Of a DNA stretch of 64,000 nt, positions 1-64,000 are shown piece by piece. The position numbers and the translations under genes are program-made. The DNA is taken from the NCBI GenBank assembly GCA_951406725.2, contig OX597842.1, forward strand, positions 248,001-312,000, in the 5' to 3' direction. The notes below the pieces were generated by a model. The model saw nothing but the letters and a program-made list of their open reading frames with translations. It searched no databases and was not told where the DNA came from. Within the stretch, counting starts at the first letter, position 1. Every line of letters starts with the position of its first letter. Source of the DNA: Octopus vulgaris (lineage: Eukaryota).

Positions 1-208
1 TATATTTGCATATGTTCCATATGGCTAGTTGCATGTGTGTGCATGTGTGTGTATATGCATGCGCATATATGTGTATATGTATGGAGAACCCTCAAGTGGC
101 CTTATCAAGCGCTATATCCAGCAGTTTTATATAAGAATATAGAAATCTCAATTTAATTTAGTCTTATGTACGCAAAGTTGATAGGATGCAGATGTCTCTG
201 TGTGTGGC

Positions 209-302
<94 letters not shown>

Positions 303-541
303 TATTAATATATATGTGTGCGTATATACATATATATATTAATATTTATACGTGTGTATAAATGTATGTATTTATATATTATATTAGATTATGGTTTTGT
401 TTATACATACCAATGCTAATAATGACTTGTGAGAACACAATATATATACGCTGCTTCAGAATAAAAGGTTAGGTGAATACAGAGTGTAATATGACATTAA
501 TGGAATGGGAAAGAAGCAGAAATTACGTAATCAACTGCATT

Positions 542-622
542 GGCTTACATCTGTTTCTGCTATAAGAGTCAGTGTACACAGACGTGAGTGCTTGTGCAAC
601 ATCTTATCGCTTCCTCAGAGCC
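542..622 (-). ncRNA. Degenerate type-I hammerhead ribozyme motif with long stem II
   Basis: Minus strand: GGCT-CTGAGGA-A-GCGATAAGA...TCTTATAGC-A-GAAAC-AGAT-GTA-AGCC; stem I GGCT/AGCC; first stem II pair mismatched. Confidence 0.55.
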
Positions 623-844
623 TTTGAAATTAATTGCATTTGTATGTCAGGAAGCGTTTAACCCTTTAGCAATGAGATTACTCTGTGAAATCTAATGTTT
701 GTGCGTTATCTAATGGCTTTGAGATTTCGATGATGTGATTGTTTTGTTTTAGAATGACATTGCAGAAATGGTGTGAGAGGCCAGATCTGGCCAGTTTGTA
801 TGCTAAAGAGAATTATTAACATAGTGCAGAGTAGTTATGATAAA

Positions 845-1690
845 TAGGTCCCTGTAACTTAGCAGTTCAGCAAAAGTGGCCGATAGAATAAGTACTAGGC
901 TTACAAAGAATAAGTCCTGGGGGTCGATGTGCTTGACTAAAGGTGGTGCTCCAGCATGGCCACATTCACATGACTGAAACAAGTAAAAAGAGTAAAGAGT
1001 ATATAGGTTCAGGCTGACTGTGCAGTATGAAGTTTGCTTCTCAACCATATGGTTCCAGGTTCAGTCCCACTGCGTGGCACCTTGGGCAAGTGTCTTCTAC
1101 TATAGCCTTGGGCCGACCAAAGCCTTATAAGTGGATTTGGTAGAAGTAAACTGAAAGAATCCTATCGTATATGTACATGTCTGTGTGTGTGTTTGTGTAT
1201 TTGTGTCTGTGTTTGTCCCCCACTGTTGCTTGACAACTGGTGTTGGTATGTTTACATCCCAGTAACTTATCTAAAGAGTATATAGGTTCAGGCATGACTG
1301 TGCAGTATGAAGTTTGCTTCTCAACCACATGGTCCCAGGTTCAGTCCCACTGTGTGGTACCTTGCTCAAGTGTCTTCTACTAAAGTTTCAGGCTGACCAA
1401 AGCCTTATAAGTGGATTTGGTAGAAGGAAACTGAAAGAATCCTATCGTATATGTACATGTCTGTGTGTGTGTTTGTGTATTTGTGTCTGTGTTTGTCCCC
1501 CACTGTTGCTTGACAACTGGTGTTGGTATGTTTACATCCCAGTAGCTTATCTATTTGGCAAAAGAGACTGACAGAATAAGTACCAGGTTTAAAAAATAAA
1601 GAAGCTCTGAAGTCGATTAGTTTGACTTAAATCCTTCAAGGTGGTGCTCCAGCATGGCAGCAGTCAAATGATTGAAACAAGTAAAAGATA
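845..1690 (+). mobile_element. Cluster of SINE family 1 pieces: 3' half at ~845-995, then a locally duplicated copy (~992-1270 and ~1273-1690)
   Basis: Shares GGTTCAGTCCCAC B-box-like head, GCACCTTGGGCAAGTGTCTTCTACTATAGCC body and CCAGCATGGC...GAAACAAGTAAAAG tail with copies at 22010, 24658 and elsewhere. Confidence 0.8.
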
Positions 1691-2251
1691 AAAGATATGT
1701 GATGTATTCGAATGCTCTCTGAAATAAACATACATTTCATTTGAATGGAATTTACAAGATGTTGCCCAAGCACTCAGCATTGCTTCATATACCAGAAACA
1801 GCTGTAAGGTAAAGATGGCCACAGTCAAATGACTGAAACAAGTAAAAGAGCATACAAAAATCGGAGAATAAATATCATTATGATATATATATTTACCAGG
1901 TGGTGCTATTAAGTTAGACATGGCCTGGGCCAATAATGGCCGGAACCTATCAAAGTATCAAAGTATATTACATGTATATATATATATATATATATAAACA
2001 TAGTAAAAAGGTAATAAAATAAATTATTATTACCGGTGATCTAGCACAAAAGACATATTAGCCATTAGGCTATATGTTATTCATATATAAGTACATTAAA
2101 AGGCCTCTAAAAGAAGAAGCAAGTACTAGATCACAAAAAGTGGATAAATTCAATGAAATAAAATCAAAAACGTTTACAAACTCGGCTCATCTTATACTGC
2201 AGTTTCGTCTTTTCTCGATAAATTTTGATCGTAGAGCCTATACCAGAACCC

Positions 2252-2309
<58 letters not shown>

Positions 2310-2310
<1 letters not shown>

Positions 2311-2568
2311 TGGGTTAGCGCATAATTAATGCGGCTTTTTTAAACAAATTTTATCCAGCAAAAAACAATAACAATATGTAACCAAAACATCTTAAAATGA
2401 TTATTCCGGAGCATATTCACCATCTACTTCAATTACTGCTTCCCATTTACTTAGCAGACGGTCAGACTATCAGACTATCATTTAAAGAGGTTTTTGTTAA
2501 ATATTGTTATTGTTTTTGTTGAATAAAATTTGTTGAAAAAATGCCGCAATAATTATGCACCAACCCAA
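2310..2568 (-). mobile_element. mariner deletion derivative (MITE-like) with TIRs and TA flanks
   Basis: ta|TTGGGTTAGCGCATAATTAATGCGGC ... GCCGCAATAATTATGCACCAACCCAA|ta; interior on minus strand reads RLLSKWEAVIEVDGEYAPE*, resembling a mariner transposase C-terminus. Confidence 0.8.
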
Positions 2569-2569
2569 T

Positions 2570-2813
2570 ATATATACATGTATATATATATATATATATA
2601 CACATATACATATACACATACATATATACACATATGTATACACGCATACATTTATATATATATAAACATACATATACACACATATACATATATATACACA
2701 CATCTATATCTACACACACAAATGCATATATACATATATATATATAAATATATATATATCTACATACACACACGCACACATATAAATACACACACATACA
2801 TATATATCTACAT

Positions 2814-2852
<39 letters not shown>

Positions 2853-2915
2853 CACACACATATATATACACACACACATATATATATATCTACACATACA
2901 CACACGCATAGATAT
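2570..2915. repeat. (TA)n/(CA)n compound microsatellite, followed by a minus-strand SINE-1 head (~2915-3050)
   Basis: direct reading. Confidence 0.9.
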
Positions 2916-3089
2916 GGGCTTCTTTTAGTTTCCATCTCCCAAATCCACTCACAATACTTTTGTAGGCCTGGGGCTATAGGAGACGACACTTACCCAAGCT
3001 GCCATGCAGTGGGATTGAACCTGGAACTACTTGATTGCAAAGCAAGCTTCTTTGGTGTTGGCTTTTCGGGGCCTGGATATGAAGAGGAT

Positions 3090-3222
3090 ACTGAGGGTGG
3101 TGATGGTGGTGGTGATGATGAAGATGATAGTGATGATGATGGAGGTGGTGGTGGTGGTGGTGGTGGTGGTAGTTGTGAAGGTGGTAGTGATGGTAGCAGC
3201 AGTAGTGGTAATATAGCAGTAT

Positions 3223-3253
<31 letters not shown>

Positions 3254-4164
3254 GGTGATGGGAGGAGTGATGACGCTAGTGATGTTGATGACGAGAGCAA
3301 CAATGATGAAAAGTATGTTGATGATGATGATGATGGTATCAGTGACAACGTTAATGATGATGATGATGATAATGGTAGTGGTGTTGACGATGGGGATGAT
3401 GACGGAGAGATGATAGTGATGATGATGATGGTGATGATAATGGTGATGATGATGATGATGATGGTGATGGTGATGGTGACGATGATGGTGATGGTGATGA
3501 TGATGGTGCAGATGATAGTGATGATGATGGTGATGATGATAATGGTGATGGTGATGATGATGATGGTGGTGATGATAATGGTGATGGTGGTGATGATGAT
3601 GATGGTGGTGATGATGATGTGGAGATGATAGCGATGATGGTGGTTGTGATGATGATGGTGATGATTGTTATGACGATAATGATGATGTGGAGACGATAGT
3701 GATGATGGGAAAGGTGATGGTAGTGATGATGATGATGATGATGGTGGTGTTGATGATGGTGATGATGACATAGAGATGATAGTGATGATGGTGGTGATGG
3801 TGATGGTGATAATGACGGTGAAGATGGCGATGATGATGATGGTGACGATAGGTGATGATGATGGTGATGGTGATGATGATAATAATGATGATGGTGACGA
3901 TGATGCTGATGATGATGCTGCTGATGATGGTGATAATGATAATGGTGATGGTGATGATGATGGTGATACTGGTGATGGCGATGATGATGGTGATGATGGT
4001 GATGATGATGATGGTGATGATGGTTATGATGATAATGATGATGTGGATGATAGTGATGATGGGAAAGGTGATGGTGATGATGATGATGATGATGATGGTG
4101 ATGATGACACAGAGATGATAGTGATGACGGTGGTGGTGATGGTGATGGTGATAATGATGGTGAA

Positions 4165-4195
<31 letters not shown>

Positions 4196-5862
4196 GTGGT
4201 GATGATGATGGTGATGGTGATGATGATGGTGATGATGATGGTGATGATGATGGTGGTGATGATGGTGATGATGATGGTGATAATGATAATGGTGATGGTG
4301 GTGATGATGATGATGGTGGTGATGATGGTGACGATGATGGTGCAGATGATAGTGATGATGATGATGTGATGGTGATGATGATGATGATGATGATGATGGT
4401 GATGGTGATGATGATGGTGATGGTGATGATGATGGTGCAGATGATAGTGATGATGATGGTGATGATGATAATGGTGATGGTGATGATGATGATGGTGGTG
4501 ATGATAATGGTGATGGTGGTGATGATGATGATGGTGGTGATGATGATGTGGAGATGATAGCGATGATGGTGGTTGTGATGATGATGGTGATGATTGTTAT
4601 GACGATAATGATGATGTGGAGACGATAGTGATGATGGGAAAGGTGATGGTAGTGATGATGATGATGATGATGGTGGTGTTGATGATGGTGATGATGACAT
4701 AGAGATGATAGTGATGATGGTGGTGGTGATGGTGATGGTGATAATGACGGTGAAGATGGCGATGATGATGATGGTGACGATAGGTGATGATGATGGTGAT
4801 GGTGATGATGATAATAATGATGTGGAGACGATGATGCTGATGATGATGCTGCTGATGATGGTGATAATGATAATGGTGATGGTGATGATGATGGTGATAC
4901 TGGTGATGGCGATGCGGAGACGATAGTGATGATGGTGGTAGTGATGATGATGGTGATGATGGTTATGATGATAATGATGATGTGGAGACGATAGTGATGA
5001 TGGGAAAGGTGATGGTAGTGATGATGATGATGATGATGGTGATGATGACACAGAGATGATAGTGATGACGGTGGTGGTGATGGTGATGGTGATAATGATG
5101 GTGAAGATGGCGATGATGATGATGTGGAGATGATGATGATGATGGTGACGATAGGTGATGATGATGGTGATGGTGATGATGATGGTGATGATGATGGTGA
5201 TGATGATGGTGGTGATGATGGTGATGATGATGGTGATAATGATAATGGTGATGGTGGTGATGATGATGATGGTGGTGATGATGGTGATGATGATGATGGT
5301 GGTGATGATGGTGATGGTGGTGATGATGGTGATGATGATGGTGATGATGATAATGGTGATGGTGGTGATGATGATGATGGTGGTGATGATGATGGTGATG
5401 ATGGTGATGATGATGGTGATGATGGTGATGATGGTGATGATGGTGATGATGATGGTGATGGTGATGATGATGATGGTGATGATGATGATGATGATTATGA
5501 TGGTGATGATGATGGTGATGGTGATGATGATGGTGATGATGATGGTGATAATGATAATGGTGATGGTGGTGATGATGATGATGGTGGTGATGATGGTGAT
5601 GATGATGATGGTGGTGATGATGGTGATGATTATGATGGTGATGATTATGATGGTGATGATGATGGTGATAATGATAATGGTGATGGTGATGATGATGATG
5701 ATGGTGATACTGGTGATGATGATGTGGAGATGATAGTGATGATGGTGGTAGTGATGATGATGGTGATGATGGTTATGACGATAATGATGATGTGGAGACG
5801 ATAGTGATGATGGTGAAGGTGATGATGATAATGATGATGATGATGATGAAAGCAATGATGAT
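3090..5862. repeat. 2.8-kb degenerate (GAT/GGT)n trinucleotide tract with internal block duplications
   Basis: direct reading; e.g. the block containing GTGCAGATGATAGTG...GACGATAGGTG at ~3490-3870 recurs at ~4420-4810. Confidence 0.95.
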
Positions 5863-6344
5863 ATGTAAATAACTGTCAGCTGAGTTTGACTAACAATTAA
5901 TGACTAGTGATACTCTTCAGATAAGGAGACCTAATGGCTCTCCCTCCCTCTCTCTCTCTCTCTGAAGCCCCTATCCCCACACACTCCCACTCACCCCCCA
6001 CCGCCTGCAGGCTCCCATCCTGGTCCAAACCACAGCCACTGCCACACAACCCCACCCCCACCCCAACTTCACCTCCATGCCCACCGCTCCACAACAGTCT
6101 GTTTGTCCTCCTCCCCCACCCCTGCCCTTCATACAAATCCTACCTCCCACTTTCCCTCACACTGTGACCCTTCTGTCATGACACCTTCCTTACAAAAAAC
6201 ACCCACCACCACCACCATCACCACCTTCACCACCACCACCACCTTTAACACAGTGGTGGCCTTCTAGAACATTTCTGCCACCACAGCCACTACTACCACC
6301 ACTACCAACACCACCACCAATACTAGAAATATCATCATCATCAT

Positions 6345-6486
6345 CATAATGATCCTTTCTACTAAAGGCACAAGGCCTGAAATTTGTGGGGAGGGGACTA
6401 GTCACCTACATCGACCCCAGTGTTTCACTGGTACTTAATTTATCAACCCCCAAAAAGATGAAAGCCAATGTTGACCTCGGCAGAAT

Positions 6487-6488
<2 letters not shown>
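6345..6488 (-). mobile_element. SINE family 2 fragment
   Basis: reverse complement of the CTTTCATCCTTT..GGGGTCGATAAATTAAGTACCAG..CACTGGGGTCGATGTA body seen at 7670-8020 and 30590-30805. Confidence 0.7.
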
Positions 6489-6836
<348 letters not shown>

Positions 6837-7414
6837 TATTATGCCCTGATGCTGTACCAGACAGTGGCTCTCGTGGCTTCTGGTCTTAACTGATTGGAAG
6901 TGTTATCATGTACATAGTTTTGTCTTGGTATAAAAGATGGCCTACAGCAAATATTCTGCTCAATACCACAGATTTGCTGGTCAGTTGTTTGACCTTAACC
7001 AGTTGACCATGTCCTTTGGTGGCTGACGATGAGTGCATGCCTGATCATGAGCAGAAGTAGTAGGGGAGCATCATAGCCATGTGTTGAGAGGGATTCTTTG
7101 GGGTTTGAATAATTCACCTCTGGAAACATGGGTGTTTCGTTCAACATCCTTAAACAAAACTTATTCGGGGACCTTTTGAGTGGGATGGGCTAATTGACCA
7201 GAAGAAAATTCTAACTGGGCCCCACCTGCAAGGTCATGTGCTGTTTATCTTGATATGAGATCACCATGTTGCACACATATGGTTGTGATGCATGTGCCTA
7301 GTGTACCCTTATCAGACGTGTAGTCATGATGGGTATACTGGGCTTCGTATATTTTACCCCAGTGTCACTTTGATGGCATGCACTGCTCTCTCACTCAATA
7401 ATAATAATAATAAT

Positions 7415-8020
7415 ACATGTTTTCTGGACACAGTGTATTCACCATCTGATCCTGACAGAAATTTTTTGCATCTGAGAAAAACTAAAGCATGCTTGCTTTG
7501 AGGGGATGCTTGAGTTTCTTCAAAAGTTTCGTAGCATGGTCTTCCCTCTTGTCTTTGATAGCTTTGGATAAAAATTGAATGAGGAATACTGTATGTCTTC
7601 ATACACTACCTGCCTGATAAGTAACTCAGACACACCCATGTACCTGGCGATGGTACATGGTCGCTGATGTTGACTTTGCCTTTCATCCTTTCGGGGTCGA
7701 TAAATTAAGTACCAGTTACACACTGGGGTCGATGTAATTGACTTAATCCCTTTGTCTGTCTTTGTCCCCTCTATGTTTGGCCCCTTGTGGGCAATAAAGA
7801 AATAAGAAATGTTAGCACGGTGGGGAAAATGCTTAGCGGTGTTTCATCTGCCGTTACATTCTGAGTTCAAATTCTGCCGAGTTGACTTTATCTTTCATCC
7901 TTTTGGGGTCGATAAGTTAAGTACCAGTTACACACTGGGGTCGATGTAATTGACTTAATCCCTTTGTCTGTCCTTGTTTGTCCCCTCTATGTTTAGTAGC
8001 TTGTGGGCAATAAAGAAATA

Positions 8021-8110
<90 letters not shown>

Positions 8111-8531
8111 ATTTGACATGGGTGACTCTTTCTTGTCTTGGGATTTACAGTCAAATGGTTTAGAGGGATCATTGTCAATTGTGGCCTGGATCTCACCAAC
8201 AAATTTAGGAGTTCTTTTCTTATCAGAACAACCAGAGTGAGTTTATTGAGCTGCTATACCTTCATAATCCCCATTAAACTCATCCAACTCTTTCCAAATC
8301 CTTTGCACTGTCCACGGATTAACAGCCAAACACTCATATTAGGGCTTCTGGTGCAAATGCCAAACAGTACAGCAAGTCGTTTCCAAATTTCTGGCCGAGT
8401 GAATTGCGTCATGGTGCTGTTTTTCTCACAGACTGTGCCCTACTATACTGTGTAGTTGATAAAATCGAAAACAATGTACATGCATGAAATTAAAAATATA
8501 AAATGGCAACAATTTACCCATCACATCCTGC
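7415..8531 (-). mobile_element. Tc1/mariner-superfamily transposon 5' relic, interrupted by a SINE-2 dimer and (TA)n
   Basis: End resembles a TIR (CAGGATGTGATGGGTAAATTG on minus). Frameshifted translation MTQFTRPEIWKRLAVLFGI..TVQRIWKELDEFNGDYEG..SDKKRTPKFVGEIQATIDNDPSK resumes at ~7650 as IARYMGVSELLIRQVVYEDIQY (HTH-like). Confidence 0.65.
7660..8022 (+). mobile_element. Tandem pair of SINE family 2 copies
   Basis: Two copies ending GGGCAATAAAGAAATAAG (~7806 and ~8022); B-box-like GAGTTCAAATTC; homologous to 30590-30805. Confidence 0.85.
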
Positions 8532-9478
8532 ATATATATGTGTGTGTGTGTATTCTTTCTTTCTTTTACTTGTTTCAGTCATTTGACTGCGGCCATGCTG
8601 GAGCACCGCCTTTAGTCGAGCAAATCGACCCCGGGACTTATTCTTTGTAAGCCCAGTACTTATTCTATCGGTCTCTTTTGCCGAACCGCTAAGTGACGGG
8701 GACGTAAACACACCAGCATCGGTTGTCAAGCAATGCTAGGGGGACAAACACAAACACACACGCATATATATCTCTTATTATAAAAGGCAGATTTTATCTG
8801 CCTCCCTTTGGGAGTTATACAAATCTACAATATAGGATTTCTTCAATTACAATTTACCTGGCATTTTTGAGAGTACAATGCATCGCGTCATGCCAGGTCC
8901 AGTTTTTAAAATTTAAACTCCAATTAAGCAAAATTTACAGAAAACTCACATTCTGGTGTGTGTGTCAAATGCTTTTCTTAGTCTGGTTTACACCACACGC
9001 AAACGCACACACACAGTGGGCAACGAATAAAATGAAAGTAAATAGCGACAGAGTGATTTGAGGAAGACTAAAGTGAAAGTATTCTGTCTATGACGCTGAT
9101 AGATATATGAGTAAAATGTATGGGAAGCTAAGAGCTAAGAGTGAGTGAAAATGTTCTTGGAAGAGAGTAATTAGTAATAAAGTAAACATACACTCATACA
9201 TACATACATACATACATACATACATACATACATACACACACACACATACACACACATACATACACACACATACATACATACACACATACATACATACATA
9301 CATATACATACATACATACATACATACATACACATACACACATACACACACACACATACACACACACACAGTATTGAAGCTTGAGAACAATCAGATACAT
9401 TTGCAACACATCTGTTGAAAATATTATTGTTCACACACATACATATACATATATACATACATACAGACAGACAGATAG

Positions 9479-9509
<31 letters not shown>

Positions 9510-9564
9510 ATCCAGCATGGCCACAACCTCAAGGCTGAAACATATAAAAGAATAACAGAATATA

Positions 9565-9925
9565 AATGTGTGCAAAGTACAAGAAATATTAATGCAGTAT
9601 ATGGGGATTGGACAATAAGCGTAAGGCAGTGTCAATGGTGGTTCCAGAAATCCCAAGCCATAAACTACAGCCTAGAAGACGAGCCTCATCCTGAAAGATC
9701 TGTAGAACTCGACAAGGACATCCTGAAAACCCTGGTGGAACAAAATATCATCGTAACTGTTGAGGAACTAGCAGAGAAGCTTGGATTTGGTCATTCAACC
9801 ATTCATTGACACCTGTGTGCTATCGGAAAAGTCAGCAAATTGGGTCAATGGGTTCCTCACGAACTTTCCGAGTCTAATTGCATGCAGAGAGTGAATGTAT
9901 GCTTTTCTTTGCTGTCACATCTCAC
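9565..9925 (+). pseudogene. mariner transposase N-terminal fragment (HTH region to WVPHEL motif) with an in-frame stop
   Basis: STRNINAVYGDWTISVRQCQWWFQK...LEDEPHPERSVELDKDILKTLVEQN...ELAEKLGFGHSTIH*HLCAIGKVSKLGQWVPHELSE; WVPHEL is the established mariner linker motif. Confidence 0.92.
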
Positions 9926-9944
9926 CACTACTGCGCTATGTATA

Positions 9945-10581
9945 TCTATATATATAAAACTGTAGTTGTGTGAGTGTCTGTCCCCTTCGATTTAGATTCC
10001 TAACTACTCCCACATTTTGCGGTACAGTTTAACCAAATTCGGGTAGCTTATAGTCATGATTCATATCGAGCCCGTCTGAGTATTAGCGCGCGTCTACGAT
10101 GAGTCTACGATTTTAAAAATAATTTAACATCATTTTTTATTCCATTTTAATGCATAATTTTTCGTGTGTCGATGGCGGCGGAGTTGGCGTCCACGCTCAC
10201 ACCTGCACCTGTGGGGAAGGGAGTGTAAGGAAATCAACGTCGTAATGCGTTGTCAAGGAGACCAGTGTTCTTTTAGAACAACAACTTCATGGCTTGAAGA
10301 CACCAAAACAGAAATGGCTAAGAAAGCGTCTACATGAGTCTACGATTTAAAAAAAAATTTACCATCGTTTTTTTTCCATTTTAATGCATTTTTTCGCTAT
10401 TATATAAGGGAAGTAACTCTCTAAAAATGTCTACGATGAGTCAACGATTTAAAAAAAAAATTACCATCATATTTTTTCCATTTTTAATGCATTTTTTGCT
10501 ATTTTTTGGCTATAACTCTCTAAAAATGCTTATATAGTTATTTCCCTTACAAACCCGAGCAACGCCGGGCGATACTGCTAG
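9945..10581 (+). mobile_element. Non-autonomous Helitron-like element, copy 1
   Basis: 5' TC start; 3' GC-rich hairpin CCCGAGCAACGCCGGG then CTAG; inserted between A and T with no TSD; internal subrepeats; homologous to 23790-24284. Confidence 0.75.
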
Positions 10582-11044
10582 TATATATATATATACATAT
10601 ATACGACAGGCTTCTTTCAGTTTCCATCTACCAAATCCACTCACAAGGCTTTGGTTGACCTGAGGCTATAGTAGAAGACACTTGCCCAAGGTGCCACGCA
10701 GTGGGACTGAACCCGGAACCATGTGGTTGGTAAAGAAGCTACTTACCACACAGCCACTCCTGTGCCTGTGTGCCTGTGTGTGTGTGTGTGTGTATGTACA
10801 CACACGCACCATAAAAGAATTTTAAAAAATGTATCCTTCTATTTTTAAAGAAAATAGAGTGTAATATGGGGCAGATTTAGCTGGCGTTTCTAGCATTTTG
10901 CATGACCACTTAAAGGCCTGTTTTGTAGAAGGTTTTTTATGTAGAAAAGGTGAAAGGAGGCCAACCATTGAGCCGACTTCTTTGTGCTAGAAATAACAGC
11001 CAAACCTGACTGAAATTTAGTTGAACATCTTAAATGTTAATGAA

Positions 11045-11815
11045 GTTGTGATGGTGGTGGAGGCGACATTGCCGGGGGGGGAGGGGGAGGTGTGATGATG
11101 GTAGTGGTGGTGGTGGTGAAGATGGGTTTGTAGTTGATGGTGGTGATTGTGCTAGTGATGATGGTGGAGGCTGTGTTGGTGGTAATGATGGTAGTGATGG
11201 TTGTGGTGGTGGCATTGGTGAAGGTGCGTTGGTGGTATTGATGGTGTTACAGGCCATGTTGATGGCGATGGTGGTGATGGTTGGTATTGATAATGGTGGT
11301 GGAAGTGGTGGTATTGATGGTGGTGGAAGTAGTGTTGATGGTGGTGGTGATGGTGAAGGTGGTGTTGGTGTTGTTGTTGCTGGTGGTGGTGACATTGTAA
11401 AGATGGCTTGGTGGTGGTTTGTGGTATCGATGGTGGTGGAGGCCATGTTGATGGTGATGATGGTGGTACTGATAGTGGTGTTGGTGTTGGTTAGGTGATG
11501 GAGGTGGTGGTGATGATGGTGACAGCATTGAAGAAGATGAGTTGGGTGGGTTGGGTGGTGGAGGTGGTATTAATGGTGGTGATTGTGTTGATGATGGTGG
11601 TAGAGACCATGGTGATGGTGGTTGTGATGATGGTGATGGCATTGATGATGATGGGTTGGTTTGTGGTGGTGTTGGTTGTAGTGGTATTAATGGTGATGGT
11701 GGCGGTCATTGTATTGGTGGTTGTGTTGGTGGTGATGGTGGCGTACTGGTTGTGGTGGTTGTAGTGGTGAAGGCAGATAGGTGTTCTCCTTGTTGTTGTT
11801 GTTATCGTTGGTGGT
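11045..11815. repeat. Degenerate (GGT/GAT)n low-complexity tract
   Basis: direct reading. Confidence 0.9.
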
Positions 11816-11850
11816 GAAAAGAGAAAATTTGCTGTGGTGGTGTCTTTTCT

Positions 11851-11864
11851 GTTGCCATGGTAAC
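11851..11864. promoter_or_regulatory. RFX X-box consensus match GTTGCCATGGTAAC
   Basis: Matches GTNRCC-N(0-3)-RGYAAC; lies in a short non-repetitive island between microsatellites; function not shown. Confidence 0.4.
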
Positions 11865-12104
11865 TGGAGAGAGCACTGACTTGTTTGCATGACAACACAC
11901 CACACCTGCCTCCCCGCCCCACTCCTCCAAAGGCTGAGGAAAGGAGGAGGAAGAGAGGAAGGAGGAGAGAGAGGGAGAGACAGAGAGAGGAGAGGGAGGG
12001 TGAAAGTGAAACTAGGGAGCAGGTGGTTGGGTGTGAGTGTGAGGGAGGTGTGTGTGTGTGAGGGGGAGAGGTGTACTTTTGACTGTTGTTTTTGTTGGTC
12101 TTGT

Positions 12105-12277
12105 TGCTGCTACTACCACTGTGACTACTACCTTCACCACCACAACTACAACTAATACTACAACAGCAGCCACAACAACCACCATTGTTACTACTACTAC
12201 CACCACAACCACCACCATTACTACTACTACTACTACAGCAACTACAACCATCACCATTATTACTACTACTACTACTA

Positions 12278-12310
<33 letters not shown>

Positions 12311-12538
12311 CAGCAACACCGCCAGCAGTTACAATAAAACTACCACTTCTATCATCATAACTTACCACCACTATCACCACCACCACTGAATAAACACCAT
12401 CACTACTACTACTACTACTGCTGCTGCTGTTACTACTACTACTACTACTCTTACAATCACCACATATCTACTACCACCACCACCACCTACTGTCGCTGCT
12501 GTTACTACTACTACTACTATTACTACTACTACTACTAT

Positions 12539-12570
<32 letters not shown>

Positions 12571-12720
12571 ACTACTAAAACAATCACCACATCTTCACCA
12601 CCACCACCACCACCGCTGCTGCTACTACAACTACTACCACCACCACCACTCAGCACAACTAGTGGTGGTAGTGGTATTAGTGGTAGAGGTGTTAGTGTTA
12701 GTGGTGTTAGTGATAGGCTA
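12105..12720. repeat. (CTA/CCA)n low-complexity tract
   Basis: direct reading. Confidence 0.9.
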
Positions 12721-13077
12721 ACCAAAATGGCAATAATTGTGTGTTTTCTGTGTGTATGTGTGTGTGTGTGTGTATGTGTGTGTGTGTGAAATGTGTGCTT
12801 GAATTGTATGCGTATAGGTATTACGAAATGTGTATGTGTGAGTCTGAAGTGTGTGTGTGTGTGTGTGTGTGTAGGTGTGTATGAGTGTTTCTGTGAAGTG
12901 TGTACGCAAGCATGTGTGTGCAGACGTCTAGTGCCATTCTGTTGTTGTTTAACCCTTGGTCAGTACAAAGCCAGTAGACTTAGAATCAAAACTGTTCCAG
13001 CCATGACCACCTCATCTTTACTTCCATGGATACCAAACTCAGGCTGACATAAGACACAAGTGTGTGATATGAGAGCA

Positions 13078-16000
13078 ATTTGGCTGCTATTTCTAGTAGC
13101 TCTTCCTACCTTGTAGGAGTGTCTCTCATTGGCTCAGATATACATACATACACATATAAGACAGTAAGATGTGATTTGAGGGAGATTTGGCTGCTATTTC
13201 TAATAGCTCTTCCTACCATGTAGGGGTGTCTCTCATTGGCTCAGATATACATACATACACATATAAGACAGTAAGATGTGATTTGAGGGAAACTTGGCTG
13301 CTATTTCTAATAGCTCTTCCTACCATGTAGGGGTGTCTCTCATTGGCTCAGATATACATACATATACATATAAGACAGTAAGATGTGATTTGAGGGAAAC
13401 TTGGCTGCTATTTCTAATAGCTCTTCCTACCATGTAGGGGTGTCTCTCATTGGCTCAGATATACATACATACACATATAAGACAGTAAGATGTGATTTGA
13501 GGGAGATTTGGCTGCTATTTCTAATAGCTCTTCCTACCATGTAGGGGTGTCTCTCATTGGCTCAGATATACATACATACACATATAAGACAGTAAGATGT
13601 GATTTGAGGGAAACTTGGCTGCTATTTCTAATAGCTCTTCCTACCATGTAGGGGTGTCTTTCATTGGCTCAGATATACATACATATACATATAAGACAGT
13701 AAGATGTGATTTGAGGGAGATTTGGCTGCTATTTCTAATAGCTCTTCCTACCATGTAGGGGTGTCTTTCATTGGCTCAGATATACATACATACACATATA
13801 AGACAGTAAGATGTGATTTGAGGGAGATTTGGCTGCTATTTCTAATAGCTCTTCCTACCATGTAGGGGTGTCTCTCATTGGCTCAGATATACATACATAC
13901 ACATATAAGACAGTAAGATGTGATTTGAGGGAAACTTGGCTGCTATTTCTAATAGCTCTTCCTACCATGTAGAGGTGTCTTTCATTGGCTCAGATATACA
14001 TACATATACATATAAGACAGTAAGATGTGATTTGAGGAGATTTGGCTGCTATTTCTAATAGCTCTTCCTACCATGTAGGGGTGTCTTTCATTGGCTCAGA
14101 TATACATACATATACATATAAGACAGTAAGATGTGATTTGAGGGAGATTTGGCTGCTATTTCTAATAGCTCTTCCTACCATGTAGGGGTGTCTTTCATTG
14201 GCTCAGATATACATACATACACATATAAGACAGTAAGATGTGATTTGAGGGAGATTTGGCTGCTATTTCTAATAGCTCTTCCTACCATGTAGGGGTGTCT
14301 TTCATTGGCTCAGATATACATACATACACATATAAGACAGTAAGATGTGATTTGAGGGAGACTTGGCTGCTATTTCTAATAGCTCTTCCTACCATGTAGG
14401 GGTGTCTTTCATTGGCTCAGATATACATACATACACATATAAGACAGTAAGATGTGATTTGAGGGAGATTTGGCTGCTATTTCTAATAGCTCTTCCTACC
14501 ATGTAGGGGTGTCTCTCATTGGCTCAGATATACATACATACACATATAAGACAGTAAGATGTGATTTGAGGGAAACTTGGCTGCTATTTCTAATAGCTCT
14601 TCCTACCATGTAGGGGTGTCTCTCATTGGCTCAGATATACATACATACACATATAAGACAGTAAGATGTGATTTGAGGGAAACTTGGCTGCTATTTCTAA
14701 TAGCTCTTCCTACCATGTAGGGGTGTCTTTCATTGGCTCAGATATACATACATACACATATAAGACAGTAAGATGTGATTTGAGGGAAACTTGGCTGCTA
14801 TTTCTAGTAGCTCTTCCTACCATGTAGGGGTGTCTTTCATTGGCTCAGATATACATACATACACATATAAGACAGTAAGATGTGATTTGAGGGAAACTTG
14901 GCTGCTATTTCTAATAGCTCTTCCTACCATGTAGGGGTGTCTCTCATTGGCTCAGATATACATACATATACATATAAGACAGTAAGATGTGATTTGAGGG
15001 AAACTTGGCTGCTATTTCTAGTATCTCTTCCTACCATGTAGGGGTGTCTTTCATTGGCTCAGATATACATACATATACATATAAGACAGTAAGATGTGAT
15101 TTGAGGGAAACTTGGCTGCTATTTCTAATAGCTCTTCCTACCATGTAGGGGTGTCTCTCATTGGCTCAGATATACATACATATACATATAAGACAGTAAG
15201 ATGTGATTTGAGGGAAACTTGGCTGCTATTTCTAATAGCTCTTCCTACCATGTAGGGGTGTCTTTCATTGGCTCAGATATACATACATATACATATAAGA
15301 CAGTAAGATGTGATTTGAGGGAGATTTGGCTGCTATTTCTAATAGCTCTTCCTACCATGTAGGGGTGTCTCTCATTGGCTCAGATATACATACATACACA
15401 TATAAGACAGTAAGATGTGATTTGTGGGAAACTTGGCTGCTATTTCTAATAGCTCTTCCTACCATGTAGAGGTGTCTTTCATTGGCTCAGATATACATAC
15501 ATATACATATAAGACAGTAAGATGTGATTTGAGGGAAACTTGGCTGCTATTTCTAATAGCTCTTCCTACCATGTAGGGGTGTCTCTCATTGGCTCAGATA
15601 TACATACATACACATATAAGACAGTAAGATGTGATTTGAGGGAAACTTGGCTGCTATTTCTAATAGCTCTTCCTACCATGTAGGGGTGTCTCTCATTGGC
15701 TCAGATATACATACACATATAAGACAGTAAGATGTGATTTGAGGGAAACTTGGCTGCTATTTCTAATAGCTCTTCCTACCATGTAGGGGTGTCTCTCATT
15801 GGCTCAGATATACATACATACACATATAAGACAGTAAGATGTGATTTGAGGGAAACTTGGCTGCTATTTCTAGTATCTCTTCCTACCATGTAGGGGTGTC
15901 TCTCATTGGCTCAGATATACATACATACACATATAAGACAGTAAGATGTGATTTGAGGGAGATTTGGCTGCTATTTCTAATAGCTCTTCCTACCATGTAG

Positions 16001-16305
16001 GGGTGTCTCTCATTGGCTCAGATATACATACATATACATATAAGACAGTAAGATGTGATTTGAGGGAGATTTGGCTGCTATTTCTACTAGGTCTAGTTAC
16101 CATATAGTGACCTCCCTCACTGGTTCGTACATACATATATACACATAAGAGAGTAGGGTGTGATTTGAGGAAGAATGAGCTACAATTTCTACAGGGTCTA
16201 ACAACCATGCAGAGGTCTCCTGCATTGGTGCATACATACATAAGAAAGTAAGCAGTGATTTGAGGGAGATTTGGCTGCTATTTCTCCCAAGTCTAGCTAC
16301 CTTAT
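13078..16305. repeat. 107-bp minisatellite, about 28 near-identical copies plus about 2 diverged terminal copies
   Basis: Unit TACATACATACACATATAAGACAGTAAGATGTGATTTGAGGGA(GAT/AAC)TTGGCTGCTATTTCTAATAGCTCTTCCTACCATGTAGGGGTGTCT(C/T)TCATTGGCTCAGATA; starts at 13141 and 13248. Confidence 0.97.
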
Positions 16306-16319
16306 AGAATTGGTATTTA

Positions 16320-16568
16320 TATTGTATGTGTATATATGTATATATATATATATATATAATTGTGTGTGTGTGTGTGTATATATATAAATATATATATATA
16401 TATGAATGTATGTAATGTACAGGTGTATATGTGTGTGTGTGTGTATATATGACATGTATATAATACATGTAATATATATATATATATACATATATACATA
16501 CACATGCATACATATATATATATATAGTATAGTATATGTGTGTATATATATACATATATATATACACA

Positions 16569-16605
<37 letters not shown>

Positions 16606-16699
16606 ATATGTATTTGTGTATATATATATATATATTATATATATGTGTGCATATATACATAATGTATATATGTATTGTAAGTGTTTATATATATAATGA

Positions 16700-16747
<48 letters not shown>

Positions 16748-16781
16748 TATGCATGTATATATATTGTATATGTGTCTGCAT

Positions 16782-16824
<43 letters not shown>

Positions 16825-16878
16825 CACATACATATTTATTGTATATACTGTGTGTATGTATATTGTATGTGTAATGCA

Positions 16879-16911
<33 letters not shown>

Positions 16912-17068
16912 TGTATGTATGTCTGTGTGTGCACCTGTGTGTATGTGTGTGTATTTGTTAGTGTGTAGATACAGTATCATGCGTATATATCTGCGTATAC
17001 TGTATACCTGCAAGGTGTATGCAGGTGTATAAAGTATCATATGCGTATGTGTGTGTGTGTGTGTGTGT
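16320..17068. repeat. (TA)n/(TG)n compound microsatellite
   Basis: direct reading. Confidence 0.95.
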
Positions 17069-17184
17069 TAGCAATTAGTAAATGCTACCTGCTGTGTGTC
17101 TGTGTAACGAGAAAGTGTGTGCAGGTAAGCAAGGGCTACCCACAGGCGAATGTACTTACCTGACTTTGAATATTGATCTGTTGA

Positions 17185-17632
17185 TGGTGGTGTTGGTGGT
17201 GGTATTGGTAGTGGTGGTGGTGGTGGTGGTGGTGGTGGTGGTGGTGGTGGTGGTGGTGGTGGTGGTGGTGGTGGTATTGGTGGTGGTGGTATTGGTGGTG
17301 GTGGTGGTGGTGGTGGTGGTGGTGGTGGTGGTGGTGGTGGTGGTGTGGGTGGTGGTGGTGTGGTGGTGGTGGTGGTATTGGTGGTGGTGGTGGTGGTGGT
17401 GGTATTGGTGGTGGTGGTGGTGGTATTGGTGGTGGTGGTGGTGGTGGTGGTGGTGGTATTGGTGGTGGTGGTGGTGGTATTGGTGGTGGTGGTGGTGGTA
17501 TTGGTGGTGGTGGTGGTGGTATTGGTGGTGGTGGTGGTGGTGGTGGTATTGGTGGTGGTGGTGGTGGTGGTGGTATTGGTAGTGGTGGTGGTGGTGGTGG
17601 TATTGGTGGTGGTGGTGGTGGTGGTGGTGGAG
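17185..17632. repeat. (GGT)n tract punctuated by ATT
   Basis: direct reading. Confidence 0.97.
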
Positions 17633-17659
17633 GTGCACAATATTCAGGCAGAAATATAG

Positions 17660-18366
<707 letters not shown>

Positions 18367-18719
18367 TATGCTTAGTATGGGGACATTGTTACCTTACTCT
18401 TTCAGTTTCCCCTTTCGCTGTTAAGACTTATGGCATAGCCCCAGAAAATTCATAATTCAGATGAACAGGTGTTGAGCACTTTTCATTAGAAATATCTCTC
18501 TAAAACTAATTATTATATATCCTGTGGAGAATATCTATGTCACCTTAACACACACACACACATGCATATATGTGTGTGTGTGTGTGTATATATATATGTT
18601 TATATATATATATATATATATAGTATATATTGTATACGCACACATATATATGTATACACACAATATATATTGTATACATACATACACTTTACTGCATTAG
18701 TGAGCAATGGTGATGTGTA

Positions 18720-18752
<33 letters not shown>

Positions 18753-18965
18753 GTCTGTCCCTCTGACTGTCTCTCTCTCTCTATCAATCTATCTAGCTAC
18801 TTGTGTGTGTGTGTGTATACATATATATACATATATACATATATATATATATTGATAGGAAATGTGTATGTGTATATATATGTATAAATAGATATATACA
18901 CACACACACACACACATATATATATATTGATAGATAGGAAAATAGATACATAGATAGACAAATGG

Positions 18966-19015
<50 letters not shown>

Positions 19016-19244
19016 TTAGATTGATAGATACTCATAATATGAAAGCTGAACAGCCTCTGGCTGTTCAAGACTGTACACATGATGAAGCCAGAGGCCAAAC
19101 TCAAAAGTACAAGGTCAGAAATAAACATAACATGGTTCCGGGTTCAATCCCACTGCGTGGCACCTTGGGCAAGTGTCTTCTACTATAGCCTTAAGCCAAC
19201 CAAAGCCTTGTGAGTGGATTTGGCAGGCGGAAACTGAAAGAAGC

Positions 19245-19289
<45 letters not shown>

Positions 19290-19394
19290 CCGGAGTAAAC
19301 ACATAAATATGAAACAAGGTAGAAAAAAAGAGTACTCAAATACCAGTGCTAGAGTAATATGCTTTATTTAAAGCAGCAGAAAATTCAACAAAAT

Positions 19395-19432
19395 CTGTTA
19401 CTCTGAGTTTCACGTTGCCGTTCATCAGACAG
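19395..19432 (-). ncRNA. Minimal type-I hammerhead ribozyme with intact core (Penelope-like)
   Basis: Minus strand: CTGT-CTGATGA-ACG GCAA CGT-GAAAC-TCAGA-GTA^ACAG; stem I CTGT/ACAG, stem II ACG/CGT with GCAA tetraloop, GUA cleavage triplet. Confidence 0.8.
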
Positions 19433-19478
19433 TTTTCGTTAGAATGGAACTGATATATCAGTTCCATTCTAACAAAAA

Positions 19479-19516
19479 CTGTCTGATGAACGGCAACGAG
19501 AAACTCAGAGTAACAG
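19479..19516 (+). ncRNA. Inverted second copy of the hammerhead motif, with one stem II mismatch
   Basis: CTGT-CTGATGA-ACGGCAACGA-GAAAC-TCAGA-GTA-ACAG. Confidence 0.7.
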
Positions 19517-19548
19517 ATTTTGTTGAATTTTCTGCTGCTTTAAATAAA

Positions 19549-19608
<60 letters not shown>

Positions 19609-19681
19609 GTATATATATATGTATATATATATATGTATATATATATGTATATATATATATATGTATATATATATGTATATA

Positions 19682-19788
<107 letters not shown>

Positions 19789-19795
19789 GTATATA

Positions 19796-19850
<55 letters not shown>

Positions 19851-20455
19851 GTATATATATATATATATATGAATATATATATGTATATATATATATAGAG
19901 ATATATATATGTATATGTGTGTGTGTTAGTTTCCCCCCTCCCAACATCACTTGACAACCGATGCTGGTGTGTTTATGTACCCGTCACCTAGCGGTTCGGC
20001 AAAAGAGACCGATAGAATAAGTACTATGCTTACAAAGAATAAGTCCCGGGGTCGAGTTGCTCGACTAAAGGCGGTGCACCAGCATGGCCACAGTCAAATG
20101 ACTGAAACAAGTACAAGAGTACAAGAGTATAACGATCTACTCTACCCACAGGACTGAGTTCTATATCAGACAATGTGTGTGTGTGTGAGTTGGTTGTGTG
20201 GTAAGAAGCTTGCTTCCCAACCATGTGGTTCTGGGTTCAGTCCCACACTGGCACCTTGGGTAAGAGTCTTCTATTATAGCCTTGAGCCAATCAAAACTTT
20301 GTGAGTGGATCTAATAAACAGAAACTGAATGAAGCCCATTGTGTGTGTGTATATATATATATATAGGGAGAGTTTACGAAAAAAACAAAAGACGAAGACA
20401 GGTGGTGTACAAAACAAGCAGATGTATTAGTATAACGCTCAGGAACAGAAAAAGT

Positions 20456-20491
20456 CTTTTACGTTTCGAGCCTACGCTCTTCTACAGAAAG
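20456..20491 (-). ncRNA. Variant minimal hammerhead-like motif (core CUGUAGA instead of CUGANGA)
   Basis: Minus strand: CTTT-CTGTAGA-A-GAGC GTAG GCTC-GAAAC-GTA-AAAG; lies in an element inserted in (TA)n. Confidence 0.4.
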
Positions 20492-20499
20492 GGACACCG

Positions 20500-20708
20500 A
20501 AAGAAACAAGGAGAGAAAAAAGGAGAGAGAAAAAGGAGAGAAAAAAATAGAGAGAAAAGGAGAGAAAGAAAGGAAAGAAAAAAAGGAGAGAAAAAAGGAG
20601 AGGAAAAAGGGAGAGAAAAAAAGGAGAGAAAGAAAGGAGAGAAAAAAAGGAGAGAAGAAAAGGAGAGAAAAAAGGAGAGAGAAAAAAGGAGAGGAAAAAA
20701 GGAGAGAA

Positions 20709-20710
<2 letters not shown>
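20500..20710. repeat. Purine-rich (GGAGAGAAAAAA)n degenerate repeat
   Basis: direct reading. Confidence 0.9.
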
Positions 20711-20740
<30 letters not shown>

Positions 20741-20742
<2 letters not shown>

Positions 20743-21072
20743 TGTATTCACTTCAATAGACGTCATTGATTGGTTGAAATTGCCGAAATGCAAGAAATTT
20801 AACAACAAATATCTTACAAACTACAGAATTTTCTCAAGAAAGCCAAGAGAAAAAGATGTTTTATGTAACACACTCTACCAGTATAGGAAGTTTAAAAGTG
20901 TTTAGTTACAAAGAAATTATTTTTTGAATCTGCCAGTCAAAGTGAAAAGATTCACATCTTTTTCTCTTGGCTTTCTTGAGAAAATTCTGTAGTTTATAAG
21001 CTATTTGTTGTTAAATTTCTTGCATTTCGGCAATTTCAACCTATCAATGGCGTCTATTGAGGTGAATACAAT
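20741..21072. mobile_element. Fold-back/MITE-like element with ~120-bp inverted arms
   Basis: ATTGTATTCACTTCAATAGACG...GCCAAGAGAAAAAGATGT is the reverse complement of ACATCTTTTTCTCTTGGC...CGTCTATTGAGGTGAATACAAT; related sequence at ~21480-21630. Confidence 0.75.
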
Positions 21073-21427
21073 TTCTGCGGTTGTTTGTCAACAACAATTT
21101 CTTGGGGTCTACCTTTATTTCCTTGTCTCTACATTCTTCATAATTGTTCTTTCTTCCCCAATTTTCTCTTCTTCTCTCCCTTCCATTCTTGGTGCCACCC
21201 CTTAAATTTGGTTAGCCAAGATGTTTTTTCTTTCAATCAGCTGTCTACCTTATCATTTCATTTTTGATTCTTATTTTCCCCATACCCTAGTACCTCTGGA
21301 ATGCATGCACCAAGATTTTTCCTTCTTTTTGTTTATTTTTTGTCATGGAATATCTTATATTTGCAATTTGTATTTTTACTGCTTACGTTTGCTTAACTTG
21401 TATATCTCCGAAATAAAAAGCATATTT

Positions 21428-21869
21428 GGATCTTTTCGGTTTGACCGACAGTTTTTAACATAATTTCTAGGTAACTAAAAACACTTTTAAACTTCGTATA
21501 CTGGTAGAATGTGTTTATAAAACATATTTTTCTCTTGGCTTTCTTGAGAAAATTCTATAGTTTGTAAGATATTTGTTGTTTTTCTTCTTCAATTTCTGTA
21601 ATTTCAACCAATCAATGACGTCTTTTGAGATAAAAAACATTCTGTGCCGTATGAATATGTTCCTCATTGAAGAAACAGATTGGGTTTATTTACATTTCTG
21701 AAGGAAAAAACAATACCCTTCCCCCTAACCCTAACCCTGACCAACCCTAACTAACGCCCGACCCTAAAACAGATTGAAATGCAATAGATTGATACTAGGG
21801 TCATAATTATGGGTGACAATTTCATATGACACTGCTAGGAAAAAACTGCCATTCAAACCAAAAAGATCC
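21428..21869. mobile_element. MITE with ~28-bp TIRs and probable 8-bp TSD; carries (CCCTAA)-like repeats
   Basis: gcatattt|GGATCTTTTCGGTTTGA...TCAAACCAAAAAGATCC|tcatattt; CCCTAACCCTAACCCTGA at ~21723. Confidence 0.75.
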
Positions 21870-21893
21870 TCATATTTTAACGTACAAAATATA

Positions 21894-22173
21894 GGTACTA
21901 TTTAAGAAGAGTGGTCCCGGTACACGCATCCGCGCTATCTAGTCATGACTAGTCAATCCTAAAACGACTACCTAGCAAAGTAAATGAAACACAAAATAAA
22001 TAAGTTTTTAGGTGCAGGAGTGGCTGTCTGGTAAGTAGCTTGCTTACCAACCACATGGTTCCGAGTTCAGTCCCACTGCGCGGAATCTTGGGCAAGTGTC
22101 TTCTACTATAGCCTCGGGCCAACCAAAGCCTTGTGAGTGGATTTGGTAGACGGAAGCTGAAAGAAGCTCATCA

Positions 22174-22228
<55 letters not shown>

Positions 22229-22555
22229 GTGTGTGTTTGTCCCCTAGCATTGCTTGACGACTGATGCTGGTGTGTTTACGTCCCCGTCACTTAGCGGTTC
22301 GGCAAAAAGCGACCGATAGAATAAGTACTGGGCTTACAAAGAATAAGTCCCGGGGTCGATTTGCTCGACTAAAGGCGGTGCTCCAGCATGGCCGCAGTCA
22401 AATGACTGAGACAAGCAAAAGAAAAAAAAATTACAAAAATACAAAGTAAATAAAACACAAAAAGACAAAGTAAGGATCGACTAGTTATGACTATCTAGTG
22501 CGGATGCGAGAGTATGCGAGTGCGCGCACCGGGACCACTCTTCTTAAATAGTGCC
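21894..22555. mobile_element. MITE with long TIRs and a 9-bp imperfect TSD (Mutator- or Merlin-like), containing a SINE-1 insertion
   Basis: caaaatata|GGTACTATTTAAGAAGAGTGGTCCCGGT...ACCGGGACCACTCTTCTTAAATAGTGCC|caaaataca; a relative starts at ~25768. Confidence 0.8.
22010..22430 (+). mobile_element. Full-length SINE family 1 (tRNA-like head, internal (TA)n, A-rich tail)
   Basis: GGAGTGGCTGTCTGGTAAG (A box-like) ... GAGTTCAGTCCC (B box-like); many copies in the window. Confidence 0.88.
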
Positions 22556-22775
22556 CAAAATACACTTCACATTGTTACTCGTTTAACATAAATAAAAAAA
22601 ACATAGAAATATGCATCACGCTACTTCAAACTGTTTTCGAACTTTAAGGTTTTTAAATGAAATATTATTCAAATTTGGTATTTGATAACGATTTATCTGA
22701 TAACGAGCAAGCTTTAAAATAATAATCAAAAACAATTAAGTTCTGCATTCGTTTATTGTTTTAACTCAATATTAA

Positions 22776-23535
22776 TCATCATCATCATCATCGTTTAACG
22801 TCCGTTTTCCATGCTAGCATGGGTTGGACGGTTCGACCAGGGTCTGGGAAGCCAGGAGGCTGCACCAGGCTCCAGTCTTATCTGGCAGTGTTTCTACAGC
22901 TGGATGCCCTTCCTAACGCCAACCACTCCGTGAGTGTAGTGGGTGCTTTTTACGTGCCACCTGCACAGGTGCCAGGGTAAGCTGGCAATGGCCACGATTG
23001 GCTGGTGCTTTTTACATGCCACCAGCACGGAAGCCAGTCAAGCTGGCGCTGGCATCAACCACGTACTGATGGTGCTTTTTATGTGCCAGGGGAGGCTGGT
23101 AATGGCCACGATTGGTTGGTGGTTTTTATGTTCCACCGATGCGGAAGTCAGTCAAGGCGGCGCTGGCATCGGCCACATACAGATGGTGCTTTTTATGTGC
23201 CACCAGCACAGAAGCCAGTCAAGGCGGCGCTGGCATCTGCTATGTACGGATGGTGCATTTTACATGCCACCGGCACAGGTATTGCAACTACAATTCCCAT
23301 TTGATTTTTGATACTGATCTACTTGACTCAATAGGTCTCCTCAAGCACAGCAGGTCACCCTACGATCCAAGGTAAGCACAGCAGGCCATCCTGCGATCCA
23401 AGGCACTTTGGAAGGGCTGGGGCTTCTATGTGAAGCTGGTGCAGGAAACAACCATGAACTCACATTATTTGTCGGGTCTTCGCAGTCACAGCATATCTCC
23501 AGAGGTCTCGGTCTTCTGTTATTGCCTCTGTGAGA
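22776..23535 (-). mobile_element. Non-LTR retroelement 3' end or SINE with (GAT)n tail and internal subrepeats; a copy of the same family lies on + in every 1.49-kb unit
   Basis: CATCATCATCGTTTAACGTCCGTTTTCCATGC...GGGAAGCCAGGAGGCTGCACCAGGCTCCAGTC is the reverse complement of ~32660-32972 and the equivalents in later units. Confidence 0.75.
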
Positions 23536-23789
23536 ATCCGGAAATTTTTCGTCACACACCTGAGACCTCTTCAGTGACTGTTGACTTCTGACTCCATTTC
23601 TTTGCTTTCCAAATATGAAATTGTTAATCTCTTTGCAGTTTTAGACGATTTTTCTTTATTTTCAGCTGGGTGTACTATGTTGAATCCACAAGAAGCAAAA
23701 GTGAGGAAAATTCCTGTTTTCTTCATTACTTCATCATATCAAAAGAATTCAGGAGCATCGGATTGTGGAGGTACGACTCAATGAACAAA

Positions 23790-24284
23790 TCTTTATATAT
23801 AAAAGTAAGGTTGTGTGTCTGTCTCCTACGATTTAGATTCCTAACTACCCCTACATTTTGCGGTGCAGTTTAACCAAAACCGGGTATCTTATAGTCGTGA
23901 TTCATATTGAGCCCTTCTGGGTATTAGCGCGTGTCTATGATGAGTCTACGATTTAAAAAAAAATTTACCATCATTTTTTTCCATTTTAATGCATTTTTTC
24001 GCTATTATATAAGGGAGGTAACTCTCTAAAAATATCTACGATGAGTCAACGATTTAAAAAAAATTTACCATCGTTTTTTCCATATTAATGCATTTTTTCG
24101 CTATTATATAAGGGAAGTAACTCTCTAAAAATGTCTACGATGAGTCAACGATTTAAAAAAAATTACCATCATTTTTTCCCCATTTTTAATGCATTTTTTT
24201 GCTATTTTTTGGCTATAACTCTCTAAAAATGCTTATATAGTTATTTCCCTTACAAACCCAAGCAACGCCAGGCAATACTGCTAG
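23790..24284 (+). mobile_element. Non-autonomous Helitron-like element, copy 2
   Basis: a|TCTTTATATATAAAAG...CCCAAGCAACGCCAGG-CAATACTG-CTAG|t. Confidence 0.78.
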
Positions 24285-24657
24285 TTATTGATTAAGCTCT
24301 TCCAGTAAATCGCAATGTGCCACCGAAATATTGCAAGTGTGTTTTTCTTTTCAGCTCCTTCAGTTTTGTTCCATTTGATTTCAAATTTAGTGTATCAATG
24401 TAGTTTTGTCTGTTAATTATATAAATGAAATTAGTTCTTGTCATGAATTGATAAACAGACAGTCAATAGCTATAAAATTTTTTCAATTCTCAGTTATTTT
24501 AGCCAAAAGATGTAGCAGAATTTTGAAAAGACACTGTTAAACTAATGACAATGATGATGATATATAAAAAATATGGATATAAATTATGCCAATGCAGTCA
24601 GTGAAAGTTTTCTAACAGGGCTGCTGAACAGAATTATTTATAATTATATATTTTTCA

Positions 24658-24821
24658 TGGTGCAGGAGTGGCTGTGTGGTAAGTAGCTTGTTTACCGACC
24701 ACATCGTTCCGGGTTCAGTACCACTGCATGGCACCTTGGGCAAGTGTCTTCTACTATAGACTCGGACCGGCCAAAGCCTTGTGAGTGGATTTGGTAAACA
24801 GAAACTGAAAGAAGCCTGTCG

Positions 24822-24874
<53 letters not shown>

Positions 24875-25075
24875 GTATGTGTATGTGTTTGTGTGTCTGT
24901 GTTTGTCCCCCTAGCATTGCTTGAAAACCGTTACTTAGCGGTTCGGCAAAGGAGACCGATAGAATAAGTCCTTTGCTTACAAAAGAATAAGACCCGGGGT
25001 CGAGTTGCTCAATTAAAGGCGGTGCTCCAGCATGGCCGCAGTCAAATGACTGAAACAAGTAAAAGAGAGTAAAGT
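24658..25075 (+). mobile_element. SINE family 1, near full length
   Basis: collinear with 22010-22430. Confidence 0.88.
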
Positions 25076-25586
25076 CATACCTATTTCAGGTGTTACACTC
25101 TAAATCAAAACTAGGCAGTGCCCCGGCAGCATGAGCTGAAACTAGATGAAATGAAAAATGAATACACAGAAAGATAATATAACGATTTTTACTGAGGAAA
25201 ATTTTTGGAAATAAATCTTTGTGGAATGGTTCCAAAAGTAAAAAGGTTATGAGTGGTTATATGGGGTACTTAAACAAGAATTCCACCAAAAATCAAATTT
25301 TCAAACTAATTTTTATTAATAGCATAAATATTTTTATGGGGATAAAAATATTCAAAAACAATACATGTTAGAACCAACGGTTAAACTAAAGCGTTTGACC
25401 CGGTCATAAAAAAAAAAAAATAGTGTAGTCCCAGCATGGCCACAATCTAATGACAGAAACAAGTAAAAGATAAAAGAACACACACACACACATGCATTAT
25501 TACTGAAAGGCTCCAAATACATATTAAGAACACACACACACACATGCATTATTACTGAAAGGCACAAATACATAAAAATAGAACAG

Positions 25587-25622
<36 letters not shown>

Positions 25623-25767
25623 TCACACACAGAGACAAGATCTTGACTATTCTGTTATTACATATTTAGGCTGTGGAATATAAACATACCAAAATTCGGG
25701 CAGCAATGTTCCATTTGAAACTTGATAATCAGGGAAATGGAGCCTTTAGTTTAACCAAAAAGTCTTG

Positions 25768-26055
25768 GGTACTACTAGCGAACAGTGGTCCCGGTGCGCA
25801 CATCTGCACTAGCTAGTCGTAAGTAGTCGATCCTACAACGACTTCCGCTTGTGTTTGTATCTCAAGGCTGAATACATATCAAAGAAAATTAAATAATATT
25901 TTTTGAACAAAGTAAATAAAACGGAAAGTAAATAATTTTGTAAACTAAGTAAATAAATTATCTTTATAAACCAACTAAGGTTAGGGTTAAAAAGTTGTTG
26001 TAGGATTGACTACTGACCACTAGATGGCGCGGATGCATGCGTGCGCACCCAGAAC
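25768..26055. mobile_element. Degenerate MITE related to 21894-22555
   Basis: GGGTACTACTAGCGAACAGTGGTCCCGGTGCGCAC...GATCCTACAACGAC versus GTTGTTGTAGGATTGACTAC...GTGCGCACC inverted ends. Confidence 0.65.
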
Positions 26056-27131
26056 CATCTAGAAGACGAGAAGTTCATAGAAGCTGCCACGTTTTAATTT
26101 TTGGTGCCAATACTTGTTCTCGGGTAAGTCTTTTTAAATTCCACGTTGGGCAGGGCCATCGAGGCCCTAAGCACTTAAAAGAATTTGGTGTCTCCTTAAA
26201 AGATTATGTAATTCAAAATATAAACAATTACAAATGATAAAATAAAACTTTCTCCTACTTTTTTGAATTGCAAAATCATTGATCGGATCGTCATAAGGAA
26301 TCGTAGATAAGGCATCTGCATCAATACTTAGTTGCGACAGAGGTATCCCAAATATTATTTAGCAAGCTTCCCAACCACATGATTTCATTCTCAGTACTAC
26401 TTTGGGGAAGAGTCTTCAACTATAGCCTCGGGCCAACCGTTGCATCTATGTAATTAATGAAAAATATTTTTAATTAAATGATATGGATGTAGCATGTTAA
26501 AAGTCTGTAATATAATTTAGACCTAACAATGGACAGTCCTCACCGATGTTGTTTCTCTATAAAAGCTTTTTAAAAAATAATGTTTAAAAAACCCGTAACT
26601 AAAGATGTGTACCCCACCGACTATGTTGCCTCATAACTTCCAGAAAAATGGATACTTTTTTTTAAAAAATTCAATACATTTTCAGTAAAATATTCAAAAA
26701 TATAGTTTTTTAATTTTATATTTCAGCTTCTGTAGAGAAACTAAGTTGCTTTTCTGGCTTTTATTTCCCACATGGTTCAAACATGTATTGTTTTTGAATA
26801 TTTTTATCCCCATAAAAACATTTATGCTATTAAAAAAGATTAGTTTGAAAATTTGATTTTTGGCGGGATTCTCGTTTAAGTACCCCATATAACTACTCAT
26901 AACCTTTTTTAACATTTTGGAATTAAAAAAAAATTCAGTACATTTTTCAGTAAAATGTTCAAAAATATAGTTTTTTAATTTTATATTTCAGCTTACGTAG
27001 AGAAACTAAGTTCCTTTTCTTGCTTTTATTTCCCACATGGTTCTAACGTGTATTGTTTTTGAATATTTTTATCCCCATAAAAACATTTAGTTTTAAAATT
27101 TGATTTTTGGCGGAATTCTCGTTTAAGTAAT

Positions 27132-29906
27132 ATACAAACACTAGCTAAATGGTAACTAAGTTATTTTTCTAAATACTTTGTTATATTTAAAATAAATTGA
27201 AAAACAAACACAGGGCATCTCAACAGTAATATGGTAACGAAAAGGGTTCAAGACAATTGGTCAAATGTGTCTTCAATTTGCACAAAATTTGGCTGCTATT
27301 TCTAACAAGTGAAACAAAATCTGCAAATTTACCCTTTTGATACTAACCCAGATAAAACCGGCTCTGGCTCTGAGTACAAATGTCTTGTTTTCAAAAGTTT
27401 TGAATTAAAATCTTCCACCAAACCTTAGTCACAATTTATGTTCCTAACACTAGCTTAATGATAACCAAGTTATTTTACTAAATTCTTTATTATATTTAAC
27501 CCTTTTGATACCAACCTGGCTGAAACCGGCTCTGGCTTTGTAGTACAAATGTCTTGTTTCCATAAGTTTTGAATTAAAATCTTCCACCAAACCTTAGTCA
27601 CAATTTATGTTCCTAACACTAGCTTAATGATAACCAAGTTATTTTACTAAATTCTTTGTTATATTCAAAATTAATTGAAAGGAACACAGAGCATCTCAAA
27701 ATAAATACAGTAATGAAAGGGTTAAGGAGTGGAACATACAATCTGTTGTAATTCAGACCACCTCAACGTCCCAGCAGACAAAATAGAAAAGGAGTTGCCC
27801 AGGAGGATGGCAACGGAGATGCGCTGGAACAGTCACTCTGACCCACAGGGCTTGCACATGCGGGTAGCCATTTCTGCCTGATAGCTGTGAGCAGGGATGT
27901 GATCCAGGGCCCTAGGTTGCCAGAGGTCTCCAATGTGCACACTCAACCAAAAACCCACCATTCCACAAAGATTTCTTTCCAAAACTTTTCCTAAATAAAA
28001 ATCGTTATATTATCTTTCTGTGTATTTGTTTTTCGTTTCATCTAGTTTCAGCTCACGAGCTGTGGCCATGCTGGGGCACCGCCTTGTTTTAATTTAGAGT
28101 GTACCACTTGAAATAGGTATCACTATGAATTTTTGAAAATTTACTTTTTCTTTTTTTTTTTCTTGGTGAAATGAAAGGATGTGTAATTTTCAAATGAAAT
28201 GATGTGTGATATAAGGAAATCCAAACAATGAAAAGGACTTAGTTTCTGAAAGATAAAAATAAAAGAAACTATTTTAAAAAATTTTACTTAAAATGTACTG
28301 AATTTTTTTTAAATTCCAAAAGTAAAAAGGTTATGAGTGGTTATATATCGATATGCTATTTTCTGACAGTGATTCTTTTAAATTAATAATTAAGAAAATA
28401 TTTCATTTTATGATCCAGAAAGTGAAACACCATGCTGTCTTTTCAATAATCATATTAATTTATGTGTGTTGCTAAAATTTTCTGAAATTATAAGAGCTGT
28501 TTAAACTAGGATTCTACCTGGAAGGACACAATTATACAAATACTTTTAATTTGGTATTTGTTTTCATTCAGCAAGAAGAATGAAAGAGACAAAAAATGCA
28601 GTTTCTTTAGTGTTGTATAGTAACTGATAAAACTCAAAAAAAAGGGGGGGGGAGGGAGCAGAAACAGTGCAAAGTTTAAATCTGTCTCGCTTCAAATTTT
28701 ACATTAACCCTTTTGATACCAACCTGGCCAAAACCTGCTCTGGCTCTGTAGTACAAACATCTTGTTTTCTTAAAGTTTTGAATTAAAATCTTCTTCCAAA
28801 CCTTTGTCACAATTTATGATACAAACACTAGCTAAATGGTAACTAAGTTATTTTTCTAAATACTTTGTTATATTTAAAATAAATTGAAAAACAAACACAG
28901 GGCATCTCAACAGTAATATGGTAACGAAAAGGGTTCAAGACAATTGGTCAAATGTGTCTTCAATTTGCACAAAATTTGGCTGCTATTTCTAACAAGTGAA
29001 ACAAAATCTGCAAATTTACCCTTTTGATACTAACCCAGATAAAACCGGCTCTGGCTCCGAGTACAAATGTCTTGTTTTCAAAAGTTTTGAATTAAAATCT
29101 TCCACCAAACCTTAGTCACAATTTATGTTCCTAACACTAGCTTAATGATAACCAAGTTATTTTACTAAATTCTTTATTATATTTAACCCTTTTGATACCA
29201 ACCTGGCTGAAACCGGCTCTGGCTTTGTAGTACAAATGTCTTGTTTCCATAAGTTTTGAATTAAAATCTTCCACCAAACCTTAGTCACAATTTATGTTCC
29301 TAACACTAGCTTAATGATAACCAAGTTATTTTACTAAATTCTTTGTTATATTCAAAATTAATTGAAAGGAACACAGAGCATCTCAAAATAAATACAGTAA
29401 TGAAAGGGTTAAGGAGTGGAACATACAATTTGTTGTAATTCAGACCATCTCAAGGTCCCAGCAGACAAAATAGAAAAGGAGTTGCCCAGGAGAATGGCAA
29501 CGGAGATGCGCTGGAACAGTCACTCTGACCCACAGGGCTTGCACATGCGGGTAGCCATTTCTGCCCGATAGCTGTGAGCAGGGATGTGATCCAGGGCCCT
29601 AGGTTGCCAGAGGTCTCCAATGTGCACACTCAACCAAAAACCCACCATTCCACAAAGATTTCTTTCCAAAACTTTTCCTAAATAAAAATCGTTATATTAT
29701 CTTTCTGTGTATTTGTTTTTCGTTTCATCTAGTTTCAGCCCACGAGCTGTGGCCATGCTGGGGCACCGCCTTGTTTTAATTTAGAGTGTACCACTTGAAA
29801 TAGGTATCACTATGAATTTTTGAAAATTTACTTTTTCTTTTTTTTTTTTCTTGGTGAAATGAAAGGATGTGTGATTTTCAAATGAAATGATGTGTGATAT
29901 AAGGAA
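27132..29906. repeat. ~1.09-kb direct duplication: 27132-28218 and 28819-29906
   Basis: Near-identical from ATACAAACACTAGCTAAATGG to GATATAAGGAA; offset 1687-1688. Confidence 0.95.
27500..27721. mobile_element. piggyBac-type MITE (TTAA flanks, CCCTTT...AAAGGG ends); further copies at 28708-28933 and 29187-29408
   Basis: ttaa|CCCTTTTGATACC...GTAATGAAAGGG|ttaa. Confidence 0.8.
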
Positions 29907-30076
29907 GATTTAGCTGTTGTGTCTTGCACATCCCACAAACACTGTATACCTTTCACAGAATAACATATAGACGTAGATTAAAGAACAAACAAAATGTGAA
30001 AACCAATTCATTATTTTAAGCATTAAAAACATAAATTCAAGACATTATCAATATCTGTAACTTACTGCAAACTCAT

Positions 30077-30078
<2 letters not shown>

Positions 30079-30161
<83 letters not shown>
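30079..30161. repeat. (GA)n microsatellite
   Basis: direct reading. Confidence 0.98.
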
Positions 30162-30163
<2 letters not shown>

Positions 30164-30589
30164 ACCCAAAATAAATATGTAAATACTGACACATATTCTG
30201 ACTATTCAAAATTGGATGAAAAAAATTACACCTGACTTTAATACTTTACAAAATCATATTCATTGCACAACATGGTCTTTATTGGCAGAATTTTACCAAT
30301 ATTTCCCAAAGAAAAACAAAATTTATATGTACGACAATATCTGCCCAGTTTGCCCAATGTTCCTCCAAATATTAAAAATGACATTCTCCACACAACGATT
30401 TCATGCTAAGTTTCGGCTAAGGAAGACTTATTAAACTCAATACAGGGCAAGTTTTATGTAGAAATATATGTTTACTTAATAGTTAGTTTGTCCATTTCTT
30501 GGTATTCTGGCACCAACATCAGATTTGAGGCTTGGATGTGTGTTGCGTCTGACCTCTCACCACATCTGGATACATCAGTTAAAGAAGTA

Positions 30590-30805
30590 GGGTGAGCTGG
30601 CAGAAACATTAGCACGCTGGGCGAAATGCATAGCCGTATTTCGTCTGCTGCTACGTTCTGAGTTCAAATTCCGCTGAGGTCGACTTTGCCTTTCATCCTT
30701 TAAAGGTCGATAAATTAAGTGCCAGTTACGCACTGGGGTCGATGTTATCAACTTAATCCGTTTGTCCCCTCTGTGTTTAGCCCCTTGTGGGCAATAAAGA
30801 AATAT
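30590..30805 (+). mobile_element. Full SINE family 2 copy ending about 175 bp upstream of the signal-peptide ATG
   Basis: GGTGAGCTGGCAGAAAC (A box-like)...GAGTTCAAATTCC (B box-like)...GGGCAATAAAGAAAT. Confidence 0.85.
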
Positions 30806-30979
30806 ATAGTATTTGAAATAGTTAAGAATAAGATCTCCACTGCCAGAGTCTCGACCATAAATCTATTAAAGAGTGACTGATGATATTGTGACTGTTTGTT
30901 TTTCTCAGCCTGACCAGCAGCGGACCCTGGGTTATAAGCTTTGTTATTTTGCAGCTTTTGAAACTTATTTTTTCAGATC

Positions 30980-31034
30980 ATGGGTATTTCGAACTTATTA
31001 AAGGTGCTCCTCCTTTTCTCTATAACATATTTCC
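30980..31034 (+). CDS. First coding exon: N-terminal signal peptide MGISNLLKVLLLFSITYF (+1 nt)
   Basis: tttttcag-ATC-ATG GGT ATT TCG AAC TTA TTA AAG GTG CTC CTC CTT TTC TCT ATA ACA TAT TTC C|gtaagt; Lys followed by a hydrophobic core; phase-1 donor matches the micro-exons. Confidence 0.8.
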
Positions 31035-34000
31035 GTAAGTTTTATTTTTTATTTTATTTCATTTTTTCCATAACTTATTTTTGTTAAGGCAAACTTACTC
31101 AAGTGCACAGAGGTCTGGAATTGGTCTCTCACATAAGGAGGATTTTCTTTGTTTGGACAGGGATTTTTCCAATTTTGTTTTTAGCAGAGCTTTAGAAATG
31201 ATGCATTTTATGGAAGAAAATTTTGGAACATTTTTGATTTTCCACCACAATCCAACTTATAAATTATCTACCTCATTAACAAATTATATACAGAACCTCA
31301 GGTCCCGAAACATTCCCTATATTCTACCCTGGTTAATTAACAGTGAGCTCTCACACCCACCCACCCCATACAACACTAATCTTGGCACTGTGTATGAGAA
31401 TCATCCACTATCTTTCAAAACCACAACTCCTATTTATTTAATAAATTTTCAGATGTAATCCTCTCATGTAAACACAGAACCTATTCCTTGTTTGCCTATT
31501 ATGTTAAATCTATGTAATCTATTTACTCATACATGTCTACATACCTCGGTACTTTGATGTGCAACTGACCCATCTTCATTTTTAAGATTTCCCCTTTGCT
31601 ACACAACTAGCATCTGTAACTGGACCTTTTCTCTCCTTTTAATACTCGCCTCTCCCATCTTCCACCTTTCCAATATCCCTTAGTTCTATAGTGCCACCAT
31701 CCCTAACTATTAACATCTATTGTCATACCCAACAATGACTACCCTTGAAAATACTTTTCCTCTCACACCTCCCACTCATCTCCCAATTTTCCACTTCCAC
31801 TTCTTTCAATACCCTGATCACCCCACCTCCATCTTCCTAATCTGGCTATCTCTTCTTACCCCCTCCTTGTGTCAACATACCCACATTGAGCTACTTACTT
31901 CCTCCCTCCTGGTTTTTGAATTAATCATTCATTATCTTGTAGTTTTGACATTTTGATGATGTGATTGTTTATTTTTAGACTGACATTGAAGGGTAGGTGT
32001 GAGAGGGTGGATGTGGCTAGTTCAAACATAAAACAGATATGGCTGTATTAATCCTTCAGCAATCAGGTTACTGTGAAATATAATGTTCTTTTATTCATAT
32101 TATTTTGAATTATATCATCTTAAAATCAAAAATTTTTGTTTCCATTTTTTACAGAATCGACAAATACAAATGATGATAATATCACCCAAAGTGGTAAGTG
32201 GATTAACAAACCTTTTCTCTCTTTTTAAACTAGACATTACCTTTTTATTTCTGTCTTCTATTTCTTTCTCTTAACTCATAACTTTTATCCAATCTTTTGA
32301 TTTTTGATTTCTTTTAATTTTTAATTTAAACTTTGAGAAAGGCTAAAGAGCCAAAAATGCACATCAGGGAATACATGGCAAACAGTGGTTTTCCACCAGG
32401 GTCATGATGGTTTGTGGGGGTCCATATAGGACTGACACCTTCAATTTTGCTATGGATCCAACAAGCCACAGCATTGTGGTGAACTGCATTCCATGCATTG
32501 GCAAGCTTCTATTGTTTCATGGCCTTCCTAACACCCAACACTTTACCTCATGCAGCGGCTGCTTTTCTTCATTGCACCACCACTCATTTGGTTACCATGT
32601 AGCTGCTATCATGACAGTCATTCTGAATAGGATTGTAGTTATGATGTTTATCATCATCAGTTGTGGCACCTGTGCCAGTGGCACGTAAGAAGCACCATCT
32701 GTACGTTGCCGATGACAGCATCGCCTTGACTGGCTTCCATGTCGGTGGCATGAACAAACCACCAACCGATCATGGCCGTTGCCAGCTTCCCCTGGCACAT
32801 AAAAAGTACCCACTACAGTCACGTGTGTTTCGCGTTCAGGAAAGGCATCCAGCTGTAGAAACACTGCCAGATCAGACTGGAGCCTGGTGCAGCCTCCTGG
32901 CTTCCCAGATCCCGGTCGATCCGTCCAACCAATGCAAGAATGGAAAATGGATGTTAAACGATGATGATGATGTTTCATGCAGAATTCATTCCTCCTTTTT
33001 AATGCCAACCATTTTACAGAGTACTTGGAGGCTTTTTTACATGGCACCAATACTAGGAGGTCGCCAATAACTATAAAGACAAAGGAAGTGGAAGGAAAAA
33101 GTCCCGACCAAAGAGCATAGCAGTGAGGTTGGTGGCTTTATACTAGGTGCTGAGAGGTTAAAATAAGTGGGGTGGGTGTAAGTGGAAAGTGACATGGTTT
33201 AATCAGGCGTACACCCATGTCAGCTGAAATCATGTCCCAATAAACATAAATCTCATTAAATTAAAACTCGTTAGTCTAAGTGTAATAAGATGTCTAATTC
33301 CTTTTGATGGTCTCTATTGCACATTTTCCCTTTTAATTTCCAAGGGCAAAAATATTGACCCTTTAGCATTCAGATTATTCAGTGAAATTTAATCCTTATT
33401 TATTCACATTGGTTTGAATTAATCATGGATTATCTCGTAGCTTTGAAATTTCATTGATGTGATGATGAATTTTTGGAATAACATTGTAGGGTAGGTGTGA
33501 GAGGGTGGATGTGGCTAGTTCAAACATAAAACAGATATGGCTGGATTAATCCTTTAGCAATCAGATTACTGTGAAATATAATGTTCTTTTATTCCAATTA
33601 TTTTGAATCATATCATCTTAAAATCAAAAATTTTTGTTTCCATTTTTTACAGATTTGATAAATATAAATGATGATAATATCACCCAAAGTGGTAAGTGGA
33701 TTAACAAACCATTTCTCTCCTAGACATTACCTTTTCAGTTCTGTCTTCTATTTCCTTCCCATAACTCATAAGTTTTAGCCAATCTTTTGATTTTTGATTT
33801 CTTTAAATTTTTAATTTAACCTTTGAGAAAGGCTAAAGAGCCAAAAATGCACATCAGGGAATGTACTGCAGCAGTGGTTTTCGACCGGGGTCATGATGGT
33901 TTGTGGAGGTCCATATAGGACTGACACCTTCAATTTTGCTATGGATCCAACACACCAGAGCATTGTGGTGAACTCCATTCCATGCATTGGCAAGGCTTCT

Positions 34001-37000
34001 ATTGCTTCATGGCTTTCCTAACACTCACCACTTTAGCACATGTAGTGGCTGCTTTTCTTCATTGCACCACCACTCATTTGGTTACCATGTAGCTGCTATT
34101 ATGACAGTCGTTCTGAATAGGATTGTGGTTATGATGTTTATCATCATCAGTTATGGCACCTGTGCCGGTTGCACGTAAAAAGCACCATCCGTACGTTGCT
34201 GATGCCAGCGCCGCCTTGACTGGCTTCCATGTCGGTGGCATGAAAAACCACCAACCGATCGTGGCCGTTGCCAGCCTCCCCTGGCACATAAAAAGTACCC
34301 ACTACAGTCACGTGTGTTTCACGTTTAGGGAAGGCATCCAGCTGTAGAAACACTGCCAGATCAGACTGGAGCCTGGTGCAGCCTCCTGGCTTCCCAGATC
34401 CCGGTCGATCCGTCCAACCAATGCAAGCATAGAAAACGGATGTTAAACGATGATGATGATGTTTCATGCAGAATTCATTCCTCCTTTTTAATGCCAACCA
34501 TTTTACAGAGTACTTGGAGGCTTTTTACATGGCACCAATACTAGGAGGTCGCCAATAACTATAAAGACAAAGGAAGCGGAAGGAAAAAGTCCCGACCGAA
34601 GAGCATAGCAGTGAGTGTGGTGGCTTTATACCAGGTGCTGAGAGGTTAAAATAAGTGGGGTGGGTGTAAGTGGAAAGTGACATGATTTAATCAGGCGTAC
34701 ACCCATGTCAGCTGAAATCATGTCCCAATAAACATAAATCTCATTAAATTAAAACTCGTTAGTCTAAGTGTGATAGGATGTCTAATTTCTTTTGATGGTC
34801 TCTATTGCACATTTTCCCTTTTAATTCCAACGGCAAAAATATTAACCCTTTAGCATTCAGATTATTCAGTGAAATTTAATCCTTATTTATTCACATTGGT
34901 TTGAATTAATCATGGATTATTTCGTAGCTTTGAGATTTCATTGATGTGATGATGAATTTTTGGAATAACATTGTAGGGTAGGTGTGGGAGGTTGGATGTG
35001 GCTAGTTCAAACATAAACAGATATGGCTGGTTTAATCCTTTAGCAATCAGATTACTGTGAAATATAATGTTCTTTTATTCACGTTTTTTTGAATAATATC
35101 ATCTTAAAATCAAAAATATTTGTTTCTATTTTTACAGATTTGGAAGATGAAAATGATGAAAATATCAGCGATAGTGGTAAGTGGATTAACAAACCGTTTC
35201 TCTCCTAGACATTACCTTTTCAGTTCTGTCTTCTATTTCTTTCCCTTAACTCATAAGTTTTAGCCAATCTTTTGATTTTCGATCTCTTTAAATTTTTAAT
35301 TTAATCTTTGAGAAAGGCTAAAGAGCCAAAAATGCACATCAGGGAATGTACTGCAGCAGTGGTTTTCGACCAGGGTCATGATGGTTTTTGGGGGTCCATA
35401 TAGGACTGACACCTTCAAGTTTGCTATGGATCCAACAAGCCACAGCATTGTGGTGAACTGCATTCCATGCATTGGCAAGGCTTCTATTGTTTCATGGCCT
35501 TCCTAACACCCAACACTTTACCTCATGCAGCGGCTGCTTTTCTTCATTGCACCATCACTTATTTGGTTACCATGTAGCTGCGATTATGACAGTCTTTCTG
35601 AATAGGATTGTTGTTATGATGTTTATCATCATCAGTAATGGCACCCAGTGCCGGTGGCACGTAAAAAGAACCATCCATACGTTGCCGATGACAGCATCGC
35701 CTTGACTGGCTTCCATGTCGGTGGCATGAACAAACCACCAACCGATCGTGGCCGTTGCCAGCTTCCCTGGCACATAAAAAGTACCCACTATAGTCACGTG
35801 TGTTTCGCGTTTAGGAAAGGCATCCAGCTGTAGAAACACAGCCAGATCAGACTGGAGCCTGGTGCAGCCTCCTGGCTTCCCAGATCCCGGTCGATCCGTC
35901 CAACCAATGCAAGCATGGAAAACGGATGTTAAACGATGATGATGATGTTTCATGCAGAATTCATTCCTCCGTTTTAATGCCAACCATTTTACAGATTACT
36001 TGGAGGCTTTTTTACATGGCACCAACACTAGTAGGTCGCCAATAACTATAAAGACAAAGGAAGAGGAAGGAAAAAGCCCCAACCGAAGAGCATAGCAGTG
36101 AGTGTGGTGGCTTTATACCAGGTGCTGAGAGGTTAAAATAAGTGGGGTGTTTGTAAGTGGAAAGTGACATGGTTTAATCAGGCGTACACCCATGTCTGAT
36201 GAAATCATGTCCCAATAAACATAAATCTCATTAAATTAAAACTTGTTAGTCTAAGCGTAATAAGATGTCTAATTTCTTTTGATGGTCTCTATTGCACATT
36301 TTCCCTTTTAATTTCCAAGAGCAAAAATATTAACCTTTAGCAATCAGATTATTCAGTGAAATGTAATCCTTATTTATTCACATTGGTTTGAATTAATCAT
36401 GGATTATTTCGTAGCTTTGAGATTTCATTGATGTGATGATGAATTTTTGGAATAACATTGTAGGGTAGGTGTGGGAGGTTGGATGTGGCTAGTTCAAACA
36501 TAAACAGATATGGCTGGTTTAATCCTTTAGCAATCAGATTACTATGAAATATAATGTTCTTTTATTCACGTTTTTTTGAATAATATCATCTTAAAATCAA
36601 AAATATTTGTTTCTATTTTTACAGATTTGGAAGATGAAAATGATGAAAGTATCACCGATAGTGGTAAGTGGATTAACAAACCGTTTCTCTCCTAGACATT
36701 ACCTTTTCAGTTCTGTCTTCTATTTCTTTCCTTAACTCATAAGTTTTAGCCAATCTTTTGATTTTCGATCTCTTTAAATTTTTAATTTAATCTTTGAGAA
36801 AGGCTAAAGAGCCAAAAATGCACATCAGGGAATGTACTGCAGCAGTGGTTTTCGACCGGGGTCATGATGGTTTTTGGGGTCCATATAGGACTGACACCTT
36901 CAAGTTTGCTATGGATCCAACAAGCCACAGCATTGTGGTGAACTGCATTCCATGCATTGGCAAGGCTTCTATTGTTTCATGGCCTTCCTAACACCCAACA

Positions 37001-40000
37001 CTTTACCACATGTCGTGGCTGCTTTTCTTCATTGCACCATCACTTATTTGGTTACCATGTAGCTGCGATTATGACAGTCTTTCTGAATAGGATTGTTGTT
37101 ATGATGTTTATCATCATCAGTAATGGCACCTGTGCCGGTGGCACGTAAAAAGAACCATCCGTACGTTGCCGATGACAGCATCGCCTTGACTGGCTTCCAT
37201 GTCGGTGGCATGAACAAACCACCAACCGATCGTGGCCGTTGCCAGCTTCCCCTGGCACATAAAAAGTACCCACTATAGTCACGTGTGTTTCGCGTTTAGG
37301 AAAGGCATCCAGCTGTAGAAACACTGCCAGATCAGACTGGAGCCTGGTGCAGCCTCCTGGCTTCCCAGATCCCGGTCGATCCGTCCAACCAATGCAAGCA
37401 TGGAAAACGGATGTTAAACGATGATGATGATGTTTCATGCAGAATTCATTCCTCCGTTTTAATGCCAACCATTTTACAGATTACTTGGAGGCTTTTTTAC
37501 ATGGCACCAACACTAGTAGGTCGCCAATAACTATAAAGACAAAGGAAGAGGAAGGAAAAAGCCCCAACCGAAGAGCATAGCAGTGAGTGTGGTGGCTTTA
37601 TACCAGGTGCTGAGAGGTTAAAATAAGTGGGGTGTTTGTAAGTGGAAAGTGACATGGTTTAATCAGGCGTACACCCATGTCTGATGAAATCATGTCCCAA
37701 TAAACATAAATCTCATTAAATTAAAACTCGTTAGTCTAAGTGTAATAAGATGTCTAATTTCTTTTGATGGTCTCTATTGCACATTTTCCCTTTTAATTTC
37801 CAAGAGCAAAAATATTAACCCTTTAGCAATCAGATTATTCAGTGAAATTTAATCCTTATTTATTCACATTGGTTTGAATTAATCATGGATTATTTCGTAG
37901 CTTTGAGATTTCATTGATGTGATGATGAATTTTTGGAATAACATTGTAGGGTAGGTGTGGGAGGTTGGATGTGGCTAGTTCAAACATAAACAGATATGGC
38001 TGGTTTAATCCTTTAGCAATCAGATTACTGTGAAATATAATGTTCTTTTATTCACGTTTTTTGAATAATATCATCTTAAAATCAAAAATATTTGTTTCTA
38101 TTTTTACAGATTTGGAAGATGAAAATGATGAAAGTATCACCGATAGTGGTAAGTGGATTAACAAACCGTTTCTCTCCTAGACATTACCTTTTCAGTTCTG
38201 TCTTCTATTTCTTTCCCTTAACTCATAAGTTTTAGCCAATCTTTTGATTTTCGATCTCTTTAAATTTTTAATTTAATCTTTGAGAAAGGCTAAAGAGCCA
38301 AAAATGCACATCAGGGAATGTACTGCAGCAGTGGTTTTCGACCGGGGTCATGATGGTTTTTGGGGGTCCATATAGGACTGACACCTTCAAGTTTGCTATG
38401 GATCCAACAAGCCACAGCATTGTGGTGAACTGCATTCCATGCATTGGCAAGGCTTCTATTGTTTCATGGCCTTCCTAACACCCAACACTTTACCTCATGC
38501 AGCGGCTGCTTTTCTTCATTGCACCATCACTTATTTGGTTACAATGTAGCTGCGATTATGACAGTCTTTCTGAATAGGATTGTTGTTATGATGTTTATCA
38601 TCATCAGTAATGGCACCTGTGCCGGTGGCACGTAAAAAGAACCATCCGTACGTTGCCGATGACAGCATCGCCTTGACTGGCTTCCATGTCGGTGGCATGA
38701 ACAAACCACCAACCGATCGTGGCCGTTGCCAGCTTCCCCTGGAACATAAAAAGTACCCACTATAGTCACGTGTGTTTCGCGTTTAGGAAAGGCATCCAGC
38801 TGTAGAAACACTGCCAGATCAGACTGGAGCCTGGTGCAGCCTCCTGGCTTCCCAGATCCCGGTCGATCCGTCCAACCAATGCAAGCATGGAAAACGGATG
38901 TTAAACGATGATGATGATGTTTCATGCAGAATTCATTCCTCCGTTTTAATGCCAACCATTTTACAGATTACTTGGAGGCTTTTTTACATGGCACCAACAC
39001 TAGTAGGTCGCCAATAACTATAAAGACAAAGGAAGAGGAAGGAAAAAGCCCCAACCGAAGAGCATAGCAGTGAGTGTGGTGGCTTTATACCAGGTGCTGA
39101 GAGGTTAAAATAAGTGGGGTGTTTGTAAGTGGAAAGTGACATGGTTTAATCAGGCGTACACCCATGTCTGATGAAATCATGTCCCAATAAACATAAATCT
39201 CATTAAATTAAAACTCGTTAGTCTAAGTGTAATAAGATGTCTAATTCCTTTTGATGGTCTCTATTGCACATTTTCCCTTTTAATTTCCAAGGGCAAAAAT
39301 ATTGACCCTTTAGCATTCAGATTATTCAGTGAAATTTAATCCTTATTTATTCACATTGGTTTGAATTAATCATGGATTATCTCGTAGCTTTGAAATTTCA
39401 TTGATGTGATGATGAATTTTTGGAATAACATTGTAGGGTAGGTGTGAGAGGGTGGATGTGGCTAGTTCAAACATAAAACAGATATGGCTGGATTAATCCT
39501 TTAGCAATCAGATTACTGTGAAATATAATGTTCTTTTATTCCAATTATTTTGAATCATATCATCTTAAAATCAAAAATTTTTGTTTCCATTTTTTACAGA
39601 TTTGATAAATATAAATGATGATAATATCACCCAAAGTGGTAAGTGGATTAACAAACCATTTCTCTCCTAGACATTACCTTTTCAGTTCTGTCTTCTATTT
39701 CCTTCCCATAACTCATAAGTTTTAGCCAATCTTTTGATTTTTGATTTCTTTAAATTTTTAATTTAACCTTTGAGAAAGGCTAAAGAGCCAAAAATGCACA
39801 TCAGGGAATGTACTGCAGCAGTGGTTTTCGACCGGGGTCATGATGGTTTGTGGAGGTCCATATAGGACTGACACCTTCAATTTTGCTATGGATCCAACAC
39901 ACCAGAGCATTGTGGTGAACTCCATTCCATGCATTGGCAAGGCTTCTATTGCTTCATGGCTTTCCTAACACTCACCACTTTAGCACATGTAGTGGCTGCT

Positions 40001-43000
40001 TTTCTTCATTGCACCACCACTCATTTGGTTACCATGTAGCTGCTATTATGACAGTCGTTCTGAATAGGATTGTGGTTATGATGTTTATCATCATCAGTTA
40101 TGGCACCTGTGCCGGTTGCACGTAAAAAGCACCATCCGTACGTTGCTGATGCCAGCGCCGCCTTGACCGGCTTCCATGTCGGTGGCATGAAAAAACGACC
40201 AACCGATCGTGGCCGTTGCCAGCCTCCCCTGGCACATAAAAAGTACCCACTACAGTCACATGTGTTTCACGTTTAGGAAAGGCATCCAGCTGTAGAAACA
40301 CTGCCAGATCAGACTGGAGCCTGGTGCAGCCTCCTGGCTTCCCAGATCCCGGTCGATCCGTCCAACCAATGCAAGCATAGAAAACGGATGTTAAACGATG
40401 ATGATGATGTTTCATGCAGAATTCATTCCTCCTTTTTAATGCCAACCATTTTACAGAGTACTTGGAGGCTTTTTTACATGGCACCAATACTAGGAGGTCG
40501 CCAATAACTATAAAGACAAAGGAAGCGGAAGGAAAAATCCCGACCGAAGAGCATAGCAGTGAGTGTGGTGGCTTTATACCAGGTGCTGAGAGGTTAAAAT
40601 AAGTGGGGTGGGTGTAAGTGGAAAGTGACATGGTTTAATCAGGCATACACCCATGTCTGATGAAATCATGTCCCAATAAACATAAATCTCATTAAATTAA
40701 AACTCGTTAGTCTAAGTGTAATAAGATGTCTAATTTCTTTTGATGGTCTCTATTACACATTTTCCCTTTTAATTTCCAAGGGCAAAAAAATTAACCCTTT
40801 AGCATTCAGATAATTCAGTGAAATGTAATCCTTATTTATTCAAATTGGTTTGAATTAATGATGGATTATCTCGTAGCTTTGAAATTTCAAAGATGTGATG
40901 ATGAATTTTTGGAATAACATTGTAGGGTAGGTGTGAGAGGGTGGATGTGGCTAGTTCAAACATAAGACAGATATGGCTGGTTTAATCCTTCAGCAATCAG
41001 GTTACTGTGAAATATAATGTTCTTTTCTTCATATTATTTTGAATTATATCATCTTAAAATCAAAAATTTTTGTTTCCATTTTTTACAGAATCGACAATTA
41101 CAAATGATGATAATGTCCACCAAAGTCGTAAGTGGATTAACAAACCTTTTCTCTCTTTTTAAACTAGACATTACCTTTTTATTTCTGTCTTCTATTTCTT
41201 TCCCTTAACTCATAACTTTTATCCAATCTTTTGATTTTTGATTTCTTTAAATTTTTAATTTAACCTTTGAGAAAGGCCAAAGAGCCAAAAATGCACATCA
41301 GGGAATGTACTGCAGCAGTGGTTTTCGACCAGGGTCATGATGGTTTGTGGAGGTCCATATAGGACTGACACCTTCAATTTTGATATGGATCCAACAAGCC
41401 ACAGCATTGTGGTGAACTCCATTCCATGCATTGGCAAGGCTTCTATTGCTTCATGGCCTTCCTAACTCTCACCACTTTAGCACATGTAGTGGCTGCTTTT
41501 CTTCATTGCACCATCACTCATTTGGTTACCATGTAGCTGCTATTATGACAGTCGTTCTGAATAGGATTGTGGTTATGATGTTTGTCATCATCAGTTGTGG
41601 CACCTGTGCAGGTGGCACGTAAAAAGAACCACCCGTACGTTGCCGATGACAGCGCCGCCTTGACTGGCTTCCATGTCGGTGGCATGAAAAAACCACCAAC
41701 CGATCGTGGCCGTTGCCAGCCTCCTCTGGCACAAAAAAAGTACCCACTACAGGCACGTGTGTTTCACGTTTAGGAAAGGCATCCAGCTGTAGAAACACTG
41801 CCAGATCAGACTGGAGCCTGGTGCAGCCTCCTGGCTTCCCAGATCCCGGTCGATCCGTCCAACCAATGCAAGCACAGAAAACGGATGTTAAACGATGATG
41901 ATGATGTTTCATGCAGAATTCATTCCTCCTTTTTAATGCCAACCATTTTACAGAGTACTTGGAGGCTTTTGTACGTGGCACCAATACTAGGAGGTCGCCA
42001 ATAACTATAAAGACAAAGGAAGCGGAAGGAAAAAGTCCCGACCGAAGAGCATAGCAGTGAGGTTGGTGGCTTTATACCAGGTGCTGAGAGGTTAAAATAA
42101 GTGGGGTGGGTGTAAGTGGAAAGTGACATGATTTAATCAGGCGTACACCCATGTCTGATGAAATCATGTCCCAATAAACATAAATCTCATTAAATTAAAA
42201 CTCGTTAGTCTAAGTGTAGTAAGATGTCTAATTTCTTTTGATGGTCTCTATTACACATTTTCACTTTTAATTTCCAAGGGCAAAAATACTGACCCTTTAG
42301 CATTCAGACAATTCAGTGAAATGTAATCCTTATTTATTCACATTCGTTTGAATTAATCATGGATTATCTCGTAGCTTTGAGATTTCAAAGATGTGATGAT
42401 GAATTTTTGGAATAACATTGTAGGGTAGGTGTGAGAGGGTGGATGTGGCTAGTTCAAACATAAAACAGATATGGCTGGTTTAATCCTTTAGCAATCAGAT
42501 TACTGTGAAATATAATGTTCTTTTATTCATATTATTTTGAATCATATCATCTTAAATCAAAAATTTTTGTTTCCATTTTTTACAGATTTGATAAATATAA
42601 ATGATGATAATATCACCCAAAGTGGTAAGTGGATTAACAAACCTTTTCTCTCCTAGACATTACCTTTTCAGTTCTGTCTTCTATTTCCTTCCCATAACTC
42701 ATAAGTTTTAGCCAATCTTTTGATTTTTGATTTCTTTAAATTTTTAATTTAAACTTTGAGAAAGGCTAAAGAGCCAAAAATGCACATCAGGGAATGTACT
42801 GCAGCAGTGGTTTTCGACCAGGGTCATGATGGTTTGTGGAGGTCCATATAGGACTGACACGTTCAATTTTGATATGGATCCAACAAGCCACAGCATTGTG
42901 GTGAACTCCATTCCATGCATTGGCAAGGCTTCTATTGCTTCATGGCCTTCCTAACACTCACCACTTTAGCACATGTAGTGGCTGCTTTTCTTCATTGCAC

Positions 43001-46000
43001 CACCACTCATTTAGTTACCATGTAGCTGCTATTATGACAGTCGTTCTGAATAGGATTGTGGTTATGATGTTTATCATCATCAGTTATGGCACCTGTGCCG
43101 GTTGCATGTAAAAAGCACCATCCATACGTTGCTGATGCAAGCGTCGCCTTGACTGGCTTCCATGTCGGTGGCATGAAAAAACCACCAACCGATCGTGGCC
43201 GTTGCCAGCCTCCTCTGGCACATAAAAAGTACCCACTACAGGCACGTGTATTTCACGTTTAGGAAAGGCATCCAGCTGTAGAAACACTGCCAGATCAGAC
43301 TGGAGCCTGGTGCAGCCTCCTGGCTTCCCAGATCCCGGTCGATCCGTCCAACCAATGCAAGCATAGAAAACAGATGTTAAACGATGATGATGATGTTTCA
43401 TGCAGAATTCATTCCTCCTTTTTAATGCCAACCATTTTACAGAGTACTTGGAGGCTTTTTTACATGGCACCAATACTAGGAGGTCGCCAATAACTATAAA
43501 GACAAAGGAAGTGGAAGGAAAAAGTCCCGACCAAAGAGCATAGCAGTGAGGTTGGTGGCTTTATACTAGGTGCTGAGAGGTTAAAATAAGTGGGGTGGGT
43601 GTAAGTGGAAAGTGACATGGTTTAATCAGGCGTACACCCATGTCAGCTGAAATCATGTCCCAATAAACATAAATCTCATTAAATTAAAACTCGTTAGTCT
43701 AAGTGTAATAAGATGTCTAATTCCTTTTGATGGTCTCTATTGCACATTTTCCCTTTTAATTTCCAAGGGCAAAAATATTGACCCTTTAGCATTCAGATTA
43801 TTCAGTGAAATTTAATCCTTATTTATTCACATTGGTTTGAATTAATCATGGATTATCTCGTAGCTTTGAAATTTCATTGATGTGATGATGAATTTTTGGA
43901 ATAACATTGTAGGGTAGGTGTGAGAGGGTGGATGTGGCTAGTTCAAACATAAAACAGATATGGCTGGATTAATCCTTTAGCAATCAGATTACTGTGAAAT
44001 ATAATGTTCTTTTATTCCAATTATTTTGAATCATATCATCTTAAAATCAAAAATTTTTGTTTCCATTTTTTACAGATTTGATAAATATAAATGATGATAA
44101 TATCACCCAAAGTGGTAAGTGGATTAACAAACCATTTCTCTCCTAGACATTACCTTTTCAGTTCTGTCTTCTATTTCCTTCCCATAACTCATAAGTTTTA
44201 GCCAATCTTTTGATTTTTGATTTCTTTAAATTTTTAATTTAACCTTTGAGAAAGGCTAAAGAGCCAAAAATGCACATCAGGGAATGTACTGCAGCAGTGG
44301 TTTTCGACCGGGGTCATGATGGTTTGTGGAGGTCCATATAGGACTGACACCTTCAATTTTGCTATGGATCCAACACACCAGAGCATTGTGGTGAACTCCA
44401 TTCCATGCATTGGCAAGGCTTCTATTGCTTCATGGCTTTCCTAACACTCACCACTTTAGCACATGTAGTGGCTGCTTTTCTTCATTGCACCACCACTCAT
44501 TTGGTTACCATGTAGCTGCTATTATGACAGTCGTTCTGAATAGGATTGTGGTTATGATGTTTATCATCATCAGTTATGGCACCTGTGCCGGTTGCACGTA
44601 AAAAGCACCATCCGTACGTTGCTGATGCCAGCGCCGCCTTGACTGGCTTCCATGTCGGTGGCATGAAAACCACCAACCGATCGTGGCCGTTGCCAGCCTC
44701 CCCTGGCACATAAAAAGTACCCACTACAGTCACGTGTGTTTCACGTTTAGGGAAGGCATCCAGCTGTAGAAACACTGCCAGATCAGACTGGAGCCTGGTG
44801 CAGCCTCCTGGCTTCCCAGATCCCGGTCGATCCGTCCAACCAATGCAAGCATAGAAAACGGATGTTAAACGATGATGATGATGTTTCATGCAGAATTCAT
44901 TCCTCCTTTTTAATGCCAACCATTTTACAGAGTACTTGGAGGCTTTTTTACATGGCACCAATACTAGGAGGTCGCCAATAACTATAAAGACAAAGGAAGC
45001 GGAAGGAAAAAGTCCCGACCGAAGAGCATAGCAGTGAGTGTGGTGGCTTTATACCAGGTGCTGAGAGGTTAAAATAAGTGGGGTGGGTGTAAGTGGAAAG
45101 TGACATGATTTAATCAGGCGTACACCCATGTCAGCTGAAATCATGTCCCAATAAACATAAATCTCATTAAATTAAAACTCGTTAGTCTAAGTGTGATAGG
45201 ATGTCTAATTTCTTTTGATGGTCTCTATTGCACATTTTCCCTTTTAATTCCAACGGCAAAAATATTAACCCTTTAGCATTCAGATTATTCAGTGAAATTT
45301 AATCCTTATTTATTCACATTGGTTTGAATTAATCATGGATTATTTCGTAGCTTTGAGATTTCATTGATGTGATGATGAATTTTTGGAATAACATTGTAGG
45401 GTAGGTGTGGGAGGTTGGATGTGGCTAGTTCAAACATAAACAGATATGGCTGGTTTAATCCTTTAGCAATCAGATTACTGTGAAATATAATGTTCTTTTA
45501 TTCACGTTTTTTTGAATAATATCATCTTAAAATCAAAAATATTTGTTTCTATTTTTACAGATTTGGAAGATGAAAATGATGAAAATATCAGCGATAGTGG
45601 TAAGTGGATTAACAAACCGTTTCTCTCCTAGACATTACCTTTTCAGTTCTGTCTTCTATTTCTTTCCCTTAACTCATAAGTTTTAGCCAATCTTTTGATT
45701 TTCGATCTCTTTAAATTTTTAATTTAATCTTTGAGAAAGGCTAAAGAGCCAAAAATGCACATCAGGGAATGTACTGCAGCAGTGGTTTTCGACCAGGGTC
45801 ATGATGGTTTTTGGGGGTCCATATAGGACTGACACCTTCAAGTTTGCTATGGATCCAACAAGCCACAGCATTGTGGTGAACTGCATTCCATGCATTGGCA
45901 AGGCTTCTATTGTTTCATGGCCTTCCTAACACCCAACACTTTACCTCATGCAGCGGCTGCTTTTCTTCATTGCACCATCACTTATTTGGTTACCATGTAG

Positions 46001-49000
46001 CTGCGATTATGACAGTCTTTCTGAATAGGATTGTTGTTATGATGTTTATCATCATCAGTAATGGCACCTGTGCCGGTGGCACGTAAAAGAACCATCCATA
46101 CGTTGCCGATGACAGCATCGCCTTGACTGGCTTCCATGTCGGTGGCATGAACAAACCACCAACCGATCGTGGCCGTTGCCAGCTTCCCCTGGCACATAAA
46201 AAGTACCCACTATAGTCACGTGTGTTTCGCGTTTAGGAAAGGCATCCAGCTGTAGAAACACAGCCAGATCAGACTGGAGCCTGGTGCAGCCTCCTGGCTT
46301 CCCAGATCCCGGTCGATCCGTCCAACCAATGCAAGCATGGAAAACGGATGTTAAACGATGATGATGATGTTTCATGCAGAATTCATTCCTCCGTTTTAAT
46401 GCCAACCATTTTACAGATTACTTGGAGGCTTTTTTTACATGGCACCAACACTAGTAGGTCGCCAATAACTATAAAGACAAAGGAAGAGGAAGGAAAAAGC
46501 CCCAACCGAAGAGCATAGCAGTGAGTGTGGTGGCTTTATACCAGGTGCTGAGAGGTTAAAATAAGTGGGGTGTTTGTAAGTGGAAAGTGACATGGTTTAA
46601 TCAGGCGTACACCCATGTCTGATGAAATCATGTCCCAATAAACATAAATCTCATTAAATTAAAACTTGTTAGTCTAAGCGTAATAAGATGTCTAATTTCT
46701 TTTGATGGTCTCTATTGCACATTTTCCCTTTTAATTTCCAAGAGCAAAAATATTAACCTTTAGCAATCAGATTATTCAGTGAAATGTAATCCTTATTTAT
46801 TCACATTGGTTTGAATTAATCATGGATTATTTCGTAGCTTTGAGATTTCATTGATGTGATGATGAATTTTTGGAATAACATTGTAGGGTAGGTGTGGGAG
46901 GTTGGATGTGGCTAGTTCAAACATAAACAGATATGGCTGGTTTAATCCTTTAGCAATCAGATTACTATGAAATATAATGTTCTTTTATTCACGTTTTTTT
47001 GAATAATATCATCTTAAAATCAAAAATATTTGTTTCTATTTTTACAGATTTGGAAGATGAAAATGATGAAAGTATCACCGATAGTGGTAAGTGGATTAAC
47101 AAACCGTTTCTCTCCTAGACATTACCTTTTCAGTTCTGTCTTCTATTTCTTTCCCTTAACTCATAAGTTTTAGCCAATCTTTTGATTTTCGATCTCTTTA
47201 AATTTTTAATTTAATCTTTGAGAAAGGCTAAAGAGCCAAAAATGCACATCAGGGAATGTACTGCAGCAGTGGTTTTCGACCGGGGTCATGATGGTTTTTG
47301 GGGGTCCATATAGGACTGACACCTTCAAGTTTGCTATGGATCCAACAAGCCACAGCATTGTGGTGAACTGCATTCCATGCATTGGCAAGGCTTCTATTGT
47401 TTCATGGCCTTCCTAACACCCAACACTTTACCACATGTCGTGGCTGCTTTTCTTCATTGCACCATCACTTATTTGGTTACCATGTAGCTGCGATTATGAC
47501 AGTCTTTCTGAATAGGATTGTTGTTATGATGTTTATCATCATCAGTAATGGCACCTGTGCCGGTGGCACGTAAAAAGAACCATCCGTACGTTGCCGATGA
47601 CAGCATCGCCTTGACTGGCTTCCATGTCGGTGGCATGAACAAACCACCAACCGATCGTGGCCGTTGCCAGCTTCCCCTGGCACATAAAAAGTACCCACTA
47701 TAGTCACGTGTGTTTCGCGTTTAGGAAAGGCATCCAGCTGTAGAAACACTGCCAGATCAGACTGGAGCCTGGTGCAGCCTCCTGGCTTCCCAGATCCCGG
47801 TCGATCCGTCCAACCAATGCAAGCATGGAAAACGGATGTTAAACGATGATGATGATGTTTCATGCAGAATTCATTCCTCCGTTTTAATGCCAACCATTTT
47901 ACAGATTACTTGGAGGCTTTTTTACATGGCACCAACACTAGTAGGTCGCCAATAACTATAAAGACAAAGGAAGAGGAAGGAAAAAGCCCCAACCGAAGAG
48001 CATAGCAGTGAGTGTGGTGGCTTTATACCAGGTGCTGAGAGGTTAAAATAAGTGGGGTGTTTGTAAGTGGAAAGTGACATGGTTTAATCAGGCGTACACC
48101 CATGTCTGATGAAATCATGTCCCAATAAACATAAATCTCATTAAATTAAAACTCGTTAGTCTAAGTGTAATAAGATGTCTAATTTCTTTTGATGGTCTCT
48201 ATTGCACATTTTCCCTTTTAATTTCCAAGAGCAAAAATATTAACCCTTTAGCAATCAGATTATTCAGTGAAATTTAATCCTTATTTATTCACATTGGTTT
48301 GAATTAATCATGGATTATTTCGTAGCTTTGAGATTTCATTGATGTGATGATGAATTTTTGGAATAACATTGTAGGGTAGGTGTGGGAGGTTGGATGTGGC
48401 TAGTTCAAACATAAACAGATATGGCTGGTTTAATCCTTTAGCAATCAGATTACTGTGAAATATAATGTTCTTTTATTCACGTTTTTTTGAATAATATCAT
48501 CTTAAAATCAAAAATATTTGTTTCTATTTTTACAGATTTGGAAGATGAAAATGATGAAAGTATCACCGATAGTGGTAAGTGGATTAACAAACCGTTTCTC
48601 TCCTAGACATTACCTTTTCAGTTCTGTCTTCTATTTCTTTCCCTTAACTCATAAGTTTTAGCCAATCTTTTGATTTTCGATCTCTTTAAATTTTTAATTT
48701 AATCTTTGAGAAAGGCTAAAGAGCCAAAAATGCACATCAGGGAATGTACTGCAGCAGTGGTTTTCAACCGGGGTCATGATGGTTTTTGGGGTCCATATAG
48801 GACTGACACCTTCAAGTTTGCTATGGATCCAACAAGCCACAGCATTGTGGTGAACTGCATTCCATGCATTGGCAAGGCTTCTATTGTTTCATGGCCTTCC
48901 TAACACCCAACACTTTACCACATGTCGTGGCTGCTTTTCTTCATTGCACCATCACTTATTTGGTTACCATGTAGCTGCGATTATGACAGTCTTTCTGAAT

Positions 49001-52000
49001 AGGATTGTTGTTATGATGTTTATCATCATCAGTAATGGCACCTGTGCCGGTGGCACGTAAAAAGAACCATCCGTACGTTGCCGATGACAGCATCGCCTTG
49101 ACTGGCTTCCATGTCGGTGGCATGAACAAACCACCAACCGATCGTGGCCGTTGCCAGCTTCCCCTGGCACATAAAAAGTACCCACTATAGTCACGTGTGT
49201 TTCGCGTTTAGGAAAGGCATCCAGCTGTAGAAACACTGCCAGATCAGACTGGAGCCTGGTGCAGCCTCCTGGCTTCCCAGATCCCGGTCGATCCGTCCAA
49301 CCAATGCAAGCATGGAAAACGGATGTTAAACGATGATGATGATGTTTCATGCAGAATTCATTCCTCCGTTTTAATGCCAACCATTTTACAGATTACTTGG
49401 AGGCTTTTTTACATGGCACCAACACTAGTAGGTCGCCAATAACTATAAAGACAAAGGAAGAGGAAGGAAAAAGCCCCAACCGAAGAGCATAGCAGTGAGT
49501 GTGGTGGCTTTATACCAGGTGCTGAGAGGTTAAAATAAGTGGGGTGTTTGTAAGTGGAAAGTGACATGGTTTAATCAGGCGTACACCCATGTCTGATGAA
49601 ATCATGTCCCAATAAACATAAATCTCATTAAATTAAAACTCGTTAGTCTAAGTGTAATAAGATGTCTAATTTCTTTTGATGGTCTCTATTGCACATTTTC
49701 CCTTTTAATTTCCAAGAGCAAAAATATTAACCCTTTAGCAATCAGATTATTCAGTGAAATTTAATCCTTATTTATTCACATTGGTTTGAATTAATCATGG
49801 ATTATTTCGTAGCTTTGAGATTTCATTGATGTGATGATGAATTTTTGGAATAACATTGTAGGGTAGGTGTGGGAGGTTGGATGTGGCTAGTTCAAACATA
49901 AACAGATATGGCTGGTTTAATCCTTTAGCAATCAGATTACTGTGAAATATAATGTTCTTTTATTCACGTTTTTTTGAATAATATCATCTTAAAATCAAAA
50001 ATATTTGTTTCTATTTTTACAGATTTGGAAGATGAAAATGATGAAAGTATCACCGATAGTGGTAAGTGGATTAACAAACCGTTTCTCTCCTAGACATTAC
50101 CTTTTCAGTTCTGTCTTCTATTTCTTTCCCTTAACTCATAAGTTTTAGCCAATCTTTTGATTTTCGATCTCTTTAAATTTTTAATTTAATCTTTGAGAAA
50201 GGCTAAAGAGCCAAAAATGCACATCAGGGAATGTACTGCAGCAGTGGTTTTCGACCGGGGTCATGATGGTTTTTGGGGGTCCATATAGGACTGACACCTT
50301 CAAGTTTGCTATGGATCCAACAAGCCACAGCATTGTGGTGAACTGCATTCCATGCATTGGCAAGGCTTCTATTGTTTCATGGCCTTCCTAACACCCAACA
50401 CTTTACCTCATGCAGCGGCTGCTTTTCTTCATTGCACCATCACTTATTTGGTTACAATGTAGCTGCGATTATGACAGTCTTTCTGAATAGGATTGTTGTT
50501 ATGATGTTTATCATCATCAGTAATGGCACCTGTGCCGGTGGCACGTAAAAAGAACCATCCGTACGTTGCCGATGACAGCATCGCCTTGACTGGCTTCCAT
50601 GTCGGTGGCATGAACAAACCACCAACCGATCGTGGCCGTTGCCAGCTTCCCCTGGAACATAAAAAGTACCCACTATAGTCACGTGTGTTTCGCGTTTAGG
50701 AAAGGCATCCAGCTGTAGAAACACTGCCAGATCAGACTGGAGCCTGGTGCAGCCTCCTGGCTTCCCAGATCCCGGTCGATCCGTCCAACCAATGCAAGCA
50801 TGGAAAACGGATGTTAAACGATGATGATGATGTTTCATGCAGAATTCATTCCTCCGTTTTAATGCCAACCATTTTACAGATTACTTGGAGGCTTTTTTAC
50901 ATGGCACCAACACTAGTAGGTCGCCAATAACTATAAAGACAAAGGAAGAGGAAGGAAAAAGCCCCAACCGAAGAGCATAGCAGTGAGTGTGGTGGCTTTA
51001 TACCAGGTGCTGAGAGGTTAAAATAAGTGGGGTGTTTGTAAGTGGAAAGTGACATGGTTTAATCAGGCGTACACCCATGTCTGATGAAATCATGTCCCAA
51101 TAAACATAAATCTCATTAAATTAAAACTCGTTAGTCTAAGTGTAATAAGATGTCTAATTCCTTTTGATGGTCTCTATTGCACATTTTCCCTTTTAATTTC
51201 CAAGGGCAAAAATATTGACCCTTTAGCATTCAGATTATTCAGTGAAATTTAATCCTTATTTATTCACATTGGTTTGAATTAATCATGGATTATCTCGTAG
51301 CTTTGAAATTTCATTGATGTGATGATGAATTTTTGGAATAACATTGTAGGGTAGGTGTGAGAGGGTGGATGTGGCTAGTTCAAACATAAAACAGATATGG
51401 CTGGATTAATCCTTTAGCAATCAGATTACTGTGAAATATAATGTTCTTTTATTCCAATTATTTTGAATCATATCATCTTAAAATCAAAAATTTTTGTTTC
51501 CATTTTTTACAGATTTGATAAATATAAATGATGATAATATCACCCAAAGTGGTAAGTGGATTAACAAACCATTTCTCTCCTAGACATTACCTTTTCAGTT
51601 CTGTCTTCTATTTCCTTCCCATAACTCATAAGTTTTAGCCAATCTTTTGATTTTTGATTTCTTTAAATTTTTAATTTAACCTTTGAGAAAGGCTAAAGAG
51701 CCAAAAATGCACATCAGGGAATGTACTGCAGCAGTGGTTTTCGACCGGGGTCATGATGGTTTGTGGAGGTCCATATAGGACTGACACCTTCAATTTTGCT
51801 ATGGATCCAACACACCAGAGCATTGTGGTGAACTCCATTCCATGCATTGGCAAGGCTTCTATTGCTTCATGGCTTTCCTAACACTCACCACTTTAGCACA
51901 TGTAGTGGCTGCTTTTCTTCATTGCACCACCACTCATTTGGTTACCATGTAGCTGCTATTATGACAGTCGTTCTGAATAGGATTGTGGTTATGATGTTTA

Positions 52001-55000
52001 TCATCATCAGTTATGGCACCTGTGCCGGTTGCACGTAAAAAGCACCATCCGTACGTTGCTGATGCCAGCGCCGCCTTGACCGGCTTCCATGTCGGTGGCA
52101 TGAAAACGACCAACCGATCGTGGCCGTTGCCAGCCTCCCCTGGCACATAAAAAGTACCCACTACAGTCACATGTGTTTCACGTTTAGGAAAGGCATCCAG
52201 CTGTAGAAACACTGCCAGATCAGACTGGAGCCTGGTGCAGCCTCCTGGCTTCCCAGATCCCGGTCGATCCGTCCAACCAATGCAAGCATAGAAAACGGAT
52301 GTTAAACGATGATGATGATGTTTCATGCAGAATTCATTCCTCCTTTTTAATGCCAACCATTTTACAGAGTACTTGGAGGCTTTTTTACATGGCACCAATA
52401 CTAGGAGGTCGCCAATAACTATAAAGACAAAGGAAGCGGAAGGAAAAATCCCGACCGAAGAGCATAGCAGTGAGTGTGGTGGCTTTATACCAGGTGCTGA
52501 GAGGTTAAAATAAGTGGGGTGGGTGTAAGTGGAAAGTGACATGGTTTAATCAGGCATACACCCATGTCTGATGAAATCATGTCCCAATAAACATAAATCT
52601 CATTAAATTAAAACTCGTTAGTCTAAGTGTAATAAGATGTCTAATTTCTTTTGATGGTCTCTATTACACATTTTCCCTTTTAATTTCCAAGGGCAAAAAA
52701 AATTAACCCTTTAGCATTCAGATAATTCAGTGAAATGTAATCCTTATTTATTCAAATTGGTTTGAATTAATGATGGATTATCTCGTAGCTTTGAAATTTC
52801 AAAGATGTGATGATGAATTTTTGGAATAACATTGTAGGGTAGGTGTGAGAGGGTGGATGTGGCTAGTTCAAACATAAGACAGATATGGCTGGTTTAATCC
52901 TTCAGCAATCAGGTTACTGTGAAATATAATGTTCTTTTCTTCATATTATTTTGAATTATATCATCTTAAAATCAAAAATTTTTGTTTCCATTTTTTACAG
53001 AATCGACAATTACAAATGATGATAATGTCCACCAAAGTCGTAAGTGGATTAACAAACCTTTTCTCTCTTTTTAAACTAGACATTACCTTTTTATTTCTGT
53101 CTTCTATTTCTTTCCCTTAACTCATAACTTTTATCCAATCTTTTGATTTTTGATTTCTTTAAATTTTTAATTTAACCTTTGAGAAAGGCCAAAGAGCCAA
53201 AAATGCACATCAGGGAATGTACTGCAGCAGTGGTTTTCGACCAGGGTCATGATGGTTTGTGGAGGTCCATATAGGACTGACACCTTCAATTTTGATATGG
53301 ATCCAACAAGCCACAGCATTGTGGTGAACTCCATTCCATGCATTGGCAAGGCTTCTATTGCTTCATGGCCTTCCTAACTCTCACCACTTTAGCACATGTA
53401 GTGGCTGCTTTTCTTCATTGCACCATCACTCATTTGGTTACCATGTAGCTGCTATTATGACAGTCGTTCTGAATAGGATTGTGGTTATGATGTTTGTCAT
53501 CATCAGTTGTGGCACCTGTGCAGGTGGCACGTAAAAAGAACCACCCGTACGTTGCCGATGACAGCGCCGCCTTGACTGGCTTCCATGTCGGTGGCATGAA
53601 AAAACCACCAACCGATCGTGGCCGTTGCCAGCCTCCTCTGGCACAAAAAAAGTACCCACTACAGGCACGTGTGTTTCACGTTTAGGAAAGGCATCCAGCT
53701 GTAGAAACACTGCCAGATCAGACTGGAGCCTGGTGCAGCCTCCTGGCTTCCCAGATCCCGGTCGATCCGTCCAACCAATGCAAGCACAGAAAACGGATGT
53801 TAAACGATGATGATGATGTTTCATGCAGAATTCATTCCTCCTTTTTAATGCCAACCATTTTACAGAGTACTTGGAGGCTTTTGTACGTGGCACCAATACT
53901 AGGAGGTCGCCAATAACTATAAAGACAAAGGAAGCGGAAGGAAAAAGTCCCGACCGAAGAGCATAGCAGTGAGGTTGGTGGCTTTATACCAGGTGCTGAG
54001 AGGTTAAAATAAGTGGGGTGGGTGTAAGTGGAAAGTGACATGATTTAATCAGGCGTACACCCATGTCTGATGAAATCATGTCCCAATAAACATAAATCTC
54101 ATTAAATTAAAACCTCGTTAGTCTAAGTGTAGTAAGATGTCTAATTTCTTTTGATGGTCTCTATTACACATTTTCACTTTTAATTTCCAAGGGCAAAAAT
54201 ACTGACCCTTTAGCATTCAGACAATTCAGTGAAATGTAATCCTTATTTATTCACATTCGTTTGAATTAATCATGGATTATCTCGTAGCTTTGAGATTTCA
54301 AAGATGTGATGATGAATTTTGGAATAACATTGTAGGGTAGGTGTGAGAGGGTGGATGTGGCTAGTTCAAACATAAAACAGATATGGCTGGTTTAATCCTT
54401 TAGCAATCAGATTACTGTGAAATATAATGTTCTTTTATTCATATTATTTTGAATCATATCATCTTAAATCAAAAATTTTTGTTTCCATTTTTTACAGATT
54501 TGATAAATATAAATGATGATAATATCACCCAAAGTGGTAAGTGGATTAACAAACCTTTTCTCTCCTAGACATTACCTTTTCAGTTCTGTCTTCTATTTCC
54601 TTCCCATAACTCATAAGTTTTAGCCAATCTTTTGATTTTTGATTTCTTTAAATTTTTAATTTAAACTTTGAGAAAGGCTAAAGAGCCAAAAATGCACATC
54701 AGGGAATGTACTGCAGCAGTGGTTTTCGACCAGGGTCATGATGGTTTGTGGAGGTCCATATAGGACTGACACGTTCAATTTTGATATGGATCCAACAAGC
54801 CACAGCATTGTGGTGAACTCCATTCCATGCATTGGCAAGGCTTCTATTGCTTCATGGCCTTCCTAACACTCACCACTTTAGCACATGTAGTGGCTGCTTT
54901 TCTTCATTGCACCACCACTCATTTAGTTACCATGTAGCTGCTATTATGACAGTCGTTCTGAATAGGATTGTGGTTATGATGTTTATCATCATCAGTTATG

Positions 55001-58000
55001 GCACCTGTGCCGGTTGCATGTAAAAAGCACCATCCATACGTTGCTGATGCAAGCGTCGCCTTGACTGGCTTCCATGTCGGTGGCATGAAAAAACCACCAA
55101 CCGATCGTGGCCGTTGCCAGCCTCCTCTGGCACATAAAAAGTACCCACTACAGGCACGTGTATTTCACGTTTAGGAAAGGCATCCAGCTGTAGAAACACT
55201 GCCAGATCAGACTAGAGCCTGGTGCAGCCTCCTGGCTTCCCAGATCCCGGTCGATCCGTCCAACCAATGCAAGCATAGAAAACAGATGTTAAACGATGAT
55301 GATGATGTTTCATGCAGAATTCATTCCTCCTTTTTAATGCCAACCATTTTACAGAGTACTTGGAGGCTTTTTTACATGGCACCAATACTAGGAGGTCGCC
55401 AATAACTATAAAGACAAAGGAAGTGGAAGGAAAAAGTCCCGACCAAAGAGCATAGCAGTGAGGTTGGTGGCTTTATACTAGGTGCTGAGAGGTTAAAATA
55501 AGTGGGGTGGGTGTAAGTGGAAAGTGACATGGTTTAATCAGGCGTACACCCATGTCAGCTGAAATCATGTCCCAATAAACATAAATCTCATTAAATTAAA
55601 ACTCGTTAGTCTAAGTGTAATAAGATGTCTAATTCCTTTTGATGGTCTCTATTGCACATTTTCCCTTTTAATTTCCAAGGGCAAAAATATTGACCCTTTA
55701 GCATTCAGATTATTCAGTGAAATTTAATCCTTATTTATTCACATTGGTTTGAATTAATCATGGATTATCTCGTAGCTTTGAAATTTCATTGATGTGATGA
55801 TGAATTTTTGGAATAACATTGTAGGGTAGGTGTGAGAGGGTGGATGTGGCTAGTTCAAACATAAAACAGATATGGCTGGATTAATCCTTTAGCAATCAGA
55901 TTACTGTGAAATATAATGTTCTTTTATTCCAATTATTTTGAATCATATCATCTTAAAATCAAAAATTTTTGTTTCCATTTTTTACAGATTTGATAAATAT
56001 AAATGATGATAATATCACCCAAAGTGGTAAGTGGATTAACAAACCATTTCTCTCCTAGACATTACCTTTTCAGTTCTGTCTTCTATTTCCTTCCCATAAC
56101 TCATAAGTTTTAGCCAATCTTTTGATTTTTGATTTCTTTAAATTTTTAATTTAACCTTTGAGAAAGGCTAAAGAGCCAAAAATGCACATCAGGGAATGTA
56201 CTGCAGCAGTGGTTTTCGACCGGGGTCATGATGGTTTGTGGAGGTCCATATAGGACTGACACCTTCAATTTTGCTATGGATCCAACACACCAGAGCATTG
56301 TGGTGAACTCCATTCCATGCATTGGCAAGGCTTCTATTGCTTCATGGCTTTCCTAACACTCACCACTTTAGCACATGTAGTGGCTGCTTTTCTTCATTGC
56401 ACCACCACTCATTTGGTTACCATGTAGCTGCTATTATGACAGTCGTTCTGAATAGGATTGTGGTTATGATGTTTATCATCATCAGTTATGGCACCTGTGC
56501 CGGTTGCACGTAAAAAGCACCATCCGTACGTTGCTGATGCCAGCGCCGCCTTGACTGGCTTCCATGTCGGTGGCATGAAAACCACCAACCGATCGTGGCC
56601 GTTGCCAGCCTCCCTGGCACATAAAAAGTACCCACTACAGTCACGTGTGTTTCACGTTTAGGGAAGGCATCCAGCTGTAGAAACACTGCCAGATCAGACT
56701 GGAGCCTGGTGCAGCCTCCTGGCTTCCCAGATCCCGGTCGATCCGTCCAACCAATGCAAGCATAGAAAACGGATGTTAAACGATGATGATGATGTTTCAT
56801 GCAGAATTCATTCCTCCTTTTTAATGCCAACCATTTTACAGAGTACTTGGAGGCTTTTTTACATGGCACCAATACTAGGAGGTCGCCAATAACTATAAAG
56901 ACAAAGGAAGCGGAAGGAAAAAGTCCCGACCGAAGAGCATAGCAGTGAGTGTGGTGGCTTTATACCAGGTGCTGAGAGGTTAAAATAAGTGGGGTGGGTG
57001 TAAGTGGAAAGTGACATGATTTAATCAGGCGTACACCCATGTCAGCTGAAATCATGTCCCAATAAACATAAATCTCATTAAATTAAAACTCGTTAGTCTA
57101 AGTGTGATAGGATGTCTAATTTCTTTTGATGGTCTCTATTGCACATTTTCCCTTTTAATTCCAACGGCAAAAATATTAACCCTTTAGCATTCAGATTATT
57201 CAGTGAAATTTAATCCTTATTTATTCACATTGGTTTGAATTAATCATGGATTATTTCGTAGCTTTGAGATTTCATTGATGTGATGATGAATTTTTGGAAT
57301 AACATTGTAGGGTAGGTGTGGGAGGTTGGATGTGGCTAGTTCAAACATAAACAGATATGGCTGGTTTAATCCTTTAGCAATCAGATTACTGTGAAATATA
57401 ATGTTCTTTTATTCACGTTTTTTTGAATAATATCATCTTAAAATCAAAAATATTTGTTTCTATTTTTACAGATTTGGAAGATGAAAATGATGAAAATATC
57501 AGCGATAGTGGTAAGTGGATTAACAAACCGTTTCTCTCCTAGACATTACCTTTTCAGTTCTGTCTTCTATTTCTTTCCCTTAACTCATAAGTTTTAGCCA
57601 ATCTTTTGATTTTCGATCTCTTTAAATTTTTAATTTAATCTTTGAGAAAGGCTAAAGAGCCAAAAATGCACATCAGGGAATGTACTGCAGCAGTGGTTTT
57701 CGACCAGGGTCATGATGGTTTTTGGGGGTCCATATAGGACTGACACCTTCAAGTTTGCTATGGATCCAACAAGCCACAGCATTGTGGTGAACTGCATTCC
57801 ATGCATTGGCAAGGCTTCTATTGTTTCATGGCCTTCCTAACACCCAACACTTTACCTCATGCAGCGGCTGCTTTTCTTCATTGCACCATCACTTATTTGG
57901 TTACCATGTAGCTGCGATTATGACAGTCTTTCTGAATAGGATTGTTGTTATGATGTTTATCATCATCAGTAATGGCACCTGTGCCGGTGGCACGTAAAAA

Positions 58001-61000
58001 GAACCATCCATACGTTGCCGATGACAGCATCGCCTTGACTGGCTTCCATGTCGGTGGCATGAACAAACCACCAACCGATCGTGGCCGTTGCCAGCTTCCC
58101 TGGCACATAAAAAGTACCCACTATAGTCACGTGTGTTTCGCGTTTAGGAAAGGCATCCAGCTGTAGAAACACAGCCAGATCAGACTGGAGCCTGGTGCAG
58201 CCTCCTGGCTTCCCAGATCCCGGTCGATCCGTCCAACCAATGCAAGCATGGAAAACGGATGTTAAACGATGATGATGATGTTTCATGCAGAATTCATTCC
58301 TCCGTTTTAATGCCAACCATTTTACAGATTACTTGGAGGCTTTTTTACATGGCACCAACACTAGTAGGTCGCCAATAACTATAAAGACAAAGGAAGAGGA
58401 AGGAAAAAGCCCCAACCGAAGAGCATAGCAGTGAGTGTGGTGGCTTTATACCAGGTGCTGAGAGGTTAAAATAAGTGGGGTGTTTGTAAGTGGAAAGTGA
58501 CATGGTTTAATCAGGCGTACACCCATGTCTGATGAAATCATGTCCCAATAAACATAAATCTCATTAAATTAAAACTTGTTAGTCTAAGCGTAATAAGATG
58601 TCTAATTTCTTTTGATGGTCTCTATTGCACATTTTCCCTTTTAATTTCCAAGAGCAAAAATATTAACCTTTAGCAATCAGATTATTCAGTGAAATGTAAT
58701 CCTTATTTATTCACATTGGTTTGAATTAATCATGGATTATTTCGTAGCTTTGAGATTTCATTGATGTGATGATGAATTTTTGGAATAACATTGTAGGGTA
58801 GGTGTGGGAGGTTGGATGTGGCTAGTTCAAACATAAACAGATATGGCTGGTTTAATCCTTTAGCAATCAGATTACTATGAAATATAATGTTCTTTTATTC
58901 ACGTTTTTTTGAATAATATCATCTTAAAATCAAAAATATTTGTTTCTATTTTTACAGATTTGGAAGATGAAAATGATGAAAGTATCACCGATAGTGGTAA
59001 GTGGATTAACAAACCGTTTCTCTCCTAGACATTACCTTTTCAGTTCTGTCTTCTATTTCTTTCCCTTAACTCATAAGTTTTAGCCAATCTTTTGATTTTC
59101 GATCTCTTTAAATTTTTAATTTAATCTTTGAGAAAGGCTAAAGAGCCAAAAATGCACATCAGGGAATGTACTGCAGCAGTGGTTTTCGACCGGGGTCATG
59201 ATGGTTTTTGGGGGTCCATATAGGACTGACACCTTCAAGTTTGCTATGGATCCAACAAGCCACAGCATTGTGGTGAACTGCATTCCATGCATTGGCAAGG
59301 CTTCTATTGTTTCATGGCCTTCCTAACACCCAACACTTTACCACATGTCGTGGCTGCTTTTCTTCATTGCACCATCACTTATTTGGTTACCATGTAGCTG
59401 CGATTATGACAGTCTTTCTGAATAGGATTGTTGTTATGATGTTTATCATCATCAGTAATGGCACCTGTGCCGGTGGCACGTAAAAAGAACCATCCGTACG
59501 TTGCCGATGACAGCATCGCCTTGACTGGCTTCCATGTCGGTGGCATGAACAAACCACCAACCGATCGTGGCCGTTGCCAGCTTCCCCTGGCACATAAAAA
59601 GTACCCACTATAGTCACGTGTGTTTCGCGTTTAGGAAAGGCATCCAGCTGTAGAAACACTGCCAGATCAGACTGGAGCCTGGTGCAGCCTCCTGGCTTCC
59701 CAGATCCCGGTCGATCCGTCCAACCAATGCAAGCATGGAAAACGGATGTTAAACGATGATGATGATGTTTCATGCAGAATTCATTCCTCCGTTTTAATGC
59801 CAACCATTTTACAGATTACTTGGAGGCTTTTTTACATGGCACCAACACTAGTAGGTCGCCAATAACTATAAAGACAAAGGAAGAGGAAGGAAAAAGCCCC
59901 AACCGAAGAGCATAGCAGTGAGTGTGGTGGCTTTATACCAGGTGCTGAGAGGTTAAAATAAGTGGGGTGTTTGTAAGTGGAAAGTGACATGGTTTAATCA
60001 GGCGTACACCCATGTCTGATGAAATCATGTCCCAATAAACATAAATCTCATTAAATTAAAACTCGTTAGTCTAAGTGTAATAAGATGTCTAATTTCTTTT
60101 GATGGTCTCTATTGCACATTTTCCCTTTTAATTTCCAAGAGCAAAAATATTAACCCTTTAGCAATCAGATTATTCAGTGAAATTTAATCCTTATTTATTC
60201 ACATTGGTTTGAATTAATCATGGATTATTTCGTAGCTTTGAGATTTCATTGATGTGATGATGAATTTTTGGAATAACATTGTAGGGTAGGTGTGGGAGGT
60301 TGGATGTGGCTAGTTCAAACATAAACAGATATGGCTGGTTTAATCCTTTAGCAATCAGATTACTGTGAAATATAATGTTCTTTTATTCACGTTTTTTTGA
60401 ATAATATCATCTTAAAATCAAAAATATTTGTTTCTATTTTTACAGATTTGGAAGATGAAAATGATGAAAGTATCACCGATAGTGGTAAGTGGATTAACAA
60501 ACCGTTTCTCTCCTAGACATTACCTTTTCAGTTCTGTCTTCTATTTCTTTCCCTTAACTCATAAGTTTTAGCCAATCTTTTGATTTTCGATCTCTTTAAA
60601 TTTTTAATTTAATCTTTGAGAAAGGCTAAAGAGCCAAAAATGCACATCAGGGAATGTACTGCAGCAGTGGTTTTCGACCGGGGTCATGATGGTTTTTGGG
60701 GGTCCATATAGGACTGACACCTTCAAGTTTGCTATGGATCCAACAAGCCACAGCATTGTGGTGAACTGCATTCCATGCATTGGCAAGGCTTCTATTGTTT
60801 CATGGCCTTCCTAACACCCAACACTTTACCTCATGCAGCGGCTGCTTTTCTTCATTGCACCATCACTTATTTGGTTACAATGTAGCTGCGATTATGACAG
60901 TCTTTCTGAATAGGATTGTTGTTATGATGTTTATCATCATCAGTAATGGCACCTGTGCCGGTGGCACGTAAAAAGAACCATCCGTACGTTGCCGATGACA

Positions 61001-63463
61001 GCATCGCCTTGACTGGCTTCCATGTCGGTGGCATGAACAAACCACCAACCGATCGTGGCCGTTGCCAGCTTCCCCCTGGAACATAAAAAGTACCCACTAT
61101 AGTCACGTGTGTTTCGCGTTTAGGAAAGGCATCCAGCTGTAGAAACACTGCCAGATCAGACTGGAGCCTGGTGCAGCCTCCTGGCTTCCCAGATCCCGGT
61201 CGATCCGTCCAACCAATGCAAGCATGGAAAACGGATGTTAAACGATGATGATGATGTTTCATGCAGAATTCATTCCTCCGTTTTAATGCCAACCATTTTA
61301 CAGATTACTTGGAGGCTTTTTTACATGGCACCAACACTAGTAGGTCGCCAATAACTATAAAGACAAAGGAAGAGGAAGGAAAAGCCCCAACCGAAGAGCA
61401 TAGCAGTGAGTGTGGTGGCTTTATACCAGGTGCTGAGAGGTTAAAATAAGTGGGGTGTTTGTAAGTGGAAAGTGACATGGTTTAATCAGGCGTACACCCA
61501 TGTCTGATGAAATCATGTCCCAATAAACATAAATCTCATTAAATTAAAACTCGTTAGTCTAAGTGTAATAAGATGTCTAATTCCTTTTGATGGTCTCTAT
61601 TGCACATTTTCCCTTTTAATTTCCAAGGGCAAAAATATTGACCCTTTAGCATTCAGATTATTCAGTGAAATTTAATCCTTATTTATTCACATTGGTTTGA
61701 ATTAATCATGGATTATCTCGTAGCTTTGAAATTTCATTGATGTGATGATGAATTTTTGGAATAACATTGTAGGGTAGGTGTGAGAGGGTGGATGTGGCTA
61801 GTTCAAACATAAAACAGATATGGCTGGATTAATCCTTTAGCAATCAGATTACTGTGAAATATAATGTTCTTTTATTCCAATTATTTTGAATCATATCATC
61901 TTAAAATCAAAAATTTTTGTTTCCATTTTTTACAGATTTGATAAATATAAATGATGATAATATCACCCAAAGTGGTAAGTGGATTAACAAACCATTTCTC
62001 TCCTAGACATTACCTTTTCAGTTCTGTCTTCTATTTCCTTCCCATAACTCATAAGTTTTAGCCAATCTTTTGATTTTTGATTTCTTTAAATTTTTAATTT
62101 AACCTTTGAGAAAGGCTAAAGAGCCAAAAATGCACATCAGGGAATGTACTGCAGCAGTGGTTTTCGACCGGGGTCATGATGGTTTGTGGAGGTCCATATA
62201 GGACTGACACCTTCAATTTTGCTATGGATCCAACACACCAGAGCATTGTGGTGAACTCCATTCCATGCATTGGCAAGGCTTCTATTGCTTCATGGCTTTC
62301 CTAACACTCACCACTTTAGCACATGTAGTGGCTGCTTTTCTTCATTGCACCACCACTCATTTGGTTACCATGTAGCTGCTATTATGACAGTCGTTCTGAA
62401 TAGGATTGTGGTTATGATGTTTATCATCATCAGTTATGGCACCTGTGCCGGTTGCACGTAAAAAGCACCATCCGTACGTTGCTGATGCCAGCGCCGCCTT
62501 GACCGGCTTCCATGTCGGTGGCATGAAAAAACGACCAACCGATCGTGGCCGTTGCCAGCCTCCCCTGGCACATAAAAAGTACCCACTACAGTCACATGTG
62601 TTTCACGTTTAGGAAAGGCATCCAGCTGTAGAAACACTGCCAGATCAGACTGGAGCCTGGTGCAGCCTCCTGGCTTCCCAGATCCCGGTCGATCCGTCCA
62701 ACCAATGCAAGCATAGAAAACGGATGTTAAACGATGATGATGATGTTTCATGCAGAATTCATTCCTCCTTTTTAATGCCAACCATTTTACAGAGTACTTG
62801 GAGGCTTTTTTACATGGCACCAATACTAGGAGGTCGCCAATAACTATAAAGACAAAGGAAGCGGAAGGAAAAATCCCGACCGAAGAGCATAGCAGTGAGT
62901 GTGGTGGCTTTATACCAGGTGCTGAGAGGTTAAAATAAGTGGGGTGGGTGTAAGTGGAAAGTGACATGGTTTAATCAGGCATACACCCATGTCTGATGAA
63001 ATCATGTCCCAATAAACATAAATCTCATTAAATTAAAACTCGTTAGTCTAAGTGTAATAAGATGTCTAATTTCTTTTGATGGTCTCTATTACACATTTTC
63101 CCTTTTAATTTCCAAGGGCAAAAAAATTAACCCTTTAGCATTCAGATAATTCAGTGAAATGTAATCCTTATTTATTCAAATTGGTTTGAATTAATGATGG
63201 ATTATCTCGTAGCTTTGAAATTTCAAAGATGTGATGATGAATTTTTGGAATAACATTGTAGGGTAGGTGTGAGAGGGTGGATGTGGCTAGTTCAAACATA
63301 AGACAGATATGGCTGGTTTAATCCTTCAGCAATCAGGTTACTGTGAAATATAATGTTCTTTTCTTCATATTATTTTGAATTATATCATCTTAAAATCAAA
63401 AATTTTTGTTTCCATTTTTTACAGAATCGACAATTACAAATGATGATAATGTCCACCAAAGTC
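30980..63463 (+). CDS. Putative multi-exon gene for a secreted, acidic, N-glycosylated tandem-repeat protein: signal-peptide exon plus at least 22 39-nt micro-exons; 3' end lies beyond the window
   Basis: Seen: ATG exon ends in phase 1 (C|gtaagt); each array unit has polypyrimidine+cag|39 nt|gtaagt, open in the same phase. Spliced product: MGISNLLKVLLLFSITYF-QSTNTNDDNITQS-DLININDDNITQS-DLEDENDENISDS-DLEDENDESITDS-DLEDENDESITDS-DLININDDNITQS-ESTITNDDNVHQS-HLININDDNITQS-... (18+22x13=304 aa in window, no stop). Expression is inferred, not shown. Confidence 0.8.
32155..32193 (+). CDS. micro-exon 1, variant A: (Q)STNTNDDNITQS
   Basis: ttttttacag|AATCGACAAATACAAATGATGATAATATCACCCAAAGTG|gtaagt. 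Confidence 0.8.
33653..33691 (+). CDS. micro-exon 2, variant B: DLININDDNITQS
   Basis: ttttttacag|ATTTGATAAATATAAATGATGATAATATCACCCAAAGTG|gtaagt. Confidence 0.75.
35138..35176 (+). CDS. micro-exon 3, variant C: DLEDENDENISDS
   Basis: tttttacag|ATTTGGAAGATGAAAATGATGAAAATATCAGCGATAGTG|gtaagt. Confidence 0.75.
36625..36663 (+). CDS. micro-exon 4, variant D: DLEDENDESITDS
   Basis: tttttacag|ATTTGGAAGATGAAAATGATGAAAGTATCACCGATAGTG|gtaagt. Confidence 0.75.
38110..38148 (+). CDS. micro-exon 5, variant D
   Basis: cag|39 nt|gtaagt, same as exon 4. Confidence 0.75.
39600..39638 (+). CDS. micro-exon 6, variant B
   Basis: cag|39 nt|gtaagt, same as exon 2. Confidence 0.75.
41089..41127 (+). CDS. micro-exon 7, variant A': ESTITNDDNVHQS
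   Basis: cag|AATCGACAATTACAAATGATGATAATGTCCACCAAAGTC|gtaagt. Confidence 0.75.
42586..42624 (+). CDS. micro-exon 8, variant B (first residue H if joined to exon 7)
   Basis: cag|39 nt|gtaagt. Confidence 0.75.
44076..44114 (+). CDS. micro-exon 9, variant B
   Basis: cag|39 nt|gtaagt. Confidence 0.75.
45561..45599 (+). CDS. micro-exon 10, variant C
   Basis: cag|39 nt|gtaagt. Confidence 0.75.
47048..47086 (+). CDS. micro-exon 11, variant D
   Basis: cag|39 nt|gtaagt. Confidence 0.75.
48536..48574 (+). CDS. micro-exon 12, variant D
   Basis: cag|39 nt|gtaagt. Confidence 0.75.
50023..50061 (+). CDS. micro-exon 13, variant D
   Basis: cag|39 nt|gtaagt. Confidence 0.75.
51513..51551 (+). CDS. micro-exon 14, variant B
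   Basis: cag|39 nt|gtaagt. Confidence 0.75.
53001..53039 (+). CDS. micro-exon 15, variant A'
   Basis: cag|39 nt|gtaagt, same as exon 7. Confidence 0.75.
54498..54536 (+). CDS. micro-exon 16, variant B
   Basis: cag|39 nt|gtaagt. Confidence 0.75.
55988..56026 (+). CDS. micro-exon 17, variant B
   Basis: cag|39 nt|gtaagt. Confidence 0.75.
57472..57510 (+). CDS. micro-exon 18, variant C
   Basis: cag|39 nt|gtaagt. Confidence 0.75.
58958..58996 (+). CDS. micro-exon 19, variant D
   Basis: cag|39 nt|gtaagt. Confidence 0.75.
60446..60484 (+). CDS. micro-exon 20, variant D
   Basis: cag|39 nt|gtaagt. Confidence 0.75.
61936..61974 (+). CDS. micro-exon 21, variant B
   Basis: cag|39 nt|gtaagt. Confidence 0.75.
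63425..63463 (+). CDS. micro-exon 22, variant A'
   Basis: cag|39 nt|gtaagt. Confidence 0.75.
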
Positions 63464-64000
63464 GTAAGTGGATTAACAAACCTTTTCTCTCTTTTTAAAC
63501 TAGACATTACCTTTTTATTTCTGTCTTCTATTTCTTTCCCTTAACTCATAACTTTTATCCAATCTTTTGATTTTTGATTTCTTTAAATTTTTAATTTAAC
63601 CTTTGAGAAAGGCCAAAGAGCCAAAAATGCACATCAGGGAATGTACTGCAGCAGTGGTTTTCGACCAGGGTCATGATGGTTTGTGGAGGTCCATATAGGA
63701 CTGACACCTTCAATTTTGATATGGATCCAACAAGCCACAGCATTGTGGTGAACTCCATTCCATGCATTGGCAAGGCTTCTATTGCTTCATGGCCTTCCTA
63801 ACTCTCACCACTTTAGCACATGTAGTGGCTGCTTTTCTTCATTGCACCATCACTCATTTGGTTACCATGTAGCTGCTATTATGACAGTCGTTCTGAATAG
63901 GATTGTGGTTATGATGTTTGTCATCATCAGTTGTGGCACCTGTGCAGGTGGCACGTAAAAAGAACCACCCGTACGTTGCCGATGACAGCGCCGCCTTGAC

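Follow-up and report, generated by a model that had tools for sequence, protein, structure and literature searches.

Could a stretch of octopus DNA that looks like a satellite belong to a protein-coding gene? The window analyzed here is 64 kb long; bare coordinates are positions within it, and those marked G000:C29 are positions on the contig past its end. The apparent satellite, ~42 kb in all, is one 39-nt exon amplified 28-fold in tandem. Twenty-two phase-1 copies lie inside the window and 28 in the whole array, which reaches G000:C29:320399. The original prediction of at least 22 symmetric 39-nt exons with a strong acceptor and a gtaagt donor was confirmed: the window exons, spaced 1,484 to 1,498 nt apart, are each exactly 39 nt, with a pyrimidine-rich CAG acceptor before and a GTAAGTG donor after. 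All 28 stand behind the exon that had been proposed to encode a signal-like peptide ~1.1 kb before the array and to end in phase 1. That exon was found as described, with 55 coding nt and a phase-1 donor at 31035. Its best 11-residue hydropathy is 2.28, and it is homologous to the N termini of annotated relatives, which supports a predicted signal peptide; 18 paralogous exons or remnants lie elsewhere on the contig.

A strict exon motif had 22 matches in 31000-64000 and none in 1-30900. Matches to a loose pattern at 54304 (plus strand, with a stop inside) and 22086 (minus strand) were unrelated to the array and were dropped. Because some strict symmetric micro-exon of 12 to 81 nt was contained in 6.2% of 2,000 shuffled units, and because the 28 copies descend from one unit, splice motifs alone are little proof. 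The evidence for a real exon therefore comes from homology and selection.

We compared divergence across units 2 to 27 (11 distinct), since the nonhomologous flanks of units 1 and 28 inflate intron variation; with those two units included, the exon was not extreme, 180 of 1,046 windows being equally variable. In these statistics, which take no account of gene conversion and draw on units that are not independent of one another, 22 of 39 exon columns varied among the 11 distinct units versus 210 of 1,426 intron columns (Fisher p = 4e-9). Pairwise divergence was 0.218 in the exon versus 0.052 in the intron, or about 4 times faster, and no 39-column intron window held more than 15 changes, against 26 in the exon. 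Nonsynonymous changes made up 22 of the 23 distinct changes in the exon (pN 0.25, pS 0.04). Taken by itself, the nonsynonymous-to-synonymous ratio was of borderline significance (p = 0.056). Splice-site invariance (p = 0.09) and the lack of stops (p = 0.65) did not reach significance. The Ig-like exons show the same pattern, dN exceeding dS in 27 of 28 pairs; between Ig 2 and Ig 4, dN was 0.099, dS was 0, and intron divergence was 0.004.

Read in series, the array would encode a strongly acidic 364-aa peptide with 116 D/E residues, 1 K, and 18 N-glycosylation sequons. Eight exon haplotypes occur in 13 distinct units. Aromatic residues are present only in exons 25 and 28, being absent from the other 26 copies; exon 28, which adjoins Ig 1, keeps them. 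Any subset of exons had been expected to be skippable in frame, and this held for the 22 window exons but not for the full array, in which 377 of 378 forward exon-to-exon joins are sense and a stop arises where exon 24 meets exon 27.

Table 1. Features of the array locus in the window and on the contig beyond it.
Feature	Position	Strand	Remark
Inverted remnant of conserved 77-nt upstream 5' exon	28215..28346	-	Acceptor and first ~31 nt
Signal-peptide exon	30977..31034	+	ATG at 30980, 18 codons + 1 nt
Upstream copy (X) of dispersed repeat	31918..32010	+	Source of 3' half of array junctions
39-nt exon 1	32155..32193	+	Type a
39-nt exon 2	33653..33691	+	Type L
39-nt exon 3	35138..35176	+	Acidic type E
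39-nt exon 4	36625..36663	+	Acidic type F
39-nt exon 5	38110..38148	+	Type F
39-nt exon 6	39600..39638	+	Type L
39-nt exon 7	41089..41127	+	Type S
39-nt exon 8	42586..42624	+	Type L
39-nt exon 9	44076..44114	+	Type L, second higher-order block starts
39-nt exon 10	45561..45599	+	Type E
39-nt exon 11	47048..47086	+	Type F
39-nt exon 12	48536..48574	+	Type F
39-nt exon 13	50023..50061	+	Type F
39-nt exon 14	51513..51551	+	Type L
39-nt exon 15	53001..53039	+	Type S
39-nt exon 16	54498..54536	+	Type L
39-nt exon 17	55988..56026	+	Type L, third higher-order block starts
39-nt exon 18	57472..57510	+	Type E
39-nt exon 19	58958..58996	+	Type F
39-nt exon 20	60446..60484	+	Type F
39-nt exon 21	61936..61974	+	Type L
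39-nt exon 22	63425..63463	+	Type S
Intron leaving window	63464..64000	+	
Array exons 23-28	G000:C29 starts 312922, 314406, 315896, 317385, 318870, 320361		
Ig-like exon 1	G000:C29 330280-330528		
Single 39-nt exon between Ig 1 and Ig 2	G000:C29 331979		
Ig 2 exon	G000:C29 334064-334312		
Second tandem gene copy, 5' exon	G000:C29 335764-335840		Intact
Second copy, signal exon	G000:C29 ~337775		
Second copy, 39-nt exon before Ig 3	G000:C29 338934		
Ig 3 exon (second copy)	G000:C29 342638		
Second copy, 39-nt exon before Ig 4	G000:C29 344352		
Ig 4 exon (second copy)	G000:C29 352629		
Anchor exon, sole one found	G000:C29 359558		19-residue hydropathy 2.02, short tail, stop

Terminal exons had been expected beyond the window, and the sequence there supplied them. 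Ig-like exons of 249 nt begin ~10 kb past the array, with a transmembrane exon further on; the locus holds four of the former and one of the latter, in phase. The frame is open from the ATG through Ig 1 (465 codons, 0 stops), and the gene models, which differ in path, encode 597 or 789 aa, with a cytoplasmic tail of about 10 residues at most. The first gene copy lacks its own anchor exon; its transcript would have to skip over the second signal exon. Among the matches listed in a comparison with paralogs, no terminal exon lay between the array and Ig 1, the next conserved exon being Ig-like. A tblastn search with three GPI-like tails, possibly insensitive, found no clear exon at the locus or in the given paralog stretches.

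By sequence comparison, the gene is a member of an expanded, fast-diversifying octopod family of predicted Ig-like cell-surface proteins. The Ig exon has 76 matches in all, 66 of them on this contig, and Ig 1 is 36 to 55% identical to relatives among the 25 matches listed. Examples are O. sinensis LOC115225115, LOC115225116, and LOC115225442 and Argonauta hians GAB1602345.1, all uncharacterized. The family plan is a signal peptide, n modules of a 13-aa exon plus an 82-aa Ig-like exon, and a membrane anchor, all in phase 1; the C terminus of most relatives is a transmembrane or GPI-like tail. Judged from sequence, the 39-nt exon normally is the putative linker and first β-strand, one per domain, and the 249-nt exon the rest of the domain. 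In 59 annotated relatives, many of which are isoforms of the same genes, inter-domain linkers have exactly 14 residues in 117 of 129 cases, 27 residues (two small exons) in 4, and 1 residue (none) in 4. Ig exons in the fetched genomic stretches have one small exon in front in 26 of 34 cases, several in 4 (2, 2, 3, and 28), and none or an unclear number in 4. The Pfam I-set match in P0010 begins within the small-exon peptide. P0065, derived from a 1,067-nt contig of a public run, has the signal, small exon, Ig, and anchor in a single frame; we infer that the contig is a relative's spliced transcript. The annotations of P0018 and P0021 place two small exons one after the other, and that of a three-exon paralog (P0013) uses only one of the three. 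That annotated relatives show the small exon doubled in some and absent in others makes some splicing variation plausible. The uncharacterized relatives share the signal, the modules, and the anchor with this gene but have a single small exon for each domain, or two or three at the most, and an acidic array of 28 exons occurs in none of them.

The named matches of an Ig-exon profile were octopods, one abalone, and bacterial repeats. The bacterial matches (4 of 20 looked up) were repeat proteins whose scores summed many weak stretches, and were set aside as chance. Literature searches found no description of this octopod family, and six family locus ids gave 0 matches; the main text of PMC9068888 does not contain "immunoglobulin," and its supplementary table of clade-specific arrays may bear on novelty.

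At the family level, the domain is an Ig β-sandwich. Pfam I-set scored above the cutoff in 3 of 10 relatives (P0002, P0003, and P0010), the Foldseek matches listed were titin, antibody, Dscam, and other Ig-type chains (best E value 5e-7, from a model with pLDDT 53), the language-model neighbors were V-set and Thy-1, and the C-strand tryptophan (W23) is present in at least 90% of 30 sequences. Ig 1 and Ig 2 of this locus had no Pfam match and no PDB sequence match; the best VIA Z at this locus was 3.8 (rmsd 2.7 over 64 residues), and, as the AlphaFold models are of low confidence (pLDDT 53.5 and 52.6), fold matches serve as support only. The canonical B-F disulfide was not seen, there being no conserved cysteine in the likely B strand (strand assignment inferred); a CxxxC pair at 32/36 accounts for the invariant cysteines. 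The sequences thus place the family as a putative atypical IgSF, like Alr.

How did one such exon become 28? The first small exon was tandemly duplicated by unequal crossover between dispersed-repeat copies 1.49 kb apart. The three array junctions inspected combine parts of the downstream and the upstream copy of the repeat as seen in single-exon paralogs, and each of the 27 best junction matches falls within the array. Duplication was followed by diversification into the 8 haplotypes and then by amplification of a 7- to 8-unit higher-order repeat to 28 copies. Acidic exon types were seen only in the array (20 of 20 scored candidates), and by-eye comparison with the single small exons of the family suggests that the array has shifted toward acidity relative to its ancestor.

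On balance, we favor the reading that the array gives a hypervariable Ig receptor an acidic N-terminal extension of variable length. Most copies would be spliced in series, now or until recently, with some skipping. In the product, the signal peptide would be followed by as many as 364 aa of disordered extension, by Ig domain 1, to which exon 28 adds the missing piece, and by further Ig domains and the membrane anchor. Being membrane distal, the extension would form a polyanionic, glycosylated shield or spacer before a recognition domain, and array copy number together with exon skipping would determine how long it is; the sequons suggest that it is probably sugar-coated. Diversifying selection points to a possible role in host-microbe, self/nonself, or cell-cell recognition. 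More tentatively, and with considerable doubt, we suggest an undescribed hypervariable octopod receptor family that assembles isoforms out of phase-1 modules and in which a domain-completing micro-exon has become an actively spliced 28-cassette array; through exon skipping and changes in copy number, the array would tune the length and charge of the shield or swap the first strand, in a self/nonself or neural receptor of a mollusc convergent on MEG and Dscam/Alr logic.

Four of 24 listed public runs (X1, X2, X4, and X6; contigs, taken as RNA by guess) were compared with 30500-42800. Matches were mostly to dispersed repeats, with only unspliced pieces on intron 1 and exon flanks and no exon splice joint among the 15 listed, beside which 269 more went unlisted; this outcome weighs neither for nor against splicing of the array. 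Weak, word-limited searches, covering Ig 1 alone and the local subfamily, found no database protein with the array or this locus's Ig 1.

The gene may now be silent, given its upstream 5' exon. This exon is near complete at 12 places in the family and survives here only as an inverted fragment whose remaining part and donor are missing, so the ancestral 5' structure is damaged. A recently disabled gene, in which the 8 variants arose under selection, a 5' rearrangement silenced the gene, and the most recent, 3-fold amplification of blocks was neutral macrosatellite growth, is a serious though rather unlikely account. It is consistent with the near identity of the blocks (0 to 1 difference per 1,000 between matching units), the absence of the array product from annotation, and damaged family neighbors (26-nt signal remnants and, in one paralog, an Ig exon reduced to 111 nt). 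Against it, the broken exon has its own acceptor and may be internal and dispensable, and frames and splice sites are intact in the signal exon, 28 small exons, four Ig exons, and anchor exon.

The same near identity would fit over-expansion of 10.4- to 11.9-kb blocks in the assembly, making the true array shorter. We consider this improbable: the blocks are unequal (7, 8, and 7 units) and carry small private differences, and the 13 distinct units and 8 haplotypes would still stand. Such an artifact is compatible with the favored extension reading.

More doubtful still is a Dscam-like mutually exclusive cassette, in which one small exon of 28 would give the first strand of Ig domain 1, yielding 8 variant receptors. 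The array does consist of variants of a domain-starting exon under diversifying selection, and in one paralog the small exon adjoining its domain also lacks the usual tyrosine (by eye), so tyrosine loss is compatible with one-of-many use. However, no upstream docking element was found: the longest reverse-complementary match between intron 1 and a unit intron is 12 nt (ungapped), a length reached in 10 of 100 shuffles. With introns of 1.45 kb and equal phases, neither steric nor frame-based exclusion applies, and the relatives with two small exons in series also argue against it. A repeat in the tested array intron is 77% complementary over 323 nt to an inverted copy ~3.2 kb past exon 28, but such downstream pairing would trim the array from its 3' end, not select one exon. 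The repeat and its inverted copy are a possible competing pairing.

A secreted protein of combinatorial micro-exons alone, as the original prediction proposed, is very improbable despite the signal exon, symmetric exons, near-universal sense joins, MEG-like high nonsynonymous rate, and a stop 29 codons into read-through of the Ig 1 donor that would yield a soluble form, because the small exon is an Ig first-strand exon, Ig-like and transmembrane exons lie downstream with no terminal exon listed before them, and relatives are mostly anchored.

Schistosoma MEGs combine a signal peptide with numerous small symmetric exons and long introns, and they show repeat-associated duplication and high dN/dS (PMC4350168, 10.1101/2023.06.21.545858). 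The array gene has these features in common with them, with 29 or 31 exons of 39 nt in the 597- or 789-aa model (~63% or 51% of coding length, in this gene only and not the family). It differs in that a single domain fragment has been copied in tandem together with its introns, and in that the copies lead into Ig-like and anchor exons in place of a secreted, anchor-free end; no sign of homology to MEGs was seen among the named profile matches. In Dscam, exons 4 and 6 each specify the N-terminal half of an Ig domain. Arthropod Dscam1 has tandem exon variants in an Ig-superfamily gene (PMC1397879). The Dscam variants are mutually exclusive; the octopus array has no upstream docking site that could be found, its exon encodes only 13 aa, and most copies have no aromatic residue. 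Hydractinia Alr proteins are encoded in a cluster, are divergent, cross the membrane once, and have one to three unusual Ig domains; some lack the canonical cysteine pair, and pseudogenes and splice variants also occur (PMC9546547). The octopus family is similar, being clustered, divergent, and single-pass with unusual Ig domains. We found no sequence link to Alr and no Fn3-like segment, and 0 of 8 relatives checked had an ITAM or ITIM; tails are short, unlike those of Alr.

The locus brings to light a large octopod family of Ig-like surface proteins under positive selection. Its database entries are only uncharacterized, and its members are candidates for cephalopod immune, self-recognition, or neural recognition receptors. 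It also preserves recoverable breakpoints at which a piece of a folded domain was amplified inside a macrosatellite and remodeled into an acidic low-complexity region, an exon array that repeat-masked annotation would miss. Should the gene prove silent, the array would be a curiosity, though the family would still merit study. Thy-1 and V-set clusters are the language-model neighbors of the single-domain relative P0065 (0.94), and some isoforms (P0034, P0043, and P0106, by eye) share a GPI-like tail with Thy-1/CD48-type V-set glycoproteins, a likeness without alignment or E-value support for homology. A squid Thy-1-like glycoprotein, reportedly the subject of a 1988 paper by Williams, Tse, and Gagnon to judge by its title, is a possible lead for the octopus family.

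The array is a real feature. The window corresponds to 248001-312000 of contig G000:C29. A pattern search recovered 22 exons of exactly 39 nt in it (window 32155-63463), about 1.49 kb apart, each preceded by a CAG acceptor with a pyrimidine-rich tract and followed by a GTAAGTG donor, as expected from the original prediction of at least 22 symmetric exons; the phase-matched signal exon that it placed upstream was likewise recovered. Six further exons in neighbouring stretches bring the total to 28, of 8 haplotypes, arranged as a first unit, three near-identical blocks (7, 8 and 7 units), then a 5-unit tail that has diverged further. The idea that any subset of exons could be skipped in frame held for 377 of the 378 forward joins within the 28-exon array, and one join gives a stop.

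Comparison of signal-exon paralogues (18 paralogues or remnants on contig C29; 19 of 40 scored rows including the exon itself, the other 21 matching an upstream repeat only) brought to light a conserved exon of 249 nt, phase 1/1, which lies about 10 kb past exon 28. Four such Ig-like exons (Ig1 to Ig4) and a transmembrane (anchor) exon follow the array. The reading frame is open from signal exon to anchor, and the predicted product would be 597 aa long should the first copy be joined to the anchor, or 789 aa should it include all four domains. Two accounts give symmetric exons, a signal peptide and high dN/dS as properties of Schistosoma micro-exon genes (PMC4350168, 10.1101/2023.06.21.545858), and in these the octopus locus is partly alike. 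The feature of a secreted protein with no other domain is not shared, as Ig-like and anchor exons follow the array.

Features of the locus and its surroundings (window or contig G000:C29 coordinates)
Feature	Position	Remark
ATG trinucleotide array	window 3315-5849	2.5 kb
107-bp unit x 29	window 13063-16170	
1.09-kb direct duplication	window 27132-28218 and 28819-29906	99% identity; flanks inverted 5' exon fragment
Inverted remnant of 77-nt 5' exon	window 28215-28346	what is left of the exon upstream of the array
Signal exon	window, ATG 30980	55 coding nt; phase matches small exons
3-kb segment	C29:324090-327100 (stretch L012)	between array and Ig1; in paralogs at 77-91% identity; probably a mobile element
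Ig1	C29:330280	first Ig-like exon after 28 small exons
26-nt signal-exon remnants (two)	C29:330836-330861 and 343194-343219 (approx.)	after Ig1 and Ig3; would shift frame if included; counterpart at 16.52 Mb intact, a signal exon of 49 nt
Small exon, then Ig2	Ig2 at C29:334064	after Ig1
Second copy: 5' exon, signal, small exon, Ig3, small exon, Ig4		after Ig2
85-bp tandem array	C29:356117-358539 (stretch L015)	intron before anchor exon; shared by two paralogs
Anchor exon	C29:359558	single, ends locus

With E up to 1, the genome gave 76 matches to Ig1 (80 scored), of which 66 lie on C29; no match contains an internal stop. The anchor exon had 18 matches. A profile of 30 Ig exons retrieved 25 uncharacterised Octopus proteins. 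Against 1.8 billion representatives it gave 42 matches, 10 already named Octopus, and the 20 looked up among the other 32 included 10 from Octopus, 2 from Argonauta, 1 abalone protein with I-set repeats and 4 bacterial. These matches point to an octopod as the source of the DNA. The relatives consist of a signal, n repeats of small exon plus Ig exon, and a transmembrane or GPI-like tail. Their linker has 14 residues in 117 of 129 cases, 27 in 4 and 1 in 4, but isoforms in these counts are not independent, and the annotation may have mixed close paralogues into chimeras. Across genomic stretches, one small exon precedes 26 of 34 Ig exons and several precede 4 (2, 2, 3 and 28).

Pfam I-set scored above cut-off in 3 of 10 relatives, one match beginning within the small-exon peptide. 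Foldseek on a low-confidence model returned Ig-type chains, and language-model neighbours were V-set and Thy-1 clusters; a single-exon structure model reached a Z of only 3.8, and Pfam and PDB sequence searches with the locus's own Ig domains gave no match. The domain keeps the Trp, and a CxxxC pair replaces the usual disulfide. We filed it as atypical Ig-superfamily and infer that the small exon encodes its first strand. A Thy-1-like glycoprotein of squid is a possible lead for comparison with the family; it is named in the title of a work cited by PMC2189447 and mentioned in PMC6497726. The array resembles Dscam arrays (PMC1397879) and the family the Hydractinia Alr cluster (PMC9546547), each short of that system's defining tests; PMC9068888 mentions unnamed clade-specific arrays, which are given in its supplement. 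Literature searches, with subscription journals mostly outside coverage, found no paper on the family.

Among 11 distinct units from units 2-27, divergence was 0.218 in exons and 0.052 in introns, and 22 of 39 exon columns varied versus 210 of 1426 intron columns (p 4e-9). The exon excess falls entirely at replacement sites: 22 of 23 distinct exon changes are non-synonymous (pN 0.25, pS 0.04). The N:S ratio by itself was borderline (p 0.056), neither splice-site intactness nor stop absence in the array was significant, and when non-homologous flanks were included the exon was not extreme. In the Ig exons, dN exceeded dS in 27 of 28 pairs, and introns were far more similar than exons. Since a neutral satellite is not expected to give such a pattern, we infer from the sequences that the array exons were being translated at the time their variants appeared. 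The acidic exon types were found only in the 28-exon array.

The gene might since have been silenced, which we consider unlikely. The family's 77-nt upstream exon has near-complete copies at 12 sites; what this gene has left of it is an inverted fragment, and the array was absent from the database proteins found with Ig1, the family profile and the local subfamily; but that exon has its own acceptor and may therefore be an internal one that the gene can do without. A check of array splice joints in sequencing-run contigs showed no spliced read among the joints listed, its output being mostly dispersed repeats. Mutually exclusive use of the array exons is more doubtful still, because no docking site was found upstream of the array and the annotation of relatives includes two consecutive small exons.

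The simplest reading is a disordered acidic extension with exon 28 completing Ig1. Spliced in series, the array computes to 364 aa with 116 D/E, 1 K, 18 sequons and 2 junction cysteines; aromatic residues are absent from 26 of the 28 copies and retained in exon 28. The product would be a glycosylated, polyanionic stretch before Ig1 and, being membrane-distal, would act as a shield or spacer and not as a stalk. Its length could vary by copy number and exon skipping. A repeat in the array intron tested is complementary to another copy that lies, inverted, 3.2 kb past exon 28, and pairing between them could, speculatively, loop out the 3' exons.

In single-exon paralogues of the subfamily, the small exon lies between two copies of a dispersed repeat that have diverged from each other, one about 240 nt before it and the other 0.8-1.25 kb after; the genome has 3456 candidate sites of this repeat. 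All three array junctions listed combine the 5' half of the downstream repeat with the 3' half of the upstream one. The best 27 of 41 hybrid-junction matches listed all lie inside the array, and the intron tree sets array units apart from two single-exon neighbours (100/99). Judged by these sequences, the array arose by unequal crossover, then block amplification. The three-exon case differs in unit length and breakpoint, so duplication of the small exon has occurred independently more than once.

Other small-exon duplications comprise three copies at C29:16521-16529 kb (stretch L022) and two each at 27.39 Mb (L066) and 27.43 Mb (L069); some subfamilies use a 57-nt version. The closest signal-exon paralog (98%; C29:16437161, minus strand, L017-L021) has one small exon; its Ig exon has been cut to 111 nt with the frame kept, its 5' exon is partly deleted, and its anchor exon is intact. 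Two anchor exons, inverted in orientation, occur at L061:6460-6610 (-) and L062:5750-5900 (+), and the search of that 20 kb showed no Ig exon. Database models P0024, P0070 and P0001 join family exons with histone-like or zinc-finger sequence and are probably annotation chimeras. A related gene (proteins P0011, P0012, P0055-P0059) carries a Thr-rich membrane-proximal repeat whose copy number varies among annotated isoforms. By signal- and anchor-exon counts, C29:19.75-20.33 Mb holds twelve family genes of 1-4 domains each, and at least one carries a pair of alternative signal exons separated by about 800 nt, in agreement with the isoform pairs of relatives.

Follow-up and report, generated by a model that had tools for sequence, protein, structure and literature searches.

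In the vertebrate CEACAM/PSG IgSF clusters, clustered paralogues carry Ig domains without the canonical disulfide and show rapid amino-acid change. Exon clusters of Dscam encode parts of Ig domains, and Dscam-type clusters employ pairing between docking and selector RNA elements. In arthropod Dscam these exon clusters are tandemly duplicated (PMC13428168). In primate red/green opsins, exon divergence lies above that of homogenised introns, which was read as selection (PMC3924837), and young duplicates of snake small serum protein (SSP) genes combine KA/KS >1 with low intron divergence (PMC6609765). In spidroin genes an exon-intron unit is iterated, the introns being highly similar and the repeats grouped in higher-order blocks (PMC9779670), and Schistosoma MEGs have very small symmetrical exons, a signal peptide, dN/dS >1 in some mature regions and surface exposure (PMC4350168).

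The locus described here lies in a stretch of 64,000 nucleotides from Octopus vulgaris (the window), which holds 22 tandem units of ~1.49 kb, each bearing one 39-nt AG/GT exon (Table 1). In 22 of 22 window units this exon is bounded by TTTTACAG and GTAAGT, at a spacing of 1485-1498 bp. Six further micro-exons follow past the window end up to C29:320399, bringing the array to 28 micro-exons over ~41 kb. The donor GTAAGTGGA is common to all 28, the acceptors are near-identical, and every exon is symmetric phase-1, without indel and without a stop on read-through. Since our micro-exon finder drops stop-containing exons and the array copies were located by their donor motif, the lack of stops is meaningful for the array only. 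Five exon types occur in the window and eight in the full array, where one type is present in nine and another in seven identical copies. The 22 units thus represent five types in near-identical 7-8-unit blocks rather than 22 independent samples, and the effective sample is 5-8 independent types of 12 codons each. Ig-exon remnants were not detected inside the array, and when 264 kb surrounding the window were scanned for ORFs (437 frames), the frames listed held no clue to the gene.

Table 1. Features of the array locus, in window positions ("SINE-like" is a label coined in this analysis).
Feature	Position	Strand	Remark
Leader exon	30977..31034	+	ATG at 30980, 18 hydrophobic signal-peptide-like codons + 1 nt (phase 1); GT donor 31035
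Tandem array, units 1484-1498 bp, one micro-exon per unit	31915..64000 and beyond	+	near-identical 7-8-unit blocks
Dispersed ~119-bp repeat opening each unit, also closing the array	31915..32033		
SINE-like dispersed repeat, intron of every unit	34154..34461	-	unit 2 instance; unit positions 742-1049
Micro-exon 1, type A (T1)	32155..32193	+	also matched by 69-nt run X1 contig
Micro-exon 2, type B (T2)	33653..33691	+	
Micro-exon 3, type C (T3)	35138..35176	+	
Micro-exon 4, type D (T4)	36625..36663	+	
Micro-exon 5, type D	38110..38148	+	
Micro-exon 6, type B	39600..39638	+	
Micro-exon 7, type A' (T5)	41089..41127	+	
Micro-exon 8, type B	42586..42624	+	
Micro-exon 9, type B	44076..44114	+	
Micro-exon 10, type C	45561..45599	+	
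Micro-exon 11, type D	47048..47086	+	
Micro-exon 12, type D	48536..48574	+	
Micro-exon 13, type D	50023..50061	+	
Micro-exon 14, type B	51513..51551	+	
Micro-exon 15, type A'	53001..53039	+	
Micro-exon 16, type B	54498..54536	+	
Micro-exon 17, type B	55988..56026	+	
Micro-exon 18, type C	57472..57510	+	
Micro-exon 19, type D	58958..58996	+	
Micro-exon 20, type D	60446..60484	+	
Micro-exon 21, type B	61936..61974	+	
Micro-exon 22, type A'	63425..63463	+	

The order in the DNA is leader, 28 micro-exons, Ig1, micro-exon, Ig2, micro-exon, Ig3, micro-exon, Ig4 and a transmembrane exon, in an open frame. The 249-nt Ig exons are located at C29:330280, 334064, 342638 and 352629, and the linker micro-exons between them at C29:331979, 338934 and 344352. 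Relatives have one micro-exon before each Ig exon, encoding a linker plus the first strand, and the array flanks align with the flanks of these family micro-exons. Judged from its sequence, the array locus belongs to an octopus LOC115225115-like family with 249-nt domain exons, 39-nt phase-1 micro-exons, a signal peptide and a transmembrane exon. Its members, all uncharacterised, are LOC115225115/6 and LOC115225442 of O. sinensis, CAI9743493/596/597 of O. vulgaris and LOC106867739 of O. bimaculoides. The fetched DNA contained 36 Ig exons, mostly with one micro-exon each, and at least 36 domain exons are found on one contig; a match of the micro-exon finder at C29:16478859 is without the family's flanks and was left out of the counts. 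Ig2 of the array locus gave eight protein matches with 55-70% identity, while the search with Ig1 returned seven candidates, none significant, and the protein searches recovered no model of the array locus and none with 28-copy repeats. Public family models have one micro-exon peptide per domain and two at most, none shows a 28-copy acidic run, and four O. sinensis models carry two micro-exon peptides back to back. A family profile retrieved 41 matches, and the ten that were looked up comprise nine octopus proteins and one bacterial repeat protein, which we regard as matching by chance. The matches examined included no relative from squid or cuttlefish, which does not imply absence from these animals, and literature searches on the family and on its locus ids brought up no paper that describes it.

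An Ig beta-sandwich fold is predicted for the domains, on the basis of the paralogue P0031 and not of the array locus itself. The P0031 model (mean pLDDT 70.7) has two beta domains, with the last residues of the micro-exon as first strand; its top Foldseek matches are tandem Ig proteins, and its single domains align with antibody V domains over 90-95 residues (rmsd 2.6-2.8, Z ~10). Pfam I-set matches 13 of 34 family members (best E 1.4e-5), whereas none of six single domain exons was matched by Pfam, and the family profile retrieved nothing when run against PDB sequences. In classical V- and I-set domains a disulfide joins strands B and F at canonical positions. In the family alignments the strand-B stretch is devoid of Cys and the expected strand-F position is occupied by Phe, and the invariant Cys residues of the family form a C-x3-C pair elsewhere. 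Because the canonical B-F disulfide is missing, we file the domains as Ig-fold and not as classical V/I-set. The strand-C Trp, otherwise invariant in the alignment, is kept in Ig2 and Ig4 of the array locus and is Arg in Ig1 and Ig3.

An earlier note on this DNA claimed from hand counts that the micro-exons diverge faster than their introns, and only by amino-acid-changing substitutions. The first part proved correct: over the 21 full window units pi is 0.168 in the exon versus 0.036 outside it, ~5x the intron level, and in a sliding-window comparison the exon peak exceeds every non-exon 39-column window (highest, 0.10), so the outcome named in that note as refuting the claim did not occur. 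Over the full array, 27 minimal mutations fall in the 39 exon columns versus 252 over 1180 columns of intron (p=5e-10), where the highest window reaches 18. All four hand-counted pairs were reproduced (B-D 9/39, A-B 4/39, C-D 2/39, A-A' 5/39; all differences nonsynonymous), and the ~12 differences noted in the first ~265 intron nt between units 2 and 5 were recounted as 11/264. The Fisher test proposed in that note is clear for B-D (p=1.3e-4), but not for A-B (0.29), C-D (0.050) and A-A' (0.077) taken singly. As had been stated, indels are intronic: the introns carry 28 distinct gap runs, and the exon is free of gaps. The raised divergence upstream of the acceptor amounts to a slight increase 31-100 nt away (0.053 vs 0.044 overall); flank values range from 0.024 to 0.053, without a shoulder beside the exon. 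The restriction to amino-acid-changing substitutions is true of the five types inside the window, but in the full array one AAT>AAC change appears among the six further copies.

This is the only synonymous change among the 27 exon mutations of the full array, versus an expected 16-22% (p 0.01-0.05). For the array exon, pN is 0.265 and pS 0.032, the latter on few sites, at an intron divergence of 0.054. A codon test on the eight types, with 12 codons each and just ~6-9 synonymous sites, gave an omega of 9.8 (LRT p 0.006-0.016); recombination, seen as four-gamete incompatibility, can inflate such tree-based tests. The acceleration is common to the Ig exons of the subfamily. Ig2 and Ig4 differ by 18 nonsynonymous and 0 synonymous changes, with 2/262 differences in their flanks, while over all 36 Ig exons omega is ~0.9 and not different from 1 (p 0.11). 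Since pS of the Ig exons (0.117) exceeds their intron baseline (0.058), introns may understate the elapsed time. Diversifying selection on a peptide module, as had been proposed, is therefore only partly the right framing: positive selection (omega ~10) is supported, but fast exons occur across the subfamily, and the exon is a linker plus the first strand of an Ig-like domain rather than a free-standing module. Nothing points in particular to the gamete-recognition or venom proteins named for comparison. The largest step, from B to C/D, is toward acidic residues, which suggests a directional change of repeat chemistry as much as diversification; the A-to-A' changes are not acidifying. RNA editing with A-to-G bias was rejected as the source of the exon changes (A/G, 6/27).

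That the 39-mers are translated, another point of the earlier note, is supported by their position in frame between signal-peptide exon and Ig exons, by homologous exons in octopus protein models and by splicing in probable-RNA contigs, which are short and come from runs guessed to be RNA, none being on record as such. Record 21 of run X3 (381 nt) joins the end of Ig1, the micro-exon and the start of Ig2 at the exon borders. Record 2 of run X1 (69 nt) matches the first exon of the window in 39/40 letters and its 27 upstream letters diverge from the intron, with no junction listed, while in run X2 this exon is still flanked by intron on either side; run X6 does not cover it and is no evidence either way. 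Among the output listed for the contigs examined there was no array-to-array or leader-to-array junction, and a first read mapping over window positions 30170-33410 was dominated by dispersed repeats and gave no useful junction. Joined in series, the 28 exons encode 365 residues with 116 D/E vs 1 K/R and 18 N-x-S/T sequons; if all micro-exons were used, they would supply 31 x 39 = 1209 of ~2370 coding nt (51%). Of 28 distinct micro-exon peptides from outside the array, 25 keep a Tyr that 26 of the 28 array copies have lost; the copy adjoining Ig1 retains it. A paralogue with three tandem micro-exons (CAI9743493.1) lacks this Tyr in all three, including the copy adjoining the Ig exon, and the O. 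vulgaris model of this gene uses just the first.

Many units show 0-2 base differences from the one that lies 7, 8 or 15 units further along. Four-gamete incompatibility is 6% and climbs to 23% with distance, and introns are mosaic, units 7 and 25 differing at 0-1 distal-intron sites and at 15 in exons. Recombination among copies and a divergence peak at the exon are both present. The ~119-bp repeat has 47 matches outside the array in 904 kb and is found on both sides of single-copy linker exons, in direct orientation and ~1.5 kb apart; it may have been the seed of unequal crossing-over. In a paralogue at C29:16.436-16.437 Mb the flanks match those of the array (94% over 2.8 kb) and the leader exon is near-identical, but there is a single micro-exon. 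Expansion occurred twice in the subfamily, with units of 1.49 and 2.2 kb, each directly before the first Ig exon.

With a probability of roughly 0.6, we propose that the locus carries 28 tandem copies of a linker/first-strand exon, generated by unequal crossing-over and spliced serially into an acidic, N-glycosylated N-terminal extension of ~365 residues under positive selection. Unequal crossing-over likely amplified the first micro-exon, an origin to which the single-micro-exon paralogue with the same flanks and the direct repeats around single units point. Most copies would be joined in one mRNA, likely in series, and the product would extend the tip at the outer end of a membrane protein, with glycosylation presumed from the sequons and only the last copy completing Ig1. 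Positive selection likely drove the exon sequence, amino-acid changes being fixed faster than neutral ones, and the introns would be alike because the copies are young and still recombining. Its presumed place of action is a host-microbe or cell-cell surface, where the polyanionic tip would screen or modulate Ig-domain binding. Serial inclusion is favoured by the open frame, the acidic and sequon content, the uniform splice sites, the Tyr loss except beside Ig1 and the back-to-back O. sinensis models; the use of one copy in CAI9743493.1 and the Tyr loss beside its Ig exon argue against it.

The use of a single copy in CAI9743493.1 would fit a Dscam-like choice, in which each mRNA takes up just one of the 28 micro-exons, or very few, to finish the signal peptide and supply the Ig1 first strand. 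N-termini serving recognition would then vary, and diversifying selection would act on the alternatives. Symmetric phase-1 copies that each encode part of an Ig domain, an omega far above 1 and the two expansions before a first Ig exon are also compatible with it. We nevertheless consider it unlikely, since no means of exclusion was found: the 1.45-kb introns are all GT-AG and frame-neutral, comparison of the unit with the leader intron revealed no docking/selector inverted match >15 nt, and the last intron has only an inverted SINE-like copy that also occurs in the single-exon paralogue. Moreover, the nine plus seven identical copies bring no diversity, and public models of relatives contain joins of micro-exon to micro-exon. 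A less likely reading is a splice cassette of the Dscam-like or MEG-like sort, offering 28 positively selected alternatives for the first strand and tip of Ig1, the outermost Ig domain, by which single cells could show different N-termini or different tip lengths and charges.

The selection part of our proposal would fall if the exons were under relaxed constraint, with introns reset by conversion or crossing-over, diverged exons resistant to it and splicing signals holding the few synonymous sites. The earlier note had allowed that gene conversion could explain part of the signal, and exchange among introns is indeed real, as the mosaic units 7 and 25 show, and may lower the intron baseline; the Ig-exon pS above intron divergence, the overall Ig-exon omega near 1 and the scarcity of synonymous sites in the array exon lean the same way. 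However, relaxed constraint cannot lift pN to 5x the directly flanking intron, and divergence at linked neutral sites is not raised, either in the flanks or, on few sites, in pS. A protected old exon should have gathered synonymous changes (1/27 seen), the exon excess is nonsynonymous, and neither the 28 copies without indel or stop nor the Ig2-Ig4 comparison agrees with this reading, which we judge improbable. Very unlikely, in our view, is that most of the array is silent or that assembly produced part of it; repeats would then have expanded within the first intron with their exons passed over in splicing, or near-identical blocks would have been counted too often. The three 7-8-unit blocks are almost identical and the protein searches recovered no model containing such repeats, but the eight distinct exon types are all open in the family's frame with intact splice sites, the amino-acid bias needs translation, and in run X1 one array exon lacks the upstream intron. 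Over-counting would alter the copy number and not the result for five to eight types.

Serial splicing of a selected array would mark a recent and traceable birth of an acidic glycoprotein segment out of part of a folded domain, and the single-exon sister gene would represent the starting condition. If alternative choice were true, the array would be a candidate diversity generator in cephalopod recognition that arose twice in one subfamily. Our literature search found no description of cephalopod receptor diversity via such a splice cassette. In either case a strong selection signal is tied to a concrete gene in an unstudied octopus Ig-fold surface family, one member of which has turned a strand-coding exon into a 28-copy module. 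The surprise is limited by earlier examples of fast exons amid homogenised introns, namely opsins, spidroins, snake serum proteins and MEGs.

The closest relatives (octopus LOC115225115, LOC115225116, LOC115225442, CAI9743493.1 and LOC106867739) share the signal peptide, the repeats of a 13-residue micro-exon and an 83-residue Ig-like exon, the one transmembrane helix and usually a short tail, but have one or at most two micro-exon peptides per domain and no 28-copy acidic run. With CEACAM/PSG the likeness is one of design only; no sequence homology of the octopus family to any solved structure was detected. As in Dscam (PMC13428168), tandem duplicated exons encode part of an Ig domain, but many octopus copies are identical, each comes with a 1.45-kb homologous intron, and mutually exclusive use is only putative here. 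The opsins (PMC3924837) are whole-gene copies whose peak guards few old sites, whereas the octopus exons lie inside one gene, with an almost wholly nonsynonymous excess and no shoulder; snake SSPs (PMC6609765) are whole-gene duplicates, and spidroin repeats (PMC9779670) are structural and themselves homogenised. The MEGs (PMC4350168) are similar in tiny symmetrical exons, signal peptide, dN/dS >1 and surface exposure, without any claim of homology, and are mostly coded by micro-exons with known alternative-splicing variation. In the octopus gene, the micro-exons derive from one Ig-domain exon and would account for about half of the coding length of a four-Ig membrane protein.

The 22 units of the window, of 1484-1498 bp each, run from position 31915 to the window end, and every unit holds a 39-nt segment flanked by a pyrimidine-rich AG and GTAAGT. 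A single open frame emerges only when the exons are read one after another. In the 21 full units (unit 22 is cut by the window edge) pi is 0.168 in the exon versus 0.036 outside it, where the highest 39-column window reaches 0.10. An earlier note had claimed that these micro-exons outpace their introns solely by amino-acid-changing substitutions. Its four hand counts of micro-exon differences proved exact on recount, all differences in these pairs are nonsynonymous, and intron divergence after units 2 and 5 was recounted as 11/264; just one of the four pairs is significant by itself. The units are grouped in near-identical blocks of 7-8, and therefore the effective sample in the window is the five exon types (A, B, C, D and A′). 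Beyond the window the array extends to 28 copies with eight exon types in total, one of which, among the copies past the window, contains a synonymous change.

For the 28 copies, a minimum of 27 mutations falls into the 39 exon columns versus 252 into 1180 intron columns (Fisher p=5e-10), with 18 in the best intron window. The exon mutations are distributed over the three codon positions as 11, 12 and 4, and 1/27 is synonymous versus an expected share of 16-22% (p 0.01-0.05). Over all 28 pairs of exon types, pN is 0.265, pS 0.032 and flanking intron divergence 0.054. Under a GY codon model, omega is 9.8 for the eight array types (p 0.006-0.016); for the five types of the window its estimate is unbounded (p 0.005-0.010). 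The units recombine, as seen in mosaic introns and in four-gamete incompatibility that climbs from 6% to 23% with distance; this depresses the intron baseline and can bias tree-based tests upwards. Divergence forms no shoulder beside the micro-exon (flanks 0.024-0.053), nor is it elevated at synonymous sites; accelerated amino-acid replacement accounts for this better than long-standing protection of an old block would. By the tests available, the micro-exon signal is real, coding and under positive selection.

Accelerated change extends beyond the array. Omega is about 2 for non-array micro-exons (p 0.03-0.04) and 2-3 for six Ig exons of the array locus's subfamily (p 0.002-0.003). Among the four 249-nt Ig exons of the array locus (Ig1-Ig4), Ig2 and Ig4 show 18 nonsynonymous and no synonymous differences, while their flanks differ at 2/262 positions; between Ig1 and Ig3 we counted 7 nonsynonymous and 0 synonymous changes. 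When all 36 Ig exons are pooled, omega is about 0.9 and not different from 1, and pS (0.121) lies above intron divergence (0.075; based on the 381 pairs, out of 630, whose flanks could be aligned).

Non-array micro-exon peptides have charges of -3 to +4, mostly neutral to basic, and Tyr at position 7 is kept in 25 of 28 distinct peptides. Array peptides carry -1 to -6 per 12 residues, with Asp or Glu at position 7 in 26/28 copies; the copy adjoining Ig1 retains the Tyr. The step from type B to C/D, a direction that we infer from outgroup copies, comprises I>E twice, N>D, D>E and Q>D. Serial reading of the array gives 365 residues without a stop, including 116 D/E, 1 K/R and 18 N-x-S/T sequons.

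Contigs of probable RNA runs, among them X1, X2 and X3, were aligned to window 32075-32290; the window as a whole corresponds to C29:248001-312000. A 381-nt contig of X3 matches the micro-exon with 6 differing letters, and its two loose ends both belong to a single type of 249-nt exon found downstream of the array. On its upstream side the contig agrees exactly with the end of exon C29:330280-330528; on its downstream side it enters exon C29:334064 at the start, with 2 mismatches. Since its ends match two 249-nt exons, this contig represents Ig1-micro-exon-Ig2, with splice junctions where predicted. In X1, a 69-nt contig agrees with the first micro-exon of the window at 39/40 letters, and its 27 upstream letters depart from the intron sequence; in X2 the micro-exon was found still joined to both introns. 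The exon order is leader, 28 micro-exons, Ig1, micro-exon, Ig2, (second leader), micro-exon, Ig3, micro-exon, Ig4 and transmembrane exon. The second leader exon gives the locus the appearance of a tandem duplicate that has fused, with a single transmembrane exon and perhaps an additional start. An Arg in the membrane stretch together with an almost absent tail is found in adaptor-coupled activating receptors; the Arg of the array locus is not conserved in most paralogues.

Features of the array locus, its surroundings and paralogues (C29, contig; L002-L005 and L033, sub-stretches of C29)
Feature	Location	Remarks
(ATG)n-type simple repeat	window 3315-5849	2.5 kb, strong G skew
Tandem array, 107-bp unit	window 13063-16170	29 copies, 96% matches
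1.09-kb direct duplication	window 27132-28218 and 28819-29906	99% identity; two 169-bp units in each copy; upstream of leader exon
Leader exon with ATG	window 30977-31034	upstream of array
Minus-strand long reading frames	L002:2094-5255 and L004:7266-9350	intronic; likely to be inserted retroelements
Inverted SINE-like copy	C29:323,602-323,926 (L002)	intron before Ig1; about 77-83% identity
Ig1 and Ig3	C29:330,280 and 342,638	Arg replaces the family's invariant strand-C Trp; both still open
Shortened leader remnants	C29:330,770-330,886 and 343,128-343,244	
Second leader exon	C29:337,773 (L003)	between Ig2 and next micro-exon
Transmembrane exon	C29:359,558-359,667 (L005)	Arg within hydrophobic stretch; cytoplasmic tail nearly absent
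Internally shortened Ig exon	C29:16,428,977-16,429,087	111 nt, in frame, both splice sites kept; ahead of transmembrane exon
Internally shortened Ig exons, two further family members	C29 near 16,490,500 and near 16,492,500	
Three-copy paralogue	C29:16,523,700-16,529,500 (L033)	

A 249-nt exon query retrieved eight uncharacterised Octopus proteins (55-70% identity), and further octopus proteins were added by profile search. Family proteins have a signal peptide, one to several domains and one membrane helix; an O. vulgaris protein model equals paralogous exons of the genome letter for letter. The C29 stretches analysed contain 36 intact domain exons; their non-array micro-exons number 41 after one of 42 hits was discarded, the usual family ratio being one micro-exon per domain exon. 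A genome search for domain exons, in which 40 of 44 candidates were scored, yielded at least 41 matches; the main family clusters lie at C29 18.5-20.5, 22.35 and 27.4 Mb. The predicted model of the paralogue P0031 (mean pLDDT 70.7, pTM 0.40) has two beta domains; in it the micro-exon supplies the first strand and, at low confidence, a linker. Foldseek placed tandem Ig proteins on top, and for single domains the alignment to antibody V domains spans 90-95 residues at an rmsd of 2.6-2.8 and a Z of about 10. Pfam I-set matches 13 of 34 family members. As the canonical B-F disulfide is missing in the family alignments, the protein of the array locus is filed as Ig-fold rather than among the classical V- or I-set proteins, judged partly on the predicted fold of P0031. 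No paper describing the octopus family turned up in literature searches, whose coverage mostly excludes subscription journals.

A paralogue at C29:16.436 Mb has the leader, the flanks (94% over 2.8 kb) and the downstream intron in common with the array locus and carries one micro-exon. A dispersed repeat of ~119 bp starts each array unit and ends the array, and direct copies of it, spaced about 1.5 kb, also enclose single linker exons; unequal crossing-over between such copies would yield exactly the array unit. In a second paralogue, three tandem micro-exons precede the first Ig exon. Its unit of 2.2 kb has breakpoints unlike those of the 1.49-kb unit, so micro-exon expansion happened twice, independently, at the same position. 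A SINE-like element is present in every array intron, and its inverted copy before Ig1, which also occurs in the single-exon paralogue, might in theory base-pair with each of the units and cause exons to be looped out.

We favour, with a probability of roughly 0.6, a model in which the copies are joined serially in the mRNA. The product would be a four-Ig surface protein lengthened at its membrane-distal end by a glycosylated, acidic stretch, and the last copy would complete Ig1. This is favoured by splice sites that are strong and alike in 28/28 copies and by the joining of two micro-exons in four public models of relatives. Serial splicing is further favoured by two observations that also make a Dscam-like choice among the micro-exons unlikely, namely that no exclusion device was found at the array locus and that many copies are identical; such a choice would agree with CAI9743493.1, the publicly available model for the paralogue with three copies, which uses the first micro-exon only. 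Relaxed constraint with conversion is similarly improbable, and a silent or over-assembled array still more so; both fit less well than serial splicing.

Fold and omega would be consistent with a role in recognition or shielding, at a surface facing either microbes or other cells. Single aspects recur in known systems: exons diverging more than homogenised introns in opsins (PMC3924837), iterated homogenised introns in spidroins (PMC9779670), KA/KS above 1 in young duplicates of snake serum proteins (PMC6609765), symmetric micro-exons together with high dN/dS in Schistosoma MEGs (PMC4350168), and the mutually exclusive exons of Dscam (summarised in PMC13428168).
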